In this document: positions 1 through 64,000 of the stretch, in pieces | Layout: each line of letters begins with the position of its first letter | How positions within the stretch are numbered: position 1 is the first letter of the stretch | Origin: Candidatus Buchananbacteria bacterium | Lineage (GTDB): Bacteria > Patescibacteriota > Patescibacteriia > Buchananbacterales > UBA6539 | Assembly (NCBI GenBank): GCA_041664165.1 | Contig: JBAYLH010000001.1 | Coordinates: 9,469-73,468 of the forward strand | Reading direction: 5' to 3' | Length of the DNA: 64,000 bases | Notes under the pieces: model-generated | The model's database searches: none | The model's input: only the letters and a program-made list of their open reading frames with translations | Told to the model about the DNA's origin: nothing | Position numbers and translations under genes: made by a program

Positions 1-595
1 TTTCGCCTTTATCGCGATAAAAATTACCCAGTACTACCATTAATTCGCCGCTGGTAGGATTATTTTTTATGCCATCCAATAAAATCTCTTCCGCTTTTTT
101 ATCATCTTTTAAATAATAAAGGTAAAATTCGGCAAAACTTCGGTAAAATCTGAGATTTTTTTCTTCTCCCATTGAATTGGCAATCGCCGTTTGATAAGCC
201 GGTATGGCCTGGTTGTAATCTTTCAAAAAATTAGCGTACAAATCGGCTAAGTTGCCAAACGAAGTGCTGTTTTTTGGCTGCAGCTCACCGGCTTTGACCC
301 AAGCCAACTCCGCACCATCGTAATCACCGATATATTTTTTTATCATTCCCAAATTGAGCATGGCATAAAAATCATTGGGATCATTAGCCAAAGCTTCTTT
401 GGTTAAGTTAAAATCATTCAAATACTTATCTTTTTCTTCAGGCAATAAATCGTTTCGCATCACTTTAAAATTAAACAGCCCATTGTCGACAGCCGGCTGG
501 CTTTGGCCTTTTGGCCAAAAATAATAAGCCATCGCGCCGATAATTATAACTAAAATAATCACCCAAACAATTGATTTTACTTTTTTTGAATTCAT
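1..595 (-). CDS. TPR-repeat protein with N-terminal membrane anchor (partial; C-terminus lies beyond the window start)
   Basis: Minus-strand ATG at 595 gives MNSKKVKSIVWVIILVIIIGAMAYY, followed by repeated TPR-like helices (AYQTAIANSMGEEKNLRFYRSFAEFYLYY). Open to position 1. Confidence 0.5.
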   Translation of the reverse strand, partial: MNSKKVKSIVWVIILVIIIGAMAYYFWPKGQSQPAVDNGLFNFKVMRNDLLPEEKDKYLNDFNLTKEALANDPNDFYAMLNLGMIKKYIGDYDGAELAWVKAGELQPKNSTSFGNLADLYANFLKDYNQAIPAYQTAIANSMGEEKNLRFYRSFAEFYLYYLKDDKKAEEILLDGIKNNPTSGELMVVLGNFYRDKGE

Positions 596-600
596 AGATT

Positions 601-2310
601 TTAATTTAGAATTAATTTATAAATTTTAAAGGCTAATTGGTTATTTTTATTATTGACTGAATTCAAGCTGGCATTATTATTTTTGAATATGCTTTCCAAT
701 TTACTGGCGGCGGCTTGGTTAGCCGGCTCTAACCGGCCGGGATCAAAAACCAAATTATTGGCTCCCCTGATATAATAAAGATTTTTTACCCCGTAATTTT
801 TAAAAAATTCAAACCAGTTGGTATTAGGTATGGCTAAAGATAAATCGGCGGCCGAAACGAAATTAACGCCATAATAAACTGAAAACTGCCGAAAATACCA
901 AAGCGCGGAAAACCAATTCAGATTAGGGTCGTAGACAAAAAAATCTTTTCCCTGCAAATCCTTGGAAACATCAACTTTTAAGTCATCCAGACTGGCAATA
1001 GATTTGCGGCTTAAAGTATCCGGCTTGATAATTTTTCCCAAATAATCATTGAGCTGATTGAATCCCCCGTTTTCCCAGCGGCTGACCGAATAATATTTCC
1101 CGGCTTCGCCCAAGGGCTGGCTAAAAATATTGGTGTTTAGGCTGTAAAATATTTCAAAACCAAAAACGACGGCTAAAAACAAAAAATAAAATCCCTTTTT
1201 AAAAATTTCCAACGATCCGACCTGGTTGCCATTGATCAGCTCAAATGACTTGATCAATCCCAAGGCCAGAACTAAGGCGAAAAACGGATTAAGCAATGAA
1301 ACAAATCTGGCACTTGAGCCGATTAGGGAAAATTCGAGGCTGGCGAAAAGGATAACTAAGACTAAAAACAAATCCTTGGGTTCTTTATACCTGCTGACAA
1401 AATTAACCACCAAATAAAGAATCGAAGCAACAATTAAAATATAAATCGGCAAAGAATAATAACCGCTGAACTGCTGCCAAAAATCAAAAAATTGCTGCAA
1501 ATAATTGCCCGAACCGCCGCTCATGCCGGCCAGACCCGGCCAATCAGACATTTTCTGGCCAAGCAAAGTGGCAAACTGCAAATCAAAATGGCCGCGAGCC
1601 TGAAAAACTTTCAGGTTATAAAAAATTACCGGGGAAAAAATTAAAACCGCAATCGCAATGCTGGAGACAAAATATTTGCTGGCCAAAATTTTTCTTTGAG
1701 TCAAAAGCAGATAAAAAAATAGGACGGGAATCAGGAAAAAAACCGTGTACTTGGTTAATAAAGTCAGACCCAAAGAAATTCCGAACAAAATAAATTTTTT
1801 ATGGTCAACTAAACTGACAAAAAATAAATAGCCGGTCAATAAAATAAAAAATAAGGCAATCGGCTCCAAATAGCCGACCCGGCTGGCCCAGATATGATAG
1901 CTGAAAACGGTTAAAATCAAGCTGGAAATCCAGGCGACTTTTTGATTGTAAATTTGCCGCGCTAACAAATAAAGTAGGACAACCGAACCTAAACCGGCTA
2001 AAGCAAACGGCAATCGAGCCGTAAAAACCGATACCCCAAACAGGCTAAAAAATAAATGCTGGATAATAAAAACCAAAGGCGGCGCATCGTGAAAAGAAAG
2101 TTTTGACCACCAAGGAATCGTACCAAACCACTGAATCGGCGTTGTTTGCAGTTGCGAATCAGTATAATCCAAATAGCCGACCGCCCGAAAAGAATAAATG
2201 GCGTCATCATGCTGGATGTCGGCGCGGTTCAGGCCAAAAAATAACAGCCAAGCGGCCAAAACCACTATTGCCGGCAAAAAATATTTTGTTTTTTTAGTAA
2301 AAAAGCTCAT
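601..2310 (-). CDS. GT39-family (PMT/ArnT-like) integral membrane glycosyltransferase
   Basis: 569 aa with more than 10 predicted TM helices and a PMT_2/ArnT-like N-terminal loop architecture. Lies directly downstream of the giant Ser/Thr-rich secreted protein. Confidence 0.5.
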   Translation of the reverse strand: MSFFTKKTKYFLPAIVVLAAWLLFFGLNRADIQHDDAIYSFRAVGYLDYTDSQLQTTPIQWFGTIPWWSKLSFHDAPPLVFIIQHLFFSLFGVSVFTARLPFALAGLGSVVLLYLLARQIYNQKVAWISSLILTVFSYHIWASRVGYLEPIALFFILLTGYLFFVSLVDHKKFILFGISLGLTLLTKYTVFFLIPVLFFYLLLTQRKILASKYFVSSIAIAVLIFSPVIFYNLKVFQARGHFDLQFATLLGQKMSDWPGLAGMSGGSGNYLQQFFDFWQQFSGYYSLPIYILIVASILYLVVNFVSRYKEPKDLFLVLVILFASLEFSLIGSSARFVSLLNPFFALVLALGLIKSFELINGNQVGSLEIFKKGFYFLFLAVVFGFEIFYSLNTNIFSQPLGEAGKYYSVSRWENGGFNQLNDYLGKIIKPDTLSRKSIASLDDLKVDVSKDLQGKDFFVYDPNLNWFSALWYFRQFSVYYGVNFVSAADLSLAIPNTNWFEFFKNYGVKNLYYIRGANNLVFDPGRLEPANQAAASKLESIFKNNNASLNSVNNKNNQLAFKIYKLILN

Positions 2311-2425
2311 AGATTATTTATTTGAGCTAGTTTAATTTTAACAAAAAAAGTCATTTTTAGCAAGCGCTAAAAGTCCCCGCTTTTGGCAGGGACTTTTAGT
2401 TTTATGTGATCTTCAACTATTCCTA

Positions 2426-5400
2426 TTACTTACTGAAAGTAACCGCAGTTGAAGTAGCGTCAAGTTTGCTGGAAGCACCCTTGGCGACAACGTAGCCATT
2501 CATCCATTGTTCAGTACTGGAAGCAGTGGTGGATGAATTCTTTTGAACTGAGGTTCTCCAGTAATCCGTCCAGATAAAGCTGCTACCAAAGTAGTCAACC
2601 GCTAAACCGGTAAGCGCACTTTGATCAACCGTACCGCTGAATATGGTACCAATTGGAGCCGGATAAGCTGCAGGTAAGTTAGAATCACCTAATAACATGA
2701 TACTAACTGAACCACCGGTCGGATTTGAGGAAGCCGCACAGTTAACCGTGTTACAAACTAAATCACCTTTTAAGGTTAAGTAGTTTGAAGTTCCGGCGCC
2801 AATTTGTAAGGCTTGGAACTTGGTCGAATCGGTCGCACTGATGGCTGAACCATCGCTGGTCAAAGGAATGACAATGACTGAATCGCAGGTAGAACCGGCA
2901 TCGCAGGCAGCCGGAGCTGACCAGTCAACGCCGACATAGCTTAGCGAATCGTTTGTACCAAGCAAAGTGCCGTTTTGATCATACAATTTCCAGTTGGTGG
3001 TAGTAGCCGTACTGGTGGCGAAGGCAAAGGTAACTTGACCAATACCAATCGGGCCGGCCGAATCGGCACTGACTTTGAGCCGATATAATGGCGCGCCTGT
3101 TTGGTTAGTTAAGGTACCGCCCGCAACCTTGGAATTATCACCGCTGGTCGGCAATTCTTCGTTCGGGACAACGGTCGGAACGCTTCTGAATAAATACTGG
3201 TTCTTAGTAGTCGAACCGGTAATGGTAATAGAAGTAATCGTACCGCCTGATTGAGCGCCTTTGGCGGTAATATCACCAGCGGCGTTAATCTTTAATGACA
3301 AACCCTGGCCGGAAGCACCGCGTGAACCGATTTCGTAGTCGGAACCGGCGGTATCAACTTTAACCGTCAATAAGATACTGTTGTCTTTAGGAACAACAAT
3401 CGGACTGCCGGTAACGTCAATTAAGACGGTATCGCCAGTGCTGTCGGTTGAAGTTGGGGTTACTTCGGCTAGTTTGGTACTGCCGTTGTAAAGATAAACT
3501 TTGCTAACCTGGTCTAAACCACCGCTATTAAGGGCAGTTGAGGTCAGATAAAGTTTCTCAATTTTGACATCTTCATATTTAGCAAAAGCGCTGAATATGC
3601 CGAAAGTCAAACCGCTGGTGGAAGCCGGCATCAAACCTTCTTTAGGCGAAGTACTGTCTAAAGAAATGGTTAATTGACCGAGGTCAGTAAAGGTCATACC
3701 TTGACCATTACTCGGGCTGACAACAACAGTGGCTGTCAAATTGGTGGTACCACCTTTGGCCGTAACGTCTTCAGCACCGGTAATGGAAGCCATACCGACT
3801 TGCATTGTGCCGTTAGTCGCTGCGGTACTGATATCGCCTTTAACCGTTAAAGTCTTGCTTGTACCTTTGGTAATAACTAAAGGTGTTGAAAGCATCCAGG
3901 TAGCGGTGGCTTCATCATTATCAGTTGTTTTAGCCGCGGTATCGGAATCTGGATCATTGGTGGTAGCTAATTCAGTCGCACCGTCAAATAAACTCCAGTT
4001 AGATACTTCGGCCGGGTTGCAAGTGCTGTCGCAAGTAACCGCAGCCATGACTTTGGTAACTTTAACGTCTTCACCGCTGCCTTCCGCGCCCAAGATTAAA
4101 TTGGCGAAGGTAACAGCTTTAGAGCCGGCAACAATACTTTGGGCAATTGGTGAAGGTGAAGTTGAAAGCGACAATTGAGCTGATTTTATCGTCATGGTCG
4201 CTGAGCTCTGGGAACTGGCCGGGGTTGGAGTAACAGCTAAACCAGTGGTTGAGCCTTTGGCGGTTAAACCATTAGGGGTAATGCTGGCGACAATGGTGTC
4301 ATCAGCTTCCCAATCAGCGCTTAAGTCACCTTTAATGGTGTAGTAGTGCAAACCAACTGGAACCGTGATGGTGTCAGTTGAGGTTACACCGACAATATAG
4401 GTTCTGGTTGAATAACCAGCGCTATAAACAGTGTCATCAGGACCGGCAACAATACTGCCGTTTTCATCATAAACCGCAATATTGGTTAAGTCAGCTTCGG
4501 TAACGTTACCGACAGTACTGGCCGAAGAGGTAGTAATGGTAAAGACAATCGGCAATGAGGTGATTTCAGTTTCTTCACCCTTGGCCTCAAATTCGAATTT
4601 ACCTAAAACTGCCTGGTCTGAATCAGTCGCAACATTAGCGGCTGATAAAGTGGCCGGGCCGATTCTCAATGAACCGCGGTCAACGCTAGTAACCGGAGCG
4701 GTCCAGAATGGTTCGGCGTCGGCAGTGGCACCGTTGCCACCATCGGCGAGTTTAACGGCATAGCCATAAAGTTGGCCCATGCTGACGATATCGGATTCAT
4801 CGTTGACATCAAAGCGGATAGTTCTGGCTGAACCGCTGACAATGTCCAGTCTTAAATCAAACTGAACGGTTTTGCCTTTGGCAACCAAAATTGGGCTGGC
4901 GGATAAGTCAAAAGTGACCATCCCGCCGGTTACGGCCGCTACGGTGGCGACTTTGGCGTCATCAACTAATAAGCTTAAGTTGGCAACGTCGGCATCAGAA
5001 GCGGTTCCGCCTTGTTTAAAGCTAATTTGGCTAACTTTAAAGTCTTCAACGGAACTGGCAACTAATTTAAAGCCGGAAACGATGTAATTTGTCGTACCAA
5101 TCTTTTGCGTACTGGCCGACGGGTTGTTAGCGCCATCCGATAAGCTCAAAGCGCCAATCGTGATGGTACCATTGATATTTTGGTAATTACCGACAATCGG
5201 CAAAGTGCCAACAATGGCGGCAGTACCAACCAAGGTAACGGCTGATAAATTCAATGATGGAATTTCACCGGCGTAGGAAGCAGTGGCTCCCATGTTACCA
5301 GCTAAGTAAATTGACTTAGTGGTACCGGCGGCAACCGTGATGTTTTGGTTAAACACCGCTTGGTGTGACGAATTCAAGGTTTTGGTGTTGCCGATTCTGA

Positions 5401-6196
5401 CACCAGTCGCGGCATCAATTAAAGCGATGCTGCTGAATGGCGAATCGGAAGCAACCGTTCCACCTCGGGTAACTGTCAATGAATCAATTACGATATCACC
5501 GTCAGCTGAGGCGGTTAAGTTTACTTTGGTGAATTTGTTGTTAATTGAATTACCAACAACAATACCACTGGCTGGAGTATCTGAGGCTAAAGCCACAGTT
5601 AAACTAGTACCAGTAGCAACCGGACCACCAGTCAAATTCTTATCGTCATTGATTGTGGCGGCTTCGCTGGTTTCAGTGGCTTTGTTGTAGTCACTGGCAA
5701 CAGTGATGTCAGCGCCGACTTTGTAGTTAACAAAGAAAGCATCTGAGACATCTTCAACGGATGTTCTAGCCCAGTTGACACCATAGAGGGCTTCAGCTAT
5801 TGCAGCTGTGGTAACCCATCTTAAGGTACCGTTAGCGGAAACAGCGTAAACTTTTGGATCGGTTGTAATTTTGACTAATTTAACACCCGGTCGGTAGGTA
5901 ACATTACCACCAATGGCATAAGAACTCATCTCGGTTAAAGAAACAATCTTCACGCCGGAAAAGTCTGAGTACCAAGTCATATAAGTTTTCTCATTTGGGA
6001 AAACATATCTTTTGGCATCAGCACCAAGGTAATAAACAGCTTTACATGGGTCATTGACGCCGGCTCCAGCAGCACACTGAAGCTTAATCAAATCACCAGA
6101 AGTAGCTGCACCTACGGCCAACGGCATTGAAAACAAGCCAACTGACCAAACGATTGTCGTTATGGCAATTGTGTAGGTTAATAATTTCTTAATCAT
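2426..6196 (-). CDS. Giant (about 1,256 aa) secreted Thr/Ser/Ala/Gly/Val-rich surface protein (adhesin or S-layer-like) with repeated Ig-like beta-rich segments
   Basis: Track ORF 2426..6226. The internal ATG at 6196 (MIKKLLTYTIAITTIVWSVGLFSMPLAVGAA) gives a canonical signal peptide and has an upstream GGAAA ribosome-binding site. Composition is low-complexity and Cys-poor. Confidence 0.6.
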   Translation of the reverse strand: MIKKLLTYTIAITTIVWSVGLFSMPLAVGAATSGDLIKLQCAAGAGVNDPCKAVYYLGADAKRYVFPNEKTYMTWYSDFSGVKIVSLTEMSSYAIGGNVTYRPGVKLVKITTDPKVYAVSANGTLRWVTTAAIAEALYGVNWARTSVEDVSDAFFVNYKVGADITVASDYNKATETSEAATINDDKNLTGGPVATGTSLTVALASDTPASGIVVGNSINNKFTKVNLTASADGDIVIDSLTVTRGGTVASDSPFSSIALIDAATGVRIGNTKTLNSSHQAVFNQNITVAAGTTKSIYLAGNMGATASYAGEIPSLNLSAVTLVGTAAIVGTLPIVGNYQNINGTITIGALSLSDGANNPSASTQKIGTTNYIVSGFKLVASSVEDFKVSQISFKQGGTASDADVANLSLLVDDAKVATVAAVTGGMVTFDLSASPILVAKGKTVQFDLRLDIVSGSARTIRFDVNDESDIVSMGQLYGYAVKLADGGNGATADAEPFWTAPVTSVDRGSLRIGPATLSAANVATDSDQAVLGKFEFEAKGEETEITSLPIVFTITTSSASTVGNVTEADLTNIAVYDENGSIVAGPDDTVYSAGYSTRTYIVGVTSTDTITVPVGLHYYTIKGDLSADWEADDTIVASITPNGLTAKGSTTGLAVTPTPASSQSSATMTIKSAQLSLSTSPSPIAQSIVAGSKAVTFANLILGAEGSGEDVKVTKVMAAVTCDSTCNPAEVSNWSLFDGATELATTNDPDSDTAAKTTDNDEATATWMLSTPLVITKGTSKTLTVKGDISTAATNGTMQVGMASITGAEDVTAKGGTTNLTATVVVSPSNGQGMTFTDLGQLTISLDSTSPKEGLMPASTSGLTFGIFSAFAKYEDVKIEKLYLTSTALNSGGLDQVSKVYLYNGSTKLAEVTPTSTDSTGDTVLIDVTGSPIVVPKDNSILLTVKVDTAGSDYEIGSRGASGQGLSLKINAAGDITAKGAQSGGTITSITITGSTTKNQYLFRSVPTVVPNEELPTSGDNSKVAGGTLTNQTGAPLYRLKVSADSAGPIGIGQVTFAFATSTATTTNWKLYDQNGTLLGTNDSLSYVGVDWSAPAACDAGSTCDSVIVIPLTSDGSAISATDSTKFQALQIGAGTSNYLTLKGDLVCNTVNCAASSNPTGGSVSIMLLGDSNLPAAYPAPIGTIFSGTVDQSALTGLAVDYFGSSFIWTDYWRTSVQKNSSTTASSTEQWMNGYVVAKGASSKLDATSTAVTFSK

Positions 6197-6382
6197 TTTT
6201 AATTTTTCCTTTCTTAAACTCATCAAACTTTTTAGTTAGGCTTTCTGATCTTGTTACGCCTAGGCGAACCTAACAACATCTTCGGAGCCGCTTTTAAACG
6301 GCCGACTAAACCCTTGCAGCCTTATTTGCTTAAAATTCCTGATTAGCCAGGACCGACCTTTATTTTGAGCAACTAAGGGGGT

Positions 6383-6408
6383 TTAGACCCTAATTCCTCT
6401 AAAAAGTT
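6383..6408 (-). promoter_or_regulatory. Candidate ECF-sigma-type promoter (AACTT-N16-TCTAA) in the leader of the giant surface protein gene
   Basis: Minus strand reads ttAACTTtttagaggaattagggTCTAAac, about 190 nt upstream of the 6196 start and just downstream of the anti-sigma stop. It resembles the GGAACTT-N16-TCTRA class. Confidence 0.25.
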
Positions 6409-6476
6409 AACAAGTTTTAATACCCAACTGATTTATATCTAAACTGGTTGGGGGCAAAAAAACTTAATTAATTAAT

Positions 6477-7361
6477 CTATTTATTAATATCGCTAGTTGA
6501 TTCTGATTGATCAGCCGGTAAGCCAGCGCCATCTTGAGCCTGATCGGCTGGCGGCAAACTGGCGTCCGAATCGTTAGTTACTCCTTTAACCGTACCTTCG
6601 TCGGCCTTGTCCGCTTCTTCATTCACGGTTTGAGCCAGCTGCTGAGCGGAAAGACTGGTGTCTTGAACGCTTTGAACCGCCTGGCTGACGATATCTTTAA
6701 CCTCGACATTATCGGCCGCGGAAATCTTTTCCACTTTGGTATCTAATGATTTAACTAACTCCTGGGCTTTTGAACTTAGAGTCAGCGCCATTTTAACTGT
6801 CCGTTCTTTGTCTTCCATATTAACATTGCTGTCTGACTGCTTCATTGATTGATTCATTTTGCTGATATGATTATTAACATCGGTAACATTATTTTTAAGT
6901 TCAGCGACTAAAGTTTCAATCTGCCTTTTCTTTTCTTGAGGATTAACACCGGGCTCGTCAATTATCTTGTCCAATTCTGCCACCCGTTTTTGGGCAAATT
7001 CAATTTTTAATTCCGCCCGCTGGTTGGCATCGGTAACTAAAGCGGCATGGGTATTTTCCAAGGCAATTTTAACCGGATAAAGCGAACTGCCGGGCAGACT
7101 GTAAAAAGCCGCATTGATCGTCAAGCTGCTGCCCAAAAAAACCACCATCATCAAAATCATCACCACCACCGGCTCGACTAAATTCTGGCGAAAAATCTGG
7201 GCGACTAAATTAAAGTAATCGCCGATTCCCAGTTTCACTCTTTCCGGCTGGCTGGCAGAAATTTCTTTTAACAAAACATCCCTCGTCAGAGCTTTCCACT
7301 CCGGACGGGGGCAAATTTCTTTTCTTAAATTTTTGATTTCTTTAATTAAACTGTTTTCCAT
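6477..7361 (-). CDS. Putative single-pass membrane anti-sigma factor
   Basis: 294 aa with a cytoplasmic N-terminus, one TM (VVVMILMMVVFLGSSLTI) and a coiled-coil, acidic extracytoplasmic domain. It overlaps the ECF sigma gene stop by 20 nt. Confidence 0.4.
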   Translation of the reverse strand: MENSLIKEIKNLRKEICPRPEWKALTRDVLLKEISASQPERVKLGIGDYFNLVAQIFRQNLVEPVVVMILMMVVFLGSSLTINAAFYSLPGSSLYPVKIALENTHAALVTDANQRAELKIEFAQKRVAELDKIIDEPGVNPQEKKRQIETLVAELKNNVTDVNNHISKMNQSMKQSDSNVNMEDKERTVKMALTLSSKAQELVKSLDTKVEKISAADNVEVKDIVSQAVQSVQDTSLSAQQLAQTVNEEADKADEGTVKGVTNDSDASLPPADQAQDGAGLPADQSESTSDINK

Positions 7362-7914
7362 TTTTGCTTAATAATTCTCGGGTAACTTTTAAAGCGCGAT
7401 GCAAAATGACGCGAACGGAACCTTTTGATTTATCCAGCACGCCGGCGATTTCGGTAATCGACAAGTCTTCGACAAAGCGGAGAATAATCACTTCCCGATA
7501 TTCATCTTTAAGCTGGCGTAAAATTCCTTCGATGCTTTTAATTTCAAAGTGGCTGTCAATTTTGTTTAATAAGCTCTGCTGCCTTTCGTCTTTGACTGCC
7601 TCCAATACTTCTTGGTCTTGGACAAATTCTCTCTTGGCTTTTTGGCGGTAAGAATCAATCACTAAATTTCTGGCCGTTCGATACAGCAAAGCGCGGAGAT
7701 TACCGATCTCATCTTCAGTCTCCTTAATATATTGCCAAATTTTTAAAAAGGCTTCGGAAGTTAAGTCTTCCGCATCCTGACGGCTCGCCACCTTAAAATA
7801 AATAAATCTGTAGATAGGAGTTACGTACAGATCATAAATTTGGGCGAAAGCTTCAGGATCCTTGTTTTTCAATCTCAATAATAGCAGCTTTTCTGAAATT
7901 TTTGAAGGTTTCAT
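7342..7914 (-). CDS. ECF (sigma-70 family group 4) RNA polymerase sigma factor
   Basis: 190 aa with region 2 (AEDLTSEAFLKIWQ) and a region 4 helix-turn-helix (SITEIAGVLDKSKGSVRVILHRALKVTRELL). Confidence 0.75.
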   Translation of the reverse strand: MKPSKISEKLLLLRLKNKDPEAFAQIYDLYVTPIYRFIYFKVASRQDAEDLTSEAFLKIWQYIKETEDEIGNLRALLYRTARNLVIDSYRQKAKREFVQDQEVLEAVKDERQQSLLNKIDSHFEIKSIEGILRQLKDEYREVIILRFVEDLSITEIAGVLDKSKGSVRVILHRALKVTRELLSKNGKQFN

Positions 7915-8244
7915 TATATATGACGTGAAAGCTTAATAAATGTTACAGTCGTAGCATTTACTATAACTAATTAACTAAAATAAGTCAAACGCTAAAATTG
8001 GCTAATTTACTCATTAATCGCTCAATTATGTTGCTTATTTAATTTTTCTATATTATACTAAATATCGTGATTTGTCCAGGCTAATCTAGACAAATAACCA
8101 TACTTAAACCTGTTTATAACTTAAAACCTAATATTTCAATCAAATTAATTATTTTTCAAAAAATTTCGCCAATATTTCCTTTAACCTAACAAATACAAGT
8201 TAATCAAATACTGCCAAAACTAATCAAAATTAAACCATTCCAAT

Positions 8245-8520
8245 ATGCCAAATGTCATTCGATTATCAGTGTCTGAAGCTTCCCGAATTTTCGGGGTTGA
8301 CCAAAAAACTATCAGACGGGCAATCAAGGCCGACGAGTTGCGCTATATCGTTGTTTGCGGCCGCTATAAAATTAATTTTAGCAGTATTTTGGAATGGTCT
8401 CAAGGCAGGACTACCACCAAAAATAAGCTGGCAGCTAAAGGCATCGGCCAATATGTAGACAAATGGAAAATCAAAAATAAACTCTACTCCCCCAACCCGG
8501 CTTTAGCAGATAAAAAATAA
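8245..8520 (+). CDS. Small helix-turn-helix DNA-binding protein (excisionase/MerR-like HTH_17)
   Basis: 91 aa. SVSEASRIFGVDQKTIRRAIKADEL is a typical HTH. It is the only plus-strand gene in a minus-strand block, followed by GC hairpins and a terminator. Confidence 0.5.
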   Translation: MPNVIRLSVSEASRIFGVDQKTIRRAIKADELRYIVVCGRYKINFSSILEWSQGRTTTKNKLAAKGIGQYVDKWKIKNKLYSPNPALADKK

Positions 8521-8600
8521 GAGATCCCGCCTCCGCCAACCTGCGGCAGGGGCTTCGGCGGGCAGGCAGAAATCAGAGATCAGAAATTAGAAGCGGAAAA
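8521..8600. repeat. GC-rich hairpin segment plus CAGA-rich repeat (solo copy of the family that flanks the 4HB gene at 33.3 kb)
   Basis: Contains cccgcctccgccaacctgcggcaggggcttcggcgggcagg, then cagaaatcagagatcagaaattagaag. Confidence 0.4.
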
Positions 8601-8607
8601 GCCAAAA

Positions 8608-8640
8608 CGCAGAAGCTTATGCTCCTGCGTCTTTTTTTAT
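8608..8640 (+). terminator. Rho-independent terminator
   Basis: acgcag-aagcttatgctc-ctgcgt, then T7. Confidence 0.5.
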
Positions 8641-8653
8641 ATGAGAAAAATTT

Positions 8654-9814
8654 TTACGGCAAATTGCCCAAGGTAACAGTTTTAGTCAAGACTTTACCAG
8701 CTCGCAAAATTTCCAATTCCGTTTGTTCTCCCGGCCGATACTGCATAATCAAATCAGTTAAGCTGCTGGCTTTATCCAGTTGCTGACCATCAACGCTGGT
8801 GATAATATCGTTAGCTAAAATTCCCGCCATCGCTGCCGGACTGCCGGCTTTAGGATTTTGGTAAACTAGCGCTCCCTGATTTAGATTTTGCGTTACCGCC
8901 GGGTCTAAACCAAAAGTCCAAGCTAAGTCCAGATAATTAATCCCTAAAAACGGCCGCTTGATCGGATTATTCTTTAAAACATCCAAAACAATTGACCGAA
9001 ATTGATTTATCGGAATCGCCGCGGTAATTCCTTTTTCGGAGTCCACTTCTTTTACGACTCCAATGACTTCCCCGCCGAGATTTAAAACCGGACTGCCCAA
9101 ATAGCCATTGCCGAAATCACCGCTAAGCGAAATCAACTTTTGGTATTGCTCCGAAGAAATCAAAAAGTTATTTGCCGCCGCCAGCAAGCGATAATTATTA
9201 TTTTTAACATTGCCCACCGTTGCTTCAGTCGAATTATTAACCGCTAAAACCAGCTGGCCTAAAACCAACTCATCGGAATCACCCAAGGTAGCCACCGGCA
9301 GATTAGTCGCGGCAATTTTAATGAAAGAAACGCCGGTTGTCGCATCGCTGACTATTTTTTCGGCCGCAAATGTCTTGGCATTATAAACAACCGCCAATTG
9401 CTGGGGTTTTAGCCCGGCAAGATTTTTGGCATAGCTGACTAGCCAGCCGTCGCTGGTTAAAATAAAGCCATTAGCCTGAAGTTCTTTGACCAGATAAATT
9501 TGACTGAGCTGATTAGTCGAACCCGGCTTTTTCAGGTAGATGCCAACCAATGCCGAGGAAATTTTTTCTATTGTTTTGTTAACCTCAAAATCCTGCTGGA
9601 TGCCTAAAAATTTTTTCACCCGCTGAAGCTCCGGTACGACCGCGGCGGCGTCTTGATTAATATTAACGCTGCCGGCCGAATAGTCTTGCTGCCAAGGATT
9701 GATATAAACGTCCGAAAAAATCTGGCCGACCACCCCGGCGGCAAAACCAAAAATCATTGATAAAACGACAACCTGGGAAATAAACTGATTTTTTTGCTTT
9801 TTAAATAAATTCAT
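8654..9814 (-). CDS. HtrA/DegP-like trypsin-fold serine protease with C-terminal PDZ domain, membrane-anchored
   Basis: 386 aa with an N-terminal TM, a trypsin-like core and a C-terminal PDZ (GALVYQNPKAGSPAAMAGILANDIITSVDGQQL). The catalytic motif region is divergent. Confidence 0.55.
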   Translation of the reverse strand: MNLFKKQKNQFISQVVVLSMIFGFAAGVVGQIFSDVYINPWQQDYSAGSVNINQDAAAVVPELQRVKKFLGIQQDFEVNKTIEKISSALVGIYLKKPGSTNQLSQIYLVKELQANGFILTSDGWLVSYAKNLAGLKPQQLAVVYNAKTFAAEKIVSDATTGVSFIKIAATNLPVATLGDSDELVLGQLVLAVNNSTEATVGNVKNNNYRLLAAANNFLISSEQYQKLISLSGDFGNGYLGSPVLNLGGEVIGVVKEVDSEKGITAAIPINQFRSIVLDVLKNNPIKRPFLGINYLDLAWTFGLDPAVTQNLNQGALVYQNPKAGSPAAMAGILANDIITSVDGQQLDKASSLTDLIMQYRPGEQTELEILRAGKVLTKTVTLGNLP

Positions 9815-9823
9815 AAATTTAAA

Positions 9824-10588
9824 TTAAAACCATTTAGCCGTAGCTAAAATTATAATTAAAGAAACGACGCCGATCGCCAAATAACGAATCACCACTTTTT
9901 TTTCCTTAATACCCAAAAGCCAGTTGCGGGACAAACCGGTGATTAAATAATAACTAATCGTAACAACCAGACCGCTGACATAGACACTGACCGGCAAAAA
10001 ACTGACCACCCAAAAAACTTCCGTTGCCAATAAGGCGGTAATGACAATGTGGCGCCAGCCGGTTTTTATCGTATGGTCGCTGGCCCAAACGATTTGATGG
10101 GTCAAAAAAAGACTGATTAAAGCAAAGGCGGCCAAAAACGGCCATAGCGAAAGGCCAAGAAAAATAATCAGGCTGAAAAAACCAGAAGTCATCAGAAAAA
10201 CCGTCAGCAGATTAATGTTAACTGAGATATTTTCCAGGGAGTGAACCTGGTATTTCGGCCGGAAATGGTACTGAACAAAAATCGTTTCCAAAAATACCCA
10301 GATTAAAGCCACAAAACACCCCAAAAAAATGTGCTTTAAAAAATTGCCCTCGGCAAAAATTAAAAAAATAAAACAGCTGCTTAAAAATAATACCGGGGTT
10401 AAAACATTGCGCCAGAACTTTCCGCTTTTAAAATTATAATCCATTAGCTGATAAATACCCAAAAAAACAATCACCAAACATAGAATAATCGCCCAATAAA
10501 ATTGTTTGGGTAAAGCGAAAACTATTTCAATCAGAAAAAAGATTAGGAAAGAAGAAAGAATTGGAATAAAACGATTGATAATTTTCAT
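9824..10588 (-). CDS. Polytopic membrane protein, function unknown
   Basis: 254 aa with about 8 predicted TM helices. It overlaps its neighbours by 4 bp, which fits an operon. Confidence 0.4.
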   Translation of the reverse strand: MKIINRFIPILSSFLIFFLIEIVFALPKQFYWAIILCLVIVFLGIYQLMDYNFKSGKFWRNVLTPVLFLSSCFIFLIFAEGNFLKHIFLGCFVALIWVFLETIFVQYHFRPKYQVHSLENISVNINLLTVFLMTSGFFSLIIFLGLSLWPFLAAFALISLFLTHQIVWASDHTIKTGWRHIVITALLATEVFWVVSFLPVSVYVSGLVVTISYYLITGLSRNWLLGIKEKKVVIRYLAIGVVSLIIILATAKWF

Positions 10589-11391
10589 TGGCTTGCCGGC
10601 TGGTTAAAATTAAGGCTCCAATCAATATTGCTGGCTTTTATCCTGGCTGCTAATATTTTTTGGATTGATTCGGCGTTAATCATGACTTCAATGACTATTT
10701 TCCCGGAAACGAGTTCAAATTTTTTAAAAACGATATTATCCTTGAGCCAATCAAGTTTGGCCGGATCAATATTAAATTTTTTGACCTGGCTTTTATTAAC
10801 CTGATTAGCATACTGTTTAAGCAGCCAGTCAGCAATAAACGGCGGCAAGCTTAAATCGCCGATTTTGGCTTGAGTAACCTGATAGCTGCCGGCATTATCC
10901 AAAAAATTAGCTTTCATTCTTAAAGTCAGGTTAGCGGTAAAAGGTTTTATCATCAAACCGAATAATTCGATTTCGCCGTTATCAATAATAAATTGGGTGT
11001 TTTGGGCAAACATCGCTTTGGGATCGGCGGCTAATTTTTGCCGGACAAAAAAAGTCAATTCATTTTCCGTCAGCTCGGCATGGAGTATTTTATTCTGCTC
11101 GTCGTAAGAATAAACCACCGACTTTTGGGAAAAATCAGCGGGGTTTTGCGGCGGAATCAGACGCGAAGGCTGGGGCAAGCGGTAAAAAATCGAAGAAAAA
11201 ACCGGTATTTCAATGATTCCGGTTTTAGCGATAACGGCCAAACCGGCAGCTAAAAAAATAACCAGCAAAACGCTAAAAATCAACCAGCAATTGGTTTTTA
11301 ATTTTCGCTTTCTGACTCTCTTCGGCTTTTCCGGCACCGGCAAAGAAGCCTCTGACTTTTGAATTAATTCTTCCAAACTGATTCTTGCCAT
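10585..11391 (-). CDS. Membrane-anchored protein in the pilus gene block (PilN/PilO-like topology), function unknown
   Basis: 268 aa with a basic N-terminus and a single TM (LIFSVLLVIFLAAGLAVIA). Confidence 0.35.
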   Translation of the reverse strand: MARISLEELIQKSEASLPVPEKPKRVRKRKLKTNCWLIFSVLLVIFLAAGLAVIAKTGIIEIPVFSSIFYRLPQPSRLIPPQNPADFSQKSVVYSYDEQNKILHAELTENELTFFVRQKLAADPKAMFAQNTQFIIDNGEIELFGLMIKPFTANLTLRMKANFLDNAGSYQVTQAKIGDLSLPPFIADWLLKQYANQVNKSQVKKFNIDPAKLDWLKDNIVFKKFELVSGKIVIEVMINAESIQKILAARIKASNIDWSLNFNQPASQ

Positions 11392-11392
11392 A

Positions 11393-11866
11393 TTAGCGGA
11401 TAATAATTAGATAATCGGCTTTGTCGGCATTGCCTTCGTTAGAACCGTCTCCGCAAGAATTATTATGAAATTCCGCCTTGGCTGTCTCCATATTTTCTAC
11501 GGAAACCGTCGGAAAAGTCAAGCCATTGCAAAGATTGTCTTTGACGTAATAGTAATAATAATCATTGGCTCCGGTTCCGCCTTTGTCCAGAGGGTCTTTC
11601 GGCAAGGCCGGAAAATATTTTTTAAGCTGGCTATCGACAGCTTCGCCGCGACCCAAATAGCCGCTGTCTGGCGGATAATTACCGTCATTTTCCTGAGCAT
11701 ACATCAACAAAGCCTTAACGTACTGGGAAGCGTCATAAGCCCGTTTAGCATCGTGGCTTTTAGCCTGAGCGCTTCTAAAGGCAACCAAGCCAATCGTCGC
11801 GATTAAAGCGATAATTAAAACCGCAACCATCAATTCAATTAAAGTTATGCCTTGATTTTTTCTCAT
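11393..11866 (-). CDS. Type IV pilin / pseudopilin with class III prepilin signal
   Basis: MRKNQG|ITLIELMVAVLIIALIATIGL is the prepilin peptidase motif (G-1, E+5). Confidence 0.7.
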   Translation of the reverse strand: MRKNQGITLIELMVAVLIIALIATIGLVAFRSAQAKSHDAKRAYDASQYVKALLMYAQENDGNYPPDSGYLGRGEAVDSQLKKYFPALPKDPLDKGGTGANDYYYYYVKDNLCNGLTFPTVSVENMETAKAEFHNNSCGDGSNEGNADKADYLIIIR

Positions 11867-11879
11867 ATAGCTTAAAAAA

Positions 11880-12281
11880 CTAATTAGCTTTTAGCCAGCC
11901 GTACTTAACCTTTAATTCATCGAGTTTGGCCAGGCCTTTATCAATTTTGGCTTGGTCGGCACTGCCTTGACCCTGCTCAATCAGCTCAAAAGCGACTACT
12001 AAATTAAAATGCAAATCCAAGTATTTAGCCGGCACGCGCAAAGCCAAAATCCGGCTTTTAACTCCGGCATAACTTTCATTTTGCCAAACTGGCTTTAAAA
12101 TATCAATTAATTCGGATTCGTATTTGCTTTCCAGTTCCGGTTCGGTTAAAACCGGCGGCTGAGCCGTTTCGTTATCTATCGGCTGAATCGGTTTATTTTT
12201 AACGCAGCCAAAAAGTACCGGCGCTAAAAAAAATAAAATTACAAAAACAAAAAAACTTTTTTTCCGCCCAATTTCAATCAT
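11880..12281 (-). CDS. Putative lipoprotein, function unknown
   Basis: 133 aa with an LFGC lipobox after a hydrophobic signal. Confidence 0.4.
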   Translation of the reverse strand: MIEIGRKKSFFVFVILFFLAPVLFGCVKNKPIQPIDNETAQPPVLTEPELESKYESELIDILKPVWQNESYAGVKSRILALRVPAKYLDLHFNLVVAFELIEQGQGSADQAKIDKGLAKLDELKVKYGWLKAN

Positions 12282-12290
12282 ATTAAGGCT

Positions 12291-12623
12291 TTAATAAATT
12301 AGGGAAACCAAAATAAAAACCAAAATCCCGATGATCATTAGAGTGACTAAGGTCGTCAAAGCGGTCATCAAAGCCTCGGCAAATCTTTGTTTAAAGGCCA
12401 AATAAGCCGGATAGCCAAAAACTAAAACTGCGGAAACCGCGGCGCTAAAAACAAAAATCAATAAAAAAAGCAAAGACCCGGCGATGGAATTCAAATTCGG
12501 CATCGCTTGCTGTAAAACCATCAACGAGACGACGACAAAAAAACAGTAACTCGCCTGGGCGATACCGCCCAAAAACCCGAATTTTAATACTTCAGATTCA
12601 TTAACTTTTTGTTTTCCCGCCAT
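12291..12623 (-). CDS. Small 3-TM membrane protein, function unknown
   Basis: 110 aa, hydrophobic. Confidence 0.4.
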   Translation of the reverse strand: MAGKQKVNESEVLKFGFLGGIAQASYCFFVVVSLMVLQQAMPNLNSIAGSLLFLLIFVFSAAVSAVLVFGYPAYLAFKQRFAEALMTALTTLVTLMIIGILVFILVSLIY

Positions 12624-12649
12624 ATTTTTGATTTTAATAATAATTATGA

Positions 12650-12988
12650 TTAAAACGACATCTCCCCTTTTTCCATCGTCATCTCAATCCAAATCCCGTC
12701 TTTTTCATCAAAACGATAAGCATTAAACCGATGGACTTTTTCCGTTTCGGAATAAACATATTCCACCGATGCCTGACTGCCAATTCGGCGCGAACCAATC
12801 GTTTTTTTGTCAATTACCAGCGGCTGGGTTGTCCGCTGCAATTTCATTTTTCCCAAAGGCCCGTCAAATTCAACAATTTCAACTGTCCCCAGCCCGGCGT
12901 CTTCGGGCAAATCCTGTGTCTGCTGGTTGGTAATTTTAAAATTATCCTTGATTTGGCCGATAATACTTTGCCATTTTTCGTCAGTCAT
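12650..12988 (-). CDS. Hypothetical cytoplasmic protein
   Basis: 112-aa ORF between the pilT gene and the membrane protein genes. No recognised motif. Confidence 0.35.
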   Translation of the reverse strand: MTDEKWQSIIGQIKDNFKITNQQTQDLPEDAGLGTVEIVEFDGPLGKMKLQRTTQPLVIDKKTIGSRRIGSQASVEYVYSETEKVHRFNAYRFDEKDGIWIEMTMEKGEMSF

Positions 12989-13039
12989 AAATCTTTAAAC
13001 TTAAATCTTAAATCTAGAAATTTAACAAGACTTTGAGTT

Positions 13040-14083
13040 TTAATAATAAGTATTTAAGGTATCAGCGTTGCCGATCCGGTTCAAATAAGACTGCCGATCA
13101 ATTAAGCCTTCCTCATAAAGCCGCTTTAAGGATGAATGCATGGTAATCATGCCTTCGCTGCGCCCGGTTTGCATCGCTGAAGTGATGTGAGCGATTTTAT
13201 CTTCCCGGATTAAATTCGCAATGGCCGGCGTGTTAATCATAATTTCTCTAGAAACAATGATCCCGCCGCCTTTTTTGGGCAGCATCTGCTGGCAAATTAC
13301 CGCCCGCAAAACCGAGGCTAATTGCATTAGAATCTGCTGCTGCCGGTGAGACGGAAACATATCGACAATTCTTTCAATGGTTTCCGCCGCCGTATTGGTG
13401 TGCAAAGTCGATAAAACCAAGTGGCCGGTTTCCGCCGCCGTCAAAGTCGCCGAAATTGTTTCCAAGTCTCTCATTTCGCCGACCATAATCACGTTTGGAT
13501 CCTGGCGCAAGGCCCGCTTCAGCGCTTCCGAAAAAGAATGGGTATCGCGACCCAACTCCCGCTGTTCGATAATACTTTGATCTTCTTGAAAAATAAATTC
13601 AACCGGATCTTCAATTGTAATAATATGCGCTCTTCTCTCGGTATTGATTAGATTGATTAAAACCGCCAAAGTCGTTGATTTACCGGAGCCGGAAGGACCG
13701 GTAACTAAAATTAATCCCTGGTTTAAATGGCTCAATTTATAAATCGTCTCATCGAAATAAATTTGTTTGGGAGTAGGAATAGATCCCGGAATAACCCTGG
13801 CGGCTAAACCCAGCTGGCCTTCCTGCTGGTGCAAATTAACCCGGAAATGACCCCCGGCAATATCTAAAGCGAAGTCAAGCTCTTTTTCTTTTTTAAAAAC
13901 ATTAACTTCACTTTCTTTCATTAAAGAAAAAATTGCCACCTCTAACTCATTATTGACAATGGCTTCTTCGGAAACAACTTCCAAATTGCCTAAAATTCTG
14001 AGAGTTGGTTTATTGCCCGCGACCAGATGAAGGTCGGAGGCTTTGCTCTTTAAAGCTAATTCAAAATATTTTTTTATATCCAT
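13040..14083 (-). CDS. pilT: Type IV pilus retraction ATPase PilT
   Basis: 347 aa with Walker A LVTGPSGSGKSTTLA and PilT-type Asp/His boxes. Confidence 0.85.
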   Translation of the reverse strand: MDIKKYFELALKSKASDLHLVAGNKPTLRILGNLEVVSEEAIVNNELEVAIFSLMKESEVNVFKKEKELDFALDIAGGHFRVNLHQQEGQLGLAARVIPGSIPTPKQIYFDETIYKLSHLNQGLILVTGPSGSGKSTTLAVLINLINTERRAHIITIEDPVEFIFQEDQSIIEQRELGRDTHSFSEALKRALRQDPNVIMVGEMRDLETISATLTAAETGHLVLSTLHTNTAAETIERIVDMFPSHRQQQILMQLASVLRAVICQQMLPKKGGGIIVSREIMINTPAIANLIREDKIAHITSAMQTGRSEGMITMHSSLKRLYEEGLIDRQSYLNRIGNADTLNTYY

Positions 14084-14089
14084 CGTCTC

Positions 14090-14168
14090 TACGAATTACA
14101 AATAAATACGAATATACAAATAGACTGCCCGAAATTCGTATATTCGTAACAATTCGTAATTTGTAGCT
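14090..14168. repeat. Palindromic intergenic repeat element (family 'tacgaatatacaaata...aaattcgtatattcgt')
   Basis: acgaatatac pairs with gtatattcgt. A near-identical copy lies at 45215-45265. Confidence 0.5.
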
Positions 14169-14171
14169 ACA

Positions 14172-14618
14172 TTATAACACAAAATCCTGCTTTTTTAAAA
14201 GAAATTGATTAGCTTTTTGCAATAGGTCTTGGCCATTTTGGAAAAACAGCCTTTGATGGGCAGTGGTAAAATCAAACCAGCCGTAGTCTAAATGCTCGTC
14301 AGAAATTACGATCTTGTCTTGTTTGACCTCGCCGAGGTAAAAAATAACCGTTTTGTAAACTTTCTGCCTCACGCCGTTTTTAATTTCCGTATCAAAATCA
14401 TAATCATAACTTTCCAAAAAACCGTCAATAATCTTAACTTCGGTAATTCCGGTCTCTTCCTCTAGCTCCCGCAAGGCCGTCTGTAAATCAGCTTCGCCTT
14501 TCTCCTGAGTCCCTTTGGCGAAATTCCAATATTGGCCGCCGTGGTGCAACAAAAGATAACGGATGCCCCGGCCGTCTTTGGTATAAATAATTACGCCCGC
14601 TGATTTTTTTCTAATCAT
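14172..14618 (-). CDS. NUDIX hydrolase
   Basis: NUDIX box GTQEKGEADLQTALRELEEETGI. Confidence 0.75.
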   Translation of the reverse strand: MIRKKSAGVIIYTKDGRGIRYLLLHHGGQYWNFAKGTQEKGEADLQTALRELEEETGITEVKIIDGFLESYDYDFDTEIKNGVRQKVYKTVIFYLGEVKQDKIVISDEHLDYGWFDFTTAHQRLFFQNGQDLLQKANQFLLKKQDFVL

Positions 14619-14662
14619 AGTTAGGCTAGTAGGTTGGTAGGAAGGTAGGTTGGTAGAAATTC
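14619..14662. repeat. GGTAGG/CCTACC-rich leader repeat directly abutting the NUDIX start codon
   Basis: Coding strand reads cctaccaacctaccttcctaccaacctactagcctaactATG. Belongs to the (ACCUAA)n-like leader family. Confidence 0.45.
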
Positions 14663-15946
14663 CTACCGTCCTACTACCCTACCCCCCCCCCACTTACTAA
14701 TTAAATACTTTTTTCCTTTTAACTTCTCCGGCAGGTACTCCTGATCCTCTTGCCAGTCGTAGCTTGGCGAATACTTATAATCTTTGCCGTAATTCAAATC
14801 CTGCATCAGCTTGGTCGGCGCGTTGCGCAAATGAAGCGGCACCGGTTCGTCCATGGTCTCTTTCACATCCTGTTTGACCTGGCCATAAGCCTGGTAAACT
14901 TCAACTGACTTTTTGGCCCGCGCCAAATAGACAACGCATTCCGCCAAGGCAATATCACACTCCGGCATGCCTAAAAAATGAGCGGCCTGGTAAGCGGCAA
15001 CGGCCAAAGGCAGCGCCGCCGGATCGGCTAAACCGATATCTTCAACCGACATCCGAACCAGCCGCCGCGCGACATAAAGCGGGTCTTCGCCGGCCTCCAG
15101 CATCCGACCCAGCCAATATAACGCCGCATCGGCATTGCCGCCGCGAACGGATTTATGCAGCGCCGAAATAATATTATAATGCTGCTCGCCGGCTTTGTCG
15201 TATAAAAAACTGGACTTCTGCAGCGACTCTTTGATTATCTCTTTATCTAAAATGATTTTACCTTGCGAATTAGGTTTAGTCGAGTTGACGGCAAATTCCA
15301 AGGCATTTAACGCCACCCGGCCATCGCCATTGGCAAGACTGGCTAAATAACGAATCAGTTTATCGTCAGCGTCAATTTTTAACTTCGGAAAACCGGTCTG
15401 AACCGCCCGCTGGATAATCAATTCTAAATCATGCTCCGACAGCTGGTTTAAGACAAAAACCCGGCTGCGGGAAAGCAAAGCGGAGATCACTTCAAAACTC
15501 GGATTTTCCGTCGTCGCCCCGATTAGAGTAATCATCCCCTGCTCAACATAAGGCAAAAGCCCATCTTGTTGGGCTTTGTTCCACCGGTGGATTTCATCAA
15601 TGAATAAAATTGTCCGCTGGCCGTTAAATTTACGCCGGTCGGCCGCCAGCTTGATAATTTCCCGAAATTCCTTAACCCCGGAGCTAACGGCGGAAAGCTG
15701 GACAAAATGAGATTTAGTCATTTTGGCGATAATTCGCGCCAACGTACTTTTGCCCGTGCCCGGCGGACCCCAAAAAATCATGGACGGAATTTCATCGTTT
15801 TCCATGGCCTGGCGCAAAAGCTTGCCTTCGCCGACAATTTCTTTTTGGCCGACAAAGTCAGCCAAGCTTTCCGGCCGCAAACGGTCAGCTAAAGGCGCAT
15901 TACGCTTGATATCTTGTTGAAATTGTTGGTCAAATAGATCACTCAT
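14663..15946 (-). CDS. rarA: Replication-associated recombination protein A (AAA+ ATPase RarA/MgsA)
   Basis: WGPPGTGKSTLARIIA Walker A. Start taken as MSDLFDQQF at 15946. The track ORF extends to 15970 only by reading into the inserted GC-rich element. Confidence 0.85.
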   Translation of the reverse strand: MSDLFDQQFQQDIKRNAPLADRLRPESLADFVGQKEIVGEGKLLRQAMENDEIPSMIFWGPPGTGKSTLARIIAKMTKSHFVQLSAVSSGVKEFREIIKLAADRRKFNGQRTILFIDEIHRWNKAQQDGLLPYVEQGMITLIGATTENPSFEVISALLSRSRVFVLNQLSEHDLELIIQRAVQTGFPKLKIDADDKLIRYLASLANGDGRVALNALEFAVNSTKPNSQGKIILDKEIIKESLQKSSFLYDKAGEQHYNIISALHKSVRGGNADAALYWLGRMLEAGEDPLYVARRLVRMSVEDIGLADPAALPLAVAAYQAAHFLGMPECDIALAECVVYLARAKKSVEVYQAYGQVKQDVKETMDEPVPLHLRNAPTKLMQDLNYGKDYKYSPSYDWQEDQEYLPEKLKGKKYLISKWGGGRVVGR

Positions 15947-15952
15947 ATTTTT
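15883..15952. repeat. Direct repeat copy 1 (about 68 bp, includes rarA codons 1-21)
   Basis: ggtcagctaaaggcgcattacgcttgatatcttgttgaaattgttggtcaaatagatcactcatatttt. Repeated at 16116-16183. Confidence 0.8.
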
Positions 15953-16115
15953 GAGCCCGCCCCGCACCAAGCCTATATTTGAACCCTGATATCAAACTGG
16001 CTGAGCCGGAGACCTGCTTCGCCAATGATTAAGACTGGGGGGCTAGTCAAGGCAGGCGACTTCGCGCGAACCAAACTTAAATTTTAATTAAACTTAATCG
16101 CGGGCTTTGGTGCGG
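15953..16115. mobile_element. 163-bp GC-rich insertion with 11-14 bp terminal inverted repeats (MITE-like), flanked by a ~68-bp target duplication
   Basis: Left end gagcccgccccgcaccaagcc. Right end cgcgggctttggtgcgg, reverse complement ccccgcaccaaagcccgcg. GC content is far above the local background. Confidence 0.5.
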
Positions 16116-16183
16116 GGTCAGCTAAAGGCGCATTACGCTTGATATCTTGTTGAAATTGTTGGTCAAATAGATCACTCATATTT
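16116..16183. repeat. Direct repeat copy 2 (orphan copy of the rarA 5' end)
   Basis: Identical to 15883-15952. Reads into the element instead of into rarA. Confidence 0.8.
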
Positions 16184-16185
16184 TA

Positions 16186-16222
16186 TAGTGACATGTTACA
16201 TGTTACATGTCACATGTCACTT
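16186..16222. repeat. Tandem array of the palindromic hexamer ACATGT (5 copies)
   Basis: gtgacatgttacatgttacatgtcacatgtcac. Confidence 0.5.
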
Positions 16223-16249
16223 ACTTACTACCTGTTACTTATTTCTAAT

Positions 16250-16942
16250 TTATTTACCAAATCTCCTCTGCCTCTTATCATACTCGGCAATAATTAAATC
16301 TAAATCTTTTTCACCAAAATCCGGCCAGGTTTTTTTAATAAACATAATTTCCGAATAAACGGATTGCCAGGTTAAAAAATTGGAAAGCCGCTTTTCGCCG
16401 GAAGTTCGGACAATCAAATCCGGATCGGCAATACCCTGAGTCCAGAGATTTTTAGCAATCAACTCTTCCGTAATTTTTTTGGCCGGTGTTTTTTTGGCGG
16501 CGATTTTTTTAACCGCTTGCAAAATATCAGGCCGGCCGCCGTAGGAAACGGCGAGATTAAATAAAAGCTTATGGTTATTTTTAGTTTTAACCTCGGCTGA
16601 CTTAATCATTTTTTGGATATCAGGGGCTAACCGTTTTATCTGGCCAATGACTCTGACTTTTACCCCTTGTTTAGCCAATTGGCTGATATCTCGGCTTAAG
16701 GCCAGGCGAAAAAGATCCATCAAATAGCTTACTTCTTCTTTGGTGCGATTCCAGTTTTCACTTGAGAAGGCATAAACCGTTAAAACCTTGATTCCCCGGT
16801 CAATACACCACTGGGCAACCTTTTTCATTTTGTCGTAGCCTCGGCGATGGCCTTCCAAGCTCGGCAGACCCTTACTTTTGGCCCAGCGGCGATTACCATC
16901 CATAATAATGGCTAAATGGACTAAAGAGGGTTTTTGGTTCAT
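16250..16942 (-). CDS. uppS: Undecaprenyl-diphosphate synthase (isoprenyl transferase)
   Basis: LAIIMDGNRRWAKSKGL and RTSGEKRLSNFLTWQ motifs. Confidence 0.85.
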   Translation of the reverse strand: MNQKPSLVHLAIIMDGNRRWAKSKGLPSLEGHRRGYDKMKKVAQWCIDRGIKVLTVYAFSSENWNRTKEEVSYLMDLFRLALSRDISQLAKQGVKVRVIGQIKRLAPDIQKMIKSAEVKTKNNHKLLFNLAVSYGGRPDILQAVKKIAAKKTPAKKITEELIAKNLWTQGIADPDLIVRTSGEKRLSNFLTWQSVYSEIMFIKKTWPDFGEKDLDLIIAEYDKRQRRFGK

Positions 16943-17132
16943 ATTTCCCGCTAGAAATTAAAGGTTAAAAAGGCTTAAATTTTGGGCATTTTATAGTAAT
17001 TTCTGAATCTAAGCACCCAAACTCCATTAATCACTTCTAATGGGGTAAAATCGCCAAATTTAAGCAAATAAGACTACTTCATTGTAACGCTAAAAGCCAT
17101 TCTGGTCAAAAGAACAGCGGGGGTCAAAAATG

Positions 17133-17161
17133 TTGACAAAAATATTAGAATATGCTATAGT
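17133..17161 (+). promoter_or_regulatory. Near-consensus sigma-70 promoter (TTGACA-N17-TATAGT) of GC-rich cassette i
   Basis: ttgacaaaaatattagaatatgctatagt. Confidence 0.5.
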
Positions 17162-17223
17162 ACAATCTGCTTCGGATACCGCAACCAACTGGGCTACAAA
17201 CCAGCCCAATAAGAAAGGAAGCT

Positions 17224-17436
17224 ATGTTAAACCGAGTTTGGATGGTAATCGTGGTTGGCGGTTTTCTCGGCTGTGCTGTAGCCTGGTTCTTCGGAACCAT
17301 TGGTGAATGGCCGACTGGAAAGACCGTGGCCTTGACAGCTCTAAGCTGCCTGGCTATCGGAGTCGCCATGTACCCGCTGACCCTCCGCAAGGATGGTCTC
17401 GGATACTGGGGTGTCTTGAGGAAGTATTTCTTCTGA
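17224..17436 (+). CDS. Small 2-TM membrane protein (70 aa) on a GC-rich (~55%) cassette
   Basis: MLNRVWMVIVVGGFLGCAVAWFF...; RBS aaggaag; codon usage and GC differ from the flanking genes. Confidence 0.5.
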   Translation: MLNRVWMVIVVGGFLGCAVAWFFGTIGEWPTGKTVALTALSCLAIGVAMYPLTLRKDGLGYWGVLRKYFF

Positions 17437-17453
17437 CAAGACCCCTCCCGCCC

Positions 17454-17511
17454 GCAAGGCCGCTTTAGTCGCTCCTAACCCGAGAGACGACAGCGGCCTT
17501 GTCTTCTTTCT
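17454..17511 (+). terminator. Terminator hairpin (caaggccgc...gcggccttg, then a U-rich tract)
   Basis: 9-bp perfect stem with a structured loop, then tcttctttct. Confidence 0.4.
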
Positions 17512-17566
17512 ACCGGAGTTGATTTTTTAGCTAAAAGTGCTAAACTAAAATCTGTATTTAATAACG

Positions 17567-17672
17567 GGCCTGCCTGCCGGTAGGCAGGCTGTAGTCCCGC
17601 CCTTCGCGAAGGGCGGGATAAACTCCGCTGCCCGCCCGCCTGCTTCACAGGCGAAGCGGGCGGGACTAGCGC
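17567..17672. repeat. Cluster of three strong GC-rich hairpins upstream of tRNA-Pro
   Basis: gcctgccggtaggcaggc; tcccgcccttcgcgaagggcggga; cccgcccgcctgcttcacaggcgaagcgggcggg. Not protein-coding. Confidence 0.5.
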
Positions 17673-17704
17673 GTCCCTCACCTTTAACAATCTTTCACCT
17701 TTGT

Positions 17705-17778
17705 CGGGGTGTAGCGTAATTGGTTATCGCGCACGCTTCGGGTGCGTGAGATTCCGGGTTCGAGTCCCGGCACCCCGA
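17705..17778 (+). tRNA. tRNA-Pro (anticodon CGG)
   Basis: Cloverleaf CGGGGTG/CACCCCG acceptor, anticodon arm CACGC-TTCGGGT-GCGTG, T-arm CCGGG-TTCGAGT-CCCGG. No CCA encoded. Flanked by a 13-bp inverted repeat (tccctcaccttta / taaaggtgaggga). Confidence 0.8.
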
Positions 17779-17783
17779 TAAAG

Positions 17784-17832
17784 GTGAGGGATTCGGGACG
17801 ATGAGGTCAGGAGTTCGAATCTCCCCAGCCCG
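17784..17832 (+). pseudogene. tRNA-like 3'-half fragment (T-arm GGAGTTCGAATCTCC plus acceptor-like CCAGCCCGA), probably an integration scar
   Basis: No matching 5' acceptor strand or D/anticodon arms were found upstream. Confidence 0.35.
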
Positions 17833-17837
17833 ATTTA

Positions 17838-17861
17838 GAATCGCTTGAAGCGATTTTTTTG
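17838..17861 (+). terminator. Rho-independent terminator
   Basis: aatcgct-tga-agcgatt plus T7. Confidence 0.6.
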
Positions 17862-17890
17862 TTGTCAAAAAAGCTCTAATAACTTAAAAT
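17862..17890 (+). promoter_or_regulatory. Sigma-70-like promoter TTGTCA-N17-TAAAAT
   Basis: ttgtcaaaaaagctctaataacttaaaat. Confidence 0.4.
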
Positions 17891-17897
17891 ATAACTA

Positions 17898-17952
17898 TCA
17901 CTCCTTTCGAGTCTCATCGTGTTACTGCCATTGTAAAACCGAAAGGAGGTGA
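17898..17952 (+). promoter_or_regulatory. Leader hairpin that sequesters the Shine-Dalgarno sequence (anti-SD ctcctttcg pairs with cgaaaggag)
   Basis: 9-bp perfect helix plus 4 more bp across a 1-nt bulge. The 3' strand is the RBS aaggaggtga of the downstream small ORF. Confidence 0.4.
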
Positions 17953-17957
17953 GTTCC

Positions 17958-18119
17958 ATGTTTTGGTCAAAGAAAAAGTCAAAAAATCACCAGAAAGAAA
18001 AACCGAAAAGAAAAAAAAGAGGCACCAAAAAATGGAGCTTACTCTGTATGCTCTTCGAACATAGTTGGAGTGGAATGGTCTGCCGCCGCTGCGGCATCCA
18101 TTATGAGCCGAAGAAATAA
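17958..18119 (+). CDS. Small (53 aa) highly basic protein with C-terminal Cys/His cluster (zinc-ribbon-like); below the ORF-track size cutoff
   Basis: MFWSKKKSKNHQKEKPKRKKRGTKKWSLLCMLFEHSWSGMVCRRCGIHYEPKK. Strong RBS 7 nt upstream and a terminator immediately after. Confidence 0.35.
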   Translation: MFWSKKKSKNHQKEKPKRKKRGTKKWSLLCMLFEHSWSGMVCRRCGIHYEPKK

Positions 18120-18120
18120 A

Positions 18121-18158
18121 AGCACCTATTCCCCTGAATAGGTGCTTCGTCTTTTATT
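18121..18158 (+). terminator. Rho-independent terminator (also serves the convergent korB)
   Basis: agcacctattc-ccctg-gaataggtgct, then cgtcttttatt. Confidence 0.5.
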
Positions 18159-18165
18159 AAAAATC

Positions 18166-19020
18166 TTATTTGAATTCTTTCAGTAACTCGCTAATTTCAA
18201 CTTTTTTAACTTCCTGTTTGACTAAGGTTTGCTTGGCCAGCTGGGGCAGCTGCTGCTCATAAGTCGGCCGGCTTTCTTGATATAAAACGCCGATCGGCAA
18301 TTTTTCAGTTTCACCGGCTTTGGCATAGGCGACCGCTTTATCGTTTGGCTGATAATTGCTTTCTTCAAGTTTGTAAACTTTGGCCCGATATTGTTCCCGC
18401 ACGTCTTTGCCGTTAAAAATCACGCAAGGCTGTAAAACATCAACCAAAGAAAAACCCGGATGCGAGATGGCTTTTTTGAATAATTCCTTGAGATGGACAA
18501 CTTCATCGGAATACCCCTGAGCGACAAAAGTGGCGCCCAAAGTAATGGCGACTTGCAAGCCGTTAAACGGATATTCGATTAAACCATCGGGCGTCGATTT
18601 GGTTTTTTCGCCATGACCGGTCGTCGGCGAAGCTTGGCCGGTGGTTAAGCTATAGCGATGGTTATTATGAATAATGTAAGTAATATCGATATTACCGCGG
18701 CAAGTATGGATAAAATGGTTGCCGCCTTCGCCGTAGCCCCCGCCATCGCCGGAAATCGCAATGACTTTTAAGTCGTGATTGGCTAATTTAACCGCATAAG
18801 CAACGGGCAACGGCCGGCCGTGCAGGCTGTGAAAGCCGTAAACTCGATGCCAGTTGGCGCCATTGCCGCAGCAGCCGATATCAAAACTCATTACCACTTG
18901 ATGCGGTTCCAAACTTAATTCCGCCAGCGCCTGCCGCAAAGCCGTCCAGATGCCGAAGTTGCCGCAACCGACGCACCAGGTCGGCTTAATTTTTGTCATG
19001 AAATCAGTATCTTTTGCCAT
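18166..19020 (-). CDS. korB: 2-oxoacid:ferredoxin oxidoreductase beta subunit (TPP-binding)
   Basis: CVGCGNFGIWTALRQAL, the TPP-binding GDGG region, 284 aa. Confidence 0.75.
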   Translation of the reverse strand: MAKDTDFMTKIKPTWCVGCGNFGIWTALRQALAELSLEPHQVVMSFDIGCCGNGANWHRVYGFHSLHGRPLPVAYAVKLANHDLKVIAISGDGGGYGEGGNHFIHTCRGNIDITYIIHNNHRYSLTTGQASPTTGHGEKTKSTPDGLIEYPFNGLQVAITLGATFVAQGYSDEVVHLKELFKKAISHPGFSLVDVLQPCVIFNGKDVREQYRAKVYKLEESNYQPNDKAVAYAKAGETEKLPIGVLYQESRPTYEQQLPQLAKQTLVKQEVKKVEISELLKEFK

Positions 19021-19056
19021 ATTCCAAAATTTATAATTTTTAATTTATAATTTACT

Positions 19057-20826
19057 TTACAATTTACCAACCAATTCAACAATTTCTTCGGGAAAAAACT
19101 GCGCGCCATTATATTTAGTTAACCGCTGGTCGACGCTGATACCGGTTGCTTGCTGCAGTAAATTGGCCAGCTGAGCGGTTTGATTGTTTTCAATTGACAC
19201 TAATTTCTTTGCCCCTTTAACCGCCACTTTCATAGTCGCGGAATCAAGCGGCCAGGGAGCGGCAAGATGCAAATAGTTAACATCAGTTAATGATTTTAAG
19301 GCTTCCAAAACCGGGCCTTTGACCGAACCCCAGCCAACTAAAGTCAGCTTGGCAATAGCCGGGCCGAATAATTCCGGCTTAGGCAAATCAGCCAAAATGC
19401 CGGCTAACTTGGCGGCTCGTTTTTTTGCCATTTGGTTTCTGATTTCCGGCGTGAAACCTTCAATCGTAAAACCAAATTCGTCATGCTCATCAGAATTGAC
19501 TAAATGGACTCCGCCCGCTTGGCCGGGAATTGCCCGAGGCGAAACGCCGTCGGCAGTTATTTGGTAACGCTGATAATCAGTGATTTTAGCTAAATCAGCC
19601 TCGGTCAGAAGCTTACCGCGATTAATTTCAAATTTGGCCAAATCAGGTTCGACAATCGACTCATGGCCTTCCGAAATGTATTTATCAACCAAGACAAAAA
19701 CTGGAATCTGATATTTTTCCGCTAAATTAAACGCTTGAGTAGTTAAATAAAAGGCTTCGGTCGGATCACCGGGCGCTAAAACCACGCGCAAAAATTCGCC
19801 ATGGCCGGAATTGACGACATAAGCCAAATCGCCTTGTTCAGTCCAAGTCGGTAACCCGGTTGCCGGACCCGGCCGCTGCGATTCAATAATCACTAACGGC
19901 GTTTCGGTAATTCCGGCTAAAGACAAACCTTCGTTCATTAAAGCAAAGCCGCCGCCGGAAGTGCAAGTCATTGACCGAACGCCGGCGTACGCGGCACCGA
20001 TGGCCATGTGCATGGCGGAAATTTCATCTTCGGGATGCTTGACGACCATGTCGGTTTTTAAAGCCCAGCCGGCCAAAATTTGCAAAATCGAAGAGGCCGG
20101 CGTCATCGGATAAGCCGAAAAAAACTTACAGCCGCAAGCCACGGCAGCCAGACAAATCGTATCATTAGCCGTTACCACGATTGACTGATCATTTTTACCC
20201 TGCGCTTTGAGTTTGTAAGGAAACTTGTCCGCGTCTAAATTCTTTTTGGCGTAATCATAGCCGAATTTGGCCGCGGTCAGGTTCATAGCGACAACTTCTT
20301 CACCTTTACCAGCAAAGGTTTCTTTAATCACCTCGTTTAAAATCTCCAAATCATAATCAAGCAAAGCCGTGCAGGCGCCGGTGATAATAATGTTTGAAGC
20401 GATTGATTTAATCCCCGCTTCTTTCGCCAATTTTTCCAGCGGCAGCGGATAAATCTTTTTGCCATTGGCTTCGTCGGCCTTAATTTCAAACTCATCGCTA
20501 TCGTACAAAATAACGCCCTCAGCGGCCACATCGGCTAGACAATATTCAAAAGCTTCCCGAGTCAGAGCGATTAATAGCTGGTTTTTCTGATAAATTGAAT
20601 TGACCGGCTCTTGGCCGATACTTACCCGATAAGTGACTAGACCGCCCCGGATCCGCGACGGATACTCGGAACTGTCGAAAGTGTAAAGCCCACCATGAAC
20701 GCAGGCCTTGGTAAAAATTAAACCGGCCACCTGTTGTCCCCCGCCAGCAATGCCGCCGATTTTCCAGGTGAAGACCGGGTTATTTTTCGTATTTTTATCA
20801 TTTTTCATACTTTGATATTTTATCAC
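19057..20826 (-). CDS. korA: 2-oxoacid:ferredoxin oxidoreductase alpha subunit (fused gamma/alpha domains)
   Basis: 589 aa with an N-terminal POR gamma-like domain followed by a transketolase-like alpha domain. Confidence 0.75.
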   Translation of the reverse strand: MIKYQSMKNDKNTKNNPVFTWKIGGIAGGGQQVAGLIFTKACVHGGLYTFDSSEYPSRIRGGLVTYRVSIGQEPVNSIYQKNQLLIALTREAFEYCLADVAAEGVILYDSDEFEIKADEANGKKIYPLPLEKLAKEAGIKSIASNIIITGACTALLDYDLEILNEVIKETFAGKGEEVVAMNLTAAKFGYDYAKKNLDADKFPYKLKAQGKNDQSIVVTANDTICLAAVACGCKFFSAYPMTPASSILQILAGWALKTDMVVKHPEDEISAMHMAIGAAYAGVRSMTCTSGGGFALMNEGLSLAGITETPLVIIESQRPGPATGLPTWTEQGDLAYVVNSGHGEFLRVVLAPGDPTEAFYLTTQAFNLAEKYQIPVFVLVDKYISEGHESIVEPDLAKFEINRGKLLTEADLAKITDYQRYQITADGVSPRAIPGQAGGVHLVNSDEHDEFGFTIEGFTPEIRNQMAKKRAAKLAGILADLPKPELFGPAIAKLTLVGWGSVKGPVLEALKSLTDVNYLHLAAPWPLDSATMKVAVKGAKKLVSIENNQTAQLANLLQQATGISVDQRLTKYNGAQFFPEEIVELVGKL

Positions 20827-20885
20827 AGTAAAATTAGAATTAAAAGGGTAAATAATTTTTAATTTCTAGTTCGCCATTAATCATT

Positions 20886-22244
20886 CTAATATTGCAAAAC
20901 CATTTTCGGCTCTTTGGCTTTTTCAAACTGATGACAAGTAACTTTGGCGATGTTATAAGTCCCGAATTTCGGCGCTTCCAAAAAACCCTGCATCGCCGCT
21001 TCGGCAAACCAGCCCGACTCCACCCAGTCTAAAATCCATTCGTTGGCGTATTTCGGATTATCCTGGGAAACGCCGGAGCCGATGGTTCTCAGCCACTTGC
21101 GATTGAATTCTTCCTGCGAGCCGATCGGCGGCGCCATCACAATCGGTATTCCCAAAGCGCCATAAAAACTCAATTCCGACGGTTTGGTCCATAAAATGTC
21201 GGTTGTCCTCAAGGCCGAATTGAATTTTCTAAAGTAATCCTGCTTATTGGAAGCAAAAATAATTTTTATTCCCCGGTTAATTTCATTGCCCAAACCGGCA
21301 CTTTTGGCCGCCGTTCGAAAAAATTGGTTGACTTCGTTATGAATTCCGGCCACCATAACTAACCGGATTTTTTTGCCGCTGATTTCCCGTTTTAAGCTGT
21401 TGATTATTTGCGCGCCGATTTCCCGCTGGGCGGCGGCACCGCCGACGGAAAACATCAAAGTCAAAGGATGATTGCTTTTTTTCGGCAACGATTTGATGCC
21501 CAAACGATCCTGAATAACTTGTTTATATAAATTCCAGTAGCGGCGCTGAGGATCCAAATTGGCCAGCCTTTGAACCAAATCGGATTTTAAAACGTCGAGT
21601 TTTTCACTGCCGATATTTTCCAACGGCAACGGAAAGCCGGTTAAAAAAATCCTTTCCGGCAAAACGCCGTAAAGCTTGAGCCTTTCCACCACCCGGTAAT
21701 TGCTGGCTAAATAATTAATCCGGCTTTTAGCCGGACATTTCGGCACCCAGGCTCGGCTGATATCGGCGTCCGTTGTCAAACAATAAATTTCCCCGGGATA
21801 ATCAAAAACTTCCGCCATAAAAGCCGGAATAAAAAAAGTGGCAACCAGCGGCAGCGGCTTTTTGGCCAGTTTGTTGATTAAGTGCTTTCCCCATTGCCGG
21901 CCTTCAATCAAGCTGTAAATATTTTTAACCTGAAAACTTAGCTTGGAAAGATCGCGCTTGGGATAAAATTTCGGAATTTCCTGCAAACTGTCGTAGATAT
22001 CCCAAACTACCGGGCCAATAATGGGAATTTGTTTGAACCGGGAAATGAATTCGTAAAACTTTCTGGTTTCCTGCCAAATCCTCCGATCAGCCGCCGGAAT
22101 GCCCGGATAAGTGTTGGCCGTAACAATTTTATTGCCCAAAGCCAGATATTTTAAAGGATAAGCCGCCCGCTGATGGCCATAGCCCATGTCAACGGAAACG
22201 ACCCAGACTTTAGGACATTTTTTGTCAGTTTTAACTTTTGCCAT
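20886..22244 (-). CDS. GT28-like glycosyltransferase (MGDG synthase / UgtP-like)
   Basis: N-terminal VVSVDMGYGHQRAA motif typical of MurG/MGDG-synthase-like enzymes. 452 aa. Confidence 0.45.
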   Translation of the reverse strand: MAKVKTDKKCPKVWVVSVDMGYGHQRAAYPLKYLALGNKIVTANTYPGIPAADRRIWQETRKFYEFISRFKQIPIIGPVVWDIYDSLQEIPKFYPKRDLSKLSFQVKNIYSLIEGRQWGKHLINKLAKKPLPLVATFFIPAFMAEVFDYPGEIYCLTTDADISRAWVPKCPAKSRINYLASNYRVVERLKLYGVLPERIFLTGFPLPLENIGSEKLDVLKSDLVQRLANLDPQRRYWNLYKQVIQDRLGIKSLPKKSNHPLTLMFSVGGAAAQREIGAQIINSLKREISGKKIRLVMVAGIHNEVNQFFRTAAKSAGLGNEINRGIKIIFASNKQDYFRKFNSALRTTDILWTKPSELSFYGALGIPIVMAPPIGSQEEFNRKWLRTIGSGVSQDNPKYANEWILDWVESGWFAEAAMQGFLEAPKFGTYNIAKVTCHQFEKAKEPKMVLQY

Positions 22245-23373
22245 ATAAATTTATTTTACCAAAAATTTTAATAAAAAATAAGGCTAAAAATAAAAAGATT
22301 AAAGGCAAAAAGCCGGCAATAATCCCCCTCAAATCAGCAAAACTAAAGTCGGCAAAATAGATTCTAAAAATATTCAAATGGTTGGCAAAAATAAACGACA
22401 GCCAGGACGAAACCGTAACTACCGGCCAAAACCAGAACAACAGCCATTGGCTAAGTTTGATTTTTTTGATTAACAGCAAAACGAGTGTCGCTAAAACGAA
22501 TAAGGGGAAAATTAAGACTAGCCCGTCGTTTCTAGTCCAGACGCTGAAAGCCATTGCAATGCCGGAAAAATAAAAAAAGGAATTGCCGCGGCCGGTCAAA
22601 TAGTAAAAAAAGTTGGCTAACGTTAAAAATAAAAAAATGGCAAAAACCCAGTCAACGGCAGTGGCGCCGAAATAAAAAAACAGCAACGGCAAATTGCTCA
22701 AAAAATAAACCGATAGCAGCTTTGCAAACCGGCTGATTTTTTTGGGTAAGGAAGTATAAAAAACCGCCAAAATTATGAAATAATAAAAAATTACTAGAAA
22801 TTTTGAATAATCAGCAGTAAATCGGCCAGCCATTTCCGCTAGCCAAACCTGCGCCAGGCTGCCATTCAAAGGATAATTTTTTAGCCCAATTTCGGCCAAG
22901 CTGATAGTTTTGGCATTAAAAATCAACTGGGCGGAATTATCGGCGGCTGAATTGACATTTACCTGCCAAACAAAAATACCGGAAACTAAAAAACTCAAAG
23001 CCAAAATTACTAAAATTAAATATTCATTTTTTGACCAACTTAAAAAATTATTTTTCTGGCGGGAAAAAAAAGTACCGACATTTTCAAACTTGGGCCATAA
23101 AAGTTTTCGCTCAAACAAAAAAATCACTGCCTCTAAACCGAAAACCTGGCTAATGACAGAAAAATAAAAAAGCCAGGGATTAAGTTTGAACCCGCCAAAA
23201 ACATTAGCGGAAAAAAGGTCAATCGTAAAAGCGGCTAAGCCAAAAATCCAGCCGGCAAAAAACTTGAAGCCGAAATCAAAATTCTTCGCCCGATCAATGA
23301 CATAAACCAAAAGATAGCCCCGCGGCCAAATCAAAATTAAGGCTAAAATTAATTTAAACCAAAGGTAATTCAT
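22231..23373 (-). CDS. Polytopic membrane protein, co-operonic with the glycosyltransferase
   Basis: 380 aa with more than 9 TM helices. Its start at 23373 is in the last codon of the track. Confidence 0.4.
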   Translation of the reverse strand: MNYLWFKLILALILIWPRGYLLVYVIDRAKNFDFGFKFFAGWIFGLAAFTIDLFSANVFGGFKLNPWLFYFSVISQVFGLEAVIFLFERKLLWPKFENVGTFFSRQKNNFLSWSKNEYLILVILALSFLVSGIFVWQVNVNSAADNSAQLIFNAKTISLAEIGLKNYPLNGSLAQVWLAEMAGRFTADYSKFLVIFYYFIILAVFYTSLPKKISRFAKLLSVYFLSNLPLLFFYFGATAVDWVFAIFLFLTLANFFYYLTGRGNSFFYFSGIAMAFSVWTRNDGLVLIFPLFVLATLVLLLIKKIKLSQWLLFWFWPVVTVSSWLSFIFANHLNIFRIYFADFSFADLRGIIAGFLPLIFLFLALFFIKIFGKINLYGKS

Positions 23374-23402
23374 CTCTTTTATTTTACCTTATTTGGCCTA
23401 AT

Positions 23403-23450
23403 AAAAAAAGGAGTTGCTTGCATTTATCATAAAGCAGCAACTCCTGGTAA
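23403..23450 (-). terminator. Terminator of GC-rich cassette ii
   Basis: Minus strand ccaggagttgctgc-tttatgataaat-gcaagcaactcc plus T8. Confidence 0.5.
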
Positions 23451-23870
23451 ATCCCCCTCTGACTTCATTATGCCGACTTCGGCATTAATCTCCTTTGGTG
23501 AAACCAAAGCCTTACTTGACAGCTGGCGTTTGAGCCTGACCCGGCGCTCGGCCTCCAAAACAATGGCGATAAAAGCCGGGTTTTGCGGCAACAATCCGAA
23601 CCGAGCCCGGTCTTTGATGGTAACCAACACCAGCAGCATGCTCATCGCATTAAACTCAAAACTGAATCCCAGTTTTTTGAGTGCCAGTTGGACTTCACAC
23701 AGATTCGCTTCCAATAACACCGGATCAACTTCCTGCAGAAGTCGTTTCTTGGCTATTGCCAGATAAACGGGTGAGACCCCCAGCCGATACCAGTGTTCCT
23801 CTTCGGTAAGACGAGCGGTCAGCAAACGTGATCCAGCTTTCAGCATGCCACTTATTTGAGTACCTCCCAT
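23427..23870 (-). CDS. Hypothetical 147-aa protein on GC-rich (~52%) cassette ii
   Basis: MGGTQISGMLKAGSRLLTARLTEEEHWYRLGV...; RBS aaggaaggaggg; no recognised domain. Confidence 0.45.
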   Translation of the reverse strand: MGGTQISGMLKAGSRLLTARLTEEEHWYRLGVSPVYLAIAKKRLLQEVDPVLLEANLCEVQLALKKLGFSFEFNAMSMLLVLVTIKDRARFGLLPQNPAFIAIVLEAERRVRLKRQLSSKALVSPKEINAEVGIMKSEGDLPGVAAL

Positions 23871-23924
23871 TACGACTCCCTCCTTCCTTCCCTTAAGCTA
23901 ATTATGGCCACGGCAACTTACGAT

Positions 23925-23953
23925 AATATAACAAAAAGTTTTTCAAGTTTCAA
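23925..23953 (-). promoter_or_regulatory. Near-consensus sigma-70 promoter (TTGAAA-N17-TATATT) of cassette ii
   Basis: Minus strand cTTGAAActtgaaaaactttttgtTATATT. Confidence 0.45.
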
Positions 23954-24020
23954 GAGCTTGTCATCCAAAACTAATCGCTAATTTCTTGCCTTAATTCTGA
24001 TTAGAAACTATAATTATTCC

Positions 24021-24638
24021 ATGATTACGATAATTATCGATTTTTTAACCAATTTAGTTATCCAAATAATCGGCATTATCGGCTATGCCGGAATTTTTTT
24101 ATTAATGCTGGCCGAAAGCGGCGGCGTACCGATGCCGTCAGAAGTGATTATGCCGTTTTCCGGCTTTCTGGTCGAGGCCGGAAAAATGAATTTTTGGACG
24201 GTAGTTTTAATCGGTACGCTGGGAAATTTAGCCGGTTCCCTTCTAGCTTACTGGATTGGTAAGGCCGGCGGCCGGCCATTAATTGAAAAATGGGGAAAAT
24301 ATATTTTGATTTCAAAACACGACTTGGATTTAGCCGATCACTGGTTTGGCCGCTGGGGCAATTTAACCGTGTTTTTCGGCCGGCTCTTGCCGGTGGTCAG
24401 GACTTATATTTCTTTTCCGGCCGGGATCGCCAAAATGGACCTTAAAAAGTTCAGCTTCTATACTTTCATTGGTGCCCTGCCTTGGTGCATTCTCTTTACC
24501 TGGCTCGGGGTTAAAATGGGCGCTAACTGGGATTTAGTCCGGCAAAAACTCCATAACTTTGATCTGGCAATATTAATTTTAGTAATTTTAATAATTGCTT
24601 TATACGTCTGGCGACATTTGAAAAATAGAAATAAGTAA
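24021..24638 (+). CDS. DedA/SNARE-associated (VTT domain) membrane protein
   Basis: GIFLLMLAESGGVPMPSEVIMPFSGFLV and FFGRLLPVVRTYISFPAG motifs. Confidence 0.75.
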   Translation: MITIIIDFLTNLVIQIIGIIGYAGIFLLMLAESGGVPMPSEVIMPFSGFLVEAGKMNFWTVVLIGTLGNLAGSLLAYWIGKAGGRPLIEKWGKYILISKHDLDLADHWFGRWGNLTVFFGRLLPVVRTYISFPAGIAKMDLKKFSFYTFIGALPWCILFTWLGVKMGANWDLVRQKLHNFDLAILILVILIIALYVWRHLKNRNK

Positions 24639-24657
24639 ACTAAATTTCGGTAACTAA

Positions 24658-24690
24658 AAGAGTCCCGCTGAATCGGGACTCTTTTATGAT
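24658..24690. terminator. Bidirectional terminator between the convergent DedA and HU genes
   Basis: aagagtcccg-ctgaat-cgggactctttt. Confidence 0.5.
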
Positions 24691-24706
24691 GTAAAACTTT
24701 AGTCGT

Positions 24707-24988
24707 TTATAAGACTGCTTCTTTGGCAGCTTTGGCAACGCGGAATTTCACCACGGTTTTAGCCGGAATCTGGATGGTGGCGCCAGTGGCAGGATTGCGG
24801 CCGACTCTGGCTTTGCGAGCGACTTTAACTAATTTGCCAATTCCCGGCACGACAAATTCACCGCTACCTTTGACCTCTTTGTAGGCCAATTCTACCATTT
24901 TGTCCAAGATAGTAGTAACATCTTTTTTGCTTAACTCAGCGCTTTCTGCCAAGGCGGCAAGCAACTGAGCTTTAGACATCTTTGCCAT
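24707..24988 (-). CDS. hup: HU/IHF-family nucleoid-associated DNA-binding protein
   Basis: 93 aa with the RNPATGATIQIPAKTVVKFRVAKAAKEAV arm. Confidence 0.85.
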   Translation of the reverse strand: MAKMSKAQLLAALAESAELSKKDVTTILDKMVELAYKEVKGSGEFVVPGIGKLVKVARKARVGRNPATGATIQIPAKTVVKFRVAKAAKEAVL

Positions 24989-25134
24989 AAGTTTTTATTA
25001 CTTATTAAATAATTATTAGCTTATAGATACATTATACATCAAACTTTTAGAAAAGCCAATAAAACCAAGGGGTTTGAAATAAAATCAACTTTGCCAGACC
25101 ATTTTAAAAATATCAAAATTAGAATACTCGCTCA

Positions 25135-25773
25135 TTAAACCAAATTTTGAGACAATTTACCTTGTCTTTTAAACCCTAACTTTATGGCCGCTAAAATTAC
25201 CAAACCCGCCAAACAAATATAAAAAGGAAAAGCCAGCAAAATAAAATCAAGCCGGCCAACCGCGATACAAGCTAAAAAACCGCCGAGAGCCGTCAGCACC
25301 CAGGCGCTGGCTGTTTCGGTCGCTGGGCTTTGGTAAGATTTTACTACCGTTAAAACCACGCCGATGGCATCGACAAAAATCACCAAAAACAGGGCAATGG
25401 CGGCTTCGCTGGTTAAATACCAAAACCATAGGCTAATGCCGGCACCGACTAACGAAATAATGTCTCTTTTCATCAAACCGCCAATCCCATATTTAACGGC
25501 TAAAATAAAAATAAACAAATCCCCAATCGCCTGCACTCCGGTCAGAATTAAAGAATAAGACGCGCCTTTGGCCAATTGGGAAAAAAAAGAAATCAACCCC
25601 AATATTGCCCAGATTAACCATGACGTTCGCTGAGGTTTTGTCCGGCACCGAAAAATGTCTTTGAGATAAGGCCAAAAAGACAATAAAATTACTAGCCCCG
25701 CTAAATATCCCGCTGTTTCGCTGATCATATTATTTACGCTGTTCTGATCAAATTGAGATGCCATGACTGCCAT
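25135..25773 (-). CDS. Polytopic membrane protein, function unknown
   Basis: 212 aa with about 6 TM helices. Confidence 0.4.
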   Translation of the reverse strand: MAVMASQFDQNSVNNMISETAGYLAGLVILLSFWPYLKDIFRCRTKPQRTSWLIWAILGLISFFSQLAKGASYSLILTGVQAIGDLFIFILAVKYGIGGLMKRDIISLVGAGISLWFWYLTSEAAIALFLVIFVDAIGVVLTVVKSYQSPATETASAWVLTALGGFLACIAVGRLDFILLAFPFYICLAGLVILAAIKLGFKRQGKLSQNLV

Positions 25774-25781
25774 CTCGAAAT

Positions 25782-26765
25782 TTAAAGCAAACCTATTCTG
25801 ATAAAAAATTTTAAATACGGTATTTGTTTTGCCAATTCATCCAATAAAATAACGTATTTTTCCAATGAATTTTCAGTCAGCTCAGGAAAATGTTCTTTTA
25901 AATCTTGCAACAGAAAATTTCTAATATCTTCCAAAGTTTTGCGCTTGGCACTGTCAGCCTCGGTATAAACATTTTCAACCAAACCAAGGTCAATTGAAGT
26001 GATATTCGCTTTTGCCCAAAGCAAATTGGTGCTGCCCTCGTCAACCGAAAAAGAAAAAAAGTTCGTACCATCCCAATCCAAATAAACTCGGCTGCGTTTC
26101 TGCGTATTGGTCAGTATATGGCGCAGCTGGTAAGGATCAACTTTAATCGCATTAAAAGAATTTTTAAAATCTGTCCGCTGATTACTGGCGACAAAACCGA
26201 TCGGCGCAATTCTATCGTTAAAATCATTTGAAGATTGATCAATGGCTTGGGTTTGGAATTTCAGCTCCGTTCTGGTATCAAATTGTCCCGGCGGCGTTAC
26301 CTTGATTTGAACCAGCTCTCTGCCGCTTTTTGCATCAGTTGGGTCAGTGGTGTTAATTCGTAAGCGATGCCGCGCGCTATTGTTGTTTTTATATAGATCA
26401 AGACTTGCGGTATCAAAATAATCATCGGTAAAGATACTGATGTCATCACGTTGCTCACCCTTTAAATTCAGCTCGGGAAAAGCCTGGCTTAATTTCTCAT
26501 TTGATTTAACATAAGTATTGCGAAGATAATCATAAACCTCCTGTGCCTTGCCCTGAGGAATATTAAGGGTGATTTGACTATCAACTCGGGCGGCATTAGT
26601 GCCAAACCCCTCCGAGGAATGCGAGCTTTGGTCGAAAGGATTGTTTATTTTTTGATCGCTACCTGGCTGCTGCGCCCAAAGGTAATAAAAGACACCAAGC
26701 AGCAATAGTAAAAATATAGAAACGGAAAGTACTAATTTTAATTTTTTATTCATATTTTTAAACAT
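25782..26765 (-). CDS. Membrane-anchored/secreted hypothetical protein
   Basis: 327 aa with N-terminal TM VLSVSIFLLLLLGVFYYLW. Confidence 0.4.
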   Translation of the reverse strand: MFKNMNKKLKLVLSVSIFLLLLLGVFYYLWAQQPGSDQKINNPFDQSSHSSEGFGTNAARVDSQITLNIPQGKAQEVYDYLRNTYVKSNEKLSQAFPELNLKGEQRDDISIFTDDYFDTASLDLYKNNNSARHRLRINTTDPTDAKSGRELVQIKVTPPGQFDTRTELKFQTQAIDQSSNDFNDRIAPIGFVASNQRTDFKNSFNAIKVDPYQLRHILTNTQKRSRVYLDWDGTNFFSFSVDEGSTNLLWAKANITSIDLGLVENVYTEADSAKRKTLEDIRNFLLQDLKEHFPELTENSLEKYVILLDELAKQIPYLKFFIRIGLL

Positions 26766-26820
26766 TATAATTATGGCCTAATTCTACCATAAAATCCGAA
26801 TAACGTTAATGTTTTAAATA

Positions 26821-26852
26821 AAAAAAATCCTCCTAACACTTGGCTAGGAGGA
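26821..26852 (-). terminator. Terminator of GC-rich cassette v
   Basis: Minus strand tcctccta-gccaagtgt-taggagga plus T8. Confidence 0.5.
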
Positions 26853-26860
26853 GCTTAACT

Positions 26861-28699
26861 TTAGCGCGCAACCTTCACCGATGCCAAACTCCCGGCAATC
26901 GTCGGCTCGTTGGAGCAAGGATTGCATAGCGGCGGCTCGACACCGCTTGGTATCAGGATTGCCAGCACTTCGGTCAAGTTGGCGTCGTGGTAGTCAGTTT
27001 CGATGTCGCACAAAAACGTACTATCCGCGTTAATAGTCGTCAACGGCCGGTTCAAGTATGGCTTGATCCACCAAGACCCGTAAGCCTTGATGTAAACCGC
27101 TACCCGGCAATCAGCGGGGTTGACGCCACTCACCTTGCCTTGCATCAGGCTAGTACTGCCGGCTGGCGGCAAATAGGTGATTTCAATGCTCGGCACCGTT
27201 ATTATCGGCGGCCAGATTGGCACTGCCAACTGCCAGCCAAAGTCGCTGACCGTTACCACGGTTTCGCTGTTATTTTGCGGACCGTTGTTATCGCTCAACC
27301 ACAGGTTGAAGTGAAATGCCTCATTGCCCGGAACTGGAATGGCTTCCCGGTCATACACCCAGGAACGCACCAGTTTTTCGGCTGGCGGCAAATTCGCCAA
27401 GGTATAGCGGCCGTAATAGGTCCGAAATTCGACATAAGTCGACTGCCACACCAAATAGTGGGTAATGTCCGGCGCCGCGTCCGGCAGCGTAACGTAATAA
27501 CGCTGGACCATGCCCAGCCAAAACGGGTTGATGGCAAACTGGGCGTTATCCGAATCGTTTGCGTTCCCCCACCGGCTGAACTCGAAGTCGAACTCCTTGT
27601 GCTTGATCATTTTCTCCGCATCCGACCAGGTAAAAAGGCCGAAAGTCAGATTCGGATCAAGTAGGTCAACGCGGCCGTGAGTCGAAAAGCAGTAAGTACC
27701 GTAGCCCAAGGATTCTTCGAGAAAAACCTCGCTGCAGTACCAATTGCCGCCAAGTTGGCGCAGGGCCAAATTGATGCCCGAGGAGTCTATCCAGACGCTG
27801 TTTTCCGTGTCGGAGAAGAAGTTCTGGCCCGGATCAATCCGTTGTCCCTCGTCGCTTCGCTTGACCGTCCATGTTCGGCCGGCAAAAGGAATCCGGCGAA
27901 TCGGCAAAATCACTTTCTTGAGCACCGCCGTGACGGTTCGATTGGCCGTCATCGTGGTCGTCGTCGGATTGGCATGAATGTTTGCGACATTGCCAGTCCA
28001 GTAATCAAATTGCCAGCCTTCGGCCGGGTTCGCTTTAACCGTAACTACGGTTCCTTGGTTATAGCGAGCGCTTGACGGCACCACCTCGCCAGATCCGCTC
28101 GGACTAACCATCGTGGTCAGCAAATACGTTGTCGGATTGACCGTAACAAATACCGCCGTGATCGTCCGATTGGCCGTCATCGCCAGCGTCGTCGGATTGG
28201 TAGAAACGTCGGCAACCTCGCCGGTCCAATGGTCAAACTGCCAGCCAGCGGCTGGACTTGCCGTCAAGCTAATCTCTTGGCCGTAAGCAAAAGTGCCACT
28301 GGCCGGGTGGACTGAGCCGCCGTTCGAAGGAACCGCCGCCGTATTCAACTCAACCTCGGCCGGCGGTTCGGTGATGGTAACATTAACCATCTGCTGATCG
28401 ACAATGCCGATGGGGCCATTGAGCATCAGGAAAAAACTGCTCTTTCCAACTTGCCCCATCGCCCTAACCGACATCGTGTTGCCAGTGATACCAACCTGGA
28501 CATATTGGCTGTCAATACCAGTCACACTCCAGGTCAAAATCCGACCAGCGCCGTTTTGGATGTGACCACTCAAGTTGATAGTACTTTCGCCCATCGGCGT
28601 CAGCACTAAATCTGAAACAGGCGGAGAAATCTTGGTCGGATGAGGGCACCCCGCCAAAGCCAACATCACAACGATTACTACCAACATTTTCTTGTACAT
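26861..28699 (-). CDS. Lipoprotein with two InlB-B-repeat (Flg_new-like) domains and a GH16-like glycoside hydrolase domain; GC-rich (~58%) cassette v
   Basis: LALAGC lipobox; duplicated GWQFDHWTGEV / GWQFDYWTGNV segments; EFDFEF fits the GH16 ExDxxE catalytic pattern. Confidence 0.55.
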   Translation of the reverse strand: MYKKMLVVIVVMLALAGCPHPTKISPPVSDLVLTPMGESTINLSGHIQNGAGRILTWSVTGIDSQYVQVGITGNTMSVRAMGQVGKSSFFLMLNGPIGIVDQQMVNVTITEPPAEVELNTAAVPSNGGSVHPASGTFAYGQEISLTASPAAGWQFDHWTGEVADVSTNPTTLAMTANRTITAVFVTVNPTTYLLTTMVSPSGSGEVVPSSARYNQGTVVTVKANPAEGWQFDYWTGNVANIHANPTTTTMTANRTVTAVLKKVILPIRRIPFAGRTWTVKRSDEGQRIDPGQNFFSDTENSVWIDSSGINLALRQLGGNWYCSEVFLEESLGYGTYCFSTHGRVDLLDPNLTFGLFTWSDAEKMIKHKEFDFEFSRWGNANDSDNAQFAINPFWLGMVQRYYVTLPDAAPDITHYLVWQSTYVEFRTYYGRYTLANLPPAEKLVRSWVYDREAIPVPGNEAFHFNLWLSDNNGPQNNSETVVTVSDFGWQLAVPIWPPIITVPSIEITYLPPAGSTSLMQGKVSGVNPADCRVAVYIKAYGSWWIKPYLNRPLTTINADSTFLCDIETDYHDANLTEVLAILIPSGVEPPLCNPCSNEPTIAGSLASVKVAR

Positions 28700-28766
28700 C
28701 TTTCAAACTCCTTGTCCTGTTGCTCCACGTTTTACTACTAATAACTCAGCCAAACCTCTCACCATC

Positions 28767-28795
28767 GGTATACTCCAAAAAAAATTAATTGTCAA
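28767..28795 (-). promoter_or_regulatory. Near-consensus promoter TTGACA-N17-TATACC of cassette v
   Basis: Minus strand TTGACAattaattttttttggagTATACC, about 70-nt leader, RBS aaggag. Confidence 0.45.
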
Positions 28796-28865
28796 ACCAA
28801 AAAAGACCAATAAAACCCGGCCTGTTTGGTACCAAAAAACCGCCCCTTCAAGGCGATTTTCCGTA

Positions 28866-28939
28866 TGGCAGGGGCGGAAGGTGATGCTCCCTCGTCTGCG
28901 GTTTTGGAGACCGCCGTTCTACTGTTGAACTACGCCCCC
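28866..28939 (-). tRNA. tRNA-Trp (anticodon CCA), intact copy with unusual T-loop
   Basis: GGGGGCG acceptor, D-arm GTTC-AACAGTA-GAAC, anticodon arm GCGGT-CTCCAAA-ACCGC, 3' CGCCCCT-G-CCA (CCA encoded). T-loop AGCATCA is atypical. Confidence 0.65.
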
Positions 28940-28954
28940 GTAAAAAACTCCAAC

Positions 28955-29206
28955 CTATTTTAATCCTAATCTTTTCATTAATGCCATATACACTGAACCA
29001 CTTGATTTTATTCCTTTTTCTCTTTTTAACGCCAGATATTTATCATTATATGCTTCATAATACAATAATCTTGGGTTTTTGTCCTTGGTTGTTTTTACCC
29101 GACCTGACAAATGTTCCTCTAACCTCTTTTTAAGATCCGAGGCATAACCAATATAAAAATCTTTATTTTTAATACCATCAATTTTTAATAAATAAACGTA
29201 GTACAT
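28955..29206 (-). CDS. Small GIY-YIG nuclease family protein (copy 1)
   Basis: MYYVYLLKIDGIKNKDFYIGYASDLKKRLEEH is the GIY-YIG motif. 83 aa. Confidence 0.75.
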   Translation of the reverse strand: MYYVYLLKIDGIKNKDFYIGYASDLKKRLEEHLSGRVKTTKDKNPRLLYYEAYNDKYLALKREKGIKSSGSVYMALMKRLGLK

Positions 29207-29211
29207 AATCG

Positions 29212-29312
29212 ACTAGTTTTGGAGACACCCGTCGCTCGCGAGCCACGTCGCACGTGTGCGACTGTGGCGAGCAACGGGTGAGACCGCCGTTCTACTGTTG
29301 AACTACGCCCCC
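29212..29312 (-). pseudogene. Orphan 5' copy of tRNA-Trp (positions 1 to ~41) interrupted by a 58-nt GC-rich hairpin insertion in the anticodon stem-loop
   Basis: gttttggagaccgccgttctactgttgaactacgccccc duplicates 28895-28939. The insert at 29227-29284 is bounded by a 5-bp repeat gagac. Confidence 0.55.
29227..29284. repeat. 58-nt GC-rich imperfect palindrome (hairpin element) inside the orphan tRNA-Trp
   Basis: cacccgtcgctcgc-gagccacgtcgcacgtgtgcgactgtggc-gagcaacgggtg. Confidence 0.55.
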
Positions 29313-29339
29313 ATGGCCAAAAGTCCCGATGGCCGGGAC

Positions 29340-29495
29340 TTACTTGGTTTCTTTATGTGTTACATGCTTTTTACAATGCTTGCAGAATTTTTTCATTTCC
29401 AGTCGGTTCTTAAGAGTCTTTTTATTCTTTTTGGAAAAATAATTCACTCTTTTACAGGCAGTGCATTCTAATTTTATCAGGTTGTCTTGGGACAT
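29340..29495 (-). CDS. rpmG: 50S ribosomal protein L33 (below the ORF-track cutoff)
   Basis: [51 protein letters not shown]. Confidence 0.7.
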
Positions 29496-29560
29496 AAATT
29501 AGGTATTAGGTTATTAGGTGTTAGGTTGCTAGGTATTAGCTGTTAGTTTTAAAGCCAACA
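29496..29560. repeat. (ACCUAA)n-type leader repeat abutting the rpmG start codon
   Basis: Coding strand reads ...acctagcaacctaacacctaataacctaatacctaatttATG. Confidence 0.5.
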
Positions 29561-29666
29561 GCTCCGATTTTAAGCTGGGACGACCTACTTATTTATCCCG
29601 ACTTCTTTATTTTTTTTAAACAATTCGGTACGTCGGGACAAAACAGTTGTTCCACCTGCCCTTGCC

Positions 29667-29700
29667 TTAGCCGACGGGGTGATTTGAACACCCGACCAAT
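29667..29700 (-). pseudogene. tRNA 3'-half-like fragment (T-arm GGGTG-TTCAAAT-CACCC)
   Basis: Canonical T-arm with no matching 5' half nearby. Confidence 0.3.
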
Positions 29701-29729
29701 AGTTTATCCCGATTTTATTTAAAATTTTA

Positions 29730-29803
29730 CTGGAGCCGGGGACAGGAATTGAACCTGCGACCAATAGTTTACAAAACTACTGCTCTACCGCTGAGCTACC
29801 CCG
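29730..29803 (-). tRNA. tRNA-Thr (anticodon UGU)
   Basis: GCCGGGG-TA-GCTCAGCGGTAGAGC-A-GTAGT-TTTGTAA-ACTAT...GCAGG-TTCAATT-CCTGT-CCCCGGC-T-CCA. Confidence 0.85.
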
Positions 29804-29860
29804 GCTCGGGCTAAGGCGGGCAGGTCTACCACTGAACTATCCCGGCTCGCGGGAGCAGGT
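29804..29860 (-). pseudogene. Diverged partial duplicate of a tRNA 5' end (acceptor plus D-arm), possibly a decayed tRNA-Gly
   Basis: gagccgggatagttcagtggtagac resembles the adjacent gagccggggtagctcagcggtagagc. Confidence 0.35.
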
Positions 29861-29865
29861 CTAAA

Positions 29866-29950
29866 TGGTGGGTGGAGCAGGATTCGAACCTACGTAGGCG
29901 TAAGCCAGCTGATTTACAGTCAGCCCTCGTTGACCGCTTGAGTATCCACC
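29866..29950 (-). tRNA. tRNA-Tyr (anticodon GUA), long variable arm
   Basis: GGGTGGA...GCTGA-CTGTAAA-TCAGC, variable arm TGGCTTACGCCTAC, T-arm GTAGG-TTCGAAT-CCTGC, 3' TCCACCC-A-CCA. Confidence 0.85.
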
Positions 29951-29960
29951 CATGGATTTA

Positions 29961-30200
29961 TTATTTCAAAATACTATCTAAATATTTTCTGCCTTGACCT
30001 GATTTTAAAAATTTTTCTCTTTTCATTGTCTCAGCTCTAGTTGAAAACTCTTCTTGATAAACTAACAGCCAAGGTCTCCTTCCTTTGGTATATCTGCACT
30101 TGCTCCGATTATGCTCCTCTATTCTCTTAACGACATTTTCCGTACTGCCAATATACCTATTTAAATATTTTACACTTTTTAAGACATAAACATAATACAT
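29961..30200 (-). CDS. Small GIY-YIG nuclease family protein (copy 2)
   Basis: MYYVYVLKSVKYLNRYIGSTENVVKRIEEH. Start taken at the internal Met at 30200; the track ORF runs to 30266 through GC-rich hairpin DNA. Confidence 0.7.
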   Translation of the reverse strand: MYYVYVLKSVKYLNRYIGSTENVVKRIEEHNRSKCRYTKGRRPWLLVYQEEFSTRAETMKREKFLKSGQGRKYLDSILK

Positions 30201-30202
30201 AG

Positions 30203-30314
30203 CAACATATATATAGTCAGCAAGGTTGGGCGGATTCCCCGCCAGAGCCTGTCTGTCGGCAGACAAGGCGAGTGCGCCTCTTGAGCCAGAGGCTCATCTG
30301 TTTTCGGTATGAGG
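30203..30314. repeat. GC-rich hairpin cluster between GIY-YIG copy 2 and the orphan tRNA-Tyr
   Basis: gcctgtctg-tcgg-cagacaagg; gcctct-tgagcc-agaggc. Confidence 0.4.
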
Positions 30315-30436
30315 CGCAGAACCTACGTAGGCGTAAGCCAGCTGATTTATGATGCCAAAGGCACATCCGCCTTACCCGCCTCTGGTGTGGCCTTCCGGCG
30401 GACAGTCAGCCCTCGTTGACCGCTTGAGTATCCACC
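30315..30436 (-). pseudogene. Orphan degenerate 5' copy of tRNA-Tyr with a 53-nt GC-rich insertion in the anticodon loop (insert 30350-30402)
   Basis: Matches 29884-29950 except for the T-arm end and the insert tgatgccaaaggcacatccgccttacccgcctctggtgtggccttccggcgga, which sits between anticodon positions 34/35. Confidence 0.55.
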
Positions 30437-30503
30437 CATGGATTTATTATTTCAAAATACTATCTAAATATTTTCTGCCCTGGCCTGATTTTAAAAATTT
30501 TTC

Positions 30504-30579
30504 TGGAGCCCACTCGCGGATTTGAACCGCGGACCTACTCCTTACCATGGAGTTGCTCTACCAACTGAGCTAAGTGGGC
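30504..30579 (-). tRNA. tRNA-Thr (anticodon GGU)
   Basis: GCCCACT-TA-GCTCAGTTGGTAGAGC-A-ACTCC-ATGGTAA-GGAGT-AGGTC-CGCGG-TTCAAAT-CCGCG-AGTGGGC-T-CCA. Confidence 0.85.
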
Positions 30580-30591
30580 AAAAAATCAAAA

Positions 30592-31419
30592 TTACTTCTC
30601 TAAATCAGGCAAACTGTCAATTTCCTCTTTCAATTCCGAAAGCTTTTGATTGCCCGGATCGGCCGCCTTTAAATCAGAAAAGGCCTGCCAGGCCAGCTTT
30701 TTGTTCTTTAATATTATACTCATTTTCAATAATAAGTCAAGAAAACGCGGGTTAGTCGGTTCGAGTTCAACTGCTTTTTGAAAATTGCTTAAACTGAAAT
30801 TCTGCTTGTTTTCAAGCTGATAAACCCAGCCAAGATCGGCATAGCAATTGGCTAAGCGGTGTTTATTCGACCCATCTTCGGTTTGACTAACATTTTTATT
30901 CAATAATTTAAGCAAATAGCGGCAAGTCTCCCGCGCTTTTTTATAATCTTTTTGACCCAGATAAACGTCCGCTAAATAATCATAGACATCCAAATTCTGG
31001 GGATCTAATTCAACAATCGAAATGCCGATTTCTTCCGCTCTGGCAAATTCCTGAGCCGCCAGCGCTTTTTCCAGTTCGGCTAATTTATCTTTGACTTGGC
31101 CGCTAATATCAATTTCCTTCAACGGCTGATTTCTTTTTAAACTCTGTTTTTCCAGTTCAAGAGTTTTTTGATAAAAATCTTTCGCCGTAGTTTTAATATT
31201 TTCGACTAGCGGCTTGGAAATATCAACGGTAGCTCGCCTTAGATTGGAATAGCTTCTGGCCAGGCGTTCAATCATAATCCGGTTTTTAACTTTATTTTCC
31301 TTTTCCTTGGCGATTGATTCAATATTAATCGCCGCCAAATTGGGAAACTTTTTAACCACGATAAAAATTATTATCGATAAGCTGATAATAATGATAATTA
31401 AAGGTATGAGATAAAGCAT
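30592..31419 (-). CDS. Membrane-anchored TPR-repeat protein
   Basis: N-terminal TM LYLIPLIIIIISLSIIIFIVV followed by TPR-like repeats (ADVYLGQKDYKKARETCRYLLK). Confidence 0.5.
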   Translation of the reverse strand: MLYLIPLIIIIISLSIIIFIVVKKFPNLAAINIESIAKEKENKVKNRIMIERLARSYSNLRRATVDISKPLVENIKTTAKDFYQKTLELEKQSLKRNQPLKEIDISGQVKDKLAELEKALAAQEFARAEEIGISIVELDPQNLDVYDYLADVYLGQKDYKKARETCRYLLKLLNKNVSQTEDGSNKHRLANCYADLGWVYQLENKQNFSLSNFQKAVELEPTNPRFLDLLLKMSIILKNKKLAWQAFSDLKAADPGNQKLSELKEEIDSLPDLEK

Positions 31420-31476
31420 GGCCTTAAAAAACTAACGGCAGCAAATTAGCTTGAAACTTGCTACCGATATTATTAG

Positions 31477-32232
31477 CTAAATATTTTTTATTAAGCTACC
31501 AAACTCAGCGGCTTTGATTGAAGCGGCGCCGACTAAAACTCCGGCCGTATTTTCCAAACCGATAAAATCAGTAATATTAGTTTGATCAACGCTCCCGCCA
31601 TAAATAACCCGGAAATTATTCTTGACCAAAACGGCCGGAAACAGGTCAAACAAACTTTGGCGGATTACCTGGTGGGCGGCGGCGGCTTCTTGGGGCTCAA
31701 TCGCCTGGCCGGAGCCAATCACCCAAACCGGTTCATAGGCAATGATTAGCTGATTTTTGTCTTCGACCTCCAGCCCTTCCAAGGCTTTGGCAGTTTGCTC
31801 GATTAAAACATAATCCTTAGCGCCGTCTTGCCGCTGCTGAAAAGTTTCACCGACGCAGATAATCGGCGTCAAGCCGGCTTTCAAGGCCATAACCACTTTT
31901 TGATGAACCATGTCATCGGTTTCGTTCAAATATTTGCGCCGCTCGGAATGGCCTAAAATTACAAATTCGCAGCCGATTTCTTTAAGCTGGCTGGCCGAAA
32001 CTTCGCCCGTATAAGCGCCTTTGTCTTCCCAAAAGCAGTCTTGCGCTCCCAGTTTGATACCGCTGCCTTTTAATATATTTCCCACGGCAACCAGACTGAC
32101 AAAGGACGGGCAAACCACGGTTTCAACTTCGGCCGAAACACTGCCTTTGACGGCCGTGGCTAGCTGGACGCTTTCGGCCGCGCCCAATTTCATCTTCCAA
32201 TTGGCGATAACGATTGGCTTTTTATTGGACAT
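31477..32232 (-). CDS. tpiA: Triosephosphate isomerase
   Basis: IVIANWKMK, GHSERR and AYEPVWVIGSG motifs. Confidence 0.85.
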   Translation of the reverse strand: MSNKKPIVIANWKMKLGAAESVQLATAVKGSVSAEVETVVCPSFVSLVAVGNILKGSGIKLGAQDCFWEDKGAYTGEVSASQLKEIGCEFVILGHSERRKYLNETDDMVHQKVVMALKAGLTPIICVGETFQQRQDGAKDYVLIEQTAKALEGLEVEDKNQLIIAYEPVWVIGSGQAIEPQEAAAAHQVIRQSLFDLFPAVLVKNNFRVIYGGSVDQTNITDFIGLENTAGVLVGAASIKAAEFGSLIKNI

Positions 32233-32390
32233 AATGAGTAAATTATGGCATAAAATTGAAAATTATCACTTTACTATTATATAATTTTTCCGTATAAATC
32301 TCAAGACTATAAAAACATCAAAAATTAATAAATTAAGAAATTAAATTGCTTTTTTAATTTTTTACTTTTCTATTTTCTTAATTTCTTAAA

Positions 32391-33293
32391 CTACGGCCAG
32401 ACATAATTTCTAAACACCCAATCAACTAACCCCTTGGCTTCCTGCCAACGATCAGTAATGCTGGCCGCCCCGAGTATCACTAACGTTAAATCAGGACCAT
32501 TATTTTTTTTCAGCTGCAAAAGCAAGCAATAGCCGGCCTCGTTAAGATAGCCGGTTTTAGCGCCTAAAATTTGATATTCGCCTTGATTTAAAAAACTGCC
32601 CAGCAAGCGGTCGGTGTTAACTGCCCGGCTCTGGCGCTGATTATTTAAAACTAAAAACGGATGTTCCTCGCTCGTTACCGCTTGGGCAATTTCCGGCCGG
32701 GCGAAAGCGGCCTGGGCTAGTTTCGCCAAATCAGCGGGTGAAGAAACATTGCCCGGCTCCACGCCGCTGGGGTCAATAAAATAAGTATCCGCCATCCCTA
32801 ATTCTTTGGCCTTATGGTTCATCGCCGCGGCAAAATCCGGCAAGCCAATACTTTTAGCCAAAGCCACGGCGGCTTCGTTAGTTGACGATACCAGCATCAA
32901 ATAAAACAAATCTTTGACCGTCACTTCTTCGCCGGGCAAAAGATTGACCAATCCCCCTTCGCGCTGGTCATCTTTAGTAATCATCACTTTTTTATTCCAG
33001 TCCGGTTTGGCGTCTAAAACCACCAAGGCATTCATTAGTTTGGTGATGCTGGCAATCGGTAAAATTAAGTCGGGACTTTTGCTGTATAAAACGGTGCCAG
33101 TGGCGTTATCAATAACCAAAATACTTTTGGCCGTTGTCTGCAAGCCGAAACTGTTATTGGCAACTCTTTGCGGCAAAACTTTAGAAGCGGCGGCAAAGGC
33201 ATAAGAATTATCAGCCGGCTTGGCAATTAAAAAATTAAAGCCGCTAGGAATTAGCAGGCTGGCAAAAATTAGGCTGGCAAGAAAATTAAACAT
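32391..33293 (-). CDS. D-alanyl-D-alanine carboxypeptidase (S11 family PBP)
   Basis: Signal peptide, SxxK motif ASITK, SSTN-like motif VSSTNEAA. Confidence 0.7.
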   Translation of the reverse strand: MFNFLASLIFASLLIPSGFNFLIAKPADNSYAFAAASKVLPQRVANNSFGLQTTAKSILVIDNATGTVLYSKSPDLILPIASITKLMNALVVLDAKPDWNKKVMITKDDQREGGLVNLLPGEEVTVKDLFYLMLVSSTNEAAVALAKSIGLPDFAAAMNHKAKELGMADTYFIDPSGVEPGNVSSPADLAKLAQAAFARPEIAQAVTSEEHPFLVLNNQRQSRAVNTDRLLGSFLNQGEYQILGAKTGYLNEAGYCLLLQLKKNNGPDLTLVILGAASITDRWQEAKGLVDWVFRNYVWP

Positions 33294-33294
33294 A

Positions 33295-33350
33295 GTTTAA
33301 ATATCAGATATCAGAAAACAGAAATAAGAGATCAGAGATAAGTTTAGATT
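33295..33350. repeat. CAGA-rich repeat block (left inverted-repeat flank of the 4HB gene)
   Basis: atcagatatcagaaaacagaaataagagatcagagataag. Confidence 0.5.
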
Positions 33351-33353
33351 AAT

Positions 33354-33725
33354 TTATTTTAATTTTTGTTTATTGCTATTAATCCAGCCATAAAGTATTT
33401 TACTAGTCTCTTCTGTTTCTTGAGCTATTTGGTTATATTCTTTTTGATCTAATAATTTTAGGTCAAAACTTAGCATCAATTGATATTTTAATTCTTCAAG
33501 TGAACCCTGGGCAATATTATAAAAATTAAGACTATCTTTTACTGTTTTTCTACGGAATCCTTCAACAATATTACAGGCTAATGATACAACCGCCCGTCTC
33601 ATCTGAGAAACTAGACCGAATTTTTCTTCAGCCGGAAAAAATTTAGTAATCTCATAAACATGCAAAGCAAGATTATGAGACTTCTGCCAAACAATTAAAT
33701 CTTTAAACGTTCTAATTTGCGCCAT
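33354..33725 (-). CDS. Four-helix-bundle protein (23S rRNA intervening-sequence protein / DGR Avd-like family)
   Basis: IVWQKSHNLALHVYEITKFFPAEEKFGLVSQMRRAVVSLACNIVEGF is the TIGR02436-like signature. Confidence 0.7.
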   Translation of the reverse strand: MAQIRTFKDLIVWQKSHNLALHVYEITKFFPAEEKFGLVSQMRRAVVSLACNIVEGFRRKTVKDSLNFYNIAQGSLEELKYQLMLSFDLKLLDQKEYNQIAQETEETSKILYGWINSNKQKLK

Positions 33726-33744
33726 AATTTATTATATTAATAAT

Positions 33745-33850
33745 TAGTTGGCGCTATGTTGATTAATATCTAAATCTGCTTCTATTTACTGCTCTCTGTT
33801 TTCTGATTTCTGCTATCTGCTCTCTGCCATCTGCTCTCTATTCTCCGGGC
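33745..33850. repeat. CAGA-rich repeat block in inverted orientation (right flank of the 4HB gene)
   Basis: Reverse complement contains gcagatagcagaaatcagaaaacagagagcag and shares ATCAGAAAACAGA with the left flank. Confidence 0.5.
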
Positions 33851-34379
33851 TTAATATTTTTTCCAAACTTTCGCTGGAATTCAATTTGTCATAATCAGGC
33901 AGCTGCGACGGTTCATTAATTCCTAAAAAGTTGAGAAAGTCAAAAGTGATGCTGTAAGTGGTTTGCATTTTCTTTTTATCATCATGGCTTTCCACTAAGC
34001 CCCGAATCAAAAGATTGCGTAAAATTATGGCACAGTTGACTCCCCGGATTTGCTCCAGTTCCGCCCGGGTAACTGGTCCGCGATAAGCGATAATGGTCAA
34101 TGTCTCCAAAGCCGGCCGGGTTAATTCGCCGGTAGTTTCTTCTTTGATAAAATCTTTAACCATTTTGCCGTTGTCGGCCAAAGTTACCATTTGGACTTTG
34201 TCGCCGATTCGCTGGACCTGAATTCCTTTGTCTGGCTGGTTGTAATCAGCCATCAATTCCTTAATTCCTTGCTCAACTTTATCTTTTTCGGCCTTGGTTA
34301 AATCCACTAAGCGCTTAACACCCAAGGGCTGATTAGAAACAAAAAGCAGGCTTTCAATTTTTGATTTTAGACTGGGCAT
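33813..34379 (-). CDS. scpB: Segregation and condensation protein B
   Basis: IESLLFVSNQPL...ELTRPALETLTIIAY winged-helix pattern. Confidence 0.8.
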   Translation of the reverse strand: MPSLKSKIESLLFVSNQPLGVKRLVDLTKAEKDKVEQGIKELMADYNQPDKGIQVQRIGDKVQMVTLADNGKMVKDFIKEETTGELTRPALETLTIIAYRGPVTRAELEQIRGVNCAIILRNLLIRGLVESHDDKKKMQTTYSITFDFLNFLGINEPSQLPDYDKLNSSESLEKILSPENREQMAESR

Positions 34380-34459
34380 AAATCTTGAAATTTAAAGCCC
34401 AAAACTTAAATAATACTCCGAGTTTTAGGCTAACTATATTATATCAAATTTTTTTAACC

Positions 34460-34488
34460 TTGACAAAAATAGTAATTTATGCTAAGAT
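34460..34488 (+). promoter_or_regulatory. Near-consensus promoter TTGACA-N17-TAAGAT of GC-rich cassette iii
   Basis: ttgacaaaaatagtaatttatgctaagat, followed by an ~90-nt leader and RBS agaaggagga. Confidence 0.5.
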
Positions 34489-34585
34489 TAGCTGCTATTG
34501 CTCATTGAATTATCCTTTTAATCCTGCCGGTTAGAAGGTTGAATCTGTTAGAACAAAACAACACAAAAAGAAGGAGGATTCTGCA

Positions 34586-35149
34586 TTGGATACAACACCA
34601 AAAAACCATTTCGCCTTCCTGGTAACACACGGCGAAAAGGAGGATTGTCCAGATCCAGGGATGACGCCGCAAGGTATGAAGCGCGTCGAGTCACTGCGCA
34701 AACCACTGGCCGAATTTCTGCCCAACGGGCCTTCCCAAGTTCATATCGGACTGGGCAAGCGACAACAGGAAGTGGCCGATGCTCTGGGACTGGAAGAACA
34801 CAGCCCCTTTTACTCCGCAGTTTGGGGAGGACCGGAAACAGAGACCAGGCGCGGTGGCAAGTCTTTGATAATGCTGCCAAACGGCCGACTAATTGACTGG
34901 GAACACTACCTGTCAACCATGCATTTGCAGTCGGCGATTTTCCAGGCGATCACTGGCTTACCGGACGGTGCTGTCATCTGTTCCGGCCGACCGGTTCTCA
35001 TCCGGCTCGGTATGGCGCTGACCGACCAATGTTGCCAAAGCGGGGCGTTGTATACCATCCGTTTTACCCCCGGCGACCCCGATTCGATCGAAGTCGAATT
35101 GAAAGTTACCGGCGTCAACCTCGGCGACGACAAAGGCGCGGCAGTTTAA
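34586..35149 (+). CDS. Histidine-phosphatase (SixA/PGAM)-like protein with degenerate catalytic motifs; TTG start; GC-rich cassette iii
   Basis: FLVTHGEKED has Thr in place of the Arg of the RHG motif, and there is no second catalytic His (VICSGRPVL). 187 aa. Confidence 0.45.
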   Translation: MDTTPKNHFAFLVTHGEKEDCPDPGMTPQGMKRVESLRKPLAEFLPNGPSQVHIGLGKRQQEVADALGLEEHSPFYSAVWGGPETETRRGGKSLIMLPNGRLIDWEHYLSTMHLQSAIFQAITGLPDGAVICSGRPVLIRLGMALTDQCCQSGALYTIRFTPGDPDSIEVELKVTGVNLGDDKGAAV

Positions 35150-35170
35150 GCCGCACCGGCAAAAACAAAC

Positions 35171-35211
35171 AGGCACCAGGCCAATTGAGTCTGGTGCCTT
35201 TTCTTTTTTTT
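35171..35211 (+). terminator. Rho-independent terminator
   Basis: aggcaccag-gccaattgagt-ctggtgcct, then TTTTCTTTTTTTT. Confidence 0.6.
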
Positions 35212-35222
35212 AAGCATTCTAA

Positions 35223-36662
35223 CTATTTCAATTTTGTTGCCAGCCCCTTATCTGCATCAACTTCGACTAAATCACCGGTTTTAAAAATCTTAGTTGCAAA
35301 CTTAGTCCCAATAATGCACGGCTTTTTAAATTCCCGAGATATTATCGCCGCATGGCTCAGTACTCCCCCTTCGTCAGTTACCACCGCGGCGGCTTGTTTG
35401 ACTAATGACACCATATTCGTTGTCGTCATTTGGGTTACTAAAATGCTGCCTTTTTTAAATTTAACTTTAGAAAAATCAACTCCCGTTTGAATCAGCATCA
35501 CTCGACCCGTTACCTTGCCGTTATAGGCGGCAAAGCCAGAGACCTTTAAAGACTTAGCTATGGTTGGCTCTAAAATTTTTCGGATTCTTTTAATTTCCGC
35601 CGTCGTTAAAACCTGCCAGCGGCCATGAAGCATTAATACCCCGTTGTCTTTAAACCGGCGGGCAATTTCTCGCTTATTGATTTTGCCGGAAATTACTTCC
35701 GGCGGGGTCAATTCAATAAATTGTTCATAAGACAAGTCAAGTGTTTTGGCTAATTTTTCAAACAATGGCCGAACCAAATAATAAATCCGGGTTGCTTCCT
35801 CAATTTTAACCGAATGCCAATGAGTTGCTTCGGCTAAAATATCAGCCATTTTTTTCAGCCGCTGGCTGGGCCAGTGCGATAAAATTTGCCGACGCTGAGA
35901 AATCAATTTCAGCCGGTCGCGTTCAGCTACTCGCAGCAAAGCCGCTGGATTTTTTCTAAGTAATGGTAGCAATTCTTTTTTCAGCTGTTGAATCGTCAAC
36001 GGATGCTGCTGATACAACCAGGAATTTTTCCAACCCCAATAATTACGGTGCTTCAAGATGTCTCTTTCGTGTTTTTTTAGGCCATCGTTTTTAATTTTTG
36101 CCGCCAATTTCAATAATGCAACATGCTCCTGATTATGTAAAGTCTTTTTCGGCGATTGGCCTAAAATTTTAAATAAACGGGAAAAATCATGCGGCGAAAT
36201 TTTTAGTTCATTAAATAAATCCCTGATTTCAAATTCAATGGCATCGCCTAATAAAAACGGCAAATAGCACCAATGCCAAATTATATTAATCTGCCGTTCA
36301 AACTCAAGATACAATTTTTTTAATTGCTGCTCGCTGAATTCTTCTTTTTCAAGACGCGGTTGAAGGCGGCGAACCCAGTTGGAAAGCTTTTTTGATTCTA
36401 AAAAATATCGCCGAAACCATTGAAAAGCCTGCTCTGGCCGGCGACTTAAAATACTTCTAAGTTCCTTAATTAATGCCTGCGACTCCGACTCTGATAAATA
36501 AGAACCGCCGCTGATCCGGCAATAAGTCTTTATCCGAGACTTAAAATTGCCGACTCGGTGAGTCCTTAAGAGTCCTTGATTCAGTTCATAAATTAAAAGG
36601 GTGGGATACTTGCCCCGAGCTACAATTTTTCGCCAATTTTGCGCCGACGGAATTTTTAGCAT
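35223..36662 (-). CDS. Protein with C-terminal PEP-utilising-enzyme mobile (phosphohistidine swivel) domain; N-terminal region unknown
   Basis: C-terminal GGVLSHAAIISREFKKPCIIGT. 479 aa. Last gene of a four-gene operon. Confidence 0.5.
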   Translation of the reverse strand: MLKIPSAQNWRKIVARGKYPTLLIYELNQGLLRTHRVGNFKSRIKTYCRISGGSYLSESESQALIKELRSILSRRPEQAFQWFRRYFLESKKLSNWVRRLQPRLEKEEFSEQQLKKLYLEFERQINIIWHWCYLPFLLGDAIEFEIRDLFNELKISPHDFSRLFKILGQSPKKTLHNQEHVALLKLAAKIKNDGLKKHERDILKHRNYWGWKNSWLYQQHPLTIQQLKKELLPLLRKNPAALLRVAERDRLKLISQRRQILSHWPSQRLKKMADILAEATHWHSVKIEEATRIYYLVRPLFEKLAKTLDLSYEQFIELTPPEVISGKINKREIARRFKDNGVLMLHGRWQVLTTAEIKRIRKILEPTIAKSLKVSGFAAYNGKVTGRVMLIQTGVDFSKVKFKKGSILVTQMTTTNMVSLVKQAAAVVTDEGGVLSHAAIISREFKKPCIIGTKFATKIFKTGDLVEVDADKGLATKLK

Positions 36663-36664
36663 AT

Positions 36665-38053
36665 TTACAATTCGTAATGGGCTTTGGCAATGGCTAGCTT
36701 TGTCTTTTGAGCCAGCGACTTTAAAGCCGGACTAATCTCAGACGAATATTTTACCCGCTGATTAACCGCGAATAAAGCCGGGCTGAATTTTTTGCACTCG
36801 GCTTGATAATGCTGATTTATTTTTTGCAAAGCCGGCAGTTTACAAACCAGCTTGCCTTTTTTAATAATCGGCATCAGCAATTTTTTACCGCTAATTTTTT
36901 CCTCATCCAGTCCGACGATATCTCTAAAATATTTTCCGTCCTTAGTTTGGCGAAAGACCTGCTTTTTCCCCGGATAAGATAATTTGCCTTCGGAAAGTTT
37001 CATTTTGGGAATTACGGCTGACCCGTCAATCATTTCGCTTAGCTTGCTGACAAAGCCTAATTTCGGCGCATCCGGCGAGGTGGTCAGCTCTTCCCCGCCC
37101 ACGACCACATCGGCAATCATGCCTTGTTTATACATCTTGGTAATTTTATATTCATCTAAGTTTGAGATTAAAATTATCTTAACTTCTTTCAAGCCCGCCT
37201 GATCTAATTTTTTTCTGGCAATTTTGCTTTGTTTGACCAAATCGCCGCTATCGAATTGAATCATATTCGGAAACGGTTTTTTTTGCTTCTTCAATTCTTT
37301 GGCGACTTTGATGAAAATAGCCAAACCTTTCATTGAATCATAAGTATCAAGTAGCCAAAGTCCCCGACCCCGGCAATATTTAGAAAAAACCCTTAAGGCC
37401 TGCTCTTCGGTGGCAAAAGAAGAAATAAAAGAATGAGTAACAGCGCCTTTTTCAACTTCCAAATTATTGCGCAAACCAAATATCGGCATAGCCGCCAGGT
37501 CAACCCCGACCGACTTAGCCGCTCTTAAAGCGATCGCGGAAGCTTGCGGGCCGTGGGCGCGGATAAAATTAACGCCGGTCGTTATTCCCGGTTTAACCGA
37601 ATGGACAAACCGCGACATTTTGGTAGTCAGAACCGAATAAGCCATCACCGCATTTAAAACATAGCGCTCAATAATCTGAGCTTCGATTAAAGGCGCACAG
37701 ATTCGCATAACTGGTTGGTAAGGAAAAAATAGTGAGCCTTCCGGCATCGCGTATAAATCGCCGGTAAACCGAAAATTACGGTAATATTCCATTACTTCAT
37801 CGGAAAAATTATAGCCTTTTTTCAGATATTCAAGCTGGGCTTGATCAAATTTCAAATTGAGTAAATAATCAACCACCGGCTCCAGCCCGGCAAAAACTAG
37901 ATAATTGCGGCAAGCCGGCATTTCGCGGACAAAAATATCATGAGTGCCCCAAAGATTCTGCATTCCTTCAGAAACCATCATTCCACCCGTGGCAATGAAC
38001 CCGCCGCTGGTAAAAAGCGACAATTCCTCTTGGGTAATAAATTCATTAAACAT
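36665..38053 (-). CDS. Nicotinate phosphoribosyltransferase-like protein (paralog B)
   Basis: AGLEPVVDYLLNLKF...FRFTGDLYAMPEGSLFFPYQPVMRI...EAQIIERYVLNAVMAYSVLTTKMSR and FDSGDL fit the NAPRTase family pattern. 462 aa. Confidence 0.55.
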   Translation of the reverse strand: MFNEFITQEELSLFTSGGFIATGGMMVSEGMQNLWGTHDIFVREMPACRNYLVFAGLEPVVDYLLNLKFDQAQLEYLKKGYNFSDEVMEYYRNFRFTGDLYAMPEGSLFFPYQPVMRICAPLIEAQIIERYVLNAVMAYSVLTTKMSRFVHSVKPGITTGVNFIRAHGPQASAIALRAAKSVGVDLAAMPIFGLRNNLEVEKGAVTHSFISSFATEEQALRVFSKYCRGRGLWLLDTYDSMKGLAIFIKVAKELKKQKKPFPNMIQFDSGDLVKQSKIARKKLDQAGLKEVKIILISNLDEYKITKMYKQGMIADVVVGGEELTTSPDAPKLGFVSKLSEMIDGSAVIPKMKLSEGKLSYPGKKQVFRQTKDGKYFRDIVGLDEEKISGKKLLMPIIKKGKLVCKLPALQKINQHYQAECKKFSPALFAVNQRVKYSSEISPALKSLAQKTKLAIAKAHYEL

Positions 38054-38067
38054 AATTAATTATTTAT

Positions 38068-39453
38068 TTATAAATCATAATGGACTTTATAAATCGTCTT
38101 TTTGGTTTTTTGAGTCAATTTGGCTAACTCCGGACTGATTTTTACCTGATAACTTGTTTTATGGCTAATGGAAAAAAGATTGCTGAAAAATTTTTTCCGC
38201 TCCTTTTCGTAGCGGCGGTTAATCTCTTCCGGCGTCGGCAAATTATACCTTAATTTTCCTTTTTCAATCATCGGCAAAAGCAGCCGCTGGCCTTTAATTT
38301 TTTCCGCTTCCAGTCCGACAATGTCTTTAGAATACCGGCCATTTTTAATCTGCCGAAATACCTGTTTTTTCCCAGGCAAAGAAACTTTACCGACTGACAA
38401 TTTCATTTTGGGAATCGGCTGGCCGTTTTTAATAACTTCGCTCAATTTATAAACCACGCTTAGCTTGGGCGCGTCGGGCGAAGTGGTCAATTCCTCGCCG
38501 GCAACATAATAATCAGCTGCTGCTCCCTGCTGATTCATTTTTTTAACCCGGTGTTCGTTCAAATTCGACAGTAACATTATTTTCACGTCTTTTAAATTCG
38601 TCCGGTCAAGCAATTTTCTGGCAACTTTGCTTTGCTTGACCAAATCGCCGCTGTCAAACAAAACATACGGCGGATAAAACTTTTTTTTCTTTTTTAATTC
38701 CGAAGCAACTTTGATAAAAATATCAAGGCCTTTTTTGGCGTCATAAGTATCAAGCAGCCAAAGCCCCTTGCCCCGGCAATATTTGGCATAAGTCCTCAAG
38801 GCCGCTTCTTCGGTCGGAAAAGAAGAAATATAAGCGTGCGTTGTCCCGCCGCTGTCTGGTTTTAATTTGTGTTTCTGGCTGATATAAGGGATACTTGCCA
38901 TTTTAGCCCCGACAATTTTAGCCGAACGCAGGGAAATATTTGAAGCCTCAATCCCTTGAGCTCGCGTGTAATTAAGGCCGCAGCTGACCTGACCGGCGGC
39001 GATGACAAACCGGGAAATTTTTGAGGCTAAAACCGTATAAACCATTACCCGATTGATAATAAATCTTTCAATCAGCTGGGCTTCGATAATCGGCGCCGAA
39101 ATTGTCATTACCGGCTCATTGGCAAAAAACAAACTCCCCTCCGGCATCGCCCAAACATTTCCCGAAAACCGCAGCTGTCGATAATATTTCATTACGGCCG
39201 GCGGAAAACCATAACTTTTTTTCAAATAGCTTAGCTGATCCTTGGTCAATTTATAATCAAGCAAATAATGAATAATGTTTTCCAGGCCGGAAAACACCAA
39301 ATAATTTCTATTTTCCGGCAAGTCGCGGACAAACACGTCGTAAGTTACCCATAAATCTTTCATTCCTTCCTGAAAATAAATCGACCCTAAAACAAAACAA
39401 GCGCCACTGGTATAAAAAGGCAAATCTTCTTTTTCAACGAATTCATCAAACAT
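38068..39453 (-). CDS. Nicotinate phosphoribosyltransferase-like protein (paralog A, tandem duplicate)
   Basis: Collinear with paralog B along the whole length (SGLENIIHYLLDYKL...FRFSGNVWAMPEGSLFFANEPVMTI...FDSGDL). 461 aa. Confidence 0.55.
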   Translation of the reverse strand: MFDEFVEKEDLPFYTSGACFVLGSIYFQEGMKDLWVTYDVFVRDLPENRNYLVFSGLENIIHYLLDYKLTKDQLSYLKKSYGFPPAVMKYYRQLRFSGNVWAMPEGSLFFANEPVMTISAPIIEAQLIERFIINRVMVYTVLASKISRFVIAAGQVSCGLNYTRAQGIEASNISLRSAKIVGAKMASIPYISQKHKLKPDSGGTTHAYISSFPTEEAALRTYAKYCRGKGLWLLDTYDAKKGLDIFIKVASELKKKKKFYPPYVLFDSGDLVKQSKVARKLLDRTNLKDVKIMLLSNLNEHRVKKMNQQGAAADYYVAGEELTTSPDAPKLSVVYKLSEVIKNGQPIPKMKLSVGKVSLPGKKQVFRQIKNGRYSKDIVGLEAEKIKGQRLLLPMIEKGKLRYNLPTPEEINRRYEKERKKFFSNLFSISHKTSYQVKISPELAKLTQKTKKTIYKVHYDL

Positions 39454-39456
39454 AAA

Positions 39457-40224
39457 TTATATTCCGCCTCCGTCTTCAAATTCTTCCTGATTTCTCATAA
39501 ACTCACCCAGATTATAACGGCGAAGCTGCTCTTGAGTTTCTTCATCGACCGGCACGCCTAAACTTTGCCAATAATAACTCTCAACAATTTTTTCCGTTAA
39601 TTCCGCGCCTTGCGGCTCATTGCCCAAAACATAAACATTATCCAATATTTTCGGGTCATTAAGCTTTTTTTCTTTCCTGGCTTGCAAAGTTAAAAGGTCA
39701 GTATGTTTTAAAGTTGGATCCAAAATAATCACCGGCCGGACTGGTTTTTCTTCTTCGCCGATTCGCTGACCAATCCGCTCGCTTTCCAACGCCGTAAATA
39801 ATTCAACCACGGTTCCCTGTCCCCCGCCTAAAACGACATAGGCGCTAGACTCATCAACTAAATGGCCCAACCGCTGCGGCAAAGTTTCAGACCGGATAAC
39901 TCCGGCTTTCTTGGCCTCTCTTGATCTTAATTTTTCCGCTTCAAAAGTAAAAGCTTTAACCATTGCTTTTGGTTTCAGTCCGAGCGCTTCGGCTTTTTCG
40001 ACGCCGGCTTCGCTGGCCGCTTTCATCACCCCGCCATAGCCGCCGGTGCCAAGACTAAAGCCATTTTCAACCAGCCGAGTCGCAACTTGACTGGCGTTTT
40101 CGATAGCAATTTTATCTTCTTTGGTTGTCTCGCCGCCGGTGCCAAAAATCGCCACTTGGTAAGCTGCTCGCCGTTCTGACGAATCTTGACTTTCTCTTGC
40201 TCCCTCTGGTCCTTTGGTTCTCAT
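39457..40224 (-). CDS. LOG-family (TIGR00730) Rossmann-fold nucleotide phosphoribohydrolase-like protein
   Basis: GTGGYGGVMKAAS and VLGGGQGTVVEL motifs. Confidence 0.6.
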   Translation of the reverse strand: MRTKGPEGARESQDSSERRAAYQVAIFGTGGETTKEDKIAIENASQVATRLVENGFSLGTGGYGGVMKAASEAGVEKAEALGLKPKAMVKAFTFEAEKLRSREAKKAGVIRSETLPQRLGHLVDESSAYVVLGGGQGTVVELFTALESERIGQRIGEEEKPVRPVIILDPTLKHTDLLTLQARKEKKLNDPKILDNVYVLGNEPQGAELTEKIVESYYWQSLGVPVDEETQEQLRRYNLGEFMRNQEEFEDGGGI

Positions 40225-40235
40225 ATTTTTTAAAT

Positions 40236-40943
40236 TTAATTCAATTTCTCAATCGTAATATCATCAAAAGTTTTCGTCTGCCTGGCAACGACTACTCTTT
40301 GCTTAATTAATTCCAAAAGCGCCAAAAAACTGACAATCACTTCGGTTCGATCCTTAGCCTCCCGCAAAATTTCAGAAAAATTAGCCGAAGCCTGGCGGTA
40401 AATTTTTTCCCGGATCTGGGCGATTTTTTCCTGGATACTGATGGTTTTTCTGACGACTTCCGTGGGCAAATTCAAAATCGGCGCCAAACCGCGGATAATC
40501 TCTTCAAAAACTTGGGCTAATTTATTTTTGGTTAATTTTTCCGGCGGGGCAAAACCGATTTCTTCGGCGACTAAAAGTTTTTCGCGGGAAAAACTGAATC
40601 GTTTTTTGCCAATCATTCCCGAAACCACCTTGCACGCTTCCAGGTATTCTTTGTAAATTTTAAGCTGCTTGGTCAGCTCTTCGCCCTCTTCTTCTTCGCC
40701 CCATTCCAAAAACGGCAAGAGCGCTTTGGATTTGATCAAAAGCAATCTGGCCGCAATCACTAAAAAATCAGCCAACTCCTCGGCTGAAACCGCGCTTTGG
40801 GTTGATTGATTTAGAATCTGAATATATTGCTCAGTTACCTGGGCCAAAGAAACTTTGGTAATCTCTAATTTTTGTTCTTCGATTAGCTGAAGCAACAAAT
40901 CGAGCGGCCCTTCAAACTGTTGGACTTTGACTTTATGCATCAT
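40236..40943 (-). CDS. scpA: Segregation and condensation protein A
   Basis: FEGPLDLLLQLIEEQKLEITKVSLAQVTEQY. Confidence 0.8.
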   Translation of the reverse strand: MMHKVKVQQFEGPLDLLLQLIEEQKLEITKVSLAQVTEQYIQILNQSTQSAVSAEELADFLVIAARLLLIKSKALLPFLEWGEEEEGEELTKQLKIYKEYLEACKVVSGMIGKKRFSFSREKLLVAEEIGFAPPEKLTKNKLAQVFEEIIRGLAPILNLPTEVVRKTISIQEKIAQIREKIYRQASANFSEILREAKDRTEVIVSFLALLELIKQRVVVARQTKTFDDITIEKLN

Positions 40944-41027
40944 AAAAGCAAATCAAGTTGGCAAGCAAATCAAGTTGGCAAGCTTACCTTACTTGATTTA
41001 CTGAATTCACTAACTTTCTATTCATCA

Positions 41028-41621
41028 TTACTTGCGTCTTTTTCCTGTGGCCTTCTTGGTTAATTTTCTTTTTGGTTTTTTAGATGATTTTTTAGCTACC
41101 TTCTTCTTACCACTTTTTTTAACTTTCTTTTTTGACCTAACCTGCAGCTTATAACCGCCCGTTTTGGCAAAATTTGCCAGTTTGGCCTGTTCTAATTCAA
41201 TAAAATCCTTGGCTTTCATTCGAATCGAATCGGTAAAACTGCCGGCAGTCAAAATCACGTCTTTGGTTTTGAGCAGACTTTTATCCACCCAGACTTCGAC
41301 TTTGTGCAAACCGCCGAAAGCTGTCATGGTTCCGGGCTTAACTTTAAAAACCTTGAGCATCATTTTCTCGTCGGGAATAGAAACTTTTTTTACCTTCAGT
41401 GCCTGTTTGAGCTTGGCTAAATCAATTCTCATGTGCGCCGGCACCACGGCGATAATATAAGCTTTGTCCGTGGCAACTAATAAATTCTTGGCAATTTCCT
41501 TGAGCTCTTTTTGCAAAGTCTGCGCCGCGTCATAAGCGGTATAAACGGTTTTATGGGTAATGGCATCGTATTTGGCCAAATTTTTATCGAGATAAGTTTT
41601 GATGTGTTTAGGGATTGGCAT
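41028..41621 (-). CDS. YbaK/ProX-like aminoacyl-tRNA deacylase domain protein with Lys-rich C-terminal tail
   Basis: YDAITHKTVYTAYDAAQTLQ...TMTAFGGL core, then a 50-aa K/R-rich tail. Confidence 0.5.
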   Translation of the reverse strand: MPIPKHIKTYLDKNLAKYDAITHKTVYTAYDAAQTLQKELKEIAKNLLVATDKAYIIAVVPAHMRIDLAKLKQALKVKKVSIPDEKMMLKVFKVKPGTMTAFGGLHKVEVWVDKSLLKTKDVILTAGSFTDSIRMKAKDFIELEQAKLANFAKTGGYKLQVRSKKKVKKSGKKKVAKKSSKKPKRKLTKKATGKRRK

Positions 41622-41674
41622 AGATTAGATAATTATAAATTATAAATTATTGATTATTGATTATTGATTTTCAT

Positions 41675-42625
41675 CTAGTTAACTGGCGCTGCCTGGGGTA
41701 CGGGGGCAGGTATTATTTTGCCATTTAAGGAATCAGTAACCGTTGAATTAAAACACTGATAGCCTGCCTGGTGATAAGACCAATCTTTGTTGCCGCCATA
41801 AGTATAATCCCGATTGTTTGAGTCTACGGCCAAAGAAAAAGTCGCGCAAAGTTCGTAGTTTTTATCGCCTAAAATTTTGTAACCATAAGGTTTCTCGTTT
41901 TCCGGATCTTTAAACTGAGCAAATTTTGCGGCCGTCAAATCAGCGGGCAATTTTTTATTTTGGGCATAATCATCATTAATCATTCCGTCAAGATTATACA
42001 AATCGCTAATTCGCTGCTGATCAAATTTAATGAGTCGAGCCTGGGCTGGCGAATCGATAATCATAAACCCACCAATTACTGAGGCTAAAGCAATAATAAC
42101 AACTATAATCATGGCCAATTTGGAAACTAGGCTTTTCTGGCTAAAATCTTTTCTGGTTAAATCATAAAGATAATAGCCGAAAATCCCGCCGGCAATTACA
42201 AAAATTACCAGGGTTTTTAAAACGACCGCCATCGCATAATCGCCGTCTAGAAAGCGGAAAAGCTGGTAAATCAACCGGCCGATGATGGTTAAAGCCGAAA
42301 CTAAAAGCATTAAATAAGTCAGCCAGCGATGAACGCCGCTTTGATGGCTAAGCTTGCCAATTTTATAATTATGATGCAGCCAGCCGGAAATTGCCAAATA
42401 GACCGGCGTCAAAATTATGGCCGAAGCAATGCCGAATTTAAGCGGACCCTGAGAAAAAACAGCGACATAATCAATGGCTTTGGCAGTAAAAAATTTGTTG
42501 ACGATCTGAAATAAAATCATGCCAATGGCAATTGACATCCAGCCAACCGTAATCAAGCTTAGCAGATTCAAAAAGGCGTCTAAAGCCCCTTTGCCTTTAA
42601 ATTGTTCTTGAGTTTGTGTCTCCAT
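41675..42625 (-). CDS. Membrane protein, function unknown
   Basis: 316 aa with 4-5 TM helices and a Cys/Trp-containing C-terminal extracytoplasmic domain. Confidence 0.4.
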   Translation of the reverse strand: METQTQEQFKGKGALDAFLNLLSLITVGWMSIAIGMILFQIVNKFFTAKAIDYVAVFSQGPLKFGIASAIILTPVYLAISGWLHHNYKIGKLSHQSGVHRWLTYLMLLVSALTIIGRLIYQLFRFLDGDYAMAVVLKTLVIFVIAGGIFGYYLYDLTRKDFSQKSLVSKLAMIIVVIIALASVIGGFMIIDSPAQARLIKFDQQRISDLYNLDGMINDDYAQNKKLPADLTAAKFAQFKDPENEKPYGYKILGDKNYELCATFSLAVDSNNRDYTYGGNKDWSYHQAGYQCFNSTVTDSLNGKIIPAPVPQAAPVN

Positions 42626-42652
42626 ATTTTTTTTAAAATTAAAAATTAGAGC

Positions 42653-42964
42653 TCATTTTTTAATATTTTTAAATGGCAGTTTTTGCTGAAAGCCAAATAG
42701 ACTTTTGGCTAACTTGCTGCCTTTAGGGGTTAATTTAACCTGTTTGATAAACCACTTATGCGACGTTTTCCAGCCGTAACCGATTATCAGCTCTTTTTTA
42801 ATCAGCCGCTCTACACTTTTGGTGATGATATTAATCGCATCTTTGGCTTTTGGCAATTTAGATTTGTTACTATAAAAATGTTCCAAAGTTGCTTTAGAAA
42901 TTATTTTGTCTTTCGTTTGGACACACTGCTTTAGGATGTATTTTTGGAGAACGGAAAGTTTCAT
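42653..42964 (-). CDS. Small basic hypothetical protein
   Basis: 103 aa, Lys-rich. Confidence 0.35.
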   Translation of the reverse strand: MKLSVLQKYILKQCVQTKDKIISKATLEHFYSNKSKLPKAKDAINIITKSVERLIKKELIIGYGWKTSHKWFIKQVKLTPKGSKLAKSLFGFQQKLPFKNIKK

Positions 42965-43034
42965 AGTTTCAGTAAATCAAGTTTGCAAGCTAACAAGCCG
43001 CTTGATTTACTTGTTGACTTGCCAGCTGGCGAAC

Positions 43035-43703
43035 TTATAACAACTTGAAGTTATTAATTTCCAGCCCGAATTTATAGCCTAAATACTCGGCGGCAATGCG
43101 GCAAAACGCCATGCGTTCGGTAAAAATTTCGAAGTATTCCAGCGGCGCGGAAAATTTGGTGTCCAATTTAAGCCGTAAACTGATTAATTTCCTTTTCGGA
43201 TCAACCACTAAATCATTATCAATGATGGCATAATTAACCCGGTCATGAATGTCTTTTTCAAAATTATAACCCTTAGATTGTTTAACCCGCGACCGATGAA
43301 CATCGGATTTATCGGCTAAAATTAAAACCGCCGTGACGACATCAACAATTTTTAATTCATCTTTATCATGGCTGACAATCGCCTGCATAATCGTTGAAAC
43401 ATCATCGGGATTATCAACTTGATTCAAAAAAACCTGGGAAAAAAGCAAAGCGGCCCAATAATGATGCTGGGTTCGACCCAAAAAATTTCCCAAGTCATGG
43501 CAGTAGCCGGCAATTGACGATAATTCCTGATCGCGCTCTTTTAAACCAAGTTTTTTGGCGATGCTGCGCGCCCGGTCGGCCACGATATTGATATGGCGCA
43601 AACCATGGTCGGTATAACCCAAGGCATTTAAATACTTTTCCGTTTGGCCGATAAAATTTTTAATCTTTTTATCATTTTTAACGATGTCTAAGGTTAATTT
43701 CAT
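43035..43703 (-). CDS. HD-domain phosphohydrolase
   Basis: HGLRHINIVA...GYCHDLGNF HD motif. Confidence 0.6.
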   Translation of the reverse strand: MKLTLDIVKNDKKIKNFIGQTEKYLNALGYTDHGLRHINIVADRARSIAKKLGLKERDQELSSIAGYCHDLGNFLGRTQHHYWAALLFSQVFLNQVDNPDDVSTIMQAIVSHDKDELKIVDVVTAVLILADKSDVHRSRVKQSKGYNFEKDIHDRVNYAIIDNDLVVDPKRKLISLRLKLDTKFSAPLEYFEIFTERMAFCRIAAEYLGYKFGLEINNFKLL

Positions 43704-43776
43704 AGGAATTTAGGAAGTTAGGTACTAGGTACTTTAGGTGCTAGGTGTTAGGTTGTTAGGGGTTTAGAATTTTAAT
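43704..43776. repeat. (ACCUAA)n-type leader repeat abutting the HD-protein start codon
   Basis: Coding strand reads ccctaacaacctaacacctagcacctaaagtacctagtacctaacttcctaaattcctATG. Confidence 0.5.
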
Positions 43777-45207
43777 TTAATCGGCCATGGCGGTATCAAA
43801 GCCTTCTTCGGCCTCCACGCCTTTGGCTAAAGCAATATTGGCATCTTTTAAAGCCTTCTGGCTGGCCGGACTGGGCGCGCCCATCATTAAATCGCGGCTG
43901 TCGCCGGTTTTCGGAAAAACAATCACTTCGCGGATATTTAGTTCATTTTGTAAAATTGCCATAATCCGATCAATCCCCGACGCAATACCGCCATGCGGCG
44001 GGGCGCCAAAAGTAAAAGCTTCCAACATGTGGCCGAACCGAGCCTGGATTTCTTCTTCTTTCAACCCTAAAAGTTCAAAGACTTTTTGCTGGACTTCGCG
44101 CTGATGAATTCTGATTGAACCGCCAGAAATCTCAAAACCATTTAAAACCAAATCATAGCCATAAGCCCGCCATTTTCTCGGCTCGTCGGGATATTTTTGC
44201 ATATCTTCCGAGTTAGGCATGGTAAAAGGATGATGGCTGGCCACGAGTTTCTTTTCCGTTTCCGAATACTTAAACATCGGCGGATCAATTAACCACATAA
44301 AAGCCAATTCATTTGAATCTTCTTTATTTTTCCTTAAATCCGGCTTATCAGTACCATATTTTTCCAGACATTCGGCGTAAGTCAGCCGCGGGAAAGGTTT
44401 GGTCATTATTTTTTTATCCGGATACAGAGTTTCTACTAATTTGATCATCATCGGCTCAATTAACGCAAAAAGGTCTTCCTGGTCGACAAAACTCATTTCC
44501 AAATCAAGCTGGGTAAATTCCGCCTGGCGGTCGCCGCGGGTATCTTCATCGCGGAAACAGCGGGCAATCTGAAAATATTTTTCCACGCCGGCCACCATCA
44601 AAAGCTGCTTAAATTGCTGGGGCGACTGCGGTAAAACGTAAAACTGACCCGGCCAAAGCCGCGACGGGACTAAAAATTCTCGGGCGCCTTCCGGCGTGCC
44701 TTTGGTTAAAATCGGCGTTTCCACTTCCAAAAATCCCTCTTGGTCCAAATAATCACGAATAAATTTAACTACCCGGTGCCGCATCGTTAAATTATTTTTC
44801 ATTCTCTCGGTGCGCAAATCCAAATAACGGTATTTCAGCCTGATTTCTTCGTTAACTTGGCTTGAGTCTTTATCTAATTCAAATGGCGGCGTTTTGGCTT
44901 CGTTTAAAATTTCCAATTTTTCGCCGGTCATTTCCACGGTGCCGGTCGGAATCTTGTCATTAATCATTTTTTCCGGCCGTAAATTGATAGTACCTTCAAT
45001 GCAAATTACGAATTCCGACCGCAATGACATGGCTAAATTATGCGCCTCGGCGAATTTGGGCTCAAAAACCACCTGCAAAACCCCGCTTCGGTCGCGCAAA
45101 TCAATGAAAATTATCTTACCGTGGTCGCGCCGAGTATGAACCCAGCCGCAAATTCTGACCTTTTCTCCGGCCTTTTTAACCACCTCCGCAATTACTGTTT
45201 TTGTCAT
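43777..45207 (-). CDS. aspS: Aspartate--tRNA ligase, compact form (no GAD insertion domain)
   Basis: N-terminal OB fold, FRDEDTRGDRQAEFTQLDLEMSF motif 2, GGIASGIDRI motif 3. 476 aa. Confidence 0.8.
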   Translation of the reverse strand: MTKTVIAEVVKKAGEKVRICGWVHTRRDHGKIIFIDLRDRSGVLQVVFEPKFAEAHNLAMSLRSEFVICIEGTINLRPEKMINDKIPTGTVEMTGEKLEILNEAKTPPFELDKDSSQVNEEIRLKYRYLDLRTERMKNNLTMRHRVVKFIRDYLDQEGFLEVETPILTKGTPEGAREFLVPSRLWPGQFYVLPQSPQQFKQLLMVAGVEKYFQIARCFRDEDTRGDRQAEFTQLDLEMSFVDQEDLFALIEPMMIKLVETLYPDKKIMTKPFPRLTYAECLEKYGTDKPDLRKNKEDSNELAFMWLIDPPMFKYSETEKKLVASHHPFTMPNSEDMQKYPDEPRKWRAYGYDLVLNGFEISGGSIRIHQREVQQKVFELLGLKEEEIQARFGHMLEAFTFGAPPHGGIASGIDRIMAILQNELNIREVIVFPKTGDSRDLMMGAPSPASQKALKDANIALAKGVEAEEGFDTAMAD

Positions 45208-45214
45208 ATTTCTA

Positions 45215-45265
45215 CTAATTACGAATAAATACGAATATACAAATACCTAAATTCGTATATTCGTC
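45215..45265. repeat. Palindromic intergenic repeat element, second copy
   Basis: attacgaataaatacgaatatacaaatacctaaattcgtatattcgt. Confidence 0.5.
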
Positions 45266-45345
45266 CAAATTAGTACTTCGCAGTGAACAAAAATGTTATA
45301 AATTAACACTAATATCATACTATCTTTTGGCTTTTTTCGCAACTC

Positions 45346-45374
45346 TTGACAAAACGAAAAAAAGACGGTAGTAT
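45346..45374 (+). promoter_or_regulatory. Near-consensus promoter TTGACA-N17-TAGTAT of cassette iv
   Basis: ttgacaaaacgaaaaaaagacggtagtat. Confidence 0.5.
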
Positions 45375-45457
45375 AGAAATCTATTACTATGTTCCTTTGT
45401 CTCAAATCTGTGGTAAACGCAACCGATTAACTGCTGCCCCGTAAAGGAGGTGATAAC

Positions 45458-45709
45458 GTGGCTACTGCAATTGCGACACCCGACCAGATTCTCCGTGATC
45501 TACTCCAGGCCTGCCATGACGCCAGCGGACACTTGATTCTAGCGGCATTCGAAGAAGATAAGTTCAGAGCCTTAACCCTGGAGGAAGGAGCCCATCATGG
45601 AATCAAAGACGCACCCCAGCCCGACCAGCGCTGGAAAAACCAGGTCACTATGCCGGCCGGCGAGGTTTTTGAGATACGTACACCTCATCCTCTCGCATTG
45701 GCCGACTAA
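45458..45709 (+). CDS. Hypothetical 83-aa protein (GTG start) at the edge of the GC-rich pyr island
   Basis: RBS gtaaaggaggtgataacGTG; MATAIATPDQILRDLLQACHDASGHLILAAF...; followed by a terminator. Confidence 0.45.
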   Translation: MATAIATPDQILRDLLQACHDASGHLILAAFEEDKFRALTLEEGAHHGIKDAPQPDQRWKNQVTMPAGEVFEIRTPHPLALAD

Positions 45710-45730
45710 TAACACAGGCCCCCCCTCTCC

Positions 45731-45763
45731 GAGAGAACGCCAAAAACGTCCTCTCTTTTTTTT
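45731..45763 (+). terminator. Terminator (gagagaacg-ccaaaaa-cgtcctctc plus T8). An adjacent hairpin serves the convergent pyr operon
   Basis: Stem with one mismatch, then T8. The minus-strand hairpin accgcttctactcctgcagggaatgggagcggc plus T7 lies at 45766-45810. Confidence 0.45.
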
Positions 45764-45815
45764 ATAAAAAAAGCCGCTCCCATTCCCTGCAGGAGTAGAA
45801 GCGGTTTTTGGCTTT

Positions 45816-47459
45816 TCAAGCATGAATAGCCGAGACAATTTGCCCAGTACTGAAGCGATGCCGACAGTAAGCACAGTCGAAACTGGTCTTACCATCATAC
45901 GAATTGACATGAAGAAAACTTTCAGCTTCCGGGTCAATTCGGGTCACACAAGCTTCGTTGGGGCATATAAAGATCCTCGCAACTGCGGTTGGCGGACGAA
46001 ACATCAGCTTGCGATACAGACTTTCCTTCAATTCAATAACCCGCAAACTACCGACCAAGAGTGTCAGCGCCGCCAACACATCCTCTGACACAAACGCATC
46101 GGGCAAAAAGACAATATCCTTTCTACCCATTTCAGTTGACCTCTGGCGCTGAGCAATAATACTTGAGCTGCCAAGTCCTCCATGCACACCGGCACGGTTA
46201 ATAACGGCATCAACCATCAACCCAAAACCAGCCGTAATCCGATCAAGCACCATTCCCTTGTCTAAAGGATTAATAGCACGCTGTTCCGCTTGCCATCGTT
46301 CCTGCATTTTCTGCCAGTGGCTATGAATCTCCTCTGACGCCAAAACATCATAGGGAAACGATTTTGGAATGGTCAGCAAGTCCATATGCTGTTTTCGGTG
46401 CCCCCAACACATCTGGAAAACCGCCGTACGAGTTGGCGAACCCATTATTGCTTGTATATCCATAATAACCTGAGATTCGTTCCATATTGCCGGATCAATC
46501 ATCGGCCGCAAGACATCAAGCGGTTGAGCATCCATAATCAATGCCTCAGACTTATCAATAAATCGCCTATTAACCTGAATGGCCGAAAGAATAGCCTCAG
46601 CATCAGCGATAGTCATAACATTGCCCAACCGTTCGATTTGCGTTCGAATAGTATAGACAACATTATAAGCCACAGCATCGTCGAGCTTATCAGACACTGC
46701 AACGCGAAGACCCTGACATCGCCAAGCTTCAACCTGAAAAGAGTCAGGTGCAACCAACAGATATTGAATCTTGAAGTGCCGGCCTAAATCAAGCCAGCTG
46801 TTAGTTACCCGGCTATTACGCAAATCACCGACCAGTGCAATTTTCAGATTATCAAAGTGATTGGTAATAAACTCCGCCAAATCATCATCTGTGAGCTGTG
46901 TCAGACTAGATTCCAACCGCGCTACGCCAATTTCATTATTGGACGTCATTCCCAGGGCATGAGCAACAATCGTTACCATATCAAGCAGCACTTGCGTCGG
47001 ATGATTTTGCCGCCCGTCGCCGCCATTGATAATTGGCGTCTCCCGAAACCATTCAGGAAAACGACTAGATTCCCGCTCAAGATACAATGCCGCCTGCGTC
47101 GCATAACCTTCAACTGTTGTACGATAGCACATCATCCGATTCTGCTGTTGAATCGCCGTAATGGTTGCACGCGTTGGCGGTTCACCCTTCTTTAAGCTAC
47201 TAGTCTCTGGCGTAATCGGATTTGAACAACGAAAACCAGCCCGGACAGCGGCTTCTCTTAGAGTCCCAATCGTCCGCGAAGATGGTTCCTCAAACAAAAA
47301 TCCAACCTGAGGTACTAACCATCCGTCGCTGAATTCCAGTCGCAATTCGGGAGGTGGCAACTGATTACGGTAGTAGTAAGGCACCAAACGCAGCGCCCGC
47401 ACCACAACAGCGAGAATTTCATCTCGTGTCAATAAGTTTATTCCAATACAATGTTTCAT
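45816..47459 (-). CDS. pyrB: Aspartate carbamoyltransferase, fused catalytic (PyrB) and regulatory (PyrI) chains
   Basis: STRTR-like FEEPSSRTIGTL and HPTQ motifs in the N-terminal 300 aa. C-terminal EMGRKDIVFLPDAFVSEDVL...ICPNEACVTR...DCAYCRHRF matches the PyrI allosteric and zinc domains. Start taken at MKHCIGINLL with RBS gaaggagg; the track ORF extends to 47558. Confidence 0.8.
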   Translation of the reverse strand: MKHCIGINLLTRDEILAVVVRALRLVPYYYRNQLPPPELRLEFSDGWLVPQVGFLFEEPSSRTIGTLREAAVRAGFRCSNPITPETSSLKKGEPPTRATITAIQQQNRMMCYRTTVEGYATQAALYLERESSRFPEWFRETPIINGGDGRQNHPTQVLLDMVTIVAHALGMTSNNEIGVARLESSLTQLTDDDLAEFITNHFDNLKIALVGDLRNSRVTNSWLDLGRHFKIQYLLVAPDSFQVEAWRCQGLRVAVSDKLDDAVAYNVVYTIRTQIERLGNVMTIADAEAILSAIQVNRRFIDKSEALIMDAQPLDVLRPMIDPAIWNESQVIMDIQAIMGSPTRTAVFQMCWGHRKQHMDLLTIPKSFPYDVLASEEIHSHWQKMQERWQAEQRAINPLDKGMVLDRITAGFGLMVDAVINRAGVHGGLGSSSIIAQRQRSTEMGRKDIVFLPDAFVSEDVLAALTLLVGSLRVIELKESLYRKLMFRPPTAVARIFICPNEACVTRIDPEAESFLHVNSYDGKTSFDCAYCRHRFSTGQIVSAIHA

Positions 47460-47475
47460 AATTTCCCTACCTCCT

Positions 47476-48378
47476 TCATCTACATTCTGCCTTTTTCTGC
47501 CTGAACTCTTCCAAGCTACCAAACCCATTCTGCTCCAACCAACCTGCAATTCCCTCAATGATTTCTGCCATCACCAAGGGATTGCCAAAATTGGCTGTCC
47601 CGACTGCCACCGCGCTAGCGCCGGCCCAAAGAAACTCCAGGGCGTCGCTAGCCGAGGCAATACCACCCATGCCAATCACCGGGATTTTTACCGCCCGGCA
47701 AACTTCCCAAACCTTTCGCAGGGCTTGCGGCATTATCGCCGGACCCGACAAACCACCACTGATAATAACTTGACCCGTATTGGGATTAATGCGCATGGCA
47801 GTAAACGTGTTGACCGCCACAATCGCATTAGCTCCTTCTCGTTCGGCCGCTTTGGCAATGGCGGCAATGTCAGTTACGTTCGGTGTCAACTTGACGATCA
47901 AAGGCAGGCCAGTTGCCAACCTCGTAGCACGGACGATCTCAGCGGTGAGCTGAGGGTCAGTACCGATGATTGTGCCGCCGACATTGGGACAAGAGATATT
48001 AAGTTCAATGCCACTGATTCTGGTGTCCCCAAGACATTGCGCCAAATGCACGTATTCCTGTGGCGTCTTGCCGGCAATACTGACGATGACCGGCTGGCCA
48101 AAGGACAGCCAGACCGATAACTCGTCCGCCAAGAATCTATCAATACCAGGACCAGCTAAGCCAATCCAATTGATTAGACCGCTCGCAGTCTCACGAAGCC
48201 GTGGCGGCGGATTGCCCGGCCTTGGCTCAATGGTAACGCTTTTAGTCACCAAAGCTCCGGGTCGAAACCGACCCGCCTCAAGGAGAATTTTCTGGCTTTC
48301 AATCCCCCAAGTGCCCGAAGCCGGAACTACCGGATTATCCATCCTGATTCCAGCTAATCCCACAGTTAAATCAACCAT
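47476..48378 (-). CDS. pyrD: Dihydroorotate dehydrogenase 1B catalytic subunit
   Basis: MVDLTVGLAGIRMDNPVVPASG start with RBS ggaggtg; FMN-binding pattern. Confidence 0.85.
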   Translation of the reverse strand: MVDLTVGLAGIRMDNPVVPASGTWGIESQKILLEAGRFRPGALVTKSVTIEPRPGNPPPRLRETASGLINWIGLAGPGIDRFLADELSVWLSFGQPVIVSIAGKTPQEYVHLAQCLGDTRISGIELNISCPNVGGTIIGTDPQLTAEIVRATRLATGLPLIVKLTPNVTDIAAIAKAAEREGANAIVAVNTFTAMRINPNTGQVIISGGLSGPAIMPQALRKVWEVCRAVKIPVIGMGGIASASDALEFLWAGASAVAVGTANFGNPLVMAEIIEGIAGWLEQNGFGSLEEFRQKKAECR

Positions 48379-49222
48379 TCCAATCCACCTCCGAAGCGTC
48401 AAAAATCGGCCCATCTTCGCAGACGTAACGAGTTTCACCGCTAGTCATTTTGACAACGCAGCCTTTGCAAACGCCCAAGGCGCAACCCATCACCTCTTCC
48501 AGAAAAACTGAGCAGTCAATTCCTGCTGCCCGACAGATACCCGCAACTTCAGCCATCATCGGCTTCGGTCCGCAAGTGAACAGCTGGATTTTACTCCAAT
48601 CAGGCAGACTTTCGTCGCGAAAGATTTCCCGGCAGAGATCAACTGCCGTTTTTCCAGCTTCCTGCTGAGTCGCAAATTTCAGCTCGACTCCCAGTTTCCG
48701 GAAATCTTCCAGTCCAAAGACATACCGATTATCGCGAAAACCAGCCGCGACAATGATCCGAGCTTGGGTCTGTTTTTTCGCCCAAGCAACCGGATAGCCA
48801 AACGAAGCTAAGCCGCAGCCACCGCCTAAAAAAATCAGGCACTCCGCGTCTGGCTTAATTGCCATTGCCTGGCCGCAAGGACCAAGCAGTGAAACTTCCA
48901 CTCCCTCTTTCCACCGAGCATATCGCTCTGTGTTCGGACCGACTGTCCGAAAGACCAGCCGGATAGTCTGGCCGTCCGTTGAGTAAACTGTGAACGGCCG
49001 CCGCAAAACCGAAGTTTGACTGGCCGCCACGGTTACAAATTGGCCAGGCCTAACCAATTTGGCAATTCCCGGACAAAGCAGGTCGGCGGCATAGATGCCG
49101 TCGTTGACTCCTTTGTCGGTTCGGCCAGGTGCCAGCCGAATTAGCTCTTGGACTGTTGCTGTCGTCGCTACTATCATATCACTCCTCCTCCTAAAATAGG
49201 CTAAGTTGAGACAAAATGGCAC
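48371..49222 (-). CDS. pyrK: Dihydroorotate dehydrogenase electron-transfer subunit (FAD/2Fe-2S)
   Basis: FAD/NAD fold plus C-terminal CALGVCKGCVVK...YVCEDGP iron-sulfur cluster ligands; RBS aggaggaggag. Confidence 0.8.
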   Translation of the reverse strand: MPFCLNLAYFRRRSDMIVATTATVQELIRLAPGRTDKGVNDGIYAADLLCPGIAKLVRPGQFVTVAASQTSVLRRPFTVYSTDGQTIRLVFRTVGPNTERYARWKEGVEVSLLGPCGQAMAIKPDAECLIFLGGGCGLASFGYPVAWAKKQTQARIIVAAGFRDNRYVFGLEDFRKLGVELKFATQQEAGKTAVDLCREIFRDESLPDWSKIQLFTCGPKPMMAEVAGICRAAGIDCSVFLEEVMGCALGVCKGCVVKMTSGETRYVCEDGPIFDASEVDWNG

Positions 49223-49231
49223 AAAAAAATA

Positions 49232-49258
49232 ACGGCCCGCGCCGTTAATCTTTGGTTG
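49232..49258 (-). terminator. Terminator downstream of recO, upstream of the pyr operon
   Basis: Minus strand taacggc-gcgg-gccgtta plus T7. Confidence 0.4.
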
Positions 49259-49307
49259 TCAAATAACAACCTCCTTCAAGAAATATTATCAGAGTTTAGC
49301 ACATCAG

Positions 49308-49877
49308 TCAAGGCCGCATTCTTCCCATTTTGACCAAAAACTTTTCCGTTTGCAGCGGAAATTCCAGGTGCTGGTTCAAAAAAATCTCAAGCTTTTTCCG
49401 GTCACCGGCAATGTCAGCCGGCGGCGCCATGCCCAGGATTGACAAAAGTTTAATCACGAAGGCTTGTTTGATTACCGGCCAATCCTGATTCGCCAAAGAA
49501 TTGCCATTAATCACGGCTAAATATTTAACCAATAAAACAAAAATTTTAGGGTCCGGCTCGCCGGTTTTGGTCATTTTTTCTACCAATTCTAAAGCGTAGC
49601 TGGCTAAAATCGTTTTTTTGAAATCACCGGCAATGCCGGAAAACTTTTTAAAGATTTGCGCGCCGGCAACGTGATCATGATTTTTACCCAAAGCCACCAT
49701 TAAATCAACAACTGCCAGCTGTTGCAGATGCGAATTCAATTTGCTTTTGATTTTTTTTGTTCCCTTGCCTAGGGCGAAAATTTTTCCTTTTTTGTCCGTA
49801 TAAATACTAAAAAGCTGATCCGCTTCGCCGCGATCAGTCTTTTTCAAAATTATTCCTTTGACTTGATAAGTCGCCAT
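49308..49877 (-). CDS. recO: DNA repair protein RecO (short form)
   Basis: MATYQVKGIILKKTDRGEADQLFSIYTDKKGKIFALGKG is the N-terminal OB fold. Confidence 0.65.
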   Translation of the reverse strand: MATYQVKGIILKKTDRGEADQLFSIYTDKKGKIFALGKGTKKIKSKLNSHLQQLAVVDLMVALGKNHDHVAGAQIFKKFSGIAGDFKKTILASYALELVEKMTKTGEPDPKIFVLLVKYLAVINGNSLANQDWPVIKQAFVIKLLSILGMAPPADIAGDRKKLEIFLNQHLEFPLQTEKFLVKMGRMRP

Positions 49878-49911
49878 AGCCTTTCTTGCCGTCAGCTAAA
49901 ACAAAAATCAA

Positions 49912-50343
49912 CTAATGATTCAATTTGTCTAAATAGCTTTGGAGTATCAACATGGCCGCGACGGCATCATCGGGGCCTTTTTTAACTAAGTCCCGGCGCA
50001 AGCCATTCGCCATTTTAGTGCTTAACCGCTCATCCTCAGTTTCAACCGGTAAATCAATATTTTCTTTAAGCCAGGCAACAAAATTTAAAACTTCTTGCAT
50101 CTGCTTATTCTGCAAATCAACCTCGCGAAATAACTCCCCGTTTCCTTTAGCTCGCATGCTGACCGGAACACCAACGATAATTTTTTCAATCTGGTGCTCC
50201 TGGCAAACTTCGTTTAAACGGGCTAAAATTTCCGGCTGGCTTTTGCCGGTTAAAATTTCCAGCGGCAAGGCAAATTTATTAGCTTCATCTGATTTAGCCA
50301 AGCCGATTTTTTTCGCGCCGTAATCAATGCCTAAAATAGCCAT
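49912..50343 (-). CDS. ruvX: Holliday-junction resolvase-like YqgF/RuvX
   Basis: MAILGIDYGAKKIGLAKSDE. Confidence 0.8.
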   Translation of the reverse strand: MAILGIDYGAKKIGLAKSDEANKFALPLEILTGKSQPEILARLNEVCQEHQIEKIIVGVPVSMRAKGNGELFREVDLQNKQMQEVLNFVAWLKENIDLPVETEDERLSTKMANGLRRDLVKKGPDDAVAAMLILQSYLDKLNH

Positions 50344-50448
50344 ACATTAAATTTTTAATTTTAAAATTAGAATTTCAATTCAATATTTCAATATTCTAAT
50401 ATTTAAAATTCATTAAAAATTAAAAATTATAATTTATGAAAGAGTATA

Positions 50449-51228
50449 TTAGATTTTGGTTAGAATCTCAACCCCACCTTTAGTCACCGCGACTGTGTGT
50501 TCAAAATGAGCGCAAAGCTGGCCGTCAGCCGTAAAAACTGCCCAGCTGTTAGGCGAAAAAATCACGGCCGGTTTCCCGACATTGACCATCGGTTCAATCG
50601 CTAAAACCATGCCGGCTTCCAGTCTAACCGGTTTCTGCTTGGCGTCAAAATAATTCGGAATTCTCGGATCCTCGTGAACCGCATAACCGACGCCATGGCC
50701 GACTAATTGGCGGACAATGGAAAAGCCTTCAGCCTCAACATATTTTTGAATGGCTGAACCGATATCGGAAATATAATTGCCTTCTTTAATTTGACTGATG
50801 CCGATGGCTAAAGATTTTTCCGTCACTTTGATTAATTTGCGGGTGGCGGCAGAAATTTTGCCGATCGGAATCGTTACCGCCATATCGGTAAAATAGCCAG
50901 TCCCGGTCGCTGGATATTTCATGCCGATGTCAATACTTAAAATATCACCGTTTTGCAGCTGGTAATTGCCGGGTGCCCCATGAACCAACTCGTTATTGAC
51001 CGAAGCGCAAATGGTGCCGGGAAAAGGAATTTCATTAACACCTTCTTTATAATTTTTAAAAGCCGGAACCCCGCCCCGAGCTAAAATTAATTTCTCTGCC
51101 AATTCGTCGAGTTCAATGGTTTTAATGCCAATTTTAGCCGCTTTGACTAATTCGGATAAAATTTCCGCTAAAATTTTACCGCCGGTTTTAATCGCTGCAA
51201 TTTCCTCGGCTTTTTTTATCGTAATCAT
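50449..51228 (-). CDS. map: Methionine aminopeptidase type I
   Basis: Pita-bread-fold metal ligand pattern. 259 aa. Confidence 0.85.
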   Translation of the reverse strand: MITIKKAEEIAAIKTGGKILAEILSELVKAAKIGIKTIELDELAEKLILARGGVPAFKNYKEGVNEIPFPGTICASVNNELVHGAPGNYQLQNGDILSIDIGMKYPATGTGYFTDMAVTIPIGKISAATRKLIKVTEKSLAIGISQIKEGNYISDIGSAIQKYVEAEGFSIVRQLVGHGVGYAVHEDPRIPNYFDAKQKPVRLEAGMVLAIEPMVNVGKPAVIFSPNSWAVFTADGQLCAHFEHTVAVTKGGVEILTKI

Positions 51229-51230
51229 AG

Positions 51231-51869
51231 TTATATCTTACTGGCTTGATTAATGATTTGATCAATCTGCTGATAGACCTCTTCAATTGATTTCGCGCCA
51301 TCAACTCGGTAAAAAATTCCTAATTCTTTATAAACCTTTACCAATGGCTCGGTTTCTTGATGGTAAATTTCCAGCCGTTTTTTAATTGCTTCCGGCTCGT
51401 CGTCATCCCGCCGAAAAAGTTTATCCCCGCATTTATCGCAAATGCCGCTGACCTTGGGCGGACAATAATTAACGTGATAGCTTAAACCGCATTTACAAGC
51501 CAAGCGGCCGGTCAGCCGGTCAATTGCCTGCTGATCGGTCAAATCAATGGCAATGGCCAAATCAATTTTAGTAATGCCCCTAATGAACTCTAGCTGACTT
51601 TTATTTCTCGGATACCCGTCTAACACAAAACCAACCGCGCAATCGGGTTGGTGGATTCTATCGGAAACGATCTGATTGGTTAAATTGTCCGGAACTAAAT
51701 GGCCGGCATTAATGGCCGCCGCAACCTGTTTGCCGATTTCAGTTTGGTTTTTTAAATTATAACGAAATATATCGCCGGTAGAAATATACGGCCAGCCGTG
51801 CCGGCGGGCAATTGATTCTGCTTGCGTTCCCTTACCTGAACCCTGGGGACCAAAAATAATTAGACGCAT
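51231..51869 (-). CDS. adk: Adenylate kinase with zinc lid
   Basis: GPQGSGKGTQ P-loop, CKCG...CDKCG lid. Confidence 0.9.
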   Translation of the reverse strand: MRLIIFGPQGSGKGTQAESIARRHGWPYISTGDIFRYNLKNQTEIGKQVAAAINAGHLVPDNLTNQIVSDRIHQPDCAVGFVLDGYPRNKSQLEFIRGITKIDLAIAIDLTDQQAIDRLTGRLACKCGLSYHVNYCPPKVSGICDKCGDKLFRRDDDEPEAIKKRLEIYHQETEPLVKVYKELGIFYRVDGAKSIEEVYQQIDQIINQASKI

Positions 51870-51904
51870 AATTCTAAAAGCTAAATGCTGAAAGCTAAAA
51901 GCTT

Positions 51905-53182
51905 CTAAAGTCCTTCGTAATCGCGCATCGTCAACTGTGATTCAATCTGCTTGAAAGTTTCAATTACCACTGAAACAACAATCAACAAGCTCGTGCCGCC
52001 GATAACCAAAGTGGTAACGCCGGTAAAGCCTCTTAAAGCTAAAGGTAAAACCGCAATTATGCCCAGAAATAAGGCACCGGCTAAAATTATTCGGCTAGTC
52101 GTATTTTTTAAATATTCTGCCGTATGGCGGCCGGGTCGAATCCCGGGAATAAAGCCGCCCTGTTTTTGTAAATTTTCCGCCACTTGATCGGGATGAAAAA
52201 CCACTTCAGTATAAAAATAAGTAAAGCCAAAAACCAAAATAAAATACATTACCCCGTAGAAAAGCTGATTTTCAAATAAAGCAATGACTTTTTCGGCAAT
52301 TGCCACTAAAAGCTGAGTTTTAGCCGTTAAGAAAAACTGGGCGATCATCGGCGGGAATAAAATGATTGAGATGGCGAAAATAATCGGAATCACGCCGGCC
52401 ATGTTAACTCGCAACGGCAAATGAGTGTTGACACCGCCATACATTTTCATTCCCCGCACCCGCCGGGCGTAAGAAACCGGCACATTGCGCTGGCCTTCGG
52501 AGATAATAACCACGCCGGCAATGGTAATAATGGCAATAGCAATAAAAAGTAAAAAGGTTAAGATCTGAGTTTTATCAAAAACTAAAATTGTTTGCTGAAT
52601 TGCTCCTGGCACTTCAGAAACAATACCGGCAAAAATCAAAAGGGAAATCCCGTTACCAATATGTTTTTCGGAAATTAATTCACCAATCCACATTAAAAAT
52701 ACCGTCCCGGCGGTTACGGTTACCACCATAGTAAATATCCGCCAAGAACTTAAATCAGTAAAAATTCCATTGGCTGATTTATTCAATAAAGCAATCAAGG
52801 CATACCCCTGCATCGCTGCCAACGGCACGGAAAGCATCCGAGTCCATTGATTAATTTTATGTTGGCCTTGTTCCCCTTCTTTGGATAATTCCTCAAGCTT
52901 GGGGATAATCATTACTAAAAGCTGAAAAATAATGGAAGCGGTGATATAAGGGGCAACACCCATCGCCACCACGGAAAAATTCATCATGCCGCCGCCGGAC
53001 AAAATATTCATTATTCCTAACAGCTGATTGGCATTAAAAAAATCTTTCAAGGCTTGGGTGTTAATGCCGGGAATGGGAATATGGCCGGCAATCCGAAAAA
53101 TAACCAGCATCGCCGCTACGAATAAAATGCTGTTTCGCAAATCTTTAATCTTCCAAATTTGAACCAGTTTTTTCCACCACAT
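51905..53182 (-). CDS. secY: Preprotein translocase SecY
   Basis: 425 aa with 10 TM helices, in the conserved position after rplO. Confidence 0.9.
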   Translation of the reverse strand: MWWKKLVQIWKIKDLRNSILFVAAMLVIFRIAGHIPIPGINTQALKDFFNANQLLGIMNILSGGGMMNFSVVAMGVAPYITASIIFQLLVMIIPKLEELSKEGEQGQHKINQWTRMLSVPLAAMQGYALIALLNKSANGIFTDLSSWRIFTMVVTVTAGTVFLMWIGELISEKHIGNGISLLIFAGIVSEVPGAIQQTILVFDKTQILTFLLFIAIAIITIAGVVIISEGQRNVPVSYARRVRGMKMYGGVNTHLPLRVNMAGVIPIIFAISIILFPPMIAQFFLTAKTQLLVAIAEKVIALFENQLFYGVMYFILVFGFTYFYTEVVFHPDQVAENLQKQGGFIPGIRPGRHTAEYLKNTTSRIILAGALFLGIIAVLPLALRGFTGVTTLVIGGTSLLIVVSVVIETFKQIESQLTMRDYEGL

Positions 53183-53210
53183 AAACGCCAGTTGCTTCTT
53201 TTATTATTTT

Positions 53211-53666
53211 TTATCGTCTGACAACTACCATTTTTCCGCCTGCTTCCATTATAGCCTTTTTTGCCGTTTCCGAAAATGAGTTGGCAACAATGGTTAATTT
53301 TTTGACTAGCTTGCCTTCGCCTAAAACTTTAACGCCGGTTTTATAGTCTTTGATTAAATTTTTTGCCACTAATTTCTTCGGGGTAACTAATTCGCCACTG
53401 CTAAAAGATTTTTCCAAATCGGCCAAATTAACAATTACCATTTTCGGCCGCAAACTTCGAAAACCGCCGATTTTTGGCTTATTGCGCAAAAGCTGCTTCA
53501 AGCCGCGAAGCTTTAGGCCGCCTTTGCCGCCGGAACGGGAGCGCTGACCCTTTAACCCCCGGCCGCTATAAGTGCCATGACCGGAAGCATTGCCCCGGCC
53601 GACCCGCTTGGCCTTTTTTTTGGCTGATTTATTGATTTTCAAATTGTGTAAAGATAATTGCGCCAT
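53211..53666 (-). CDS. rplO: 50S ribosomal protein L15
   Basis: GRGNASGHGTYSGRGLKGQ. Confidence 0.85.
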   Translation of the reverse strand: MAQLSLHNLKINKSAKKKAKRVGRGNASGHGTYSGRGLKGQRSRSGGKGGLKLRGLKQLLRNKPKIGGFRSLRPKMVIVNLADLEKSFSSGELVTPKKLVAKNLIKDYKTGVKVLGEGKLVKKLTIVANSFSETAKKAIMEAGGKMVVVRR

Positions 53667-53668
53667 AA

Positions 53669-54223
53669 TTATTTATTCTCCTTAGTAATTTCCTGATTTT
53701 CAGTTTTATCTTCCTTATTTGGCTTAACCCGCTTCAACATTTTTAAAGCGATAATCGTTGCTTTAACGTTATTAATTTTATTATTAGTGCCTAAAATTTT
53801 TGCCACGACGTTAGTAACACCGGTCAGATCCAAAACCGATCTCACCGCCCCACCGGCAATAATACCAGTTCCTTTCGGAGCGGGTTTTAACATCACCCGA
53901 GCCGCGCCATATTTGACATTAACCCGATGAGGAATAGTTTCATTGGTGATTAAAACATTAACCATGTCTTTTCTGGCTTTAGTCACGGCTTTGTTGACCG
54001 CGGCGGTAACGTCGGCCGCTTTAGCTACGGCTGAACCGATCCGGCCATGCCGGTCGCCAATCACGACGCAGGCTCGAAATCGCATCCTTTTGCCGCCGGC
54101 CATAACCCTAGTCACCCGGGCAATATCAATAATTACCTGATCAAATTCCTTCTCCGCCGGCCTGGCTGGACCGCGGCGGCCGCCGGTACTTCGATTATTT
54201 CTCTTATTGTTATCTTTTTCCAT
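53669..54223 (-). CDS. rpsE: 30S ribosomal protein S5
   Basis: Conserved order and motif. No L30 gene between rpsE and rplO. Confidence 0.85.
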   Translation of the reverse strand: MEKDNNKRNNRSTGGRRGPARPAEKEFDQVIIDIARVTRVMAGGKRMRFRACVVIGDRHGRIGSAVAKAADVTAAVNKAVTKARKDMVNVLITNETIPHRVNVKYGAARVMLKPAPKGTGIIAGGAVRSVLDLTGVTNVVAKILGTNNKINNVKATIIALKMLKRVKPNKEDKTENQEITKENK

Positions 54224-54232
54224 AAAAATATA

Positions 54233-54592
54233 TTAAAATTTTAAGCCGGCTTTTCTGGCGCCATCGGCAACCGCTTTAACTCGGCCGTGATATTGATAAG
54301 AAGATTTATCAAAAACCGCTTCGGTAATTCCTAATTTTTGAGCTTTCGCCCCCAATAATTCTCCAGTTTTAAAAGCTAAATCGGTTTTTTTGTCTTTACC
54401 GGCTTTAATTTCCGTATCTTTTGCCGAAACGACAGTTACTCCTTTTTGATCATCAATCAACTGGATAAACAAATGCCGGGCGGAACGAAAAACACTGATT
54501 CTCGGTTTTTTAGCCGTACCAAAAATTTTGGCTCGGACGCGTTTTTTTCTTCTTGCCTTAAGTATTTTTTTATTAACTTCTTTTTTTGCCAT
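54233..54592 (-). CDS. rplR: 50S ribosomal protein L18
   Basis: Conserved order. Confidence 0.8.
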   Translation of the reverse strand: MAKKEVNKKILKARRKKRVRAKIFGTAKKPRISVFRSARHLFIQLIDDQKGVTVVSAKDTEIKAGKDKKTDLAFKTGELLGAKAQKLGITEAVFDKSSYQYHGRVKAVADGARKAGLKF

Positions 54593-54613
54593 ATTAATTT
54601 AATTTAATTGCGG

Positions 54614-55162
54614 TTAAGCTGCTCCTTTGGCGGCCGTTTTACCGGCCTTTCGGCGAATAACTTCAGTCGTATATTTGATACCCTTGCCTTTATAAGGTTC
54701 TGGCTTTCTTAAAGACCTGATTTCAGCGGCCGTTTGGCCGACTACGCTTTTATCCGCGCCGGTAACCGTAATCAGGTTTTTTTCAACTTTAATATCGATT
54801 CCTTTTGGAAAATCGTATTCAATCGGATGGGAATAGCCGAGCTGCAAATTCAGTTTACCGCCGGCGCTAACGGCTCGATAGCCGACGCCGTTAATTTCTA
54901 ATTGTTTGGAAAAACCATCAGTAACTCCGGTTACCATATTGGCAATTAACTGGCGGAAAAGCCCCCAAAGTGACTTTTGATTTTTCTCATCCTGATTTTT
55001 AACCGAAATTATTAATTCATTATCTTTTTTTTCAACTAAAACCTGCGGATGAAGCTTTTGGCTTAATTCACCCTTTGGCCCCTTGACTATGATTAACCCG
55101 GACTCGATTTTAATCTCAACGCCAGCCGGGATAACAATTGGTTTTTTGCCGATTCTGCTCAT
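54614..55162 (-). CDS. rplF: 50S ribosomal protein L6
   Basis: MSRIGKKPIVIPAGVEI. Confidence 0.85.
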   Translation of the reverse strand: MSRIGKKPIVIPAGVEIKIESGLIIVKGPKGELSQKLHPQVLVEKKDNELIISVKNQDEKNQKSLWGLFRQLIANMVTGVTDGFSKQLEINGVGYRAVSAGGKLNLQLGYSHPIEYDFPKGIDIKVEKNLITVTGADKSVVGQTAAEIRSLRKPEPYKGKGIKYTTEVIRRKAGKTAAKGAA

Positions 55163-55164
55163 AA

Positions 55165-55566
55165 TTAGTATATTTCACAAATTAATTCACCGCCCAGATT
55201 TTTCTTTTTGGCTTCAAAATTAGTCATTACGCCGTGAGAAGTCGAAACAATGGCAATGCCTAAATTATTCAAAACTACGGGCAATTCATCTTTAGTTTTA
55301 TAGACTCGGCGGCCGGGCTTGCTAATCCGCTTTAAATTGGTAATCGCCGGCTCTTTGCCTAAATACTTCAAAACTATTTTTATTTCATCAAAATTTTTGC
55401 CATTCGTGCCTTTGCTGATTTTTTCAACCTTTTTAATATAATTGCGTTTCAGTAAAATTTCCGCAATTGTCAATTTAATTTTAGAAAAAGGCAAAACCAC
55501 CTCTGGCTTTCTTACCGCCATGGCGTTGCGAATTCTTGTAAGCATATCTGCGATTGGATCAATCAT
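55165..55566 (-). CDS. rpsH: 30S ribosomal protein S8
   Basis: [15 protein letters not shown]. Confidence 0.85.
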
Positions 55567-55587
55567 ATAAAAATTGAAATTAATAAT

Positions 55588-55773
55588 TTACCAGCTTGAT
55601 TTTCTTATTCCCGGAATTTGGCCGTTATTGGCTAATTCCCGAAAGCAAATTCGGCACAAGTTGAAGTCCCGCATATAACTGCGCGAGCGGCCGCACCGCC
55701 AACAGCGTCTAACAATTCGCGATGAATATTTCGGCCTTTTCTTTGATTTTGCAATTTTTGCTTCTGTTGCCAT
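55588..55773 (-). CDS. rpsN: 30S ribosomal protein S14 type Z (zinc-binding)
   Basis: 61 aa, CWRCGRSRSYMRDFNLCRICFRE. Confidence 0.85.
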   Translation of the reverse strand: MATEAKIAKSKKRPKYSSRIVRRCWRCGRSRSYMRDFNLCRICFRELANNGQIPGIRKSSW

Positions 55774-55899
55774 ATCCGGTAGTGATCCCCCACTTATTTT
55801 ACAAAAGTGAAGGACAAATATTTTTATTAATTATCTTTTAACTCTAGCCGGCGGTAATCTCTTAAATTATTAAGTGAGGGACTACTACCGGACATATTT

Positions 55900-56445
55900 T
55901 TATTCTTCTTTCTGGAAAGGAAAACCGACCAGTTTTAATAATTCTAAACCTTCCGGTCTGGTTTTGGCGGTTGTAACTACCGAAATCTGCAAGCCATGGA
56001 TTTTTTCGATTTCGTCAGATTTAATTTCCGGAAAAGAAATGTGTTCTTTAAAACCAATATTTAAATTACCTTTTTGATCAACAGTTTTGGTCGAAATTCC
56101 GCGAAAATCCCGAATCCGGGGAAAAGTAATATTGATTAATTTATCAATAAAATCTTCCATTTTCTTGCCGCGCAAGGTTACCATCACTCCCACCACCAAG
56201 CCTTCTCTGATTTTAAAATTAGAGATTGATTGTTTGGCTCTGGTTCTAATCGGCCGCTGACCGGTGATCCGCTGCAGCGTATCAGCGACAACGTCATTGA
56301 ACTTTGCATCCTTCAATCCCTGGCCGGTGCCGATATTTAAAACTACCTTTTCAATTTTAGGCATGGCTAAGGCATTTTTATAGCCAAACTGAGCTTGCAT
56401 GGCTGGCGCGACAACCTTTTTGTATTTTGCTTTATAGTTATCCAT
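55900..56445 (-). CDS. rplE: 50S ribosomal protein L5
   Basis: Conserved order and motif. Confidence 0.85.
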   Translation of the reverse strand: MDNYKAKYKKVVAPAMQAQFGYKNALAMPKIEKVVLNIGTGQGLKDAKFNDVVADTLQRITGQRPIRTRAKQSISNFKIREGLVVGVMVTLRGKKMEDFIDKLINITFPRIRDFRGISTKTVDQKGNLNIGFKEHISFPEIKSDEIEKIHGLQISVVTTAKTRPEGLELLKLVGFPFQKEE

Positions 56446-56449
56446 AAAT

Positions 56450-56761
56450 TTAGGCGATTATTTCCTTACATTTTTTACAAATTCTCACCTTTTTTTTATT
56501 CTCCAAAATTTTATGGCCGACTCGGGAAACCTGGCTGCATTGCGGGCAGACTAAAGCAATATTACTGGCAGCGACCGGCGCGGGAAACTGAATCCGCTGG
56601 CCTTTTTCATTTTGTTTTTTCGGCCTCATGTTTTTAAATAATAAATTTATTCCTTCAATTGAAACTTTTTTGCGCTCGCTAAAAATCTGCAATACCTTGC
56701 CGGTTTTGCCTTTGTCTTTTCCCGCTAAAATTTTGACTTTGTCACCTTTCTTGATATTCAT
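56450..56761 (-). CDS. rplX: 50S ribosomal protein L24
   Basis: KGDKVKILAGKDKGKTGKV KOW motif. Confidence 0.85.
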   Translation of the reverse strand: MNIKKGDKVKILAGKDKGKTGKVLQIFSERKKVSIEGINLLFKNMRPKKQNEKGQRIQFPAPVAASNIALVCPQCSQVSRVGHKILENKKKVRICKKCKEIIA

Positions 56762-56766
56762 AATTT

Positions 56767-57138
56767 TTATAATACCTCCGGGGCTAAGGAAATTATTTTG
56801 GAAAAACCGCCGTTTCTTAATTCTCTGGCGACGGGTCCAAAAATCCGGGTGCCTTTCGGTTCTTTATTTTCTTTATCAACGATTACAGCGGCATTATCAT
56901 CAAATCTGACGTAAGAACCGTCAGGCCGCCTGATTTCCTTTTTAGTCCGAACAACCACCGCATGTAAAACATCGCTTTTTTTGACCATACTGTGGGGAAC
57001 CGCTTCTTTAACAACTACCGTAATAATATCGCCAACCCGGGCATAGCGCTTCTGAAATCCACCCAAGACTCTAATGCACTGAAGCTTTTTCGCACCAGTA
57101 TTATCGGCCACTTTTAACATTGTTCGCAATTGAATCAT
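56767..57138 (-). CDS. rplN: 50S ribosomal protein L14
   Basis: [17 protein letters not shown]. Confidence 0.9.
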
Positions 57139-57149
57139 ATAAAAACAAA

Positions 57150-57416
57150 TTAAGAACTTTTTTTAGCTTTAGGCATGACCCGCCATCTCTTATCTTTGCT
57201 AATCGGCCGGCATTCAGTAAACGCTACCTTTTCGCCTTTTTTATATTCATTACTGGGGTCATGAACCTTATATTTTTTACTGGTGATATAACGCTTAAAA
57301 TATTTAGGATGAAGCTTGGTGCTGCTGGTTTTGACAATAATGGTCTTTTCCAGCTTATCCGAGACAACAATCCCTTCAAATTTTTTCTTGATAATCTTTT
57401 TTTCAACTTTAGTCAT
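57150..57416 (-). CDS. rpsQ: 30S ribosomal protein S17
   Basis: [16 protein letters not shown]. Confidence 0.85.
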
Positions 57417-57423
57417 ATTCTAA

Positions 57424-57627
57424 TTATTTAGTCTTAGTAAGACTTTTATTACCTTTTAAAGCAAACAATAACTGAGCAATTGTTTTTCTTAAAGATCTGA
57501 TCTCGCGGACATTCTTTAATTGATTTGAAGCAACTTTGAACTTTAGCTCCCTTAATTTTTCCCGGGAATCAGTCAAAAGTTTTTGGAGCTCGGTTTCCGG
57601 TTTGCTTTTTAATTCTTTGTATTTCAT
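57424..57627 (-). CDS. rpmC: 50S ribosomal protein L29
   Basis: Conserved position. 67 aa. Confidence 0.75.
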   Translation of the reverse strand: MKYKELKSKPETELQKLLTDSREKLRELKFKVASNQLKNVREIRSLRKTIAQLLFALKGNKSLTKTK

Positions 57628-57630
57628 AAA

Positions 57631-58035
57631 TTAGTCTTCAATAAAAATAGTTTTAACCGGTAATTTATGGGAAGCCAATCTCATGGCTTCTTTCGCCTTG
57701 TCTTGGGGTACGCCGTCAATTTCAAATAAAATCATCCCTGGCTTAATCACGGCCACATAATGGTCAACCGGGCCTTTGCCGGAACCCATTGTTGATTGCT
57801 CTCCTTTTTGGGTTACTGGCTTGTCGGGAAAAACCCGAATCCAAATTTTTCCGCCCCGTTTAACAAAGCGAGTCATGGCGCGCCGGGCGGCTTCAATCTG
57901 TCTCGCCGTTAACCAGCAGCTGCCCAGAGCTTTCAAAGCATACTGGCCGAAATTAATTTCTGTTCCGGCCGAAGCTTTGCCTTTTAAAACTCCCTTATGC
58001 CATTTTCGATGTTTTACTTTTCTTGGCGACAACAT
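57631..58035 (-). CDS. rplP: 50S ribosomal protein L16
   Basis: [15 protein letters not shown]. Confidence 0.9.
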
Positions 58036-58038
58036 ATC

Positions 58039-58710
58039 TTATTTTTTAGTTTGATTATTATTTTCTTTATCGTTGTTATTGAAAATTTCACCCTTATAAA
58101 TCCAGACTTTAACCCCAATCGCGCCGTAAGTCGTCCGAGCCACGCCGCGGGCATAGTCAATATCCGCTCTCAAAGTATGTAACGGCAGATTGCCATGAAT
58201 TAAAGTTTCGGTTCGGGCAATTTCCGCGCCATTTAACCGGCCGGAAACAATAATCTTAACGCCTTTGGCATCGGTTCTTTGCACTTTCATTATGGCTTGC
58301 TTCATCGCTCGCCGGAAAGGAATCCGTTTTTCCAAATCAGCAATAATCGCTTGGCAGATCAATTCAGACGAAGTATTGGGATTAGTCACTTCTTTAATAT
58401 TGATATTCAAGCTGCTTTTGTAGTCCAAAAAATTCTTTTTAACTTTCTTTTTCAATTCTTCAACTCCCTGACCGCCGCGGCCGATAATAATTCCGGGTTT
58501 GGCAGAATGGATAATTACAGTGGTAACCGTGGCTGATCGTTCAATATCAATTTGAGCGATTGAAGCATCCTTAAGTTCTTTTTTTAAAAACTTCTTAATT
58601 AAAATATCCTGCTGCAAAAACTTAATATAATCCCGGCGGGAAAACCATTTTGAATTCCAGCCATATAAATAGCCGATGCGAAATATTTTTGGATGTACTT
58701 TGTGTCCCAT
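58039..58710 (-). CDS. rpsC: 30S ribosomal protein S3
   Basis: MGHKVHPKIFRIGY, KH domain. Confidence 0.9.
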   Translation of the reverse strand: MGHKVHPKIFRIGYLYGWNSKWFSRRDYIKFLQQDILIKKFLKKELKDASIAQIDIERSATVTTVIIHSAKPGIIIGRGGQGVEELKKKVKKNFLDYKSSLNINIKEVTNPNTSSELICQAIIADLEKRIPFRRAMKQAIMKVQRTDAKGVKIIVSGRLNGAEIARTETLIHGNLPLHTLRADIDYARGVARTTYGAIGVKVWIYKGEIFNNNDKENNNQTKK

Positions 58711-58754
58711 ATTTTAGTTAGTGAGTTGGCAAATTGCTAATATTATCTTAAGAA

Positions 58755-59363
58755 TTATCCGGTCTTTCTCTGAAACATTCCTTTCATAAAGCCTTTTTGA
58801 TCTTTATTCTGGCCATCTGGACCTTTCCGGGAATTGTTTTTGAGCGCTTCTTTTTTGACCTCGTTAGGTTTAACAACTTTAACTTCTTCCTCTTTAGACT
58901 CTGATTTTGTAATCTTACCTTTTTTAGCACCCGGTCTAACTCCTAAAATCAATTCCAGATGCGCGGTCTGTTTTCTGATGGCTCCGGCACGGCCATGAGC
59001 TCTTGGCCGCCAGCGTTTCAATACCGGGCCAGTATTAGCTACAAAACTTTTAACATATAAATCTTTTTTGTCTAAAGTAAAATTATTTTCCGCATTGGCA
59101 ATCGCTGATTTAATCAGCTTGGTAATCGGCAAAACGGATCCTTTGTTGACAAATCTCAAATAATCCAAAGCTTTCTCCGCTTCCAAACCTTTTACGCGTT
59201 CAATTACTAAACGGGTCTTTTTGGCTGACAGCCGTAAATAGTTAGCCGAAGCCTTGATTTCCGTCACCTCTTTAGTCTTTTCTTTATCTGACTTAGGCTG
59301 AACCTTGACCGGCTGGCTTGGTTTGGCTGTTTTATCTTCAATTTTTTTAGTAACTTTTTCCAT
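58755..59363 (-). CDS. rplV: 50S ribosomal protein L22 with long N- and C-terminal extensions (202 aa)
   Basis: L22 core ASANYLRLSAKKTRLVIERVKG plus about 70-aa Lys/Glu-rich tails. Confidence 0.8.
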   Translation of the reverse strand: MEKVTKKIEDKTAKPSQPVKVQPKSDKEKTKEVTEIKASANYLRLSAKKTRLVIERVKGLEAEKALDYLRFVNKGSVLPITKLIKSAIANAENNFTLDKKDLYVKSFVANTGPVLKRWRPRAHGRAGAIRKQTAHLELILGVRPGAKKGKITKSESKEEEVKVVKPNEVKKEALKNNSRKGPDGQNKDQKGFMKGMFQRKTG

Positions 59364-59371
59364 AGCTTAAA

Positions 59372-59710
59372 TTATTTTTTTTCCGCCGCCGCCTGAGCCT
59401 TAACTCTTGACTCGGCTTCTTTAACGGCAGCGGCCTTGGCCTCTTCTTTTGCCATTTTCCCGCCATGAGTAACAAATTTTCTCGTTGGCGAAAATTCGCC
59501 TAGCTTATGGCCAATCATATTTTCAACAATCAAAACCGGAGTATGAACCCGGCCGTTATGAACGCCGATGGTAAAACCGATCATTTCCGGGGTAATTGAA
59601 CAGGCTCGATCCCAAGTCTTAACCACGGTTTTATCGCCCGGCTTAAGGTTGTGCAACTTTTTCAGCAGCCTTTCGTTGATGTATGGACCTTTTTTTAAAC
59701 TTCTGGACAT
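59372..59710 (-). CDS. rpsS: 30S ribosomal protein S19
   Basis: MSRSLKKGPYI. Confidence 0.9.
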   Translation of the reverse strand: MSRSLKKGPYINERLLKKLHNLKPGDKTVVKTWDRACSITPEMIGFTIGVHNGRVHTPVLIVENMIGHKLGEFSPTRKFVTHGGKMAKEEAKAAAVKEAESRVKAQAAAEKK

Positions 59711-59725
59711 AAAATTAAATTAAAA

Positions 59726-60571
59726 TTATTTCTTCCGCTTATTTTTGCGGCGAGTAACAATAAACTTGTTGGAATACTTTTTATGCTTGCGGGTAATTAC
59801 GCCTAAAGCTTTTTTACCCCAAGGAGTTTTTGGCGCTTTCATCCCGATCGGATTATGGCCTTCACCGCCGCCATGCGGGTGATCAACCGGATTCATCACT
59901 TTACCGCGAACCGACGGCCGCCAGCCCAAATGGCGATTCCGGCCGGCTTTACCGATCCGAATATGCATCGCATCTGGGTTAGAGACCTGGCCAATCGTTG
60001 CCATGGCTTTGCGGTTAATCAGCCTGACTTCCGTTGAAGGCATTTTAATCGTAGCGTATTCGCCTTCCACGGCCATTAATTTGGCAGCTGACCCGGCGGT
60101 GCGAACGAGCTTGCCGCCGCCGTTAGGCGTAATTTCAATATCATAAATCATTGAACCCAAAGGAATATGCTCAAGCGGCATCCGGTTGCCGGTTCTGATT
60201 TCCGTCCGCTTGGTTGAAGACATTAATTCATCGCCGGTCTTAACGTCAATCGGCGCAATAATATAACTTTTAGTCCCGTCGGCATATTGCAATAAAGCTA
60301 ACCGAGCCCGGCGGTTTGGGTCATATTCAATCGCCATGACTTTGGCCGGCATATCAAACTTATTCCGCTTGTAATCAATTAAGCGATAGTATTGCTTGGC
60401 GCCGCCGCCCCGATGTCGAACGGTAATTTTACCGGACGCGTTGCGACCGCCGGTTTTTTTCTTGATGCGAATCAGGCTCTTTTCCGGTACCATTTTGGTA
60501 ACATCGCTAAAAGTATCAACGGATGTCTGGCGTCGGCCTGGGGTGGTTGGTTTGTAAATTCTGATCGGCAT
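59726..60571 (-). CDS. rplB: 50S ribosomal protein L2
   Basis: [14 protein letters not shown]. Confidence 0.9.
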
Positions 60572-60577
60572 AATTTA

Positions 60578-61045
60578 TTAAACTCCTTCGTAAACTTCAA
60601 TTTTATCGCCTGGTTTTAAGGTCACAATCGCTTTTTTCCAGCCTTTTTTCGCACCGGTCATTTTGCCGTAGCGGATGCTTTTGCCGGAAAAATTGCAGAT
60701 GTTGACAAATATCGGATTAACTTTATAAACGGTTCGAATCGCCTTTTTTATTTCCACTTTATTCATTTTCGAATTAACCACAAAAACATACTTATTCAAT
60801 GCCGCCAAATGGCTGGCTTTTTCGGTTACTAACGGCTTAACTAAAATCAAATGGGCTAATTTAGTTTTGCCAGCGAGCTTGGTTTCTTTGGCGCCAGCTG
60901 CCACAACCGCCTTTTCTTCCTTTTTTTCCGCCGTCTGTTTTTCTTTCGGCTCTTCCTTTTTAACTGGTTTATCCGAAACCGGCTTGGCTTTCATTTCATC
61001 TTGCCCAGCTTGCGGTTTGGATTTAAATGTATTAAAAATTCCCAT
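60578..61045 (-). CDS. rplW: 50S ribosomal protein L23 with ~60-aa Lys-rich N-terminal extension
   Basis: C-terminal L23 core (LILVKPLVTEKASHL). 155 aa. Confidence 0.75.
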   Translation of the reverse strand: MGIFNTFKSKPQAGQDEMKAKPVSDKPVKKEEPKEKQTAEKKEEKAVVAAGAKETKLAGKTKLAHLILVKPLVTEKASHLAALNKYVFVVNSKMNKVEIKKAIRTVYKVNPIFVNICNFSGKSIRYGKMTGAKKGWKKAIVTLKPGDKIEVYEGV

Positions 61046-61051
61046 ATAAAA

Positions 61052-61756
61052 TTACTTAATAAAAGTTTTTTCAATTTCCGCGATTGAATCAACCGACATC
61101 AGGATATACTGGTATTTGACAATGTCTAAAACATTTAAACTATCGGCTAAAATCAAATTAAGCTTGCTGATATTTTTAGCGGCTCGCCAAATGTTTTGGT
61201 CTTTTTTCGGCATTACCACCAAGATACTTTTTTCCGACTCTTTCTTTTTCTTATCCTTGGCATCAATTTTTATTTTATCGTCTTTTTTATTCAATTTCTT
61301 TTTTGACCGCAAATTCAAATTCCTTAAAATCTCAAAAAACTTTTTGGTCTTAACCGCTGTCAATTCAATTTTATCAACTAAAATTATTCTATCATTAGCG
61401 GCTTTGTCCGAAAGACCCATTAAAATCGCCTTCCGGTTGGCTTTTTTGTTCATTTTAATCGAAAAATTTCTTTCTTTGGTCGGCCCAAAAGTGATGCCGC
61501 CGCCGCGCCATAAAGGTGAACGGATTGAACCGTGTCTCGCCCGGCCGGTGCCTTTTTGTTTCCAAGGTTTTTTACCGCCGCCGCGGACTTCGCTTTTGTC
61601 TTTGGTATGGGCTAAAACCTGGCGGCTGTTGGCCTGCAAGGTAATGATTGCTTGAGTAACTAATTCCGGCTTGACTTTAACTTCAAAGATGGCTGGGTTT
61701 AATTCCAGTTCTTTGACGACTTCGCCGGAGGTATTGTAAACATTAGCCTTGATCAT
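61052..61756 (-). CDS. rplD: 50S ribosomal protein L4 with extended C-terminus
   Basis: Conserved order. 234 aa. Confidence 0.8.
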   Translation of the reverse strand: MIKANVYNTSGEVVKELELNPAIFEVKVKPELVTQAIITLQANSRQVLAHTKDKSEVRGGGKKPWKQKGTGRARHGSIRSPLWRGGGITFGPTKERNFSIKMNKKANRKAILMGLSDKAANDRIILVDKIELTAVKTKKFFEILRNLNLRSKKKLNKKDDKIKIDAKDKKKKESEKSILVVMPKKDQNIWRAAKNISKLNLILADSLNVLDIVKYQYILMSVDSIAEIEKTFIK

Positions 61757-61760
61757 AAAA

Positions 61761-62507
61761 TTACGGTTTTACCGTTTCTTTCTCGGGGGCTGGAATTTCC
61801 GCCGCGACTTCGGTTTTGGCTGTTGCCGCTTCGACGGTCTCAGCGGTCTCAGCCGATTTTTGCTCTTTAATTTCTTCGACTTCAATGATTAAATCGCCAA
61901 CACCGGCAAGCAAAAGCAAATTGCTTTTAGCTCCGGGCAAAGCGCCTTTGATAAAAATTTCGTTATTTTGCGGGTTAACTTCCACTATTTTTAAATTTGT
62001 GACCGTAACAATTTCCCCGCCCATTCTGCCGCCCATTCTGGTGCCTTTAAAAACATGCTGCGGACCGCCGGCGCCGATTGAACCGGGCATGCGCAACTGA
62101 TCTTTGTGGCCATGAGTGGCAGGACTGCCGTGAAAACCATGCCGTTTTACTACCCCTTGGAAACCTTTTCCTTTTGACACACCCGTCGCTTTAATCACGT
62201 CGCCGATTGAAAAAACCTTAGCGGTAATTTTGGTGCCGACTGGCAATTTATTAGCTTCAGCTTCGGTGATCCGGAATTCTTTAAGATAAGCGAAATTACC
62301 AAGGTCTTTCAAATGCTTTTTGACTGGCTTGCTTAAATTCTTTTTTGAGCCAAAACCCAACTGAACGGAAGTGTAGCCGTCGGTTTTATCGGTTTTTACC
62401 TGAGTCACGACACAAGGACCAGCCACTACCCGGGTAACCGGAATAACGGATCCGTCTTCCGCGAATTTCTGGGTCATTTCTTGTTTTTGGGCCAAAATGA
62501 ATTTCAT
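61761..62507 (-). CDS. rplC: 50S ribosomal protein L3 with acidic C-terminal extension
   Basis: GKGFQGVVKRHGF motif. 248 aa. Confidence 0.85.
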   Translation of the reverse strand: MKFILAQKQEMTQKFAEDGSVIPVTRVVAGPCVVTQVKTDKTDGYTSVQLGFGSKKNLSKPVKKHLKDLGNFAYLKEFRITEAEANKLPVGTKITAKVFSIGDVIKATGVSKGKGFQGVVKRHGFHGSPATHGHKDQLRMPGSIGAGGPQHVFKGTRMGGRMGGEIVTVTNLKIVEVNPQNNEIFIKGALPGAKSNLLLLAGVGDLIIEVEEIKEQKSAETAETVEAATAKTEVAAEIPAPEKETVKP

Positions 62508-62777
62508 AAGGATATAATACTAATCTACCCGCTTCGCTCTCTCGCTCCAGCGAGGCGAGCGAATGAATACTAATTTACAAATACTCGTATCGGGTTAAAA
62601 TAAAAATCTGCCTCAAAAAGCCAGATATAAATAATCCTGCTGGCAAGTTGTAAGCCTAATTTTATAAGTTTTTAATCTCCTTGAAATAATCGTTTGAATT
62701 TATAGAGGTTTTTTCTAAATTTAGAAAGCTTTCTCTATATTCTCAAAGATTACGCAATATATCAAACTGATATACAC

Positions 62778-63146
62778 TTAAACCATTTTTATCTCAACGT
62801 CAACTCCGGCGGGTAAATTCAAACTGGTCAGCGAATCAACCGTTTTTGGGGTAGGATCTAAAATATCTAGCAATCGTTTATGAATCCGCATTTCGTACTG
62901 TTCCCGCGCGTCTTTATGGACAAACGATGACTTCAAAACGGTATATTTCTTCTTTTCCGTCGGCAAAGGTATGGGGCCCAAAATCCTTGCTCCCGTTCGC
63001 TCAACCGTATCCATGATCGTCTTCGTCGATTGGTCGATAATCTTATGATCATAAGCCCGAATTTTAATCCTAATTTTTTGCTTACTTTCCTCGATTTCAT
63101 CCTCGGGCTTATGAGAAGAAACCGGTACTCTTTTAATGGCAACCAT
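62778..63146 (-). CDS. rpsJ: 30S ribosomal protein S10
   Basis: [14 protein letters not shown]. Confidence 0.9.
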
Positions 63147-63154
63147 GTTAGTCT

Positions 63155-63205
63155 AAAGAACTTATCCCCCCCACTTTTTTAAAAAAAGTGGGGGGATTGA
63201 TTATC
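63155..63205 (-). terminator. Hairpin (attenuator/terminator-like) between tuf and rpsJ
   Basis: Minus strand ccccccac-tttttttaaaaaa-gtggggggg. Confidence 0.35.
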
Positions 63206-63209
63206 TTTA

Positions 63210-64000
63210 TTATTTTAATATCTTAGAAATCGTTCCAGCTCCAATCGTTCGACCACCTTCACGTAAAGAGAATCTTTGCTTTTCTTCCAAAGCCACCGGT
63301 TTGATCAAAACAATCTTCAATTCAACCGTATCTCCCGGCATCACCATTTCGGCGCCTTCCGGCAAAATCACTTCACCGGTAACATCGGCCGTGCCAATGT
63401 AGAATTGCGGCTTATAGCCTTTAAGAAATGGGCTATGGCGGCCGCCTTCTTCTTTGGTTAAAATATATGTCTTACCTTCGTATTCAGTATGTGGAGTAAC
63501 GCTACCAGGTTTAGCTAAAACCTGACCGCGTTCAACATCTTCTTTTTTAACACCGCGCAGTAAGATACCGGCATTATCACCGGCTCGGCCTTCGTCAAGT
63601 GACTTATTAAACATTTCAATTCCCGTGACAACCGTGGTTTGGGTCGGGTTTAAACCGACAATTTCAACGTTATCGTTTAATTTGACAATCCCTCTTTCAA
63701 TTCTGCCGGTAACAACCGTGCCTCGGCCTTCAATGGAAAAGATATCTTCAATCGGCAATAAAAATGGCTTTTCAATATCGCGGATTGGTTCCGGAATATA
63801 TTCATCAACCGCTTTCATTAATTCTTCCAAACATTTGGTGGCTTCCGGATCGCTCGGGTTTTCCAAAGCCTTGACAGCTGAACCACGAATAACTGGGATT
63901 TTATCGCCGGGGAATTCATATTTTTTAAGCAAGTCGCGGACTTCTTCTTCGACTAAGTCGATTAGTTCCGGGTCTTTGACCTGATCAATTTTGTTCAAAA
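63210..64000 (-). CDS. tuf: Elongation factor Tu, C-terminal ~262 aa (N-terminus beyond the window end)
   Basis: Domains II/III of EF-Tu ([13 protein letters not shown]...). Open at 64000. Confidence 0.9.

Follow-up and report, generated by a model that had tools for sequence, protein, structure and literature searches.

Shine-Dalgarno-led GC-rich islands, possibly long-resident acquired genes, in a Buchananbacteria-related Patescibacteria genome

The window analysed here, a stretch of 64,000 nucleotides from a Candidatus Buchananbacteria genome, contains several short GC-rich transcription units embedded among native genes, which raises the question of where these units come from and what distinguishes them from their neighbours. 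An earlier note described at least five such islands, each laid out as a promoter, a leader, a Shine-Dalgarno (SD) site, a coding sequence and a terminator. It proposed that they were recently acquired from a higher-GC donor, through a common origin or vehicle, or that they form a family of expression modules. The islands and their layout are real, and their coordinates and signals match that description. The features are the following:

17133-17511, forward strand: unit i, with promoter TTGACA-17-TATAGT (17133-17161), SD AAGGA, a CDS at 17224-17436 (70 aa, 2 TM) and a hairpin at about 17456-17505.
17704-17779: tRNA-Pro.
17862-18157, forward strand: a sixth SD-led unit, with promoter TTGTCA-17-TAAAAT (17862-17890), SD AAAGGAGGTGA, a CDS at 17958-18119 (53 aa, CxxC-type) and a terminator at 18120-18147.
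23403-23953, reverse strand: unit ii, with promoter TTGAAA-17-TATATT (23953-23925), SD AAGGAGG, a CDS at 23427-23870 (147 aa, orphan) and a hairpin with T7.
26821-28795, reverse strand: unit v, with promoter TTGACA-17-TATACC (28795-28767), SD AAGGAG, a CDS at 26861-28699 (612-aa lipoprotein) and a terminator at 26852-26821.
28866-28939: tRNA-Trp.
34460-35211, forward strand: unit iii, with promoter TTGACA-17-TAAGAT (34460-34488), a conserved leader hairpin (34514-34538), SD AAGGAGG, a TTG start, a CDS at 34586-35149 (187 aa) and a terminator at 35171-35211.
45346-45765, forward strand: unit iv, with promoter TTGACA-17-TAGTAT (45346-45374), SD AAGGAGGTGAT, a GTG start, a CDS at 45458-45709 (83 aa) and a terminator at about 45718-45765.
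45777-49311, reverse strand: the pyr operon, with a leader at 49311-49178 (promoter-like TTGACT-17-TAATAT, hairpin with T7), pyrK (48371-49177, SD AGGAGG), pyrD (47476-48378, SD GGAGGTG), a pyrB-pyrI fusion (45816-47459, SD AAGGAGGT) and a terminator at 45795-45777.
49308-63146, reverse strand: the native comparison set (recO, ruvX, map, adk, secY and the ribosomal-protein operon), lacking canonical SD sites and with T at -1.

The cargo had been correctly recognised. In the protein of unit v, a lipobox and two Flg_new_2 repeats are combined with a GH16-fold domain, in which the ExDxE motif is invariant; unit iii encodes a protein of the histidine-phosphatase fold whose RHGE motif reads THGE. 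The tRNA genes reported near units i and v were also located, as listed. The 53-aa unit does not figure in the earlier list; its ORF has a GC content of.41 and is not compositionally atypical, and L069 has a homologue in the corresponding position, preceded by an AGGAGG SD.

Abrupt GC steps might arise if fragments of another, GC-rich organism had been joined into a Patescibacteria contig during assembly or binning. The continuity of the borders was checked in independent assemblies from three samples: over units ii, v and iii and the sequence on either side of each, the contigs L001 (JGI), L002 and L003 (two Logan runs) are 99.6-100% identical. Since these contigs span the borders, the islands are not a chimera. 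The same arrangement is found in other species, and the flanks pass without a break into the promoters and leaders of the islands, which are A/T-rich; all of this makes an assembly artefact extremely improbable.

The islands are atypical in composition. The GC content of the window is 42.8%, versus 47-56% in the atypical set, i.e., the five single-gene units and the pyrK-pyrD-pyrBI operon. By coding sequence, it is.538 (i),.498 (ii),.557 (iii),.552 (iv),.543 (v),.473 (pyrBI),.533 (pyrD) and.534 (pyrK). The islands are thus GC-rich, as claimed, but the proposed range of 52-58% was somewhat overstated for pyrBI and for unit ii, which is marginal; RarA is a native gene reaching.495. In the tetranucleotide comparison suggested earlier, and in a dinucleotide one, each of the eight island CDSs lies in the upper tail of the distances obtained for native windows of matched length; the fraction of these null windows with a distance as large or larger is 0-0.085. 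The fraction of the amino acids FYMINK is.16-.25 in island genes versus.32, and these genes are also rich in GARP. As their GC at fourfold sites (.47-.69) is no different from that of native genes (.58 +/-.08), part of the apparently foreign signal is amino-acid composition only. The GC excess is largely an amino-acid-level effect (fewer F/Y/M/I/N/K, more G/A/R/P); in units v (GC3.657), iii, i and iv it is a codon-level one as well.

Do the expression signals betray a foreign origin? The near-consensus sigma-70 promoters with 17-bp spacing are indeed present in units i to v, and the start codon lies 54-97 nt from the -10 element, which would give leaders of 50-100 nt. A hairpin and a T-run close every unit, although in unit i the run is tcttctttct instead of the T7-8 attributed to all. 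The claim that such promoters are foreign to the host did not survive comparison: those of the native units tpiA, scpB, HU, DedA and uppS match sigma-70 equally well, which argues that the island promoters are not foreign.

The real discriminator between islands and native genes is translation initiation, not promoters. In the window, a canonical SD lies 4-10 nt 5' of the start codon in all eight island genes and in the 53-aa ORF, versus none of about 65 native starts (hypergeometric p ~1e-10, from a hand count); the earlier note, which credited native genes with weak SDs, had understated this. Native starts in the window lie in A/T-rich sequence: 83% have T at -1, and G makes up 11% of positions -15 to -5, versus 48% in island genes. 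The contrast recurs in five further genomes (L066, L010, L014, L064, L148): the 49 native genes have T at -1 in 84% and an SD-like site in 2% of cases, versus 20% and 90% for the 10 island orthologues. In independent Patescibacteria loci (L006-L024), genes were counted as GC-rich when their GC exceeded the median of the locus by 0.07 or more; 15 of the 23 such genes are SD-led, versus 16 of the remaining 205 (odds ratio 22, p=7e-10).

This split might reflect a second translation regime, in which ribosomes normally ignore the SD, as in Bacteroidia, and the SD-led, GC-rich minority is translated only when the anti-SD is available, for instance under certain physiological conditions or by a subset of the ribosomes. 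On this view the SD would serve as a regulatory tag and not be a leftover. The all-or-none split has been preserved over deep divergence, the SD is kept even though the leaders around it are A/T-rich, and the promoters of the units are strong. There is also a precedent in Bacteroidia, where bS21/bS18/bS6 sequester the anti-SD and an SD precedes rpsU (PMC7797042, PMC9976891, PMC13000453). Native CDSs are depleted in SD-like pentamers (GGAGG, 34 observed versus 66 expected, z=-4), but the complement CCTCC/CTCCT is depleted equally strongly, so the mRNA strand is not singled out. Moreover, the SD-led set mixes functions (a glucanase lipoprotein, a phosphatase-like protein, pyr enzymes, orphans) and its members are present in some relatives but not in others, which resembles an accessory gene pool more than a regulon. 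We regard this second regime as rather unlikely, if worth keeping in mind.

How old are the islands? Unit iii, unit iv, the pyr operon and the 53-aa ORF have positional orthologues among L010, L014, L066 and L069, where island proteins are 30-61% and native proteins 57-83% identical. Unit iii lies between scpB and the PEP-utilizer gene in L010 and L014 (58-61% amino-acid identity, with native orthologues there at 57-81%), and PEP-utilizers genes always adjoin its orthologues. L066 has pyrK-D-BI and unit iv between recO and aspS, the operon having a GC content of.44 versus.27-.38 for native genes, and L010 has unit iv and pyrBI in the same place as here. The PyrD proteins of the clade group together on long branches, which also speaks for age. 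The orthologues of unit iv lie between aspS and pyrBI (88 aa in L010, 99 aa in L066), and each of them has a TTGACA promoter and/or AAAGGAGG SD of its own. Unit iii, unit iv and the pyr operon keep promoter, SD, terminator and GC excess in relatives. Occupying the same slots and keeping these signals at native identities of 57-83%, they point to old and not recent acquisitions. Of the others, unit v is found at other loci, and unit ii is absent from the corresponding slot of L069 and L070, with only two remote homologues among 1.84 billion representatives. Beside tRNA-Pro, L069 has a positional analogue of unit i, a 71-aa 2-TM ORF with TTGACA-17-TATACT, a leader and AGAGG, for which protein homology with unit i was not demonstrable.

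Recent transfer from a higher-GC donor, possibly by one vehicle or as moron-like or cassette-like mobile modules, would account for the atypical composition, for a promoter and terminator in each unit, for the tRNA genes adjoining units i and v, and for the equivalent slots of some relatives that lack units ii and v. Yet the synteny and signals kept in distant relatives largely refute it for unit iii, unit iv and the pyr operon, and searches for a source or vehicle gave nothing to sustain it. No near-identical donor was found in 5.8 billion proteins, where the best non-self match of PyrD is 49-56% identical, so that homology pointed to no donor lineage; for units iii, ii, i and iv, no homologues were found outside Patescibacteria-like contigs. 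At the islands, att-like repeats are not above chance at the ends, and neither integrases nor viral relatives were found. The cassettes have only the -35, -10 and SD motifs in common, and the promoters are of native type. Taken as a whole, recent acquisition seems very unlikely.

The GC excess itself is persistent. The unit iii gene has a GC content of.41 in a host with 31% GC at the locus or flanks,.50 in 39%,.54 in 40%,.56 in 43% and.53 in 47%, and the excess remains even though the fourfold sites of its orthologues are saturated (identity.24-.36 versus.25-.27 expected). A passive foreign relic fits this poorly; selection or a biased process is indicated. One such process would be frequent gene exchange or conversion among Patescibacteria, in which GC-biased gene conversion enriches the genes in GC or the genes stay close in composition to a common mobile pool, from which the SD would also come. 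Full-length homologues of unit v, GC-rich too, lie at other loci of low-GC Patescibacteria-like contigs (L006, L007/L008, L009), with the promoter conserved in L007; across four low-GC genomes their GC3 is.57-.685 throughout. The greater divergence of island orthologues than of native ones in the same genomes also agrees with exchange, as does the reported predominance of transfer within the phylum (PMC12455944). However, the synteny of unit iii, unit iv and the pyr operon is stable, and biased conversion should affect silent sites most, where GC is not elevated. We thus consider recombination an improbable explanation.

On balance, we lean towards the islands being long-resident, horizontally acquired genes that rely on SD-led initiation. 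Each would be an ordinary self-contained transcription unit with a native-type sigma-70 promoter and an intrinsic terminator. Horizontal transfer, also invoked by the earlier note, is the most economical source given the patchy distribution and the differing loci of unit v, and the mutually unrelated islands would have entered the lineage in this way, ultimately from SD-using genomes with less AT bias, some genes such as v being later exchanged among Patescibacteria. Native genes initiate in A/T-rich surroundings that are poor in G, have T at -1 and contain no SD. Acquired genes, which lack this context, would depend on SD pairing with the 16S rRNA, and selection would thus have kept their SDs, promoters and terminators across deep divergence. 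Their GC excess drifts with host GC, short of convergence. Functions of foreign type support a horizontal origin: the pyr genes here and, in L015, a GC-rich SD-led class of LeuA-like, PheA and DAHP-synthase genes, which are unusual for CPR bacteria. Against it count the lack of an identifiable donor (PyrD shows no greater affinity to any other phylum than it does to Buchananbacteria), the GC excess of unit iii despite saturated fourfold sites, and the native-like fourfold GC.

Among known systems, horizontally acquired genes and islands of Patescibacteria are the closest (PMC12455944). Transfer is abundant there, mostly old and 83% within the phylum, and it brings atypical accessory genes that add metabolic functions to reduced genomes. 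Here we find single-gene or one-operon islets lacking mobility genes, and the link to the SD and the GC excess conserved across hosts are absent from that description. Phage morons (PMC3594210) are likewise independent units that bring a promoter and a terminator of their own, sit between genes unrelated to them and differ from these in composition, but our units have housekeeping and not prophage neighbours, no viral homologues and, for several, stable synteny across species. In Bacteroidia (PMC7797042, PMC9976891, PMC13000453, PMC13000457), nearly all genes also lack an SD and have an A-rich upstream context, and very few have a strong SD; there the SD-led gene is rpsU, in autoregulation, whereas here SD-led genes are accessory and GC-rich, and native genes have T at -1. 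In the literature on SD in Patescibacteria or CPR, a single relevant study was found (Tsurumaki et al. 2022, PMC9297842), which covers 16S rRNA features only. It reports that the anti-SD motif is missing in about half of Parcubacteria, of the same superphylum, which fits the SD-less native genes. If the anti-SD were truly absent, a conserved SD on a minority of genes would be unexpected.

The sequence under study has a GC content of 42.8% and comes from a genome whose closest named relatives are Candidatus Buchananbacteria. It holds a ribosomal-protein/secY/adk/map operon, PilT, GIY-YIG ORFs and a 23S-IVP-type gene. The coordinates and motifs that the earlier note gave for a set of GC-rich units were all found in place. 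We refer to its five single-gene units (i-v) as islands and count eight island genes when the three pyr genes are included. One further unit, which the note did not list, has its own promoter and terminator and a canonical Shine-Dalgarno (SD) site. The features are:

17133-17511 (+), island i
17958-18119, additional unit with a 53-aa ORF
23403-23953 (-), island ii, an orphan in homologue searches
26821-28795 (-), island v, encoding a lipoprotein
34460-35211 (+), island iii, encoding a histidine-phosphatase-like protein
45346-45765 (+), island iv
45777-49311 (-), pyr operon with pyrK, pyrD and a pyrB-pyrI fusion (pyrBI)

Consensus scans and direct reading predict five promoters of the form TTGACA/TTGAAA-17-TAnnnN, with 54-97 nt between the -10 element and the start codon, and a predicted hairpin terminator closes each unit. 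These promoters had been regarded as foreign to the host. However, 29 native genes are preceded by a gap of 45 bp or more, and six of these have promoter matches that score 10/12 or better with a 17-bp spacer, the best being those of tpiA (TTGAGA-17-TATAAT) and scpB (TTGTCA-17-TATAAT). Hence, the island promoters are not distinctive relative to native ones. When the units were compared with one another, no common sequence emerged beyond the -35, -10 and SD motifs, and Rfam identified only five tRNAs in the whole window and no riboswitch in any leader. The pyrK leader (49311-49178, -) has a promoter-like TTGACT-17-TAATAT within the 3' end of recO and, upstream of the SD, a hairpin (TTAACGGCGCGGGCCGTTA) followed by T7, which from its sequence could be a recO terminator or a pyr attenuator.

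The trait that distinguishes the islands is translation initiation. A canonical SD lies 4-10 nt from the start in 8/8 island genes and in the unit with the 53-aa ORF, and in none of the approximately 65 native starts, ribosomal-protein genes included. Among the 60 native ATG genes of the window, position -1 is T in 83%, A makes up 45-53% at positions -3 to -7, and G 11% at positions -15 to -5; in the island genes, G reaches 48% in the latter interval and T at -1 is found in 38%. We then find the same division in five other genomes (L066, L010, L014, L064 and L148, the L-numbers denoting comparison loci from relatives and other Patescibacteria): position -1 is T in 84% of 49 native genes, against 20% of ten island orthologues, and SD-like sites precede 2% of the former and 90% of the latter. 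The T at -1 (83-84%) and the A-rich, G-poor upstream stretch form a lineage-wide signature of non-SD initiation. In unrelated Patescibacteria loci obtained for other purposes, 15 of the 23 genes with a GC content at least.07 over the locus median are SD-led, as are 16 of the 205 remaining genes (odds ratio 22, p=7e-10). At one such locus (L015), the GC-rich SD-led class holds a LeuA-like synthase, a prephenate dehydratase and a DAHP synthase, biosynthetic enzymes that are to our knowledge unusual in CPR genomes. What remains is a clean, conserved association between SD-led initiation and the GC-rich accessory genes of a genome that otherwise lacks SD sites.

Native coding sequences, surveyed for SD avoidance as a stand-in for an active anti-SD, are themselves depleted in SD-like pentamers, equally on both strands. 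In the window and seven comparison loci (L066, L069, L010, L014, L068, L070 and L072), GGAGG and AGGAGG are two- to six-fold rarer than in synonymous-codon shuffles, their complements CCTCC and CTCCT are likewise depleted two- to six-fold, and GGCGG is 1.6-fold enriched. The depletion may reflect restriction avoidance or anti-SD avoidance.

The islands had been described as having 52-58% GC. They are compositionally atypical: island CDSs have a GC content of.47-.56, against.36-.45 in most neighbouring genes. Tetranucleotide statistics had been proposed as a check on this, and by dinucleotide and tetranucleotide distance all eight island CDSs lie at the upper end of the distribution for native windows of matched length. 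Yet the excess is milder than claimed for island ii (.498) and pyrBI (.473), and the native RarA gene is as high as.495. The island proteins are poor in F, Y, M, I, N and K and rich in G, A, R and P, and GC at fourfold sites is not raised (.47-.69 vs.58 +/-.08 in native genes). The GC excess sits in amino-acid composition and twofold codons, and also in overall GC3 for islands v (.657) and iii (.60). At twofold sites, the native set including ribosomal-protein genes averages a C/(C+T) of 0.26. Translational selection as the origin of the high GC3 was rejected because ribosomal-protein genes have ordinary or low GC3.

The earlier note took the islands for recent transfers and suggested searching for the same cassettes in relatives. 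We found iii, iv and the pyr operon at the same slots in relatives, which speaks against a recent origin. Orthologues of iii, 58-61% identical, occupy the same slot, on the opposite strand between scpB and a PEP-utilizers gene, in L010 (a Buchananbacteria genome) and L014, where native orthologues are 57-81% identical. More distant homologues in L148 and L149 likewise lie amid PEP-utilizers genes, and the five clusters of iii homologues are all in Patescibacteria-like contexts. L066 (35% GC) is syntenic over the ribosomal-protein operon, secY, adk, map, ruvX, recO, pyrK, pyrD, pyrBI, iv on the opposite strand, aspS and, further on, scpA and scpB; iv and pyrBI are at the same position in L010. 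In L066, scpA and scpB are adjacent, without iii, its PEP-utilizers partner, two NAPRTase genes and LOG. In the window, the genes between scpB and scpA (35223-40224, -) are one of the PEP-utilizers type, two NAPRTase-like ones and LOG. In contrast to the adjoining island iii, they have neither a high GC content nor an SD. The order in L069 is a 2-TM small ORF, tRNA-Pro and, further on, a homologue of the 53-aa ORF and OFOR, without island ii and DedA. Homology between island i and this 2-TM ORF is undetectable, so that the two are positional analogues only. Full-length homologues of v are confined to other low-GC, Patescibacteria-like contigs and lie at unrelated loci there. Overall, presence is variable for iii (missing in L066), ii (L069 and L070) and v (missing from the L010 slot), and iv and the pyr operon are conserved.

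In each of these genomes, the island homologue exceeds its surroundings in GC, and the excess follows host GC. Thus, iii has a GC content of.41,.50,.54,.56 and.53 in hosts of 31%, 39%, 40%, 43% and 47%, respectively; the pyr genes of L066 have.44 vs.27-.38 in native genes, and homologues of v have.52-.57 vs.37-.42 in their surroundings. The orthologues retain the TTGACA-17 promoter, leader, SD and terminator, and a 10-bp hairpin in the iii leader is kept with compensatory changes. Silent sites of iii are saturated across orthologues. For PyrD, we found no close donor: the best non-self matches are 49-56% identical, flat across Armatimonadota, Clostridia, Poribacteria, Margulisbacteria, NC10 and Buchananbacteria, and in a rough NJ tree the proteins of this clade group together on long branches.

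DedA had been tried as a synteny anchor and was dropped, its genomic context not being conserved; the loci were reused as the independent GC/SD sample. Homologues of the DedA/VTT gene (24021-24638, +) are 65-78% identical across many Patescibacteria lineages, in unrelated contexts (L015-L024), and 38-54% identical in DPANN-type archaea. Although its composition is native-like, the gene could itself be mobile.

A chimeric assembly, raised in the note as a possible source of the islands, is excluded by three independent assemblies that run across the borders of ii, v and iii and both flanks with 99.6-100% identity. The note further proposed a common vehicle, or a family of expression modules, and a check for att-like repeats at the island ends. 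The best direct repeats across the borders are of 9-11 nt, of low complexity and within the null expectation (95th percentile 10). All ORFs flanking or inside the islands are accounted for, and none is an integrase or recombinase; the only nuclease genes nearby are two GIY-YIG ORFs (28955-29206 and 29961-30266), which are not integrases. Scans of viral contigs for v, iii and ii gave no relatives. The islands thus resemble tRNA-linked integrative genomic islands in their atypical composition and variable presence in relatives, but lack an integrase and att repeats. Like phage morons, they have their own predicted promoter and terminator and a composition unlike that of their neighbours; however, they lie outside any (pro)phage, next to uppS, OFOR, DedA, HU, scpB, aspS and recO, and have no viral relatives. 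They also differ from integron gene cassettes, which are promoterless ORFs with a conserved attC, in having their own promoters and no common sequence. The observation itself is confirmed; the evidence does not support recent transfer, a common vehicle or a new family of expression modules.

The tRNA genes of the window have unusual surroundings. At 29327-28866 (-), the 5' half of tRNA-Trp is partially duplicated, with 33 nt identical to the intact gene, and this copy is broken just before the anticodon loop by a 54-nt GC-rich hairpin (29293-29240), followed by the first GIY-YIG ORF and the intact tRNA-Trp (28866-28939). As judged from the sequence, a homing endonuclease may have inserted here and duplicated its target. 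The second GIY-YIG ORF lies beside tRNA-Tyr. Between unit i and tRNA-Pro, a GC-rich (~65%) multi-hairpin element (17560-17700) has the core GGCTGTAG-CCCG..CGGG-TAAACTCCGCTG..CCCGCC, which is kept in L069 (15045-14995, -) with compensatory stem changes; Rfam gave no match around unit i and tRNA-Pro, even at a relaxed threshold. A tRNA-like 3' fragment (GGTCAGGAGTTCGAATCTCCCCAGCCCGA; 17780-17850) directly after tRNA-Pro is not a copy of its 3' end, and an inverted repeat (CCCTCACCTTT / AAAGGTGAGGG) flanks the gene on both sides.

The cargo descriptions in the note hold. The lipoprotein of v has two Flg_new_2 repeats and a GH16-fold domain over which Pfam and NCBIfam give no match. The AF2 model (pLDDT 82) has only GH16 glucanases as top Foldseek matches, with a target-normalised TM up to.68, and the residues E100, D102 and E104 do not vary across 18 homologues. 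By this model, v has the beta-jelly-roll fold and what would be the catalytic ExDxE of GH16 enzymes. The fold of iii matches RosC, PGAM5 and SixA (TM.5-.57), and its profile the FBPase-2 domain (E=.0017). In iii, THGE replaces RHGE: the first Arg is Thr in 6/6 homologues, and the His and second Arg are invariant. In the window (34586-36662), L010, L014, L148 and L149, members of this SixA-like family always adjoin between one and three PEP-utilizers (PF00391) genes, with PPDK_N as a further neighbour in L149, and may therefore act as phosphohistidine phosphatases in partnership with split PEP-utilising enzymes. PyrK, PyrD and the PyrB-PyrI fusion (45816-47459, -) are the products of the large island. 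The fusion has all four Pfam domains but, at 120 bits vs a cutoff of 263, scores below the curated NCBIfam threshold for aspartate carbamoyltransferase. It is very divergent: its identity is 53% with the L066 protein and only 31% with its syntenic counterpart in L010. Since the locus has pyrK, pyrD and pyrBI and no pyrC, pyrE, pyrF or carAB, the enzymatic role of the fusion is uncertain.

The islands fit best as old horizontal acquisitions that still depend on SD-led initiation, given their accessory nature, patchy distribution, distinct composition and "foreign" functions. Horizontal transfer in Patescibacteria is reported to be abundant, mostly old and to 83% within the phylum (PMC12455944). 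The SD is kept within A/T-rich leaders over a divergence that saturates the silent sites of iii, which argues that these sites are used; the lineage would then be predicted to keep the anti-SD, a motif reportedly missing in roughly half of Parcubacteria (PMC9297842). The persistent GC excess has only a partial explanation: amino-acid composition makes up much of it, and the rest needs slow amelioration, selection or biased conversion. More generally, GC-rich islets in MAGs need not be recent transfers or chimeras, those described here being tens of percent of protein divergence old. If the association holds genome-wide, an SD would single out the acquired genes of SD-less Patescibacteria simply and sharply, and more sharply than GC does, because the native RarA gene is as GC-rich as island ii and has no SD. 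It would also mean that the ribosomes of these ultra-small bacteria still recognise the SD though their own genes do not use it, which bears on how reduced ribosomes choose start codons and on the expression of foreign genes in CPR bacteria.

The most interesting alternative to old acquisition is a situation like that of the Bacteroidia, where ribosomes blind to the SD exist alongside a small number of SD-led genes (PMC7797042, PMC9976891, PMC13000453), and where by analogy the SD would mark a separately controlled class. As there, the bulk of genes here have no SD and an A-rich upstream context. The Bacteroidia system has an anti-SD in its 16S rRNA, sequestered by bS21/bS18/bS6; the window has no rpsU, rpsR or rpsF, and a 16S rRNA 3' end of the lineage was found neither there nor in 148 loci, the sole match being a Verrucomicrobia locus. 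We consider it rather improbable that there are two initiation regimes, one SD-independent (A/T-rich, T at -1) for the core genome and one SD-dependent, reserved for a conserved GC-rich accessory minority, with acquired functions controlled or insulated through anti-SD availability. The functions so gated could include a surface glucanase, pyrimidine enzymes and a phosphohistidine-phosphatase-like protein. Such a two-regime system would be comparable to, yet independent of, the bS21-gated one of the Bacteroidia.

Follow-up and report, generated by a model that had tools for sequence, protein, structure and literature searches.

A GH16-like, putatively lipid-anchored surface protein of likely foreign origin in Candidatus Buchananbacteria

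The gene downstream of tRNA-Trp

The window, a 64,000-nt stretch of a Candidatus Buchananbacteria contig, carries on its minus strand, downstream of a tRNA-Trp gene, a 612-aa open reading frame (ORF) that NCBI labels “hypothetical protein” in metagenome-assembled genomes (MAGs) of Patescibacteria and “Ca. Buchananbacteria.” The gene and the signals around it are as follows.

28866..28939, minus strand: tRNA-Trp, intact according to both ARAGORN and Rfam (52 bits)
28767..28795, minus strand: promoter-like site TTGACA-17-TATACC, read from the sequence, with a perfect -35 and an imperfect -10 hexamer
28708..28713, minus strand: Shine-Dalgarno sequence AAGGAG, 8 nt 5' of the ATG
26861..28699, minus strand: 612-aa ORF with an ATG start (NCBI MFA6215748.1 / MFA6381674.1)
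26818..26852, minus strand: intrinsic-terminator-like hairpin and T-run, with a 10-bp stem (26852..26828) followed by T8, 9 nt past the stop codon

An earlier note on this DNA had described the 612-aa ORF, a terminator of its own at 26821-26852, and an intact tRNA-Trp nearby, all of which were recovered here. Its consensus promoter at 28767-28795 is present and has a perfect -35 hexamer, but the -10 hexamer departs from consensus; a consensus promoter scan did not list the site because this hexamer ends in C instead of T. Likewise, the distance of about 70 bp that it gave to tRNA-Trp is true of the -35 box, which lies 70 nt from the 3' end of the tRNA, whereas the start codon lies 166 nt away. 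The gene and both of its junctions recur with 100% identity in L003, an independent Logan assembly, and the same junctions are present in two NCBI MAGs. These identical junctions rule out an assembly chimera, and the gene is a genuine part of the genome.

Domain architecture and the GH16-like fold

A search of 5.8 billion proteins yielded a single relative with more than 45% identity, the orthologue P0002, which is 64 to 68% identical and is encoded on a related contig of the CPR (Patescibacteria). The protein divides into the following segments.

28646..28699, minus strand: lipobox-bearing signal peptide, aa 1-18, MYKKMLVVIVVMLALAGC, predicted to be lipidated at Cys18
28355..28645, minus strand: N-terminal region, aa 19-115, beta-rich and possibly Ig-like, without a counterpart in P0002
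28142..28345, minus strand: InlB B-repeat copy 1 (Flg_new_2), aa 119-186, the best-scoring PF18998 stretch
27926..28129, minus strand: second InlB B-repeat (Flg_new_2), about aa 191-258, also present in P0002
27224..27904, minus strand: GH16-like beta-jelly-roll catalytic domain, about aa 266-492 (AlphaFold, Foldseek, family profile, dN/dS of 0.07)
27581..27595, minus strand: predicted catalytic motif E369-F-D371-F-E373, aligned to EIDIE of 1byh/1gbg
26864..27202, minus strand: C-terminal beta-sandwich, about aa 500-612, a near-orphan of about seven strands (pLDDT of 54 to 84)

The N terminus consists of a positive n-region (MYKK), a hydrophobic h-region (MLVVIVVMLA), and the lipobox LAGC with Cys18, which fits the pattern [LVI][ASTVI][GAS]C and agrees with the lipoprotein signal LALAGC noted earlier. 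P0002 also has a lipobox (LVGC), and the 612-aa protein is the only one among the 66 ORFs of the window with a lipobox-like N terminus. With Pfam LPAM_1, the score is 14.8 bits, short of the cutoff of 20. Judged by the lipobox pattern, the protein is probably lipid anchored. The following region (aa 19-115) has no Pfam match, and the full-length AlphaFold model gives only low-confidence strands there; the N-terminal half of the model is of low confidence, with a pLDDT of <50 at aa 72-220, and it is therefore uninformative on the N-terminal region and on the fold of the repeats.

The two repeats are surface modules of the InlB B-repeat type and match PF18998 (Flg_new_2) in two stretches far above the Pfam cutoff (E = 3.4e-29; 101.1 bits versus 23.6). 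They correspond to a 104-nt DNA repeat (27924-28027 and 28152-28255) whose copies are 77% identical. The earlier claim of two InlB-B/Flg_new modules is thus correct as to their number, but the family is PF18998 and not PF09479, the classical Flg_new model suggested for checking it, to which the protein has no match in Pfam at E ≤ 10; the NCBIfam model TIGR02543 (Listeria-Bacteroides repeat) also stays below significance (13.3 bits; cutoff, 20.95). The second copy ends in TAVL rather than in the TAVF that had been given for the repeats. Within a set of 84 catalytic-domain homologs, PF18998 is confined to P0002 and to the 90%-identity cluster of the protein itself (P0001). The C-terminal domain is shared, in the homolog search, only with P0002 and with P0101, a stand-alone protein of 114 aa encoded on a GC-rich contig, and it is possibly carbohydrate binding.

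The catalytic domain is predicted with high confidence (pLDDT of 90 to 98), and the structure prediction that the earlier note had recommended supports its GH16 assignment: in a Foldseek search of the PDB, ranks 1 to 27 are all GH16 proteins (E = 1.6e-6 to 1.3e-4; probability of 1.0), with moderate TM-scores of 0.38 to 0.64 as normalized to the target. The best structural matches are GH16_3 laminarinases and mixed-linkage glucanases (BoGH16MLG, 7KR6; ULam111, 5WUT), which are secreted or surface-located endo-glycanases, as is predicted for the 612-aa protein, although identity to the catalytic domain in the structural alignments is only 8 to 19% and the clade is separate. GH16_3 enzymes use a bulged ExDxxE motif. 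The string EFDFEF, which had been read as ExDxxE, is indeed found at aa 369-374, but its motif type is ExDxE, that of lichenases and XTH enzymes.

Lichenases (the GH16 1,3-1,4-beta-glucanases of Bacillus and Paenibacillus; 1BYH, 1GBG, and 1MAC) have the same beta-jelly-roll fold, and they align with the ExDxE strand residue for residue (REIDIEF in the family consensus, DEIDIEF in lichenases), as well as with the preceding GYG-x-Y strand; the family motif differs in running on as SRWGN. This likeness is detectable by profile only: a profile of 81 homologs matches 1byh, 1gbg, and 1mac among PDB sequences (E of about 3e-5), and phmmer with the 612-aa protein returned no matches to the same sequences. 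Compared with lichenases, the 612-aa protein adds the lipobox, the N-terminal region, the two InlB-B repeats, and the C-terminal beta-sandwich.

The protein on its own has no match to the Pfam GH16 model, PF00722, even at E ≤ 10, so that the HMM match on which the earlier note had staked its assignment is absent, and a search of NCBIfam found no GH16 model. Because the protein alone fails the PF00722 cutoff, we call it GH16-like. The GH16 kinship is supported by the family profile, by the predicted structure, and by the family member P0102, which passes the PF00722 gathering cutoff (38.4 bits versus 22). PF00722 is also matched weakly by 10 of the 81 family members, and two members were named GH16 by their sources.

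In alignments of 81, 44, and 10 sequences (A1, A2, and A3), the E, D, and E of the motif either do not vary or are conserved to at least 90%. E369 is predicted to be the nucleophile, D371 the helper Asp, and E373 the acid/base; these roles, like the hydrolase activity itself, we infer. Between the two orthologues, dN/dS is 0.16 overall and falls to 0.07 for the catalytic domain, indicating purifying selection, which argues for function. Its motif being intact and the purifying selection strong, the protein appears to be a credible enzyme. These observations also bear on the idea that it is a noncatalytic GH16-fold lectin or adhesin, with glycan binding but no cleavage, as has been reported for the mycobacterial protein Rv0315. 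The best structural matches include Rv0315 and its orthologues (4wzf, 4xxp, and 5dxd; 4WZF has a similar fold score, with an E value of 1.8e-6), and the InlB-B repeats are of an adhesin type. However, whereas 4WZF is titled a “pseudo” beta-1,3-glucanase, the present family keeps the invariant E-x-D-x-E, aligned to lichenase EIDIE, and the catalytic domain is strongly constrained. A purely binding role thus seems very improbable.

Composition, distribution, and origin

The GC content is lower than the 58% previously reported: the ORF has 54.3%, the segment 26820-28940 has 53.2%, and the richest 300 nt reach 59.7%. Comparison with host genes, as the earlier note had proposed, gave a GC3 of 0.657 against 0.460 ± 0.056 for 51 ORFs of the window (z of about +3.5), and this GC3 of ~0.66 is the highest in the window. 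By codon-usage likelihood, the gene is only moderately atypical (z of -1.9; 5th of 66 ORFs), and pyrD/pyrK are as atypical. Elsewhere, the GC3 of the domain tracks that of the host genome (range of 0.18 to 0.97 in 80 other genomes), and the high GC3 is therefore not intrinsic to the family. Expression-linked codon bias is ruled out as its source by HU and L33, highly expressed genes of the window whose GC3 values are 0.49 and 0.40.

The clade occurs across many phyla but is nearly missing from the CPR. Patescibacteria are absent from the best 80 of at least 572 loci in GTDB, the closest of which is 45% identical, and no homologs with between 45% and 64% identity were found anywhere searched. 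Among 2.9 million viral contigs, there was one weak partial match, which speaks against a viral vector. Synteny with the relatives L086 and L085 stops at tRNA-Trp, downstream of which both have other genes; the sequence downstream of tRNA-Trp differs in three relatives. The composition, the phyletic pattern, and the synteny break make a foreign origin of the gene likely, in keeping with the earlier reading of its composition as a sign of acquisition. Horizontal gain of glycanase genes is a common event. The gene would have entered a sublineage of Buchananbacteria by horizontal transfer and would now sit, as a monocistronic unit, in a variable region that follows the tRNA cluster on its downstream side.

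Synonymous divergence between the gene and P0002 is saturated, and the GC3 of both is 0.66 to 0.69, a combination that is not well explained by a single old transfer followed by amelioration; with the same high GC3 in the two despite saturated dS, the acquisition is not demonstrably recent. The retained GC3 could instead reflect a native, vertically inherited CPR gene in which selection or a local mutation bias keeps GC3 high. Such a gene would fit with the position of both orthologues, a few kilobases upstream of HU on the same strand, and with the modest anomaly in codon likelihood. However, vertical inheritance does not account for the absence of Patescibacteria from the best GTDB loci, for the empty identity range, for the tracking of host GC3 by the family elsewhere, or for the lack of high GC3 in highly expressed genes of the window, and we regard it as unlikely.

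As to how a foreign gene may have arrived, the proximity of its start to the tRNA, its atypical composition, and the variable content of the relatives downstream of tRNA-Trp would all suit a gene carried by an integrase-mediated genomic island that targets the tRNA-Trp 3' end. However, no integrase or recombinase domain was found in the neighboring genes (those for proteins of 327 aa and 212 aa, HU, and VTT/DedA), no direct repeat of the tRNA 3' end or att-like repeat is present within 24000-31000, the family is nearly missing from viral contigs, and no tRNA is found on the 8-kb contig that carries P0002 in a related genome. An island of this type is therefore highly unlikely, and of the earlier description of the gene as inserted beside tRNA-Trp, the synteny break at that position is what holds. 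The only repeat of tRNA-Trp covers its 5' 33 nt and lies beyond the GIY-YIG gene, which is bracketed by the duplication. The 327-aa and 212-aa neighbors have no Pfam domain, and the 327-aa downstream neighbor, used as a synteny probe, recovered no relatives in metagenome contigs.

The GH16-like clade and a proposed role for the protein

A profile of the catalytic domain recovers only 4,383 clusters at 50% identity. The scan of genomes was based on the domain-only alignment of 44 sequences. The clade is distinct, GH16-like, and largely unannotated, with Pfam and NCBIfam missing most members, and no characterized member was found. The gene also flags a sizeable clade that is missed by standard domain libraries. 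Many members carry T9SS or other secretion or surface domains, and flavobacterial members occur in SusC/SusD loci together with NagA, NagB, GH20, a CBM96 protein, and a heparinase-like lyase.

It is fairly probable that the gene encodes a Sec-exported, probably lipid-anchored surface glycoside hydrolase with a GH16 fold that was acquired horizontally. Following export via Sec, the protein would be cut at Cys18 by signal-peptidase-II-type processing and tethered by its lipid anchor on the outer face of the membrane. The beta-rich N-terminal region and the two InlB-B repeats could serve as a stalk or adhesion segment that holds out the jelly-roll domain, which would cleave a beta-linked glycan by a retaining double-displacement mechanism, and the C-terminal beta-sandwich may bind the substrate.

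The enzyme could also be a transglycosylase rather than a hydrolase, one that remodels or cross-links an envelope glycan of the cell itself or of a host, as do GH16 enzymes of the ExDxE type such as XTH and Crh. XTH and EG16 enzymes share the ExDxE motif type, the Foldseek matches include structures of EG16 and of a xyloglucanase (5dze and 2vh9), and membrane tethering would fit envelope work. However, Flavobacteriaceae members of the clade lie in catabolic SusC/SusD loci, the T9SS, secretion, and surface domains of many members are typical of degradative enzymes, and the closest sequence-profile matches are the hydrolytic lichenases, all of which make a transglycosylase unlikely.

The only informative genomic settings of the clade point to amino-sugar-containing glycans. 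Out of 80 loci, the association is confined to a single PUL clade of Flavobacteriaceae (6 loci) and a locus from Bacillaceae, which makes it a lead and not a clade-wide rule. Because of the flavobacterial gene content, we suggest as a speculative and unlikely extension that the target of the clade is a hexosamine- or uronic-acid-containing glycan and not a plain beta-glucan, and that the CPR bacterium strips amino sugars from the surface polysaccharide of a host or neighbor with a membrane-tethered enzyme. If so, the enzyme would supply cell wall precursors that a reduced genome may be unable to make. The secreted glucanase that the earlier note envisaged, with a host cell wall or glycan as its target, is a conjecture; to our knowledge, hydrolysis of peptidoglycan is not a known activity of GH16 enzymes.

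The metabolism of CPR bacteria is minimal, and they are believed to live at the expense of other cells; each secreted, surface-tethered hydrolase is therefore a candidate tool of this lifestyle. The present gene is rare in the CPR and was probably imported from another phylum. GH16 genes as such are already known from CPR episymbionts: GH16_3 genes have been reported from oral episymbiotic members of the Patescibacteria (PMC13352502).

GH16-like domain and architecture of the 612-aa protein

Profile and structure comparisons indicate that aa ~266-492 of the 612-aa protein, which is named hypothetical at NCBI and is encoded in a Patescibacteria MAG labelled Ca. Buchananbacteria, adopt the GH16 fold and are homologous to GH16; we term the domain "GH16-like" rather than a formal CAZy member. 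The gene and its product are laid out as follows.

Features of the gene (window coordinates) and of the protein (aa)
26861..28699, minus strand: 612-aa ORF
8 nt upstream of the ATG of the ORF: Shine-Dalgarno sequence AAGGAG
28795..28767, minus strand: promoter-like site, TTGACA-17-TATACC
26852..26828: strong terminator-like hairpin (10-bp stem and T8), starting 9 nt past the stop codon
28866..28939, minus strand: tRNA-Trp, intact by ARAGORN and Rfam
aa 1-18: lipoprotein-type signal peptide MYKKMLVVIVVMLALAGC with lipobox LAGC
aa 19-115: beta-rich, unassigned N-terminal region, missing from P0002
aa 119-186: InlB B-repeat copy 1 (Flg_new_2, PF18998), the best-scoring Pfam stretch
aa ~191-258: InlB B-repeat copy 2 (Flg_new_2, PF18998), placed by the analyst
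aa ~266-492: candidate catalytic domain
aa ~500-612: C-terminal beta-sandwich of ~7 strands (structure prediction, moderate confidence)

The earlier note, made from the sequence alone, had proposed a GH16 enzyme with an ExDxxE motif, to be checked with HMMs. The single protein did not pass that check, being matched neither by PF00722 (E ≤ 10) nor by NCBIfam nor by phmmer against PDB sequences, and the motif is of the ExDxE type (EFDFE; E369, D371, and E373). The evidence for GH16 comes from the family and from a structure model. A search with aa 250-612 recovered 84 homologs, most of them unannotated and two named GH16 by their sources, and their alignment has the consensus REIDIExSRWGN, in which both Glu and the Asp are invariant or nearly so. 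The family profile matches Bacillus-type lichenase structures (1byh, 1gbg, and 1mac; E ~3e-5), aligning the family EIDIEF with the catalytic EIDIEF of the lichenases. PF00722 matches weakly in 10 of 81 family members, and one member, P0102, exceeds its gathering cutoff (38.4 bits versus 22). The structure prediction that the note had called for, an alignment-based AlphaFold model, has a pLDDT of 90-98 over the candidate catalytic domain, and in a Foldseek search of the PDB GH16 enzymes fill all of its top 27 places (BoGH16MLG, mycobacterial beta-1,3-glucanases, laminarinase, EG16, O-glycanases, and lichenases).

The lipoprotein signal read in the earlier note agrees with the lipobox and with an equivalent one (LVGC) in P0002, an orthologue (64-68% identical) on an 8-kb contig of a related CPR organism. 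Pfam LPAM_1 scores under its cutoff in the 612-aa protein. Its two Flg_new/InlB repeats stand as two PF18998 stretches (E 3.4e-29, Pfam) with a common 104-nt DNA core at 77% identity, but not as PF09479, which was not significant; nor was TIGR02543. Among the 84 homologs, Flg_new_2 and the catalytic domain occur together only in the protein's own cluster and P0002. The only relatives found for the C-terminal domain are P0002 and one stand-alone protein of 114 aa, encoded on a GC-rich contig. The terminator and the intact tRNA-Trp were both recovered. A promoter-like sequence does lie at 28767-28795, but "consensus" is too strong a word for it, since its -10 hexamer has C as the last base, which is why a consensus promoter scan did not list the site. 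The spacing of ~70 bp to tRNA-Trp holds for the -35 box (70 nt from the tRNA 3' end) but not for the start codon (166 nt).

Probable foreign origin and genomic neighbourhood

Several lines of sequence evidence support a foreign origin of the gene, as the earlier note had proposed. Its GC3 is 0.657, the top value in the window, versus 0.460 ± 0.056 for 51 other window ORFs, and the HU and L33 genes have ordinary GC3. In 80 other genomes the GC3 of the catalytic domain tracks the host genome (0.18 to 0.97), and thus the family is not inherently high in GC3. Furthermore, homologs are missing between 45% and 64% identity. The GC of the ORF, 54.3%, is lower than the 58% claimed (the interval cited is at 53.2%, and its richest 300 nt at 59.7%). 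Synonymous codon-choice likelihood is a milder anomaly than GC3 (z = -1.9, rank 5 of 66 ORFs) and is matched by the pyrD/pyrK genes. These genes (DHO_dh and DHODB_Fe-S_bind, the latter pyrK-like) and an ORF upstream, at 45816-49177, are 47-53% GC, with synonymous codon usage atypical to the same degree as that of the GH16-like gene. We also found a 162-aa ORF at 34661-35149 (plus strand; 56.9% GC, GC3 0.63) with very atypical codon usage. Of the 51 longest ORFs in the window, only this and one other lie on the plus strand. It has no Pfam match, there is no Rfam family at the site, and it could be a spurious ORF or a further foreign gene.

An assembly artefact is ruled out by a Logan contig from another run (100% identity; tRNA-Trp, the 612-aa gene, and then HU) and by two NCBI MAG contigs with the same neighbouring genes. 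Two relatives, L085 and L086, share with the window an upstream block of TPI, a TPR protein, tRNA-Thr/Tyr/Thr, L33, and tRNA-Trp. Past tRNA-Trp, L086 encodes a DUF333/Gmad2/Germane protein, with no match to the window over 10 kb downstream, and L085 a small Cys-rich ORF. Thus, tRNA-Trp marks a synteny breakpoint. This comparison, suggested by the earlier note, yielded other genes at the site. No integrase was found among the neighbouring genes examined, and the gene is not flanked by direct repeats of the tRNA. The family is essentially absent from the viral contigs searched.

P0002 is likewise a GC-rich block among neighbours of 26-35% GC; its contig carries no tRNA, and an HU gene follows it on the same strand at a distance of a few kb. 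This HU gene is 76% identical to that of the window in nucleotides and ~79% in protein (tblastx), and the nucleotide match reaches ~80 nt into the sequence upstream of HU. Directly 3' of P0002 (contig positions 3000-5400), four small genes (one DUF559, three without a Pfam match) of 26-35% GC and GC3 0.21-0.27 look like a second insertion, this one AT-rich, into the same variable region.

One ancient transfer followed by amelioration would not explain both orthologues well. Synonymous divergence between them is saturated (pS 0.68, dS ~1.75), yet GC3 is still 0.66-0.69 in both, whereas amelioration should have brought it closer to 0.46. This pattern may reflect two independent transfers from unsampled but related donors, a CPR-to-CPR transfer, or selection on GC3.

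The GH16-like family, its predicted function, and its possible substrate

In a search space of 1.84 billion representatives, a domain-only profile recovered 4,383 clusters at 50% identity (E ≤ 1e-3), 2,033 of them at E ≤ 1e-30. This number was judged too few to contain mainstream GH16, and the family is therefore judged to be a separate divergent clade. At least 572 loci in GTDB species representatives encode a relative; the best 80 belong to Planctomycetota, Verrucomicrobiota, Acidobacteriota, Bacteroidota, Bacillaceae, Chloroflexota, and a few Archaea, with no Patescibacteria genome among these 80 and only 45% identity in the best of them. The domain is joined to varied partners, among them T9SS tails, Ig-like domains, PKD, and CARDB. 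GH16_3 genes were reported earlier in oral episymbiotic Patescibacteria (PMC13352502), and a GH16-type enzyme in CPR is thus not new in kind. Particular to the present case are a divergent clade that Pfam and NCBIfam do not recognise in most members, the architecture of lipobox, Flg_new_2, and near-orphan C-terminal module, and a gene of foreign composition that lies next to a tRNA cluster in a variable region.

The dN/dS ratio (0.16 for the whole protein, 0.07 for the catalytic domain) indicates that the gene is maintained. GH16 enzymes use a retaining mechanism with a Glu nucleophile, a Glu acid/base, and an assisting Asp; by homology, E369, E373, and D371, respectively, are predicted to fill these roles. 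The signal peptide and lipobox would provide export and membrane tethering, the InlB-B repeats would serve as a stalk or for adhesion, and the C-terminal sandwich may be a binding module.

The only informative genomic contexts are those of homologs at 35-40% identity. A family member without a Pfam match lies inside a conserved SusC/SusD locus in six Flavobacteriaceae genomes.

Flavobacteriaceae PUL members
L029, L061, L077, L079, L081, and L082: ~150-12000 in each

The PUL encodes SusC, SusD, a CBM96/fasciclin/cadherin-like protein, the GH16-like member, NagB-like, GH20, and NagA-like proteins, a sodium:solute symporter (SSF), and LacI; that of Salegentibacter also holds a heparinase II/III-like lyase. 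The family member of one Bacillaceae genome adjoins nagB and nagA. These contexts (only 7 of 80 loci), together with the alginate-binding founding member of CBM96 (PMC9971899), hint that the substrate is an acidic glycan with hexosamine residues and not a simple beta-glucan. None of the results ties the protein to a host cell wall, a possible target named in the earlier note. The Flavobacteriaceae PUL is a candidate locus in which to seek the clade's substrate.

GIY-YIG genes and tRNA duplications

The tRNA-Trp at 28866-28939 has an encoded CCA end and an unusual T-arm/T-loop (GAGGG-AGCATCA-CCTTC). Its T-arm and acceptor 23-mer occurs in only three metagenome contigs, every one with the same tRNA cluster, and is therefore a useful lineage marker. 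Within 28955-29312, a GIY-YIG gene (28955..29206, minus strand; PF01541; GC3 0.25) is flanked on one side by the intact tRNA-Trp and on the other by an exact 33-nt copy of the 5' part of that tRNA (29280-29312). Beyond nt 33, the copy runs on for ~54 nt, with the palindrome GGCTCGCGAGC among them, and then TCTCCAAAAC appears again. In L085, a closely similar palindrome, CGTCGCTCGCGAGCGACG, lies directly 3' of the intact tRNA-Trp, and therefore the ancestral tRNA-Trp may survive, together with its trailer, as the remnant, and the GIY-YIG gene and the intact tRNA-Trp may have arrived later. At this site GIY-YIG is present in a third relative, L084, and missing in L085 and L086.

A similar bracketing is seen within 29866-30504, around a second GIY-YIG gene (29961..30266, minus strand; PF01541); in L086 the four tRNAs stand back to back, with no GIY-YIG. 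The upstream duplicate comprises the 5' 66 nt of tRNA-Tyr and the last ~58 nt of a GIY-YIG ORF, with 29916-30018 matching 30402-30504 (98%) and 29886-29916 matching 30319-30349 (100%). The tRNA-Tyr copy is broken near the anticodon loop by a 52-nt insert.

Follow-up and report, generated by a model that had tools for sequence, protein, structure and literature searches.

The 64,000-nucleotide stretch of Candidatus Buchananbacteria DNA analysed here (the window) carries two related cassettes, at its tRNA-Trp and tRNA-Tyr loci. As a comparison with about 160 related loci shows, such a cassette consists of a tRNA gene broken within a loop, a GC-rich hairpin module at the break, a GIY-YIG nuclease gene and, on the same strand and a few bases from the latter, a complete tRNA gene of the same identity. 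Where a copy is full, a second module lies farther downstream and is followed by the remaining half of the broken gene. Both cassettes of the window are probably selfish, homing-type cassettes that use tRNA halves as homology arms, in which the cutting step is one that we infer. The original prediction had placed both three-part units correctly, and the same junctions are seen on two independent JGI metagenome contigs, one covering the Trp unit (L001, 99.7% identity) and the other the Tyr unit (L002, 100%), which makes misassembly unlikely.

Anatomy of the units in the window

The Trp unit (28866-29312, minus strand) opens with an orphan tRNA-Trp piece comprising positions 1-33 (through C34 of the anticodon loop; 29280-29312), which is 100% identical to 28907-28939 in the intact gene, the identity starting exactly at tRNA position +1. 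It is followed by the border hairpin of the cassette, H2, a 53-nt palindrome (29227-29279; ACCCGT.GCTCG…CGAGCGACGGGT) that folds together with the flanking GTCTC at -36.8 kcal/mol (z = -4.6), and then by the end of the orphan (29216-29226), in which a GTCTC repeat (tRNA positions 30-34) precedes CAAAAC (35-40). The ATG of GIY1, an 83-aa stand-alone GIY-YIG nuclease of a Trp-specific clade (28955-29206; Pfam PF01541, E = 1.3e-11), lies 9 nt beyond CAAAAC, and an intact tRNA-Trp(CCA) gene (28866-28939; ARAGORN and Rfam, 52 bits) begins 15 nt past its stop. H2 is found at the same place, with covarying stems, in L083, L084, L086, L093, L096 and L098, and the arrangement GGTCTC-H2-GTCTC-CAAAAC is kept in seven loci; a 25-nt extra palindrome nested at the tip of H2 (29243-29267) is unique to the window.

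The Tyr unit (29866-30504, minus strand) contains a long internal repeat. Its upstream part, 30319-30504, which abuts the 3' end of tRNA-Thr(GGT), duplicates 29886-30018 at 98-100% identity and spans the 18 C-terminal codons of GIY2, then the leader and then positions 1-56 of tRNA-Tyr, with a 53-nt insert as the sole interruption. The first of these stretches (30438-30503, 98% identical to 29952-30017) is the remnant of an older cassette copy, in which the end of a GIY2-type gene (18/18 residues by tblastn) is still followed by the tRNA-Tyr leader, a layout also found in L003. Next come the orphan tRNA-Tyr from positions 1 to 35 (30403-30437, 100% identical to 29917-29951), the insert itself at 35/36 of the anticodon loop, with 1-nt ambiguity (30350-30402), and the remainder of the orphan, which leads from the anticodon loop into the T-loop and ends there at C56 with GGTTC (30319-30349, 100% identical to 29886-29916). 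The border module of this cassette, M, is present in an expanded form (30238-30318; fold z = -3.0, with covariance-model matches), followed by GAATCC (30232-30237), which corresponds to T-loop/T-stem positions 57-62 and forms the 'b' stub past the module. GIY2, a 79-aa stand-alone GIY-YIG nuclease of the T-loop family (29961-30200; Pfam E = 2.2e-13), and an intact tRNA-Tyr(GTA) gene 9 nt past its stop (29866-29951; ARAGORN and Rfam) complete the unit. A duplication reaching to the anticodon region had been predicted at both loci; this holds for Trp, where the break lies in the anticodon loop, but the Tyr copy runs on to T-loop C56.

Alignment with the plain 30-nt M of L003 and L005 revealed that the window's M has grown within both hairpin loops, by 31 inserted nt in hairpin 1 and by an H4-like insert of 20 nt in hairpin 2. 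The GC hairpins noticed upstream of GIY2 (30238-30318) are this expanded border module, ahead of GAATCC. The 53-nt anticodon-loop insert is likewise an M-type module in expanded form. It scores 23.5 bits against the covariance model of M (E = 8e-4) but on its own folds no better than shuffled sequence (z = -1.4). It is absent from the orthologous orphans of L003 and L005, as are the two inserts nested in the border-module loops. Secondary hairpin insertion therefore occurs in addition to the fixed modules.

The tRNA-half fragments noticed nearby are real and derive from tRNA-Thr, both on the minus strand. The first is an orphan 5' piece (positions 1-22) of tRNA-Thr(TGT) at 29825-29846, within a 41-nt tandem duplication just 5' of the intact gene; the second, downstream of that gene at 29669-29705, is the orphan 3' part, from position 37 to the end, of a tRNA-Thr(TGT)-like gene and belongs to a repeat family (85% identity). 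A third unit, a split tRNA-Pro without a nuclease gene, occupies 17565-17833 on the plus strand. Its 5' orphan has the layout CGGG[H4]CTGTAG[H3]…[hairpin]TAGCGCG, its intact tRNA-Pro(CGG) gene (17704-17779) is flanked by a perfect 13-bp leader/trailer inverted repeat (17674-17686, 17779-17791), and its 3' orphan follows at 17792-17833. The acceptor strands of the two orphans (CGGGCTG/CAGCCCG) are complementary to each other, while those of the intact gene read CGGGGTG/CACCCCG. The H3 and H4 hairpins are also found at cassettes in L102, L110, L055 and L045.

Nucleases, modules and break points across the family

Both open reading frames had been read as GIY-YIG genes, which the Pfam matches confirm. 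The proteins (79-83 aa) comprise a catalytic domain only and belong to the UPF0213/Slx1 branch rather than to the I-TevI/Seg branch, whose enzymes have a DNA-binding part beside the catalytic domain. The GIY2 model (pLDDT 96) most resembles UPF0213 and Slx1. Conserved catalytic residues are Tyr, Arg, His and Glu, and no PHROG match was found for the nucleases. Substitution patterns indicate that both are under purifying selection, with pN of 0.12-0.28 against pS of 0.64-0.83 for GIY1 and a dN/dS of 0.10-0.19 for GIY2, where synonymous sites are saturated.

The predicted association with tRNA genes holds almost without exception among close relatives of both nucleases. A same-strand tRNA lies within 60 bp in 67 of the 80 GIY2 relatives, 0-60 bp downstream in 57 and directly upstream in 10, and in another seven the contig ends at that point; tRNA-Trp comes next in 28 of the 33 GIY1 relatives (>=50% identity), the contig ending there in the other five. 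By our estimate, based on ~45 tRNA genes per Mb, such adjacency would arise by chance in <1% of cases. Tight linkage to tRNA genes fails only for distant family members, and an Rfam scan of 18 of these placed 11 in or beside rRNA, RNase P RNA or tmRNA genes.

In its canonical form, M has 30 nt, makes two 15-nt hairpins and sits exactly between GGTTC and GAATCC, a context that is invariant in about 50 loci. Its stems covary (99% of cells paired; 47 double-change cells vs 11 in shuffles), and the left and right copies of one locus are usually identical. The hairpins cluster at cassettes, 93% of half-modules lying within about 650 bp of the nuclease gene; a few are found in frame in protein genes, namely alaS and one for a release factor, where they occupy TT|GAA-like sites. 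The conserved hairpin module is a fixed border part of the cassette, and the idea of a separate hairpin element that homes to anticodon loops afterwards is too simple, the Trp hairpin being kept in seven loci.

An orphan 5' piece ending at a loop is found upstream in nearly all loci, and an orphan 3' piece starting at the same point is found downstream in ~40%. The break lies in every case in the T-loop (C56|G57; Tyr/Gln/Asn/Ser family), the anticodon loop (Trp family only) or the D-loop (some Ser cassettes). In many loci, orphan and intact gene are homologous from position +1 of the tRNA right up to its 3' end, as expected if the tRNA is the sole homology shared by donor and recipient.

That cassettes insert into pre-existing tRNA genes is seen where orphan and intact genes differ. 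In L030 and L039, exactly 54 nt separate the start of the 5' piece from the module, and the orphan acceptor strands pair together (TGGGAGA/TCTCCCA), while the internal tRNA has TGCGGGA/TCCCGCA; in L083, the displaced 5' and 3' pieces likewise pair together and differ from the intact tRNA inside. In these loci and in the tRNA-Pro unit of the window, a resident gene has thus been split and now holds a foreign tRNA. Moreover, L005 and L011 share the Thr-Tyr-Thr-rpmG-Trp array with the window, and their rpmG-tRNA-Trp site, which holds GIY1 in the window and in L083, is empty; at the Tyr site, L003, L005 and L011 show differing arrangements and serial copies. Empty sites, foreign internal tRNAs and the adjacency of close nuclease relatives to tRNA genes support the predicted insertion into a conserved tRNA array, by an element that breaks a tRNA gene, provides a substitute and leaves the former 5' part behind, upstream. 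Replacement of the 5' half alone, as seen in the window, is however just one of several forms, a whole tRNA often being carried and the resident gene split into 5' and 3' orphans.

Proposed homing and its rivals

In the homing model, the nuclease would break the loop-coding part of a tRNA gene, in the GIY2 family at C56|G57 in the T-loop and in the GIY1/Trp family at 34|35 in the anticodon loop. Repair would then copy from an allele that bears a cassette, the two tRNA halves providing the homology arms. Should the right end pair with the distal orphan 3' piece, the whole cassette would be copied, giving a split resident gene with a foreign tRNA inside; should it pair with the cassette's own tRNA, only the module, the nuclease gene and the 5' part would be, which would produce the '5'-only' form seen in the window. 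The carried tRNA would keep the host viable, the hairpin module would destroy the target in the orphan pieces, and the nuclease gene would presumably be expressed by read-through from the tRNA promoter. The cassette's own tRNA may occasionally be cut and then repaired off the orphans, which would account for the usual 100% identity between orphan and intact copies, for tandem arrays and for the leftover nuclease C-terminus upstream of the Tyr orphan. As a secondary event, modules would in addition invade single-stranded loops, in tRNA pieces as well as in other hairpins.

Several observations sit uneasily with this model. The cassette's intact tRNA bears the same presumed target, which leaves self-immunity unaccounted for, and the model does not explain the change of tRNA cargo (Gln, Ser, Tyr, Asn, Phe, Arg) either. 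For a structure-specific Slx1/UPF0213 protein without a DNA-binding domain, sequence-specific recognition of tRNA genes is not obvious. The tRNA stubs inside each module (GAATCC left, GGTTC right) create a 41-nt direct repeat at both ends, whereas simple gap repair predicts none, and the in-frame modules in alaS and the release-factor gene show that movement is possible without tRNA arms. Finally, orphan and intact copies are the same in the window's Trp and Tyr units, so that a foreign origin is not demonstrable there.

In a second scheme, which we consider unlikely, the palindromic modules themselves would be the mobile units, with the nuclease as a structure-specific helper and no sequence-specific homing through long arms. 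The nuclease would nick single-stranded loops extruded from highly transcribed structured RNA genes (hairpins or cloverleaves), and GGTTC-module-GAATCC patches, with or without a nuclease gene and tRNA between two of them, would be copied by microhomology-templated repair or by Campbell-like recombination between modules. This fits a nuclease closest to Slx1, which cuts branched DNA, insertion points that all lie in loops (D, anticodon, T and the tips of existing hairpins), the a-M-b direct repeat shared by both cassette ends, the lone modules in protein genes, the 5-bp direct repeat that flanks the Trp hairpin and occurs twice in tandem in L084, and distant relatives that invariably share the orientation of the 16S, 23S, RNase P RNA or tmRNA gene in which they sit. 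By itself, however, it explains neither why the internal tRNA always matches the identity of the broken one nor why the whole 5' part is homologous to the intact copy from position +1; besides, M lacks a target-site duplication and no stand-alone gene with a tRNA and a module only was seen among the loci examined.

It is improbable that the cassette is instead an intervening sequence removed at the RNA level, or that the halves form a split tRNA, with hairpins as processing signals and a broken gene that still functions, much like the non-intron insertion sequences in rRNA genes of CPR bacteria. Relatives of this nuclease do occur within rRNA genes, 16S and 23S, whose function has to be preserved (PMC11270868), the split halves keep mutually complementary acceptor strands and the hairpin stems covary as in structured RNA. 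Yet a complete tRNA of the same identity in or beside every cassette would be needless if the broken gene worked, the orphan pieces are often truncated or full of further D-arm and anticodon-arm inserts, the duplicated GAATCC and GGTTC stubs are unlike an intron, and Rfam detected no group I intron or other known RNA family. More doubtful still is a small housekeeping nuclease co-transcribed with certain tRNAs, with orphans made by local duplication or slippage at palindromes. Although the order nuclease gene, then tRNA-Trp, after rpmG is kept across relatives (59-80% identity) and the protein is under purifying selection, the comparative data argue strongly against immobility: orthologous sites are empty in L005 and L011, internal tRNAs are foreign in L030, L039 and L083, at least 10 tRNA identities and several phyla are involved with a patchy distribution, genomes hold several cassettes, and decayed copies lie beside intact ones (L005, L065). 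Even though many related contigs end right at a cassette, a sign that assemblers struggle with such repeats, collapsed or chimerically joined repeats are scarcely conceivable for units reproduced on independent contigs, with the same anatomy in >100 assemblies from different projects, including a curated complete genome (L076) and a 1.04 Mb contig (L053).

Relation to known systems

No comparable mobile element had been known to the original prediction, but a close analogue exists in SegB of phages T4/T6, a free-standing GIY-YIG homing endonuclease encoded in a tRNA gene cluster (PMC2330249, PMC13096335). SegB cuts inside tRNA genes, with the motif RAWTSGAAC, and gives rise to tandem repeats in which tRNA-Tyr is joined by a segB gene that lacks its C-terminal end (PMC13096335). 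We read this motif as the complement of the T-loop GTTCSAWTY, which would be the site of the GIY2-family breaks. In both systems a GIY-YIG gene adjoins tRNA genes, and the Tyr unit repeats the tandem layout of SegB; unlike the phage protein, those of the window are tiny, chromosomal and of the UPF0213/Slx1 branch, and SegB loci have not been described with split tRNA genes, orphan halves, a replacement tRNA or hairpin border modules.

A similar logic is known from the mORFs of fungal mitochondria (for example Allomyces atp6-ORF360; Glomus atp6/atp9/cox2/nad3), endonuclease ORFs that insert into a gene and bring a replacement gene end, which can be foreign, leaving the native end as a pseudogene (PMC3630166). 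The shared principle is an endonuclease gene that arrives with a replacement for the part it displaces and leaves the old part behind. However, mORFs lack hairpin modules, replace the C-termini of mitochondrial protein-coding genes and code for LAGLIDADG or full-size GIY-YIG enzymes, whereas the cassettes target bacterial tRNA genes, replace a 5' part or the whole gene and carry a conserved hairpin per break.

Closer in host are the GIY-YIG ORFs that non-intron insertion sequences carry in CPR rRNA genes. These ORFs are likewise small, lie in structured-RNA genes and come without a group I/II intron, but tRNA cassettes, orphan halves, replacement genes and hairpin modules are not part of their description (PMC11270868). 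Distant GIY1 relatives were indeed found in 16S and 23S genes. Patescibacteria also have tRNA group I introns at 35/36, which are self-splicing, measure 184-894 nt, reside in functional genes and encode, if any, an HNH endonuclease (PMC13011429). The secondary M insertions in Gln and Tyr orphans share the phylum and this unusual anticodon-loop site; unlike the introns, they lie in dead tRNA copies, and no group I intron was detected at these loci.

Tyrosine-integrase elements also insert in a tRNA gene and restore its 3' end, the duplicated tRNA segment forming a direct repeat, but they are of kilobase scale, cross over in the 3' part and leave a short att repeat only. The cassettes resemble them in restoring a complete gene and keeping a tRNA segment as a direct repeat, and differ in size (about 0.4-0.6 kb), in having no recombinase and in breaking the gene in a loop. 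REP/RAYT repeats, Rickettsia palindromic elements and yeast mitochondrial GC clusters are short GC-rich palindromes in AT-richer genomes, which are sometimes found in frame in protein genes, also in RNA genes, and may be nested. The modules too are GC-rich palindromes, some in frame and some nested; unlike such repeats, they measure 15-30 nt, are associated with a single nuclease family and with tRNA loops, border a gene cassette and implicate no HUH transposase. The cassettes belong to a large and widespread family, mostly in Patescibacteria, which is probably selfish and appears to be undescribed so far.

Two cassettes in a conserved tRNA array

Both nuclease-bearing units of the window are read on the minus strand. 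The Trp unit, whose upstream neighbour is rpmG (29340-29495), opens with positions 1-33 of an orphan tRNA-Trp (29280-29312), identical to the intact gene, and continues with a 53-nt palindrome (29227-29279), a GTCTC repeat, CAAAAC (tRNA positions 35-40), 9 nt, the 83-codon nuclease gene GIY1 (28955-29206) and, 15 nt past it, the intact tRNA-Trp (28866-28939). The Tyr unit begins directly after tRNA-Thr(GGT) with the C-terminal 18 codons of a GIY2-type gene and the Tyr leader (30438-30503). An orphan tRNA-Tyr comes next (positions 1-56, 30319-30437), its anticodon loop split by a 53-nt insert (30350-30402). Then follow GC-rich hairpins totalling 81 nt (30238-30318), GAATCC, 31 nt, the second nuclease gene GIY2 (29961-30200) and, 9 nt later, the intact tRNA-Tyr (29866-29951). 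The three-part layout that the original prediction assigned to both units is confirmed, and is reproduced in two contigs of JGI metagenome 3300037810 (L001 for the Trp unit, 99.7% identity; L002 for the Tyr unit, 100%), but the duplicated Tyr part extends to the T-loop instead of stopping in the anticodon region.

The only ORF between orphan and intact tRNA in these cassettes, which span ~0.4-0.6 kb, encodes a 79-83-aa nuclease, and no tyrosine or serine recombinase is encoded, whereas tRNA-targeting integrase elements bring one. A tyrosine-integrase island was dropped for want of that recombinase. As in mORFs, part of the host gene is duplicated and the native part displaced, the orphans carrying extra inserts and lacking the rest of the gene. 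Orphan and intact copy are 100% identical in both window units, which is compatible with either origin of the replacement. An Rfam E-value scan of 28000-31500 returned four tRNAs only, with no group I intron and no other RNA family; an intron of that kind in a tRNA gene was rejected on this result and on the position of the complete tRNA after the ORF. Matches in a promoter and terminator scan were no more frequent than expected by chance.

That these are insertions into a conserved tRNA array was correctly predicted: at two related loci, L005 and L011, rpmG is followed by tRNA-Trp with GIY1 absent, and this cassette-free site is the one occupied in the window and in L083. The nuclease gene is found in or beside its presumed target and varies in presence at orthologous sites, two features in common with Seg-type free-standing homing genes. 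The layout with a C-terminal nuclease remnant seen in the window recurs at L003, and the nuclease of L011 is placed after tRNA-Tyr. At L005 two Tyr cassettes lie in series; in the older of them the nuclease gene has decayed and the orphan has diverged. An exact look-up of the window's L33 protein, made in search of cassette-free strains, returned the same contig only.

Decayed nuclease pseudogenes lie beside intact cassettes at the same tRNA at L005 (2170-2500) and L065 (2840-3090), which would be the gain, decay and reinvasion pattern expected of homing endonuclease genes. Elsewhere in the array, on the minus strand, the sequence ahead of tRNA-Thr(TGT) (29804-29863) holds a tandem duplication of 41 nt in which the first 22 nt of the gene recur, and beyond the gene lies a 3' piece from another Thr allele, running from position 37 to its end (29669-29705); there is no nuclease gene at this site.

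A stand-alone nuclease beside structured-RNA genes

GIY1 and GIY2, which share 42% identity, match Pfam PF01541 (E = 1.3e-11 and 2.2e-13, respectively) and belong to the GIY-YIG superfamily; their catalytic residues are kept, with Y5, Y16, G18, R26, H30 and E62 invariant or nearly so in family alignments. The AlphaFold model has a beta-beta-alpha-beta-alpha-alpha fold (pLDDT 96). In I-TevI and SegA-G, a separate DNA-binding domain is joined to the catalytic domain, whereas the latter makes up the whole length of the 79-83-aa window proteins. A profile search against the PDB returned the UPF0213 structures 1ZG2 (1.5e-12) and 1YWL (6e-11), then SLX1 (~5e-6), and Foldseek with the model placed 1ZG2 and Slx1 at the top (TM 0.6-0.7, 28-34% identity), with I-TevI at TM 0.51 and 13-19% identity. 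These comparisons place the nucleases in the UPF0213/Slx1-like stand-alone branch, farther from I-TevI. The protein is under selection, non-synonymous divergence being far below synonymous divergence, which is saturated (dN/dS 0.10-0.19 where measurable). The family is large: a profile run against 1.84 billion cluster representatives found 6,033 clusters (at 50% identity) with E ≤ 1e-10, a number that rises to 22,223 with E ≤ 1e-3. NCBIfam, PADLOC and PHROGs gave no meaningful family beyond GIY-YIG and no sign of a defence system or phage protein. Since viral contigs hold only three weak relatives, none adjoining a tRNA, phages are not an evident vector. By neighbour joining the Trp clade holds together, while the family with breaks in the T-loop groups only partly by tRNA identity; Tyr appears three times, and cargo switches have therefore occurred.

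Scanning with one genome taken per species gave 80 loci with GIY2 relatives, mostly from Patescibacteria, with some from Margulisiibacteriota, Ignavibacteria, Bacteroidota, Omnitrophota and WOR-1. A same-strand tRNA starts 0-60 bp past the stop codon in 57 of them and ends 0-60 bp ahead of the start in 10 more; the contig ends at 7 and there is no tRNA at 6. The tRNAs are chiefly Gln(CTG/TTG), but also Ser (four anticodons), Tyr, Asn, Phe and Arg. GIY1 relatives were taken from 80 metagenome loci. Among the 33 with ~50% identity or more, tRNA-Trp lies 3-23 bp after the nuclease in 28 (in one the stop codon overlaps the start of tRNA-Trp) and a contig end cuts the other five. The predicted proximity to tRNA genes is thus borne out for GIY2 relatives (67/80) and close GIY1 relatives (28/33) but not for the distant GIY1 relatives (43-53% identity), 36 of 47 of which have no adjoining tRNA. 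Eighteen of these tRNA-less relatives were scanned with Rfam, and 11 proved to be co-oriented in 23S (L140, L145, L117, L162, L128) or 16S (L134, L135, L118) rRNA genes, immediately ahead of RNase P RNA (L133, L129) or near tmRNA (L161). That CPR rRNA genes can contain GIY-YIG ORFs within non-intron insertions has been reported before (PMC11270868). Duplicated flanks were looked for at the rRNA- and RNase P-associated relatives and are mostly absent, so the logic of a replacement copy is specific to tRNA.

Split tRNA genes and their hairpin borders

When each locus was searched with its own tRNA, orphan pieces were found at almost every one. A typical Gln/Ser/Tyr locus runs from tRNA positions 1-56 (ending …GGTTC) through the border module M, GAATCC (+0-2), 5-30 nt, the nuclease gene, 5-40 nt, the complete tRNA and a spacer to (G)GTTC, a second M and positions 57 to the 3' end (GAATCC…). 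In Asn-type cassettes the complete tRNA stands ahead of the nuclease; the break lies in the anticodon loop in the Trp family and in the D-loop in the Ser(GGA) cassettes of Ignavibacteria and Bacteroidota. The 3' orphan is visible at ~40% of loci with room downstream, the others, including both window units, having a 5' orphan only. Leader/trailer inverted repeats of 6 bp or more surround 38% of cassette tRNAs, compared with 12% of the remaining tRNAs at those loci and 14% when sequences are shuffled. Such repeats, which may be a processing helix or an element end, are seen for example at L009, L013, L010, L024, L030 and window 17674-17791. Downstream of the cassette tRNA, L020 (2870-3280), L055 (2840-3080) and L009 (2850-2969) have tandem arrays whose unit is a tRNA 3' part, a terminator and a partial tRNA with M in the anticodon loop and T-loop.

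At several loci the orphans are recognizably the two halves of one displaced gene. At L030 and L039, the start of the upstream orphan (TGGGAGA), whose 5' strand lies exactly 54 nt ahead of the left M, is perfectly complementary to the end of the downstream orphan (TCTCCCA), and the complete tRNA inside has TGCGGGA and TCCCGCA, its stems being different and internally compensated. At L083, the Trp orphan diverges by ~40% from the intact gene, and its acceptor strand pairs at 6 of 7 positions with a downstream piece located after a hairpin. The window itself holds a split tRNA-Pro(CGG) unit without nuclease gene (17565-17833, plus strand). Its 5' orphan, CGGG[H4]CTGTAG[H3]…, contains three GC hairpins (H4, H3 and a third), and its 3' orphan ends in CAGCCCGA; the orphan acceptor strands CGGGCTG/CAGCCCG pair with each other, while the intact tRNA-Pro between them has CGGGGTG/CACCCCG and a perfect 13-bp leader/trailer inverted repeat on both sides. 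The replacement accordingly differs from the native part, as with mORFs, at L030, L039, L083 and the window tRNA-Pro. Split or multi-intron tRNA genes of archaeal type were rejected, an intact gene of the same identity standing beside the pieces at every locus examined. Simple target-site duplication as the origin of the 5' orphan cannot account for homology that starts at +1 or for orphan halves of a different allele.

The module M, 30 nt long (rarely 31-33), consists of two adjoining 15-nt hairpins placed exactly between C56 and G57, with the consensus TGCGCC-ARA-GGCGCA YYCGCC-TYY-GGCGRR. Its arms covary. Across 33 distinct copies 99% of cells are paired, a percentage inflated by a copy set picked for hairpins, which does not inflate the covariation; changes on both sides occur at 6 of 12 pairs, and double-change cells number 47, compared with 11 ± 3 in shuffles and none to three in slid registers. 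The Trp border sequence, GGTCTC–ACCYGTCGCTCG|CGAGCGACRGGT–GTCTC–CAAAAC–N2-10–ATG, is kept in seven loci with compensatory changes. Two other recurring hairpins, H3 (CCCGCCCTTCGCGAAGGGCGGG) and H4 (CCTGCCTGCCGGCAGGCAGG), are both present in the window upstream of tRNA-Pro. A palindromic repeat of REP or MITE type was rejected: the two window inserts have no further copy in the window at up to 3 mismatches, strong matches to the M covariance model lie almost only within ~500 bp of nuclease genes (within the window, only at 30238-30402), and 196 of 210 half-modules fall in the 36% of sequence closest to the nuclease, a few exceptions sitting in protein genes.

Hairpins have also been inserted, repeatedly, into loops. 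Alignment with the orthologous Tyr orphans of L003 and L005, which share the window's array, shows three additions in the window: the anticodon loop is longer by 53 nt, and the loops of M hairpins 1 and 2 are longer by 31 nt and by 20 nt (H4-like), respectively. The window's Trp hairpin has an extra 25-nt palindrome at its tip, and M occurs in other loci at anticodon-loop 35|36 and in the D-loop of orphan pieces, nearly always after a T/C-rich run and before G (GAA, GGA). Single-stranded loop positions are thus repeatedly invaded by hairpins; the insertions are found only in dead copies because they would be lethal in functional tRNAs. M-type hairpins also lie in frame in two protein genes, alaS (L035, 379-440) and a class I release factor (L080, 12-41), both at TT|GAA-like sites, where they add ~10-20 residues to the N-terminus of alanyl-tRNA synthetase and just ahead of the conserved GGQ region, respectively. 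The sequence CGGGATAAA recurs beside tRNA fragments (window ~17612, 29600 and 29715) as the 3' end of H3, followed by TAAAC, which hints that hairpin-plus-flank patches may be copied between loci.

Proposed readings: homing or DNA shape

The reading we favour, and consider somewhat probable, is that the cassettes are selfish homing elements. The nuclease would break a tRNA gene where it codes for a loop, and repair would then use a cassette-bearing copy as template and the tRNA halves as homology arms, which would explain why homology stops at tRNA position +1 and the 3' end. The form taken (5'-only, full split or 3'-only) would be set by the duplicated tRNA part with which each broken end pairs. 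Repeated conversion would keep orphan and intact copies identical, hence their usual 100% identity despite saturated synonymous sites in the nuclease. The tandem arrays of L020, L055 and L009 would likewise follow from break and repair, as would the truncated nuclease gene left upstream of the Tyr orphan in the window. There is strong precedent: SegB cuts within tRNA genes at the motif RAWTSGAAC and yields tandem repeats of tRNA-Tyr and truncated segB in a recombination-dependent manner (PMC13096335), and fungal mORFs bring replacement gene ends (PMC3630166). RAWTSGAAC is the reverse complement of GTTCSAWTY, which we read as conserved T-loop coding sequence; the term 'T-loop' is absent from the text of the SegB paper (PMC13096335).

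In a variant that we judge unlikely, the nuclease would recognize loop or hairpin structure and the hairpins would be its dependent mobile partners. It draws on the self-immunity of the internal tRNA, which homing leaves unexplained, on a nuclease without DNA-binding domain, and on M flanked by the short tRNA stubs GGTTC and GAATCC as direct repeats at both ends, together with free-standing M copies, which simple gap repair does not predict. Most of its steps are common to the homing reading. A broader version, doubtful though conceivable, is that an Slx1-like nuclease of 80 residues reads DNA shape and cuts single-stranded cloverleaf or hairpin loops in structured-RNA genes that are highly transcribed (tRNA, rRNA, RNase P RNA and tmRNA), forming with its dependent 15-30-nt covarying hairpins a new loop-targeting mobile system. 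If that were true, these hairpins would be the smallest mobile elements known, and the tRNA form would be tolerated only by carrying a spare tRNA.

The principle was known before, from homing nucleases encoded on their own beside tRNA genes and from mobile ORFs that bring a replacement gene part. New here are the location in bacterial chromosomes, an Slx1-like enzyme of minimal size, a spare tRNA that is complete, breaks at all three loops and covarying hairpin borders. No description of tRNA-linked UPF0213-type cassettes, of bacterial split tRNA genes with replacement copies or of these hairpin modules was found in the full-text literature searched, whose coverage leaves out most subscription journals. 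The cassettes would account for a very common, so far uninterpreted Patescibacteria gene annotated 'GIY-YIG nuclease family protein', for the tRNA debris around it and for frequent assembly breaks there, and tRNA annotation and binning of CPR genomes should allow for them. They offer a natural case of a catalytic-domain-only nuclease that still finds specific genes, and material for studying target recognition without a DNA-binding domain, the spread of short hairpins and the scrambling of tRNA phylogenies by cassette-borne replacement in these phyla. By carrying replacements into tRNA genes, they would thereby move foreign tRNA genes between lineages, and a homing-type element can in this way occupy an essential single-copy RNA gene, by bringing its replacement.
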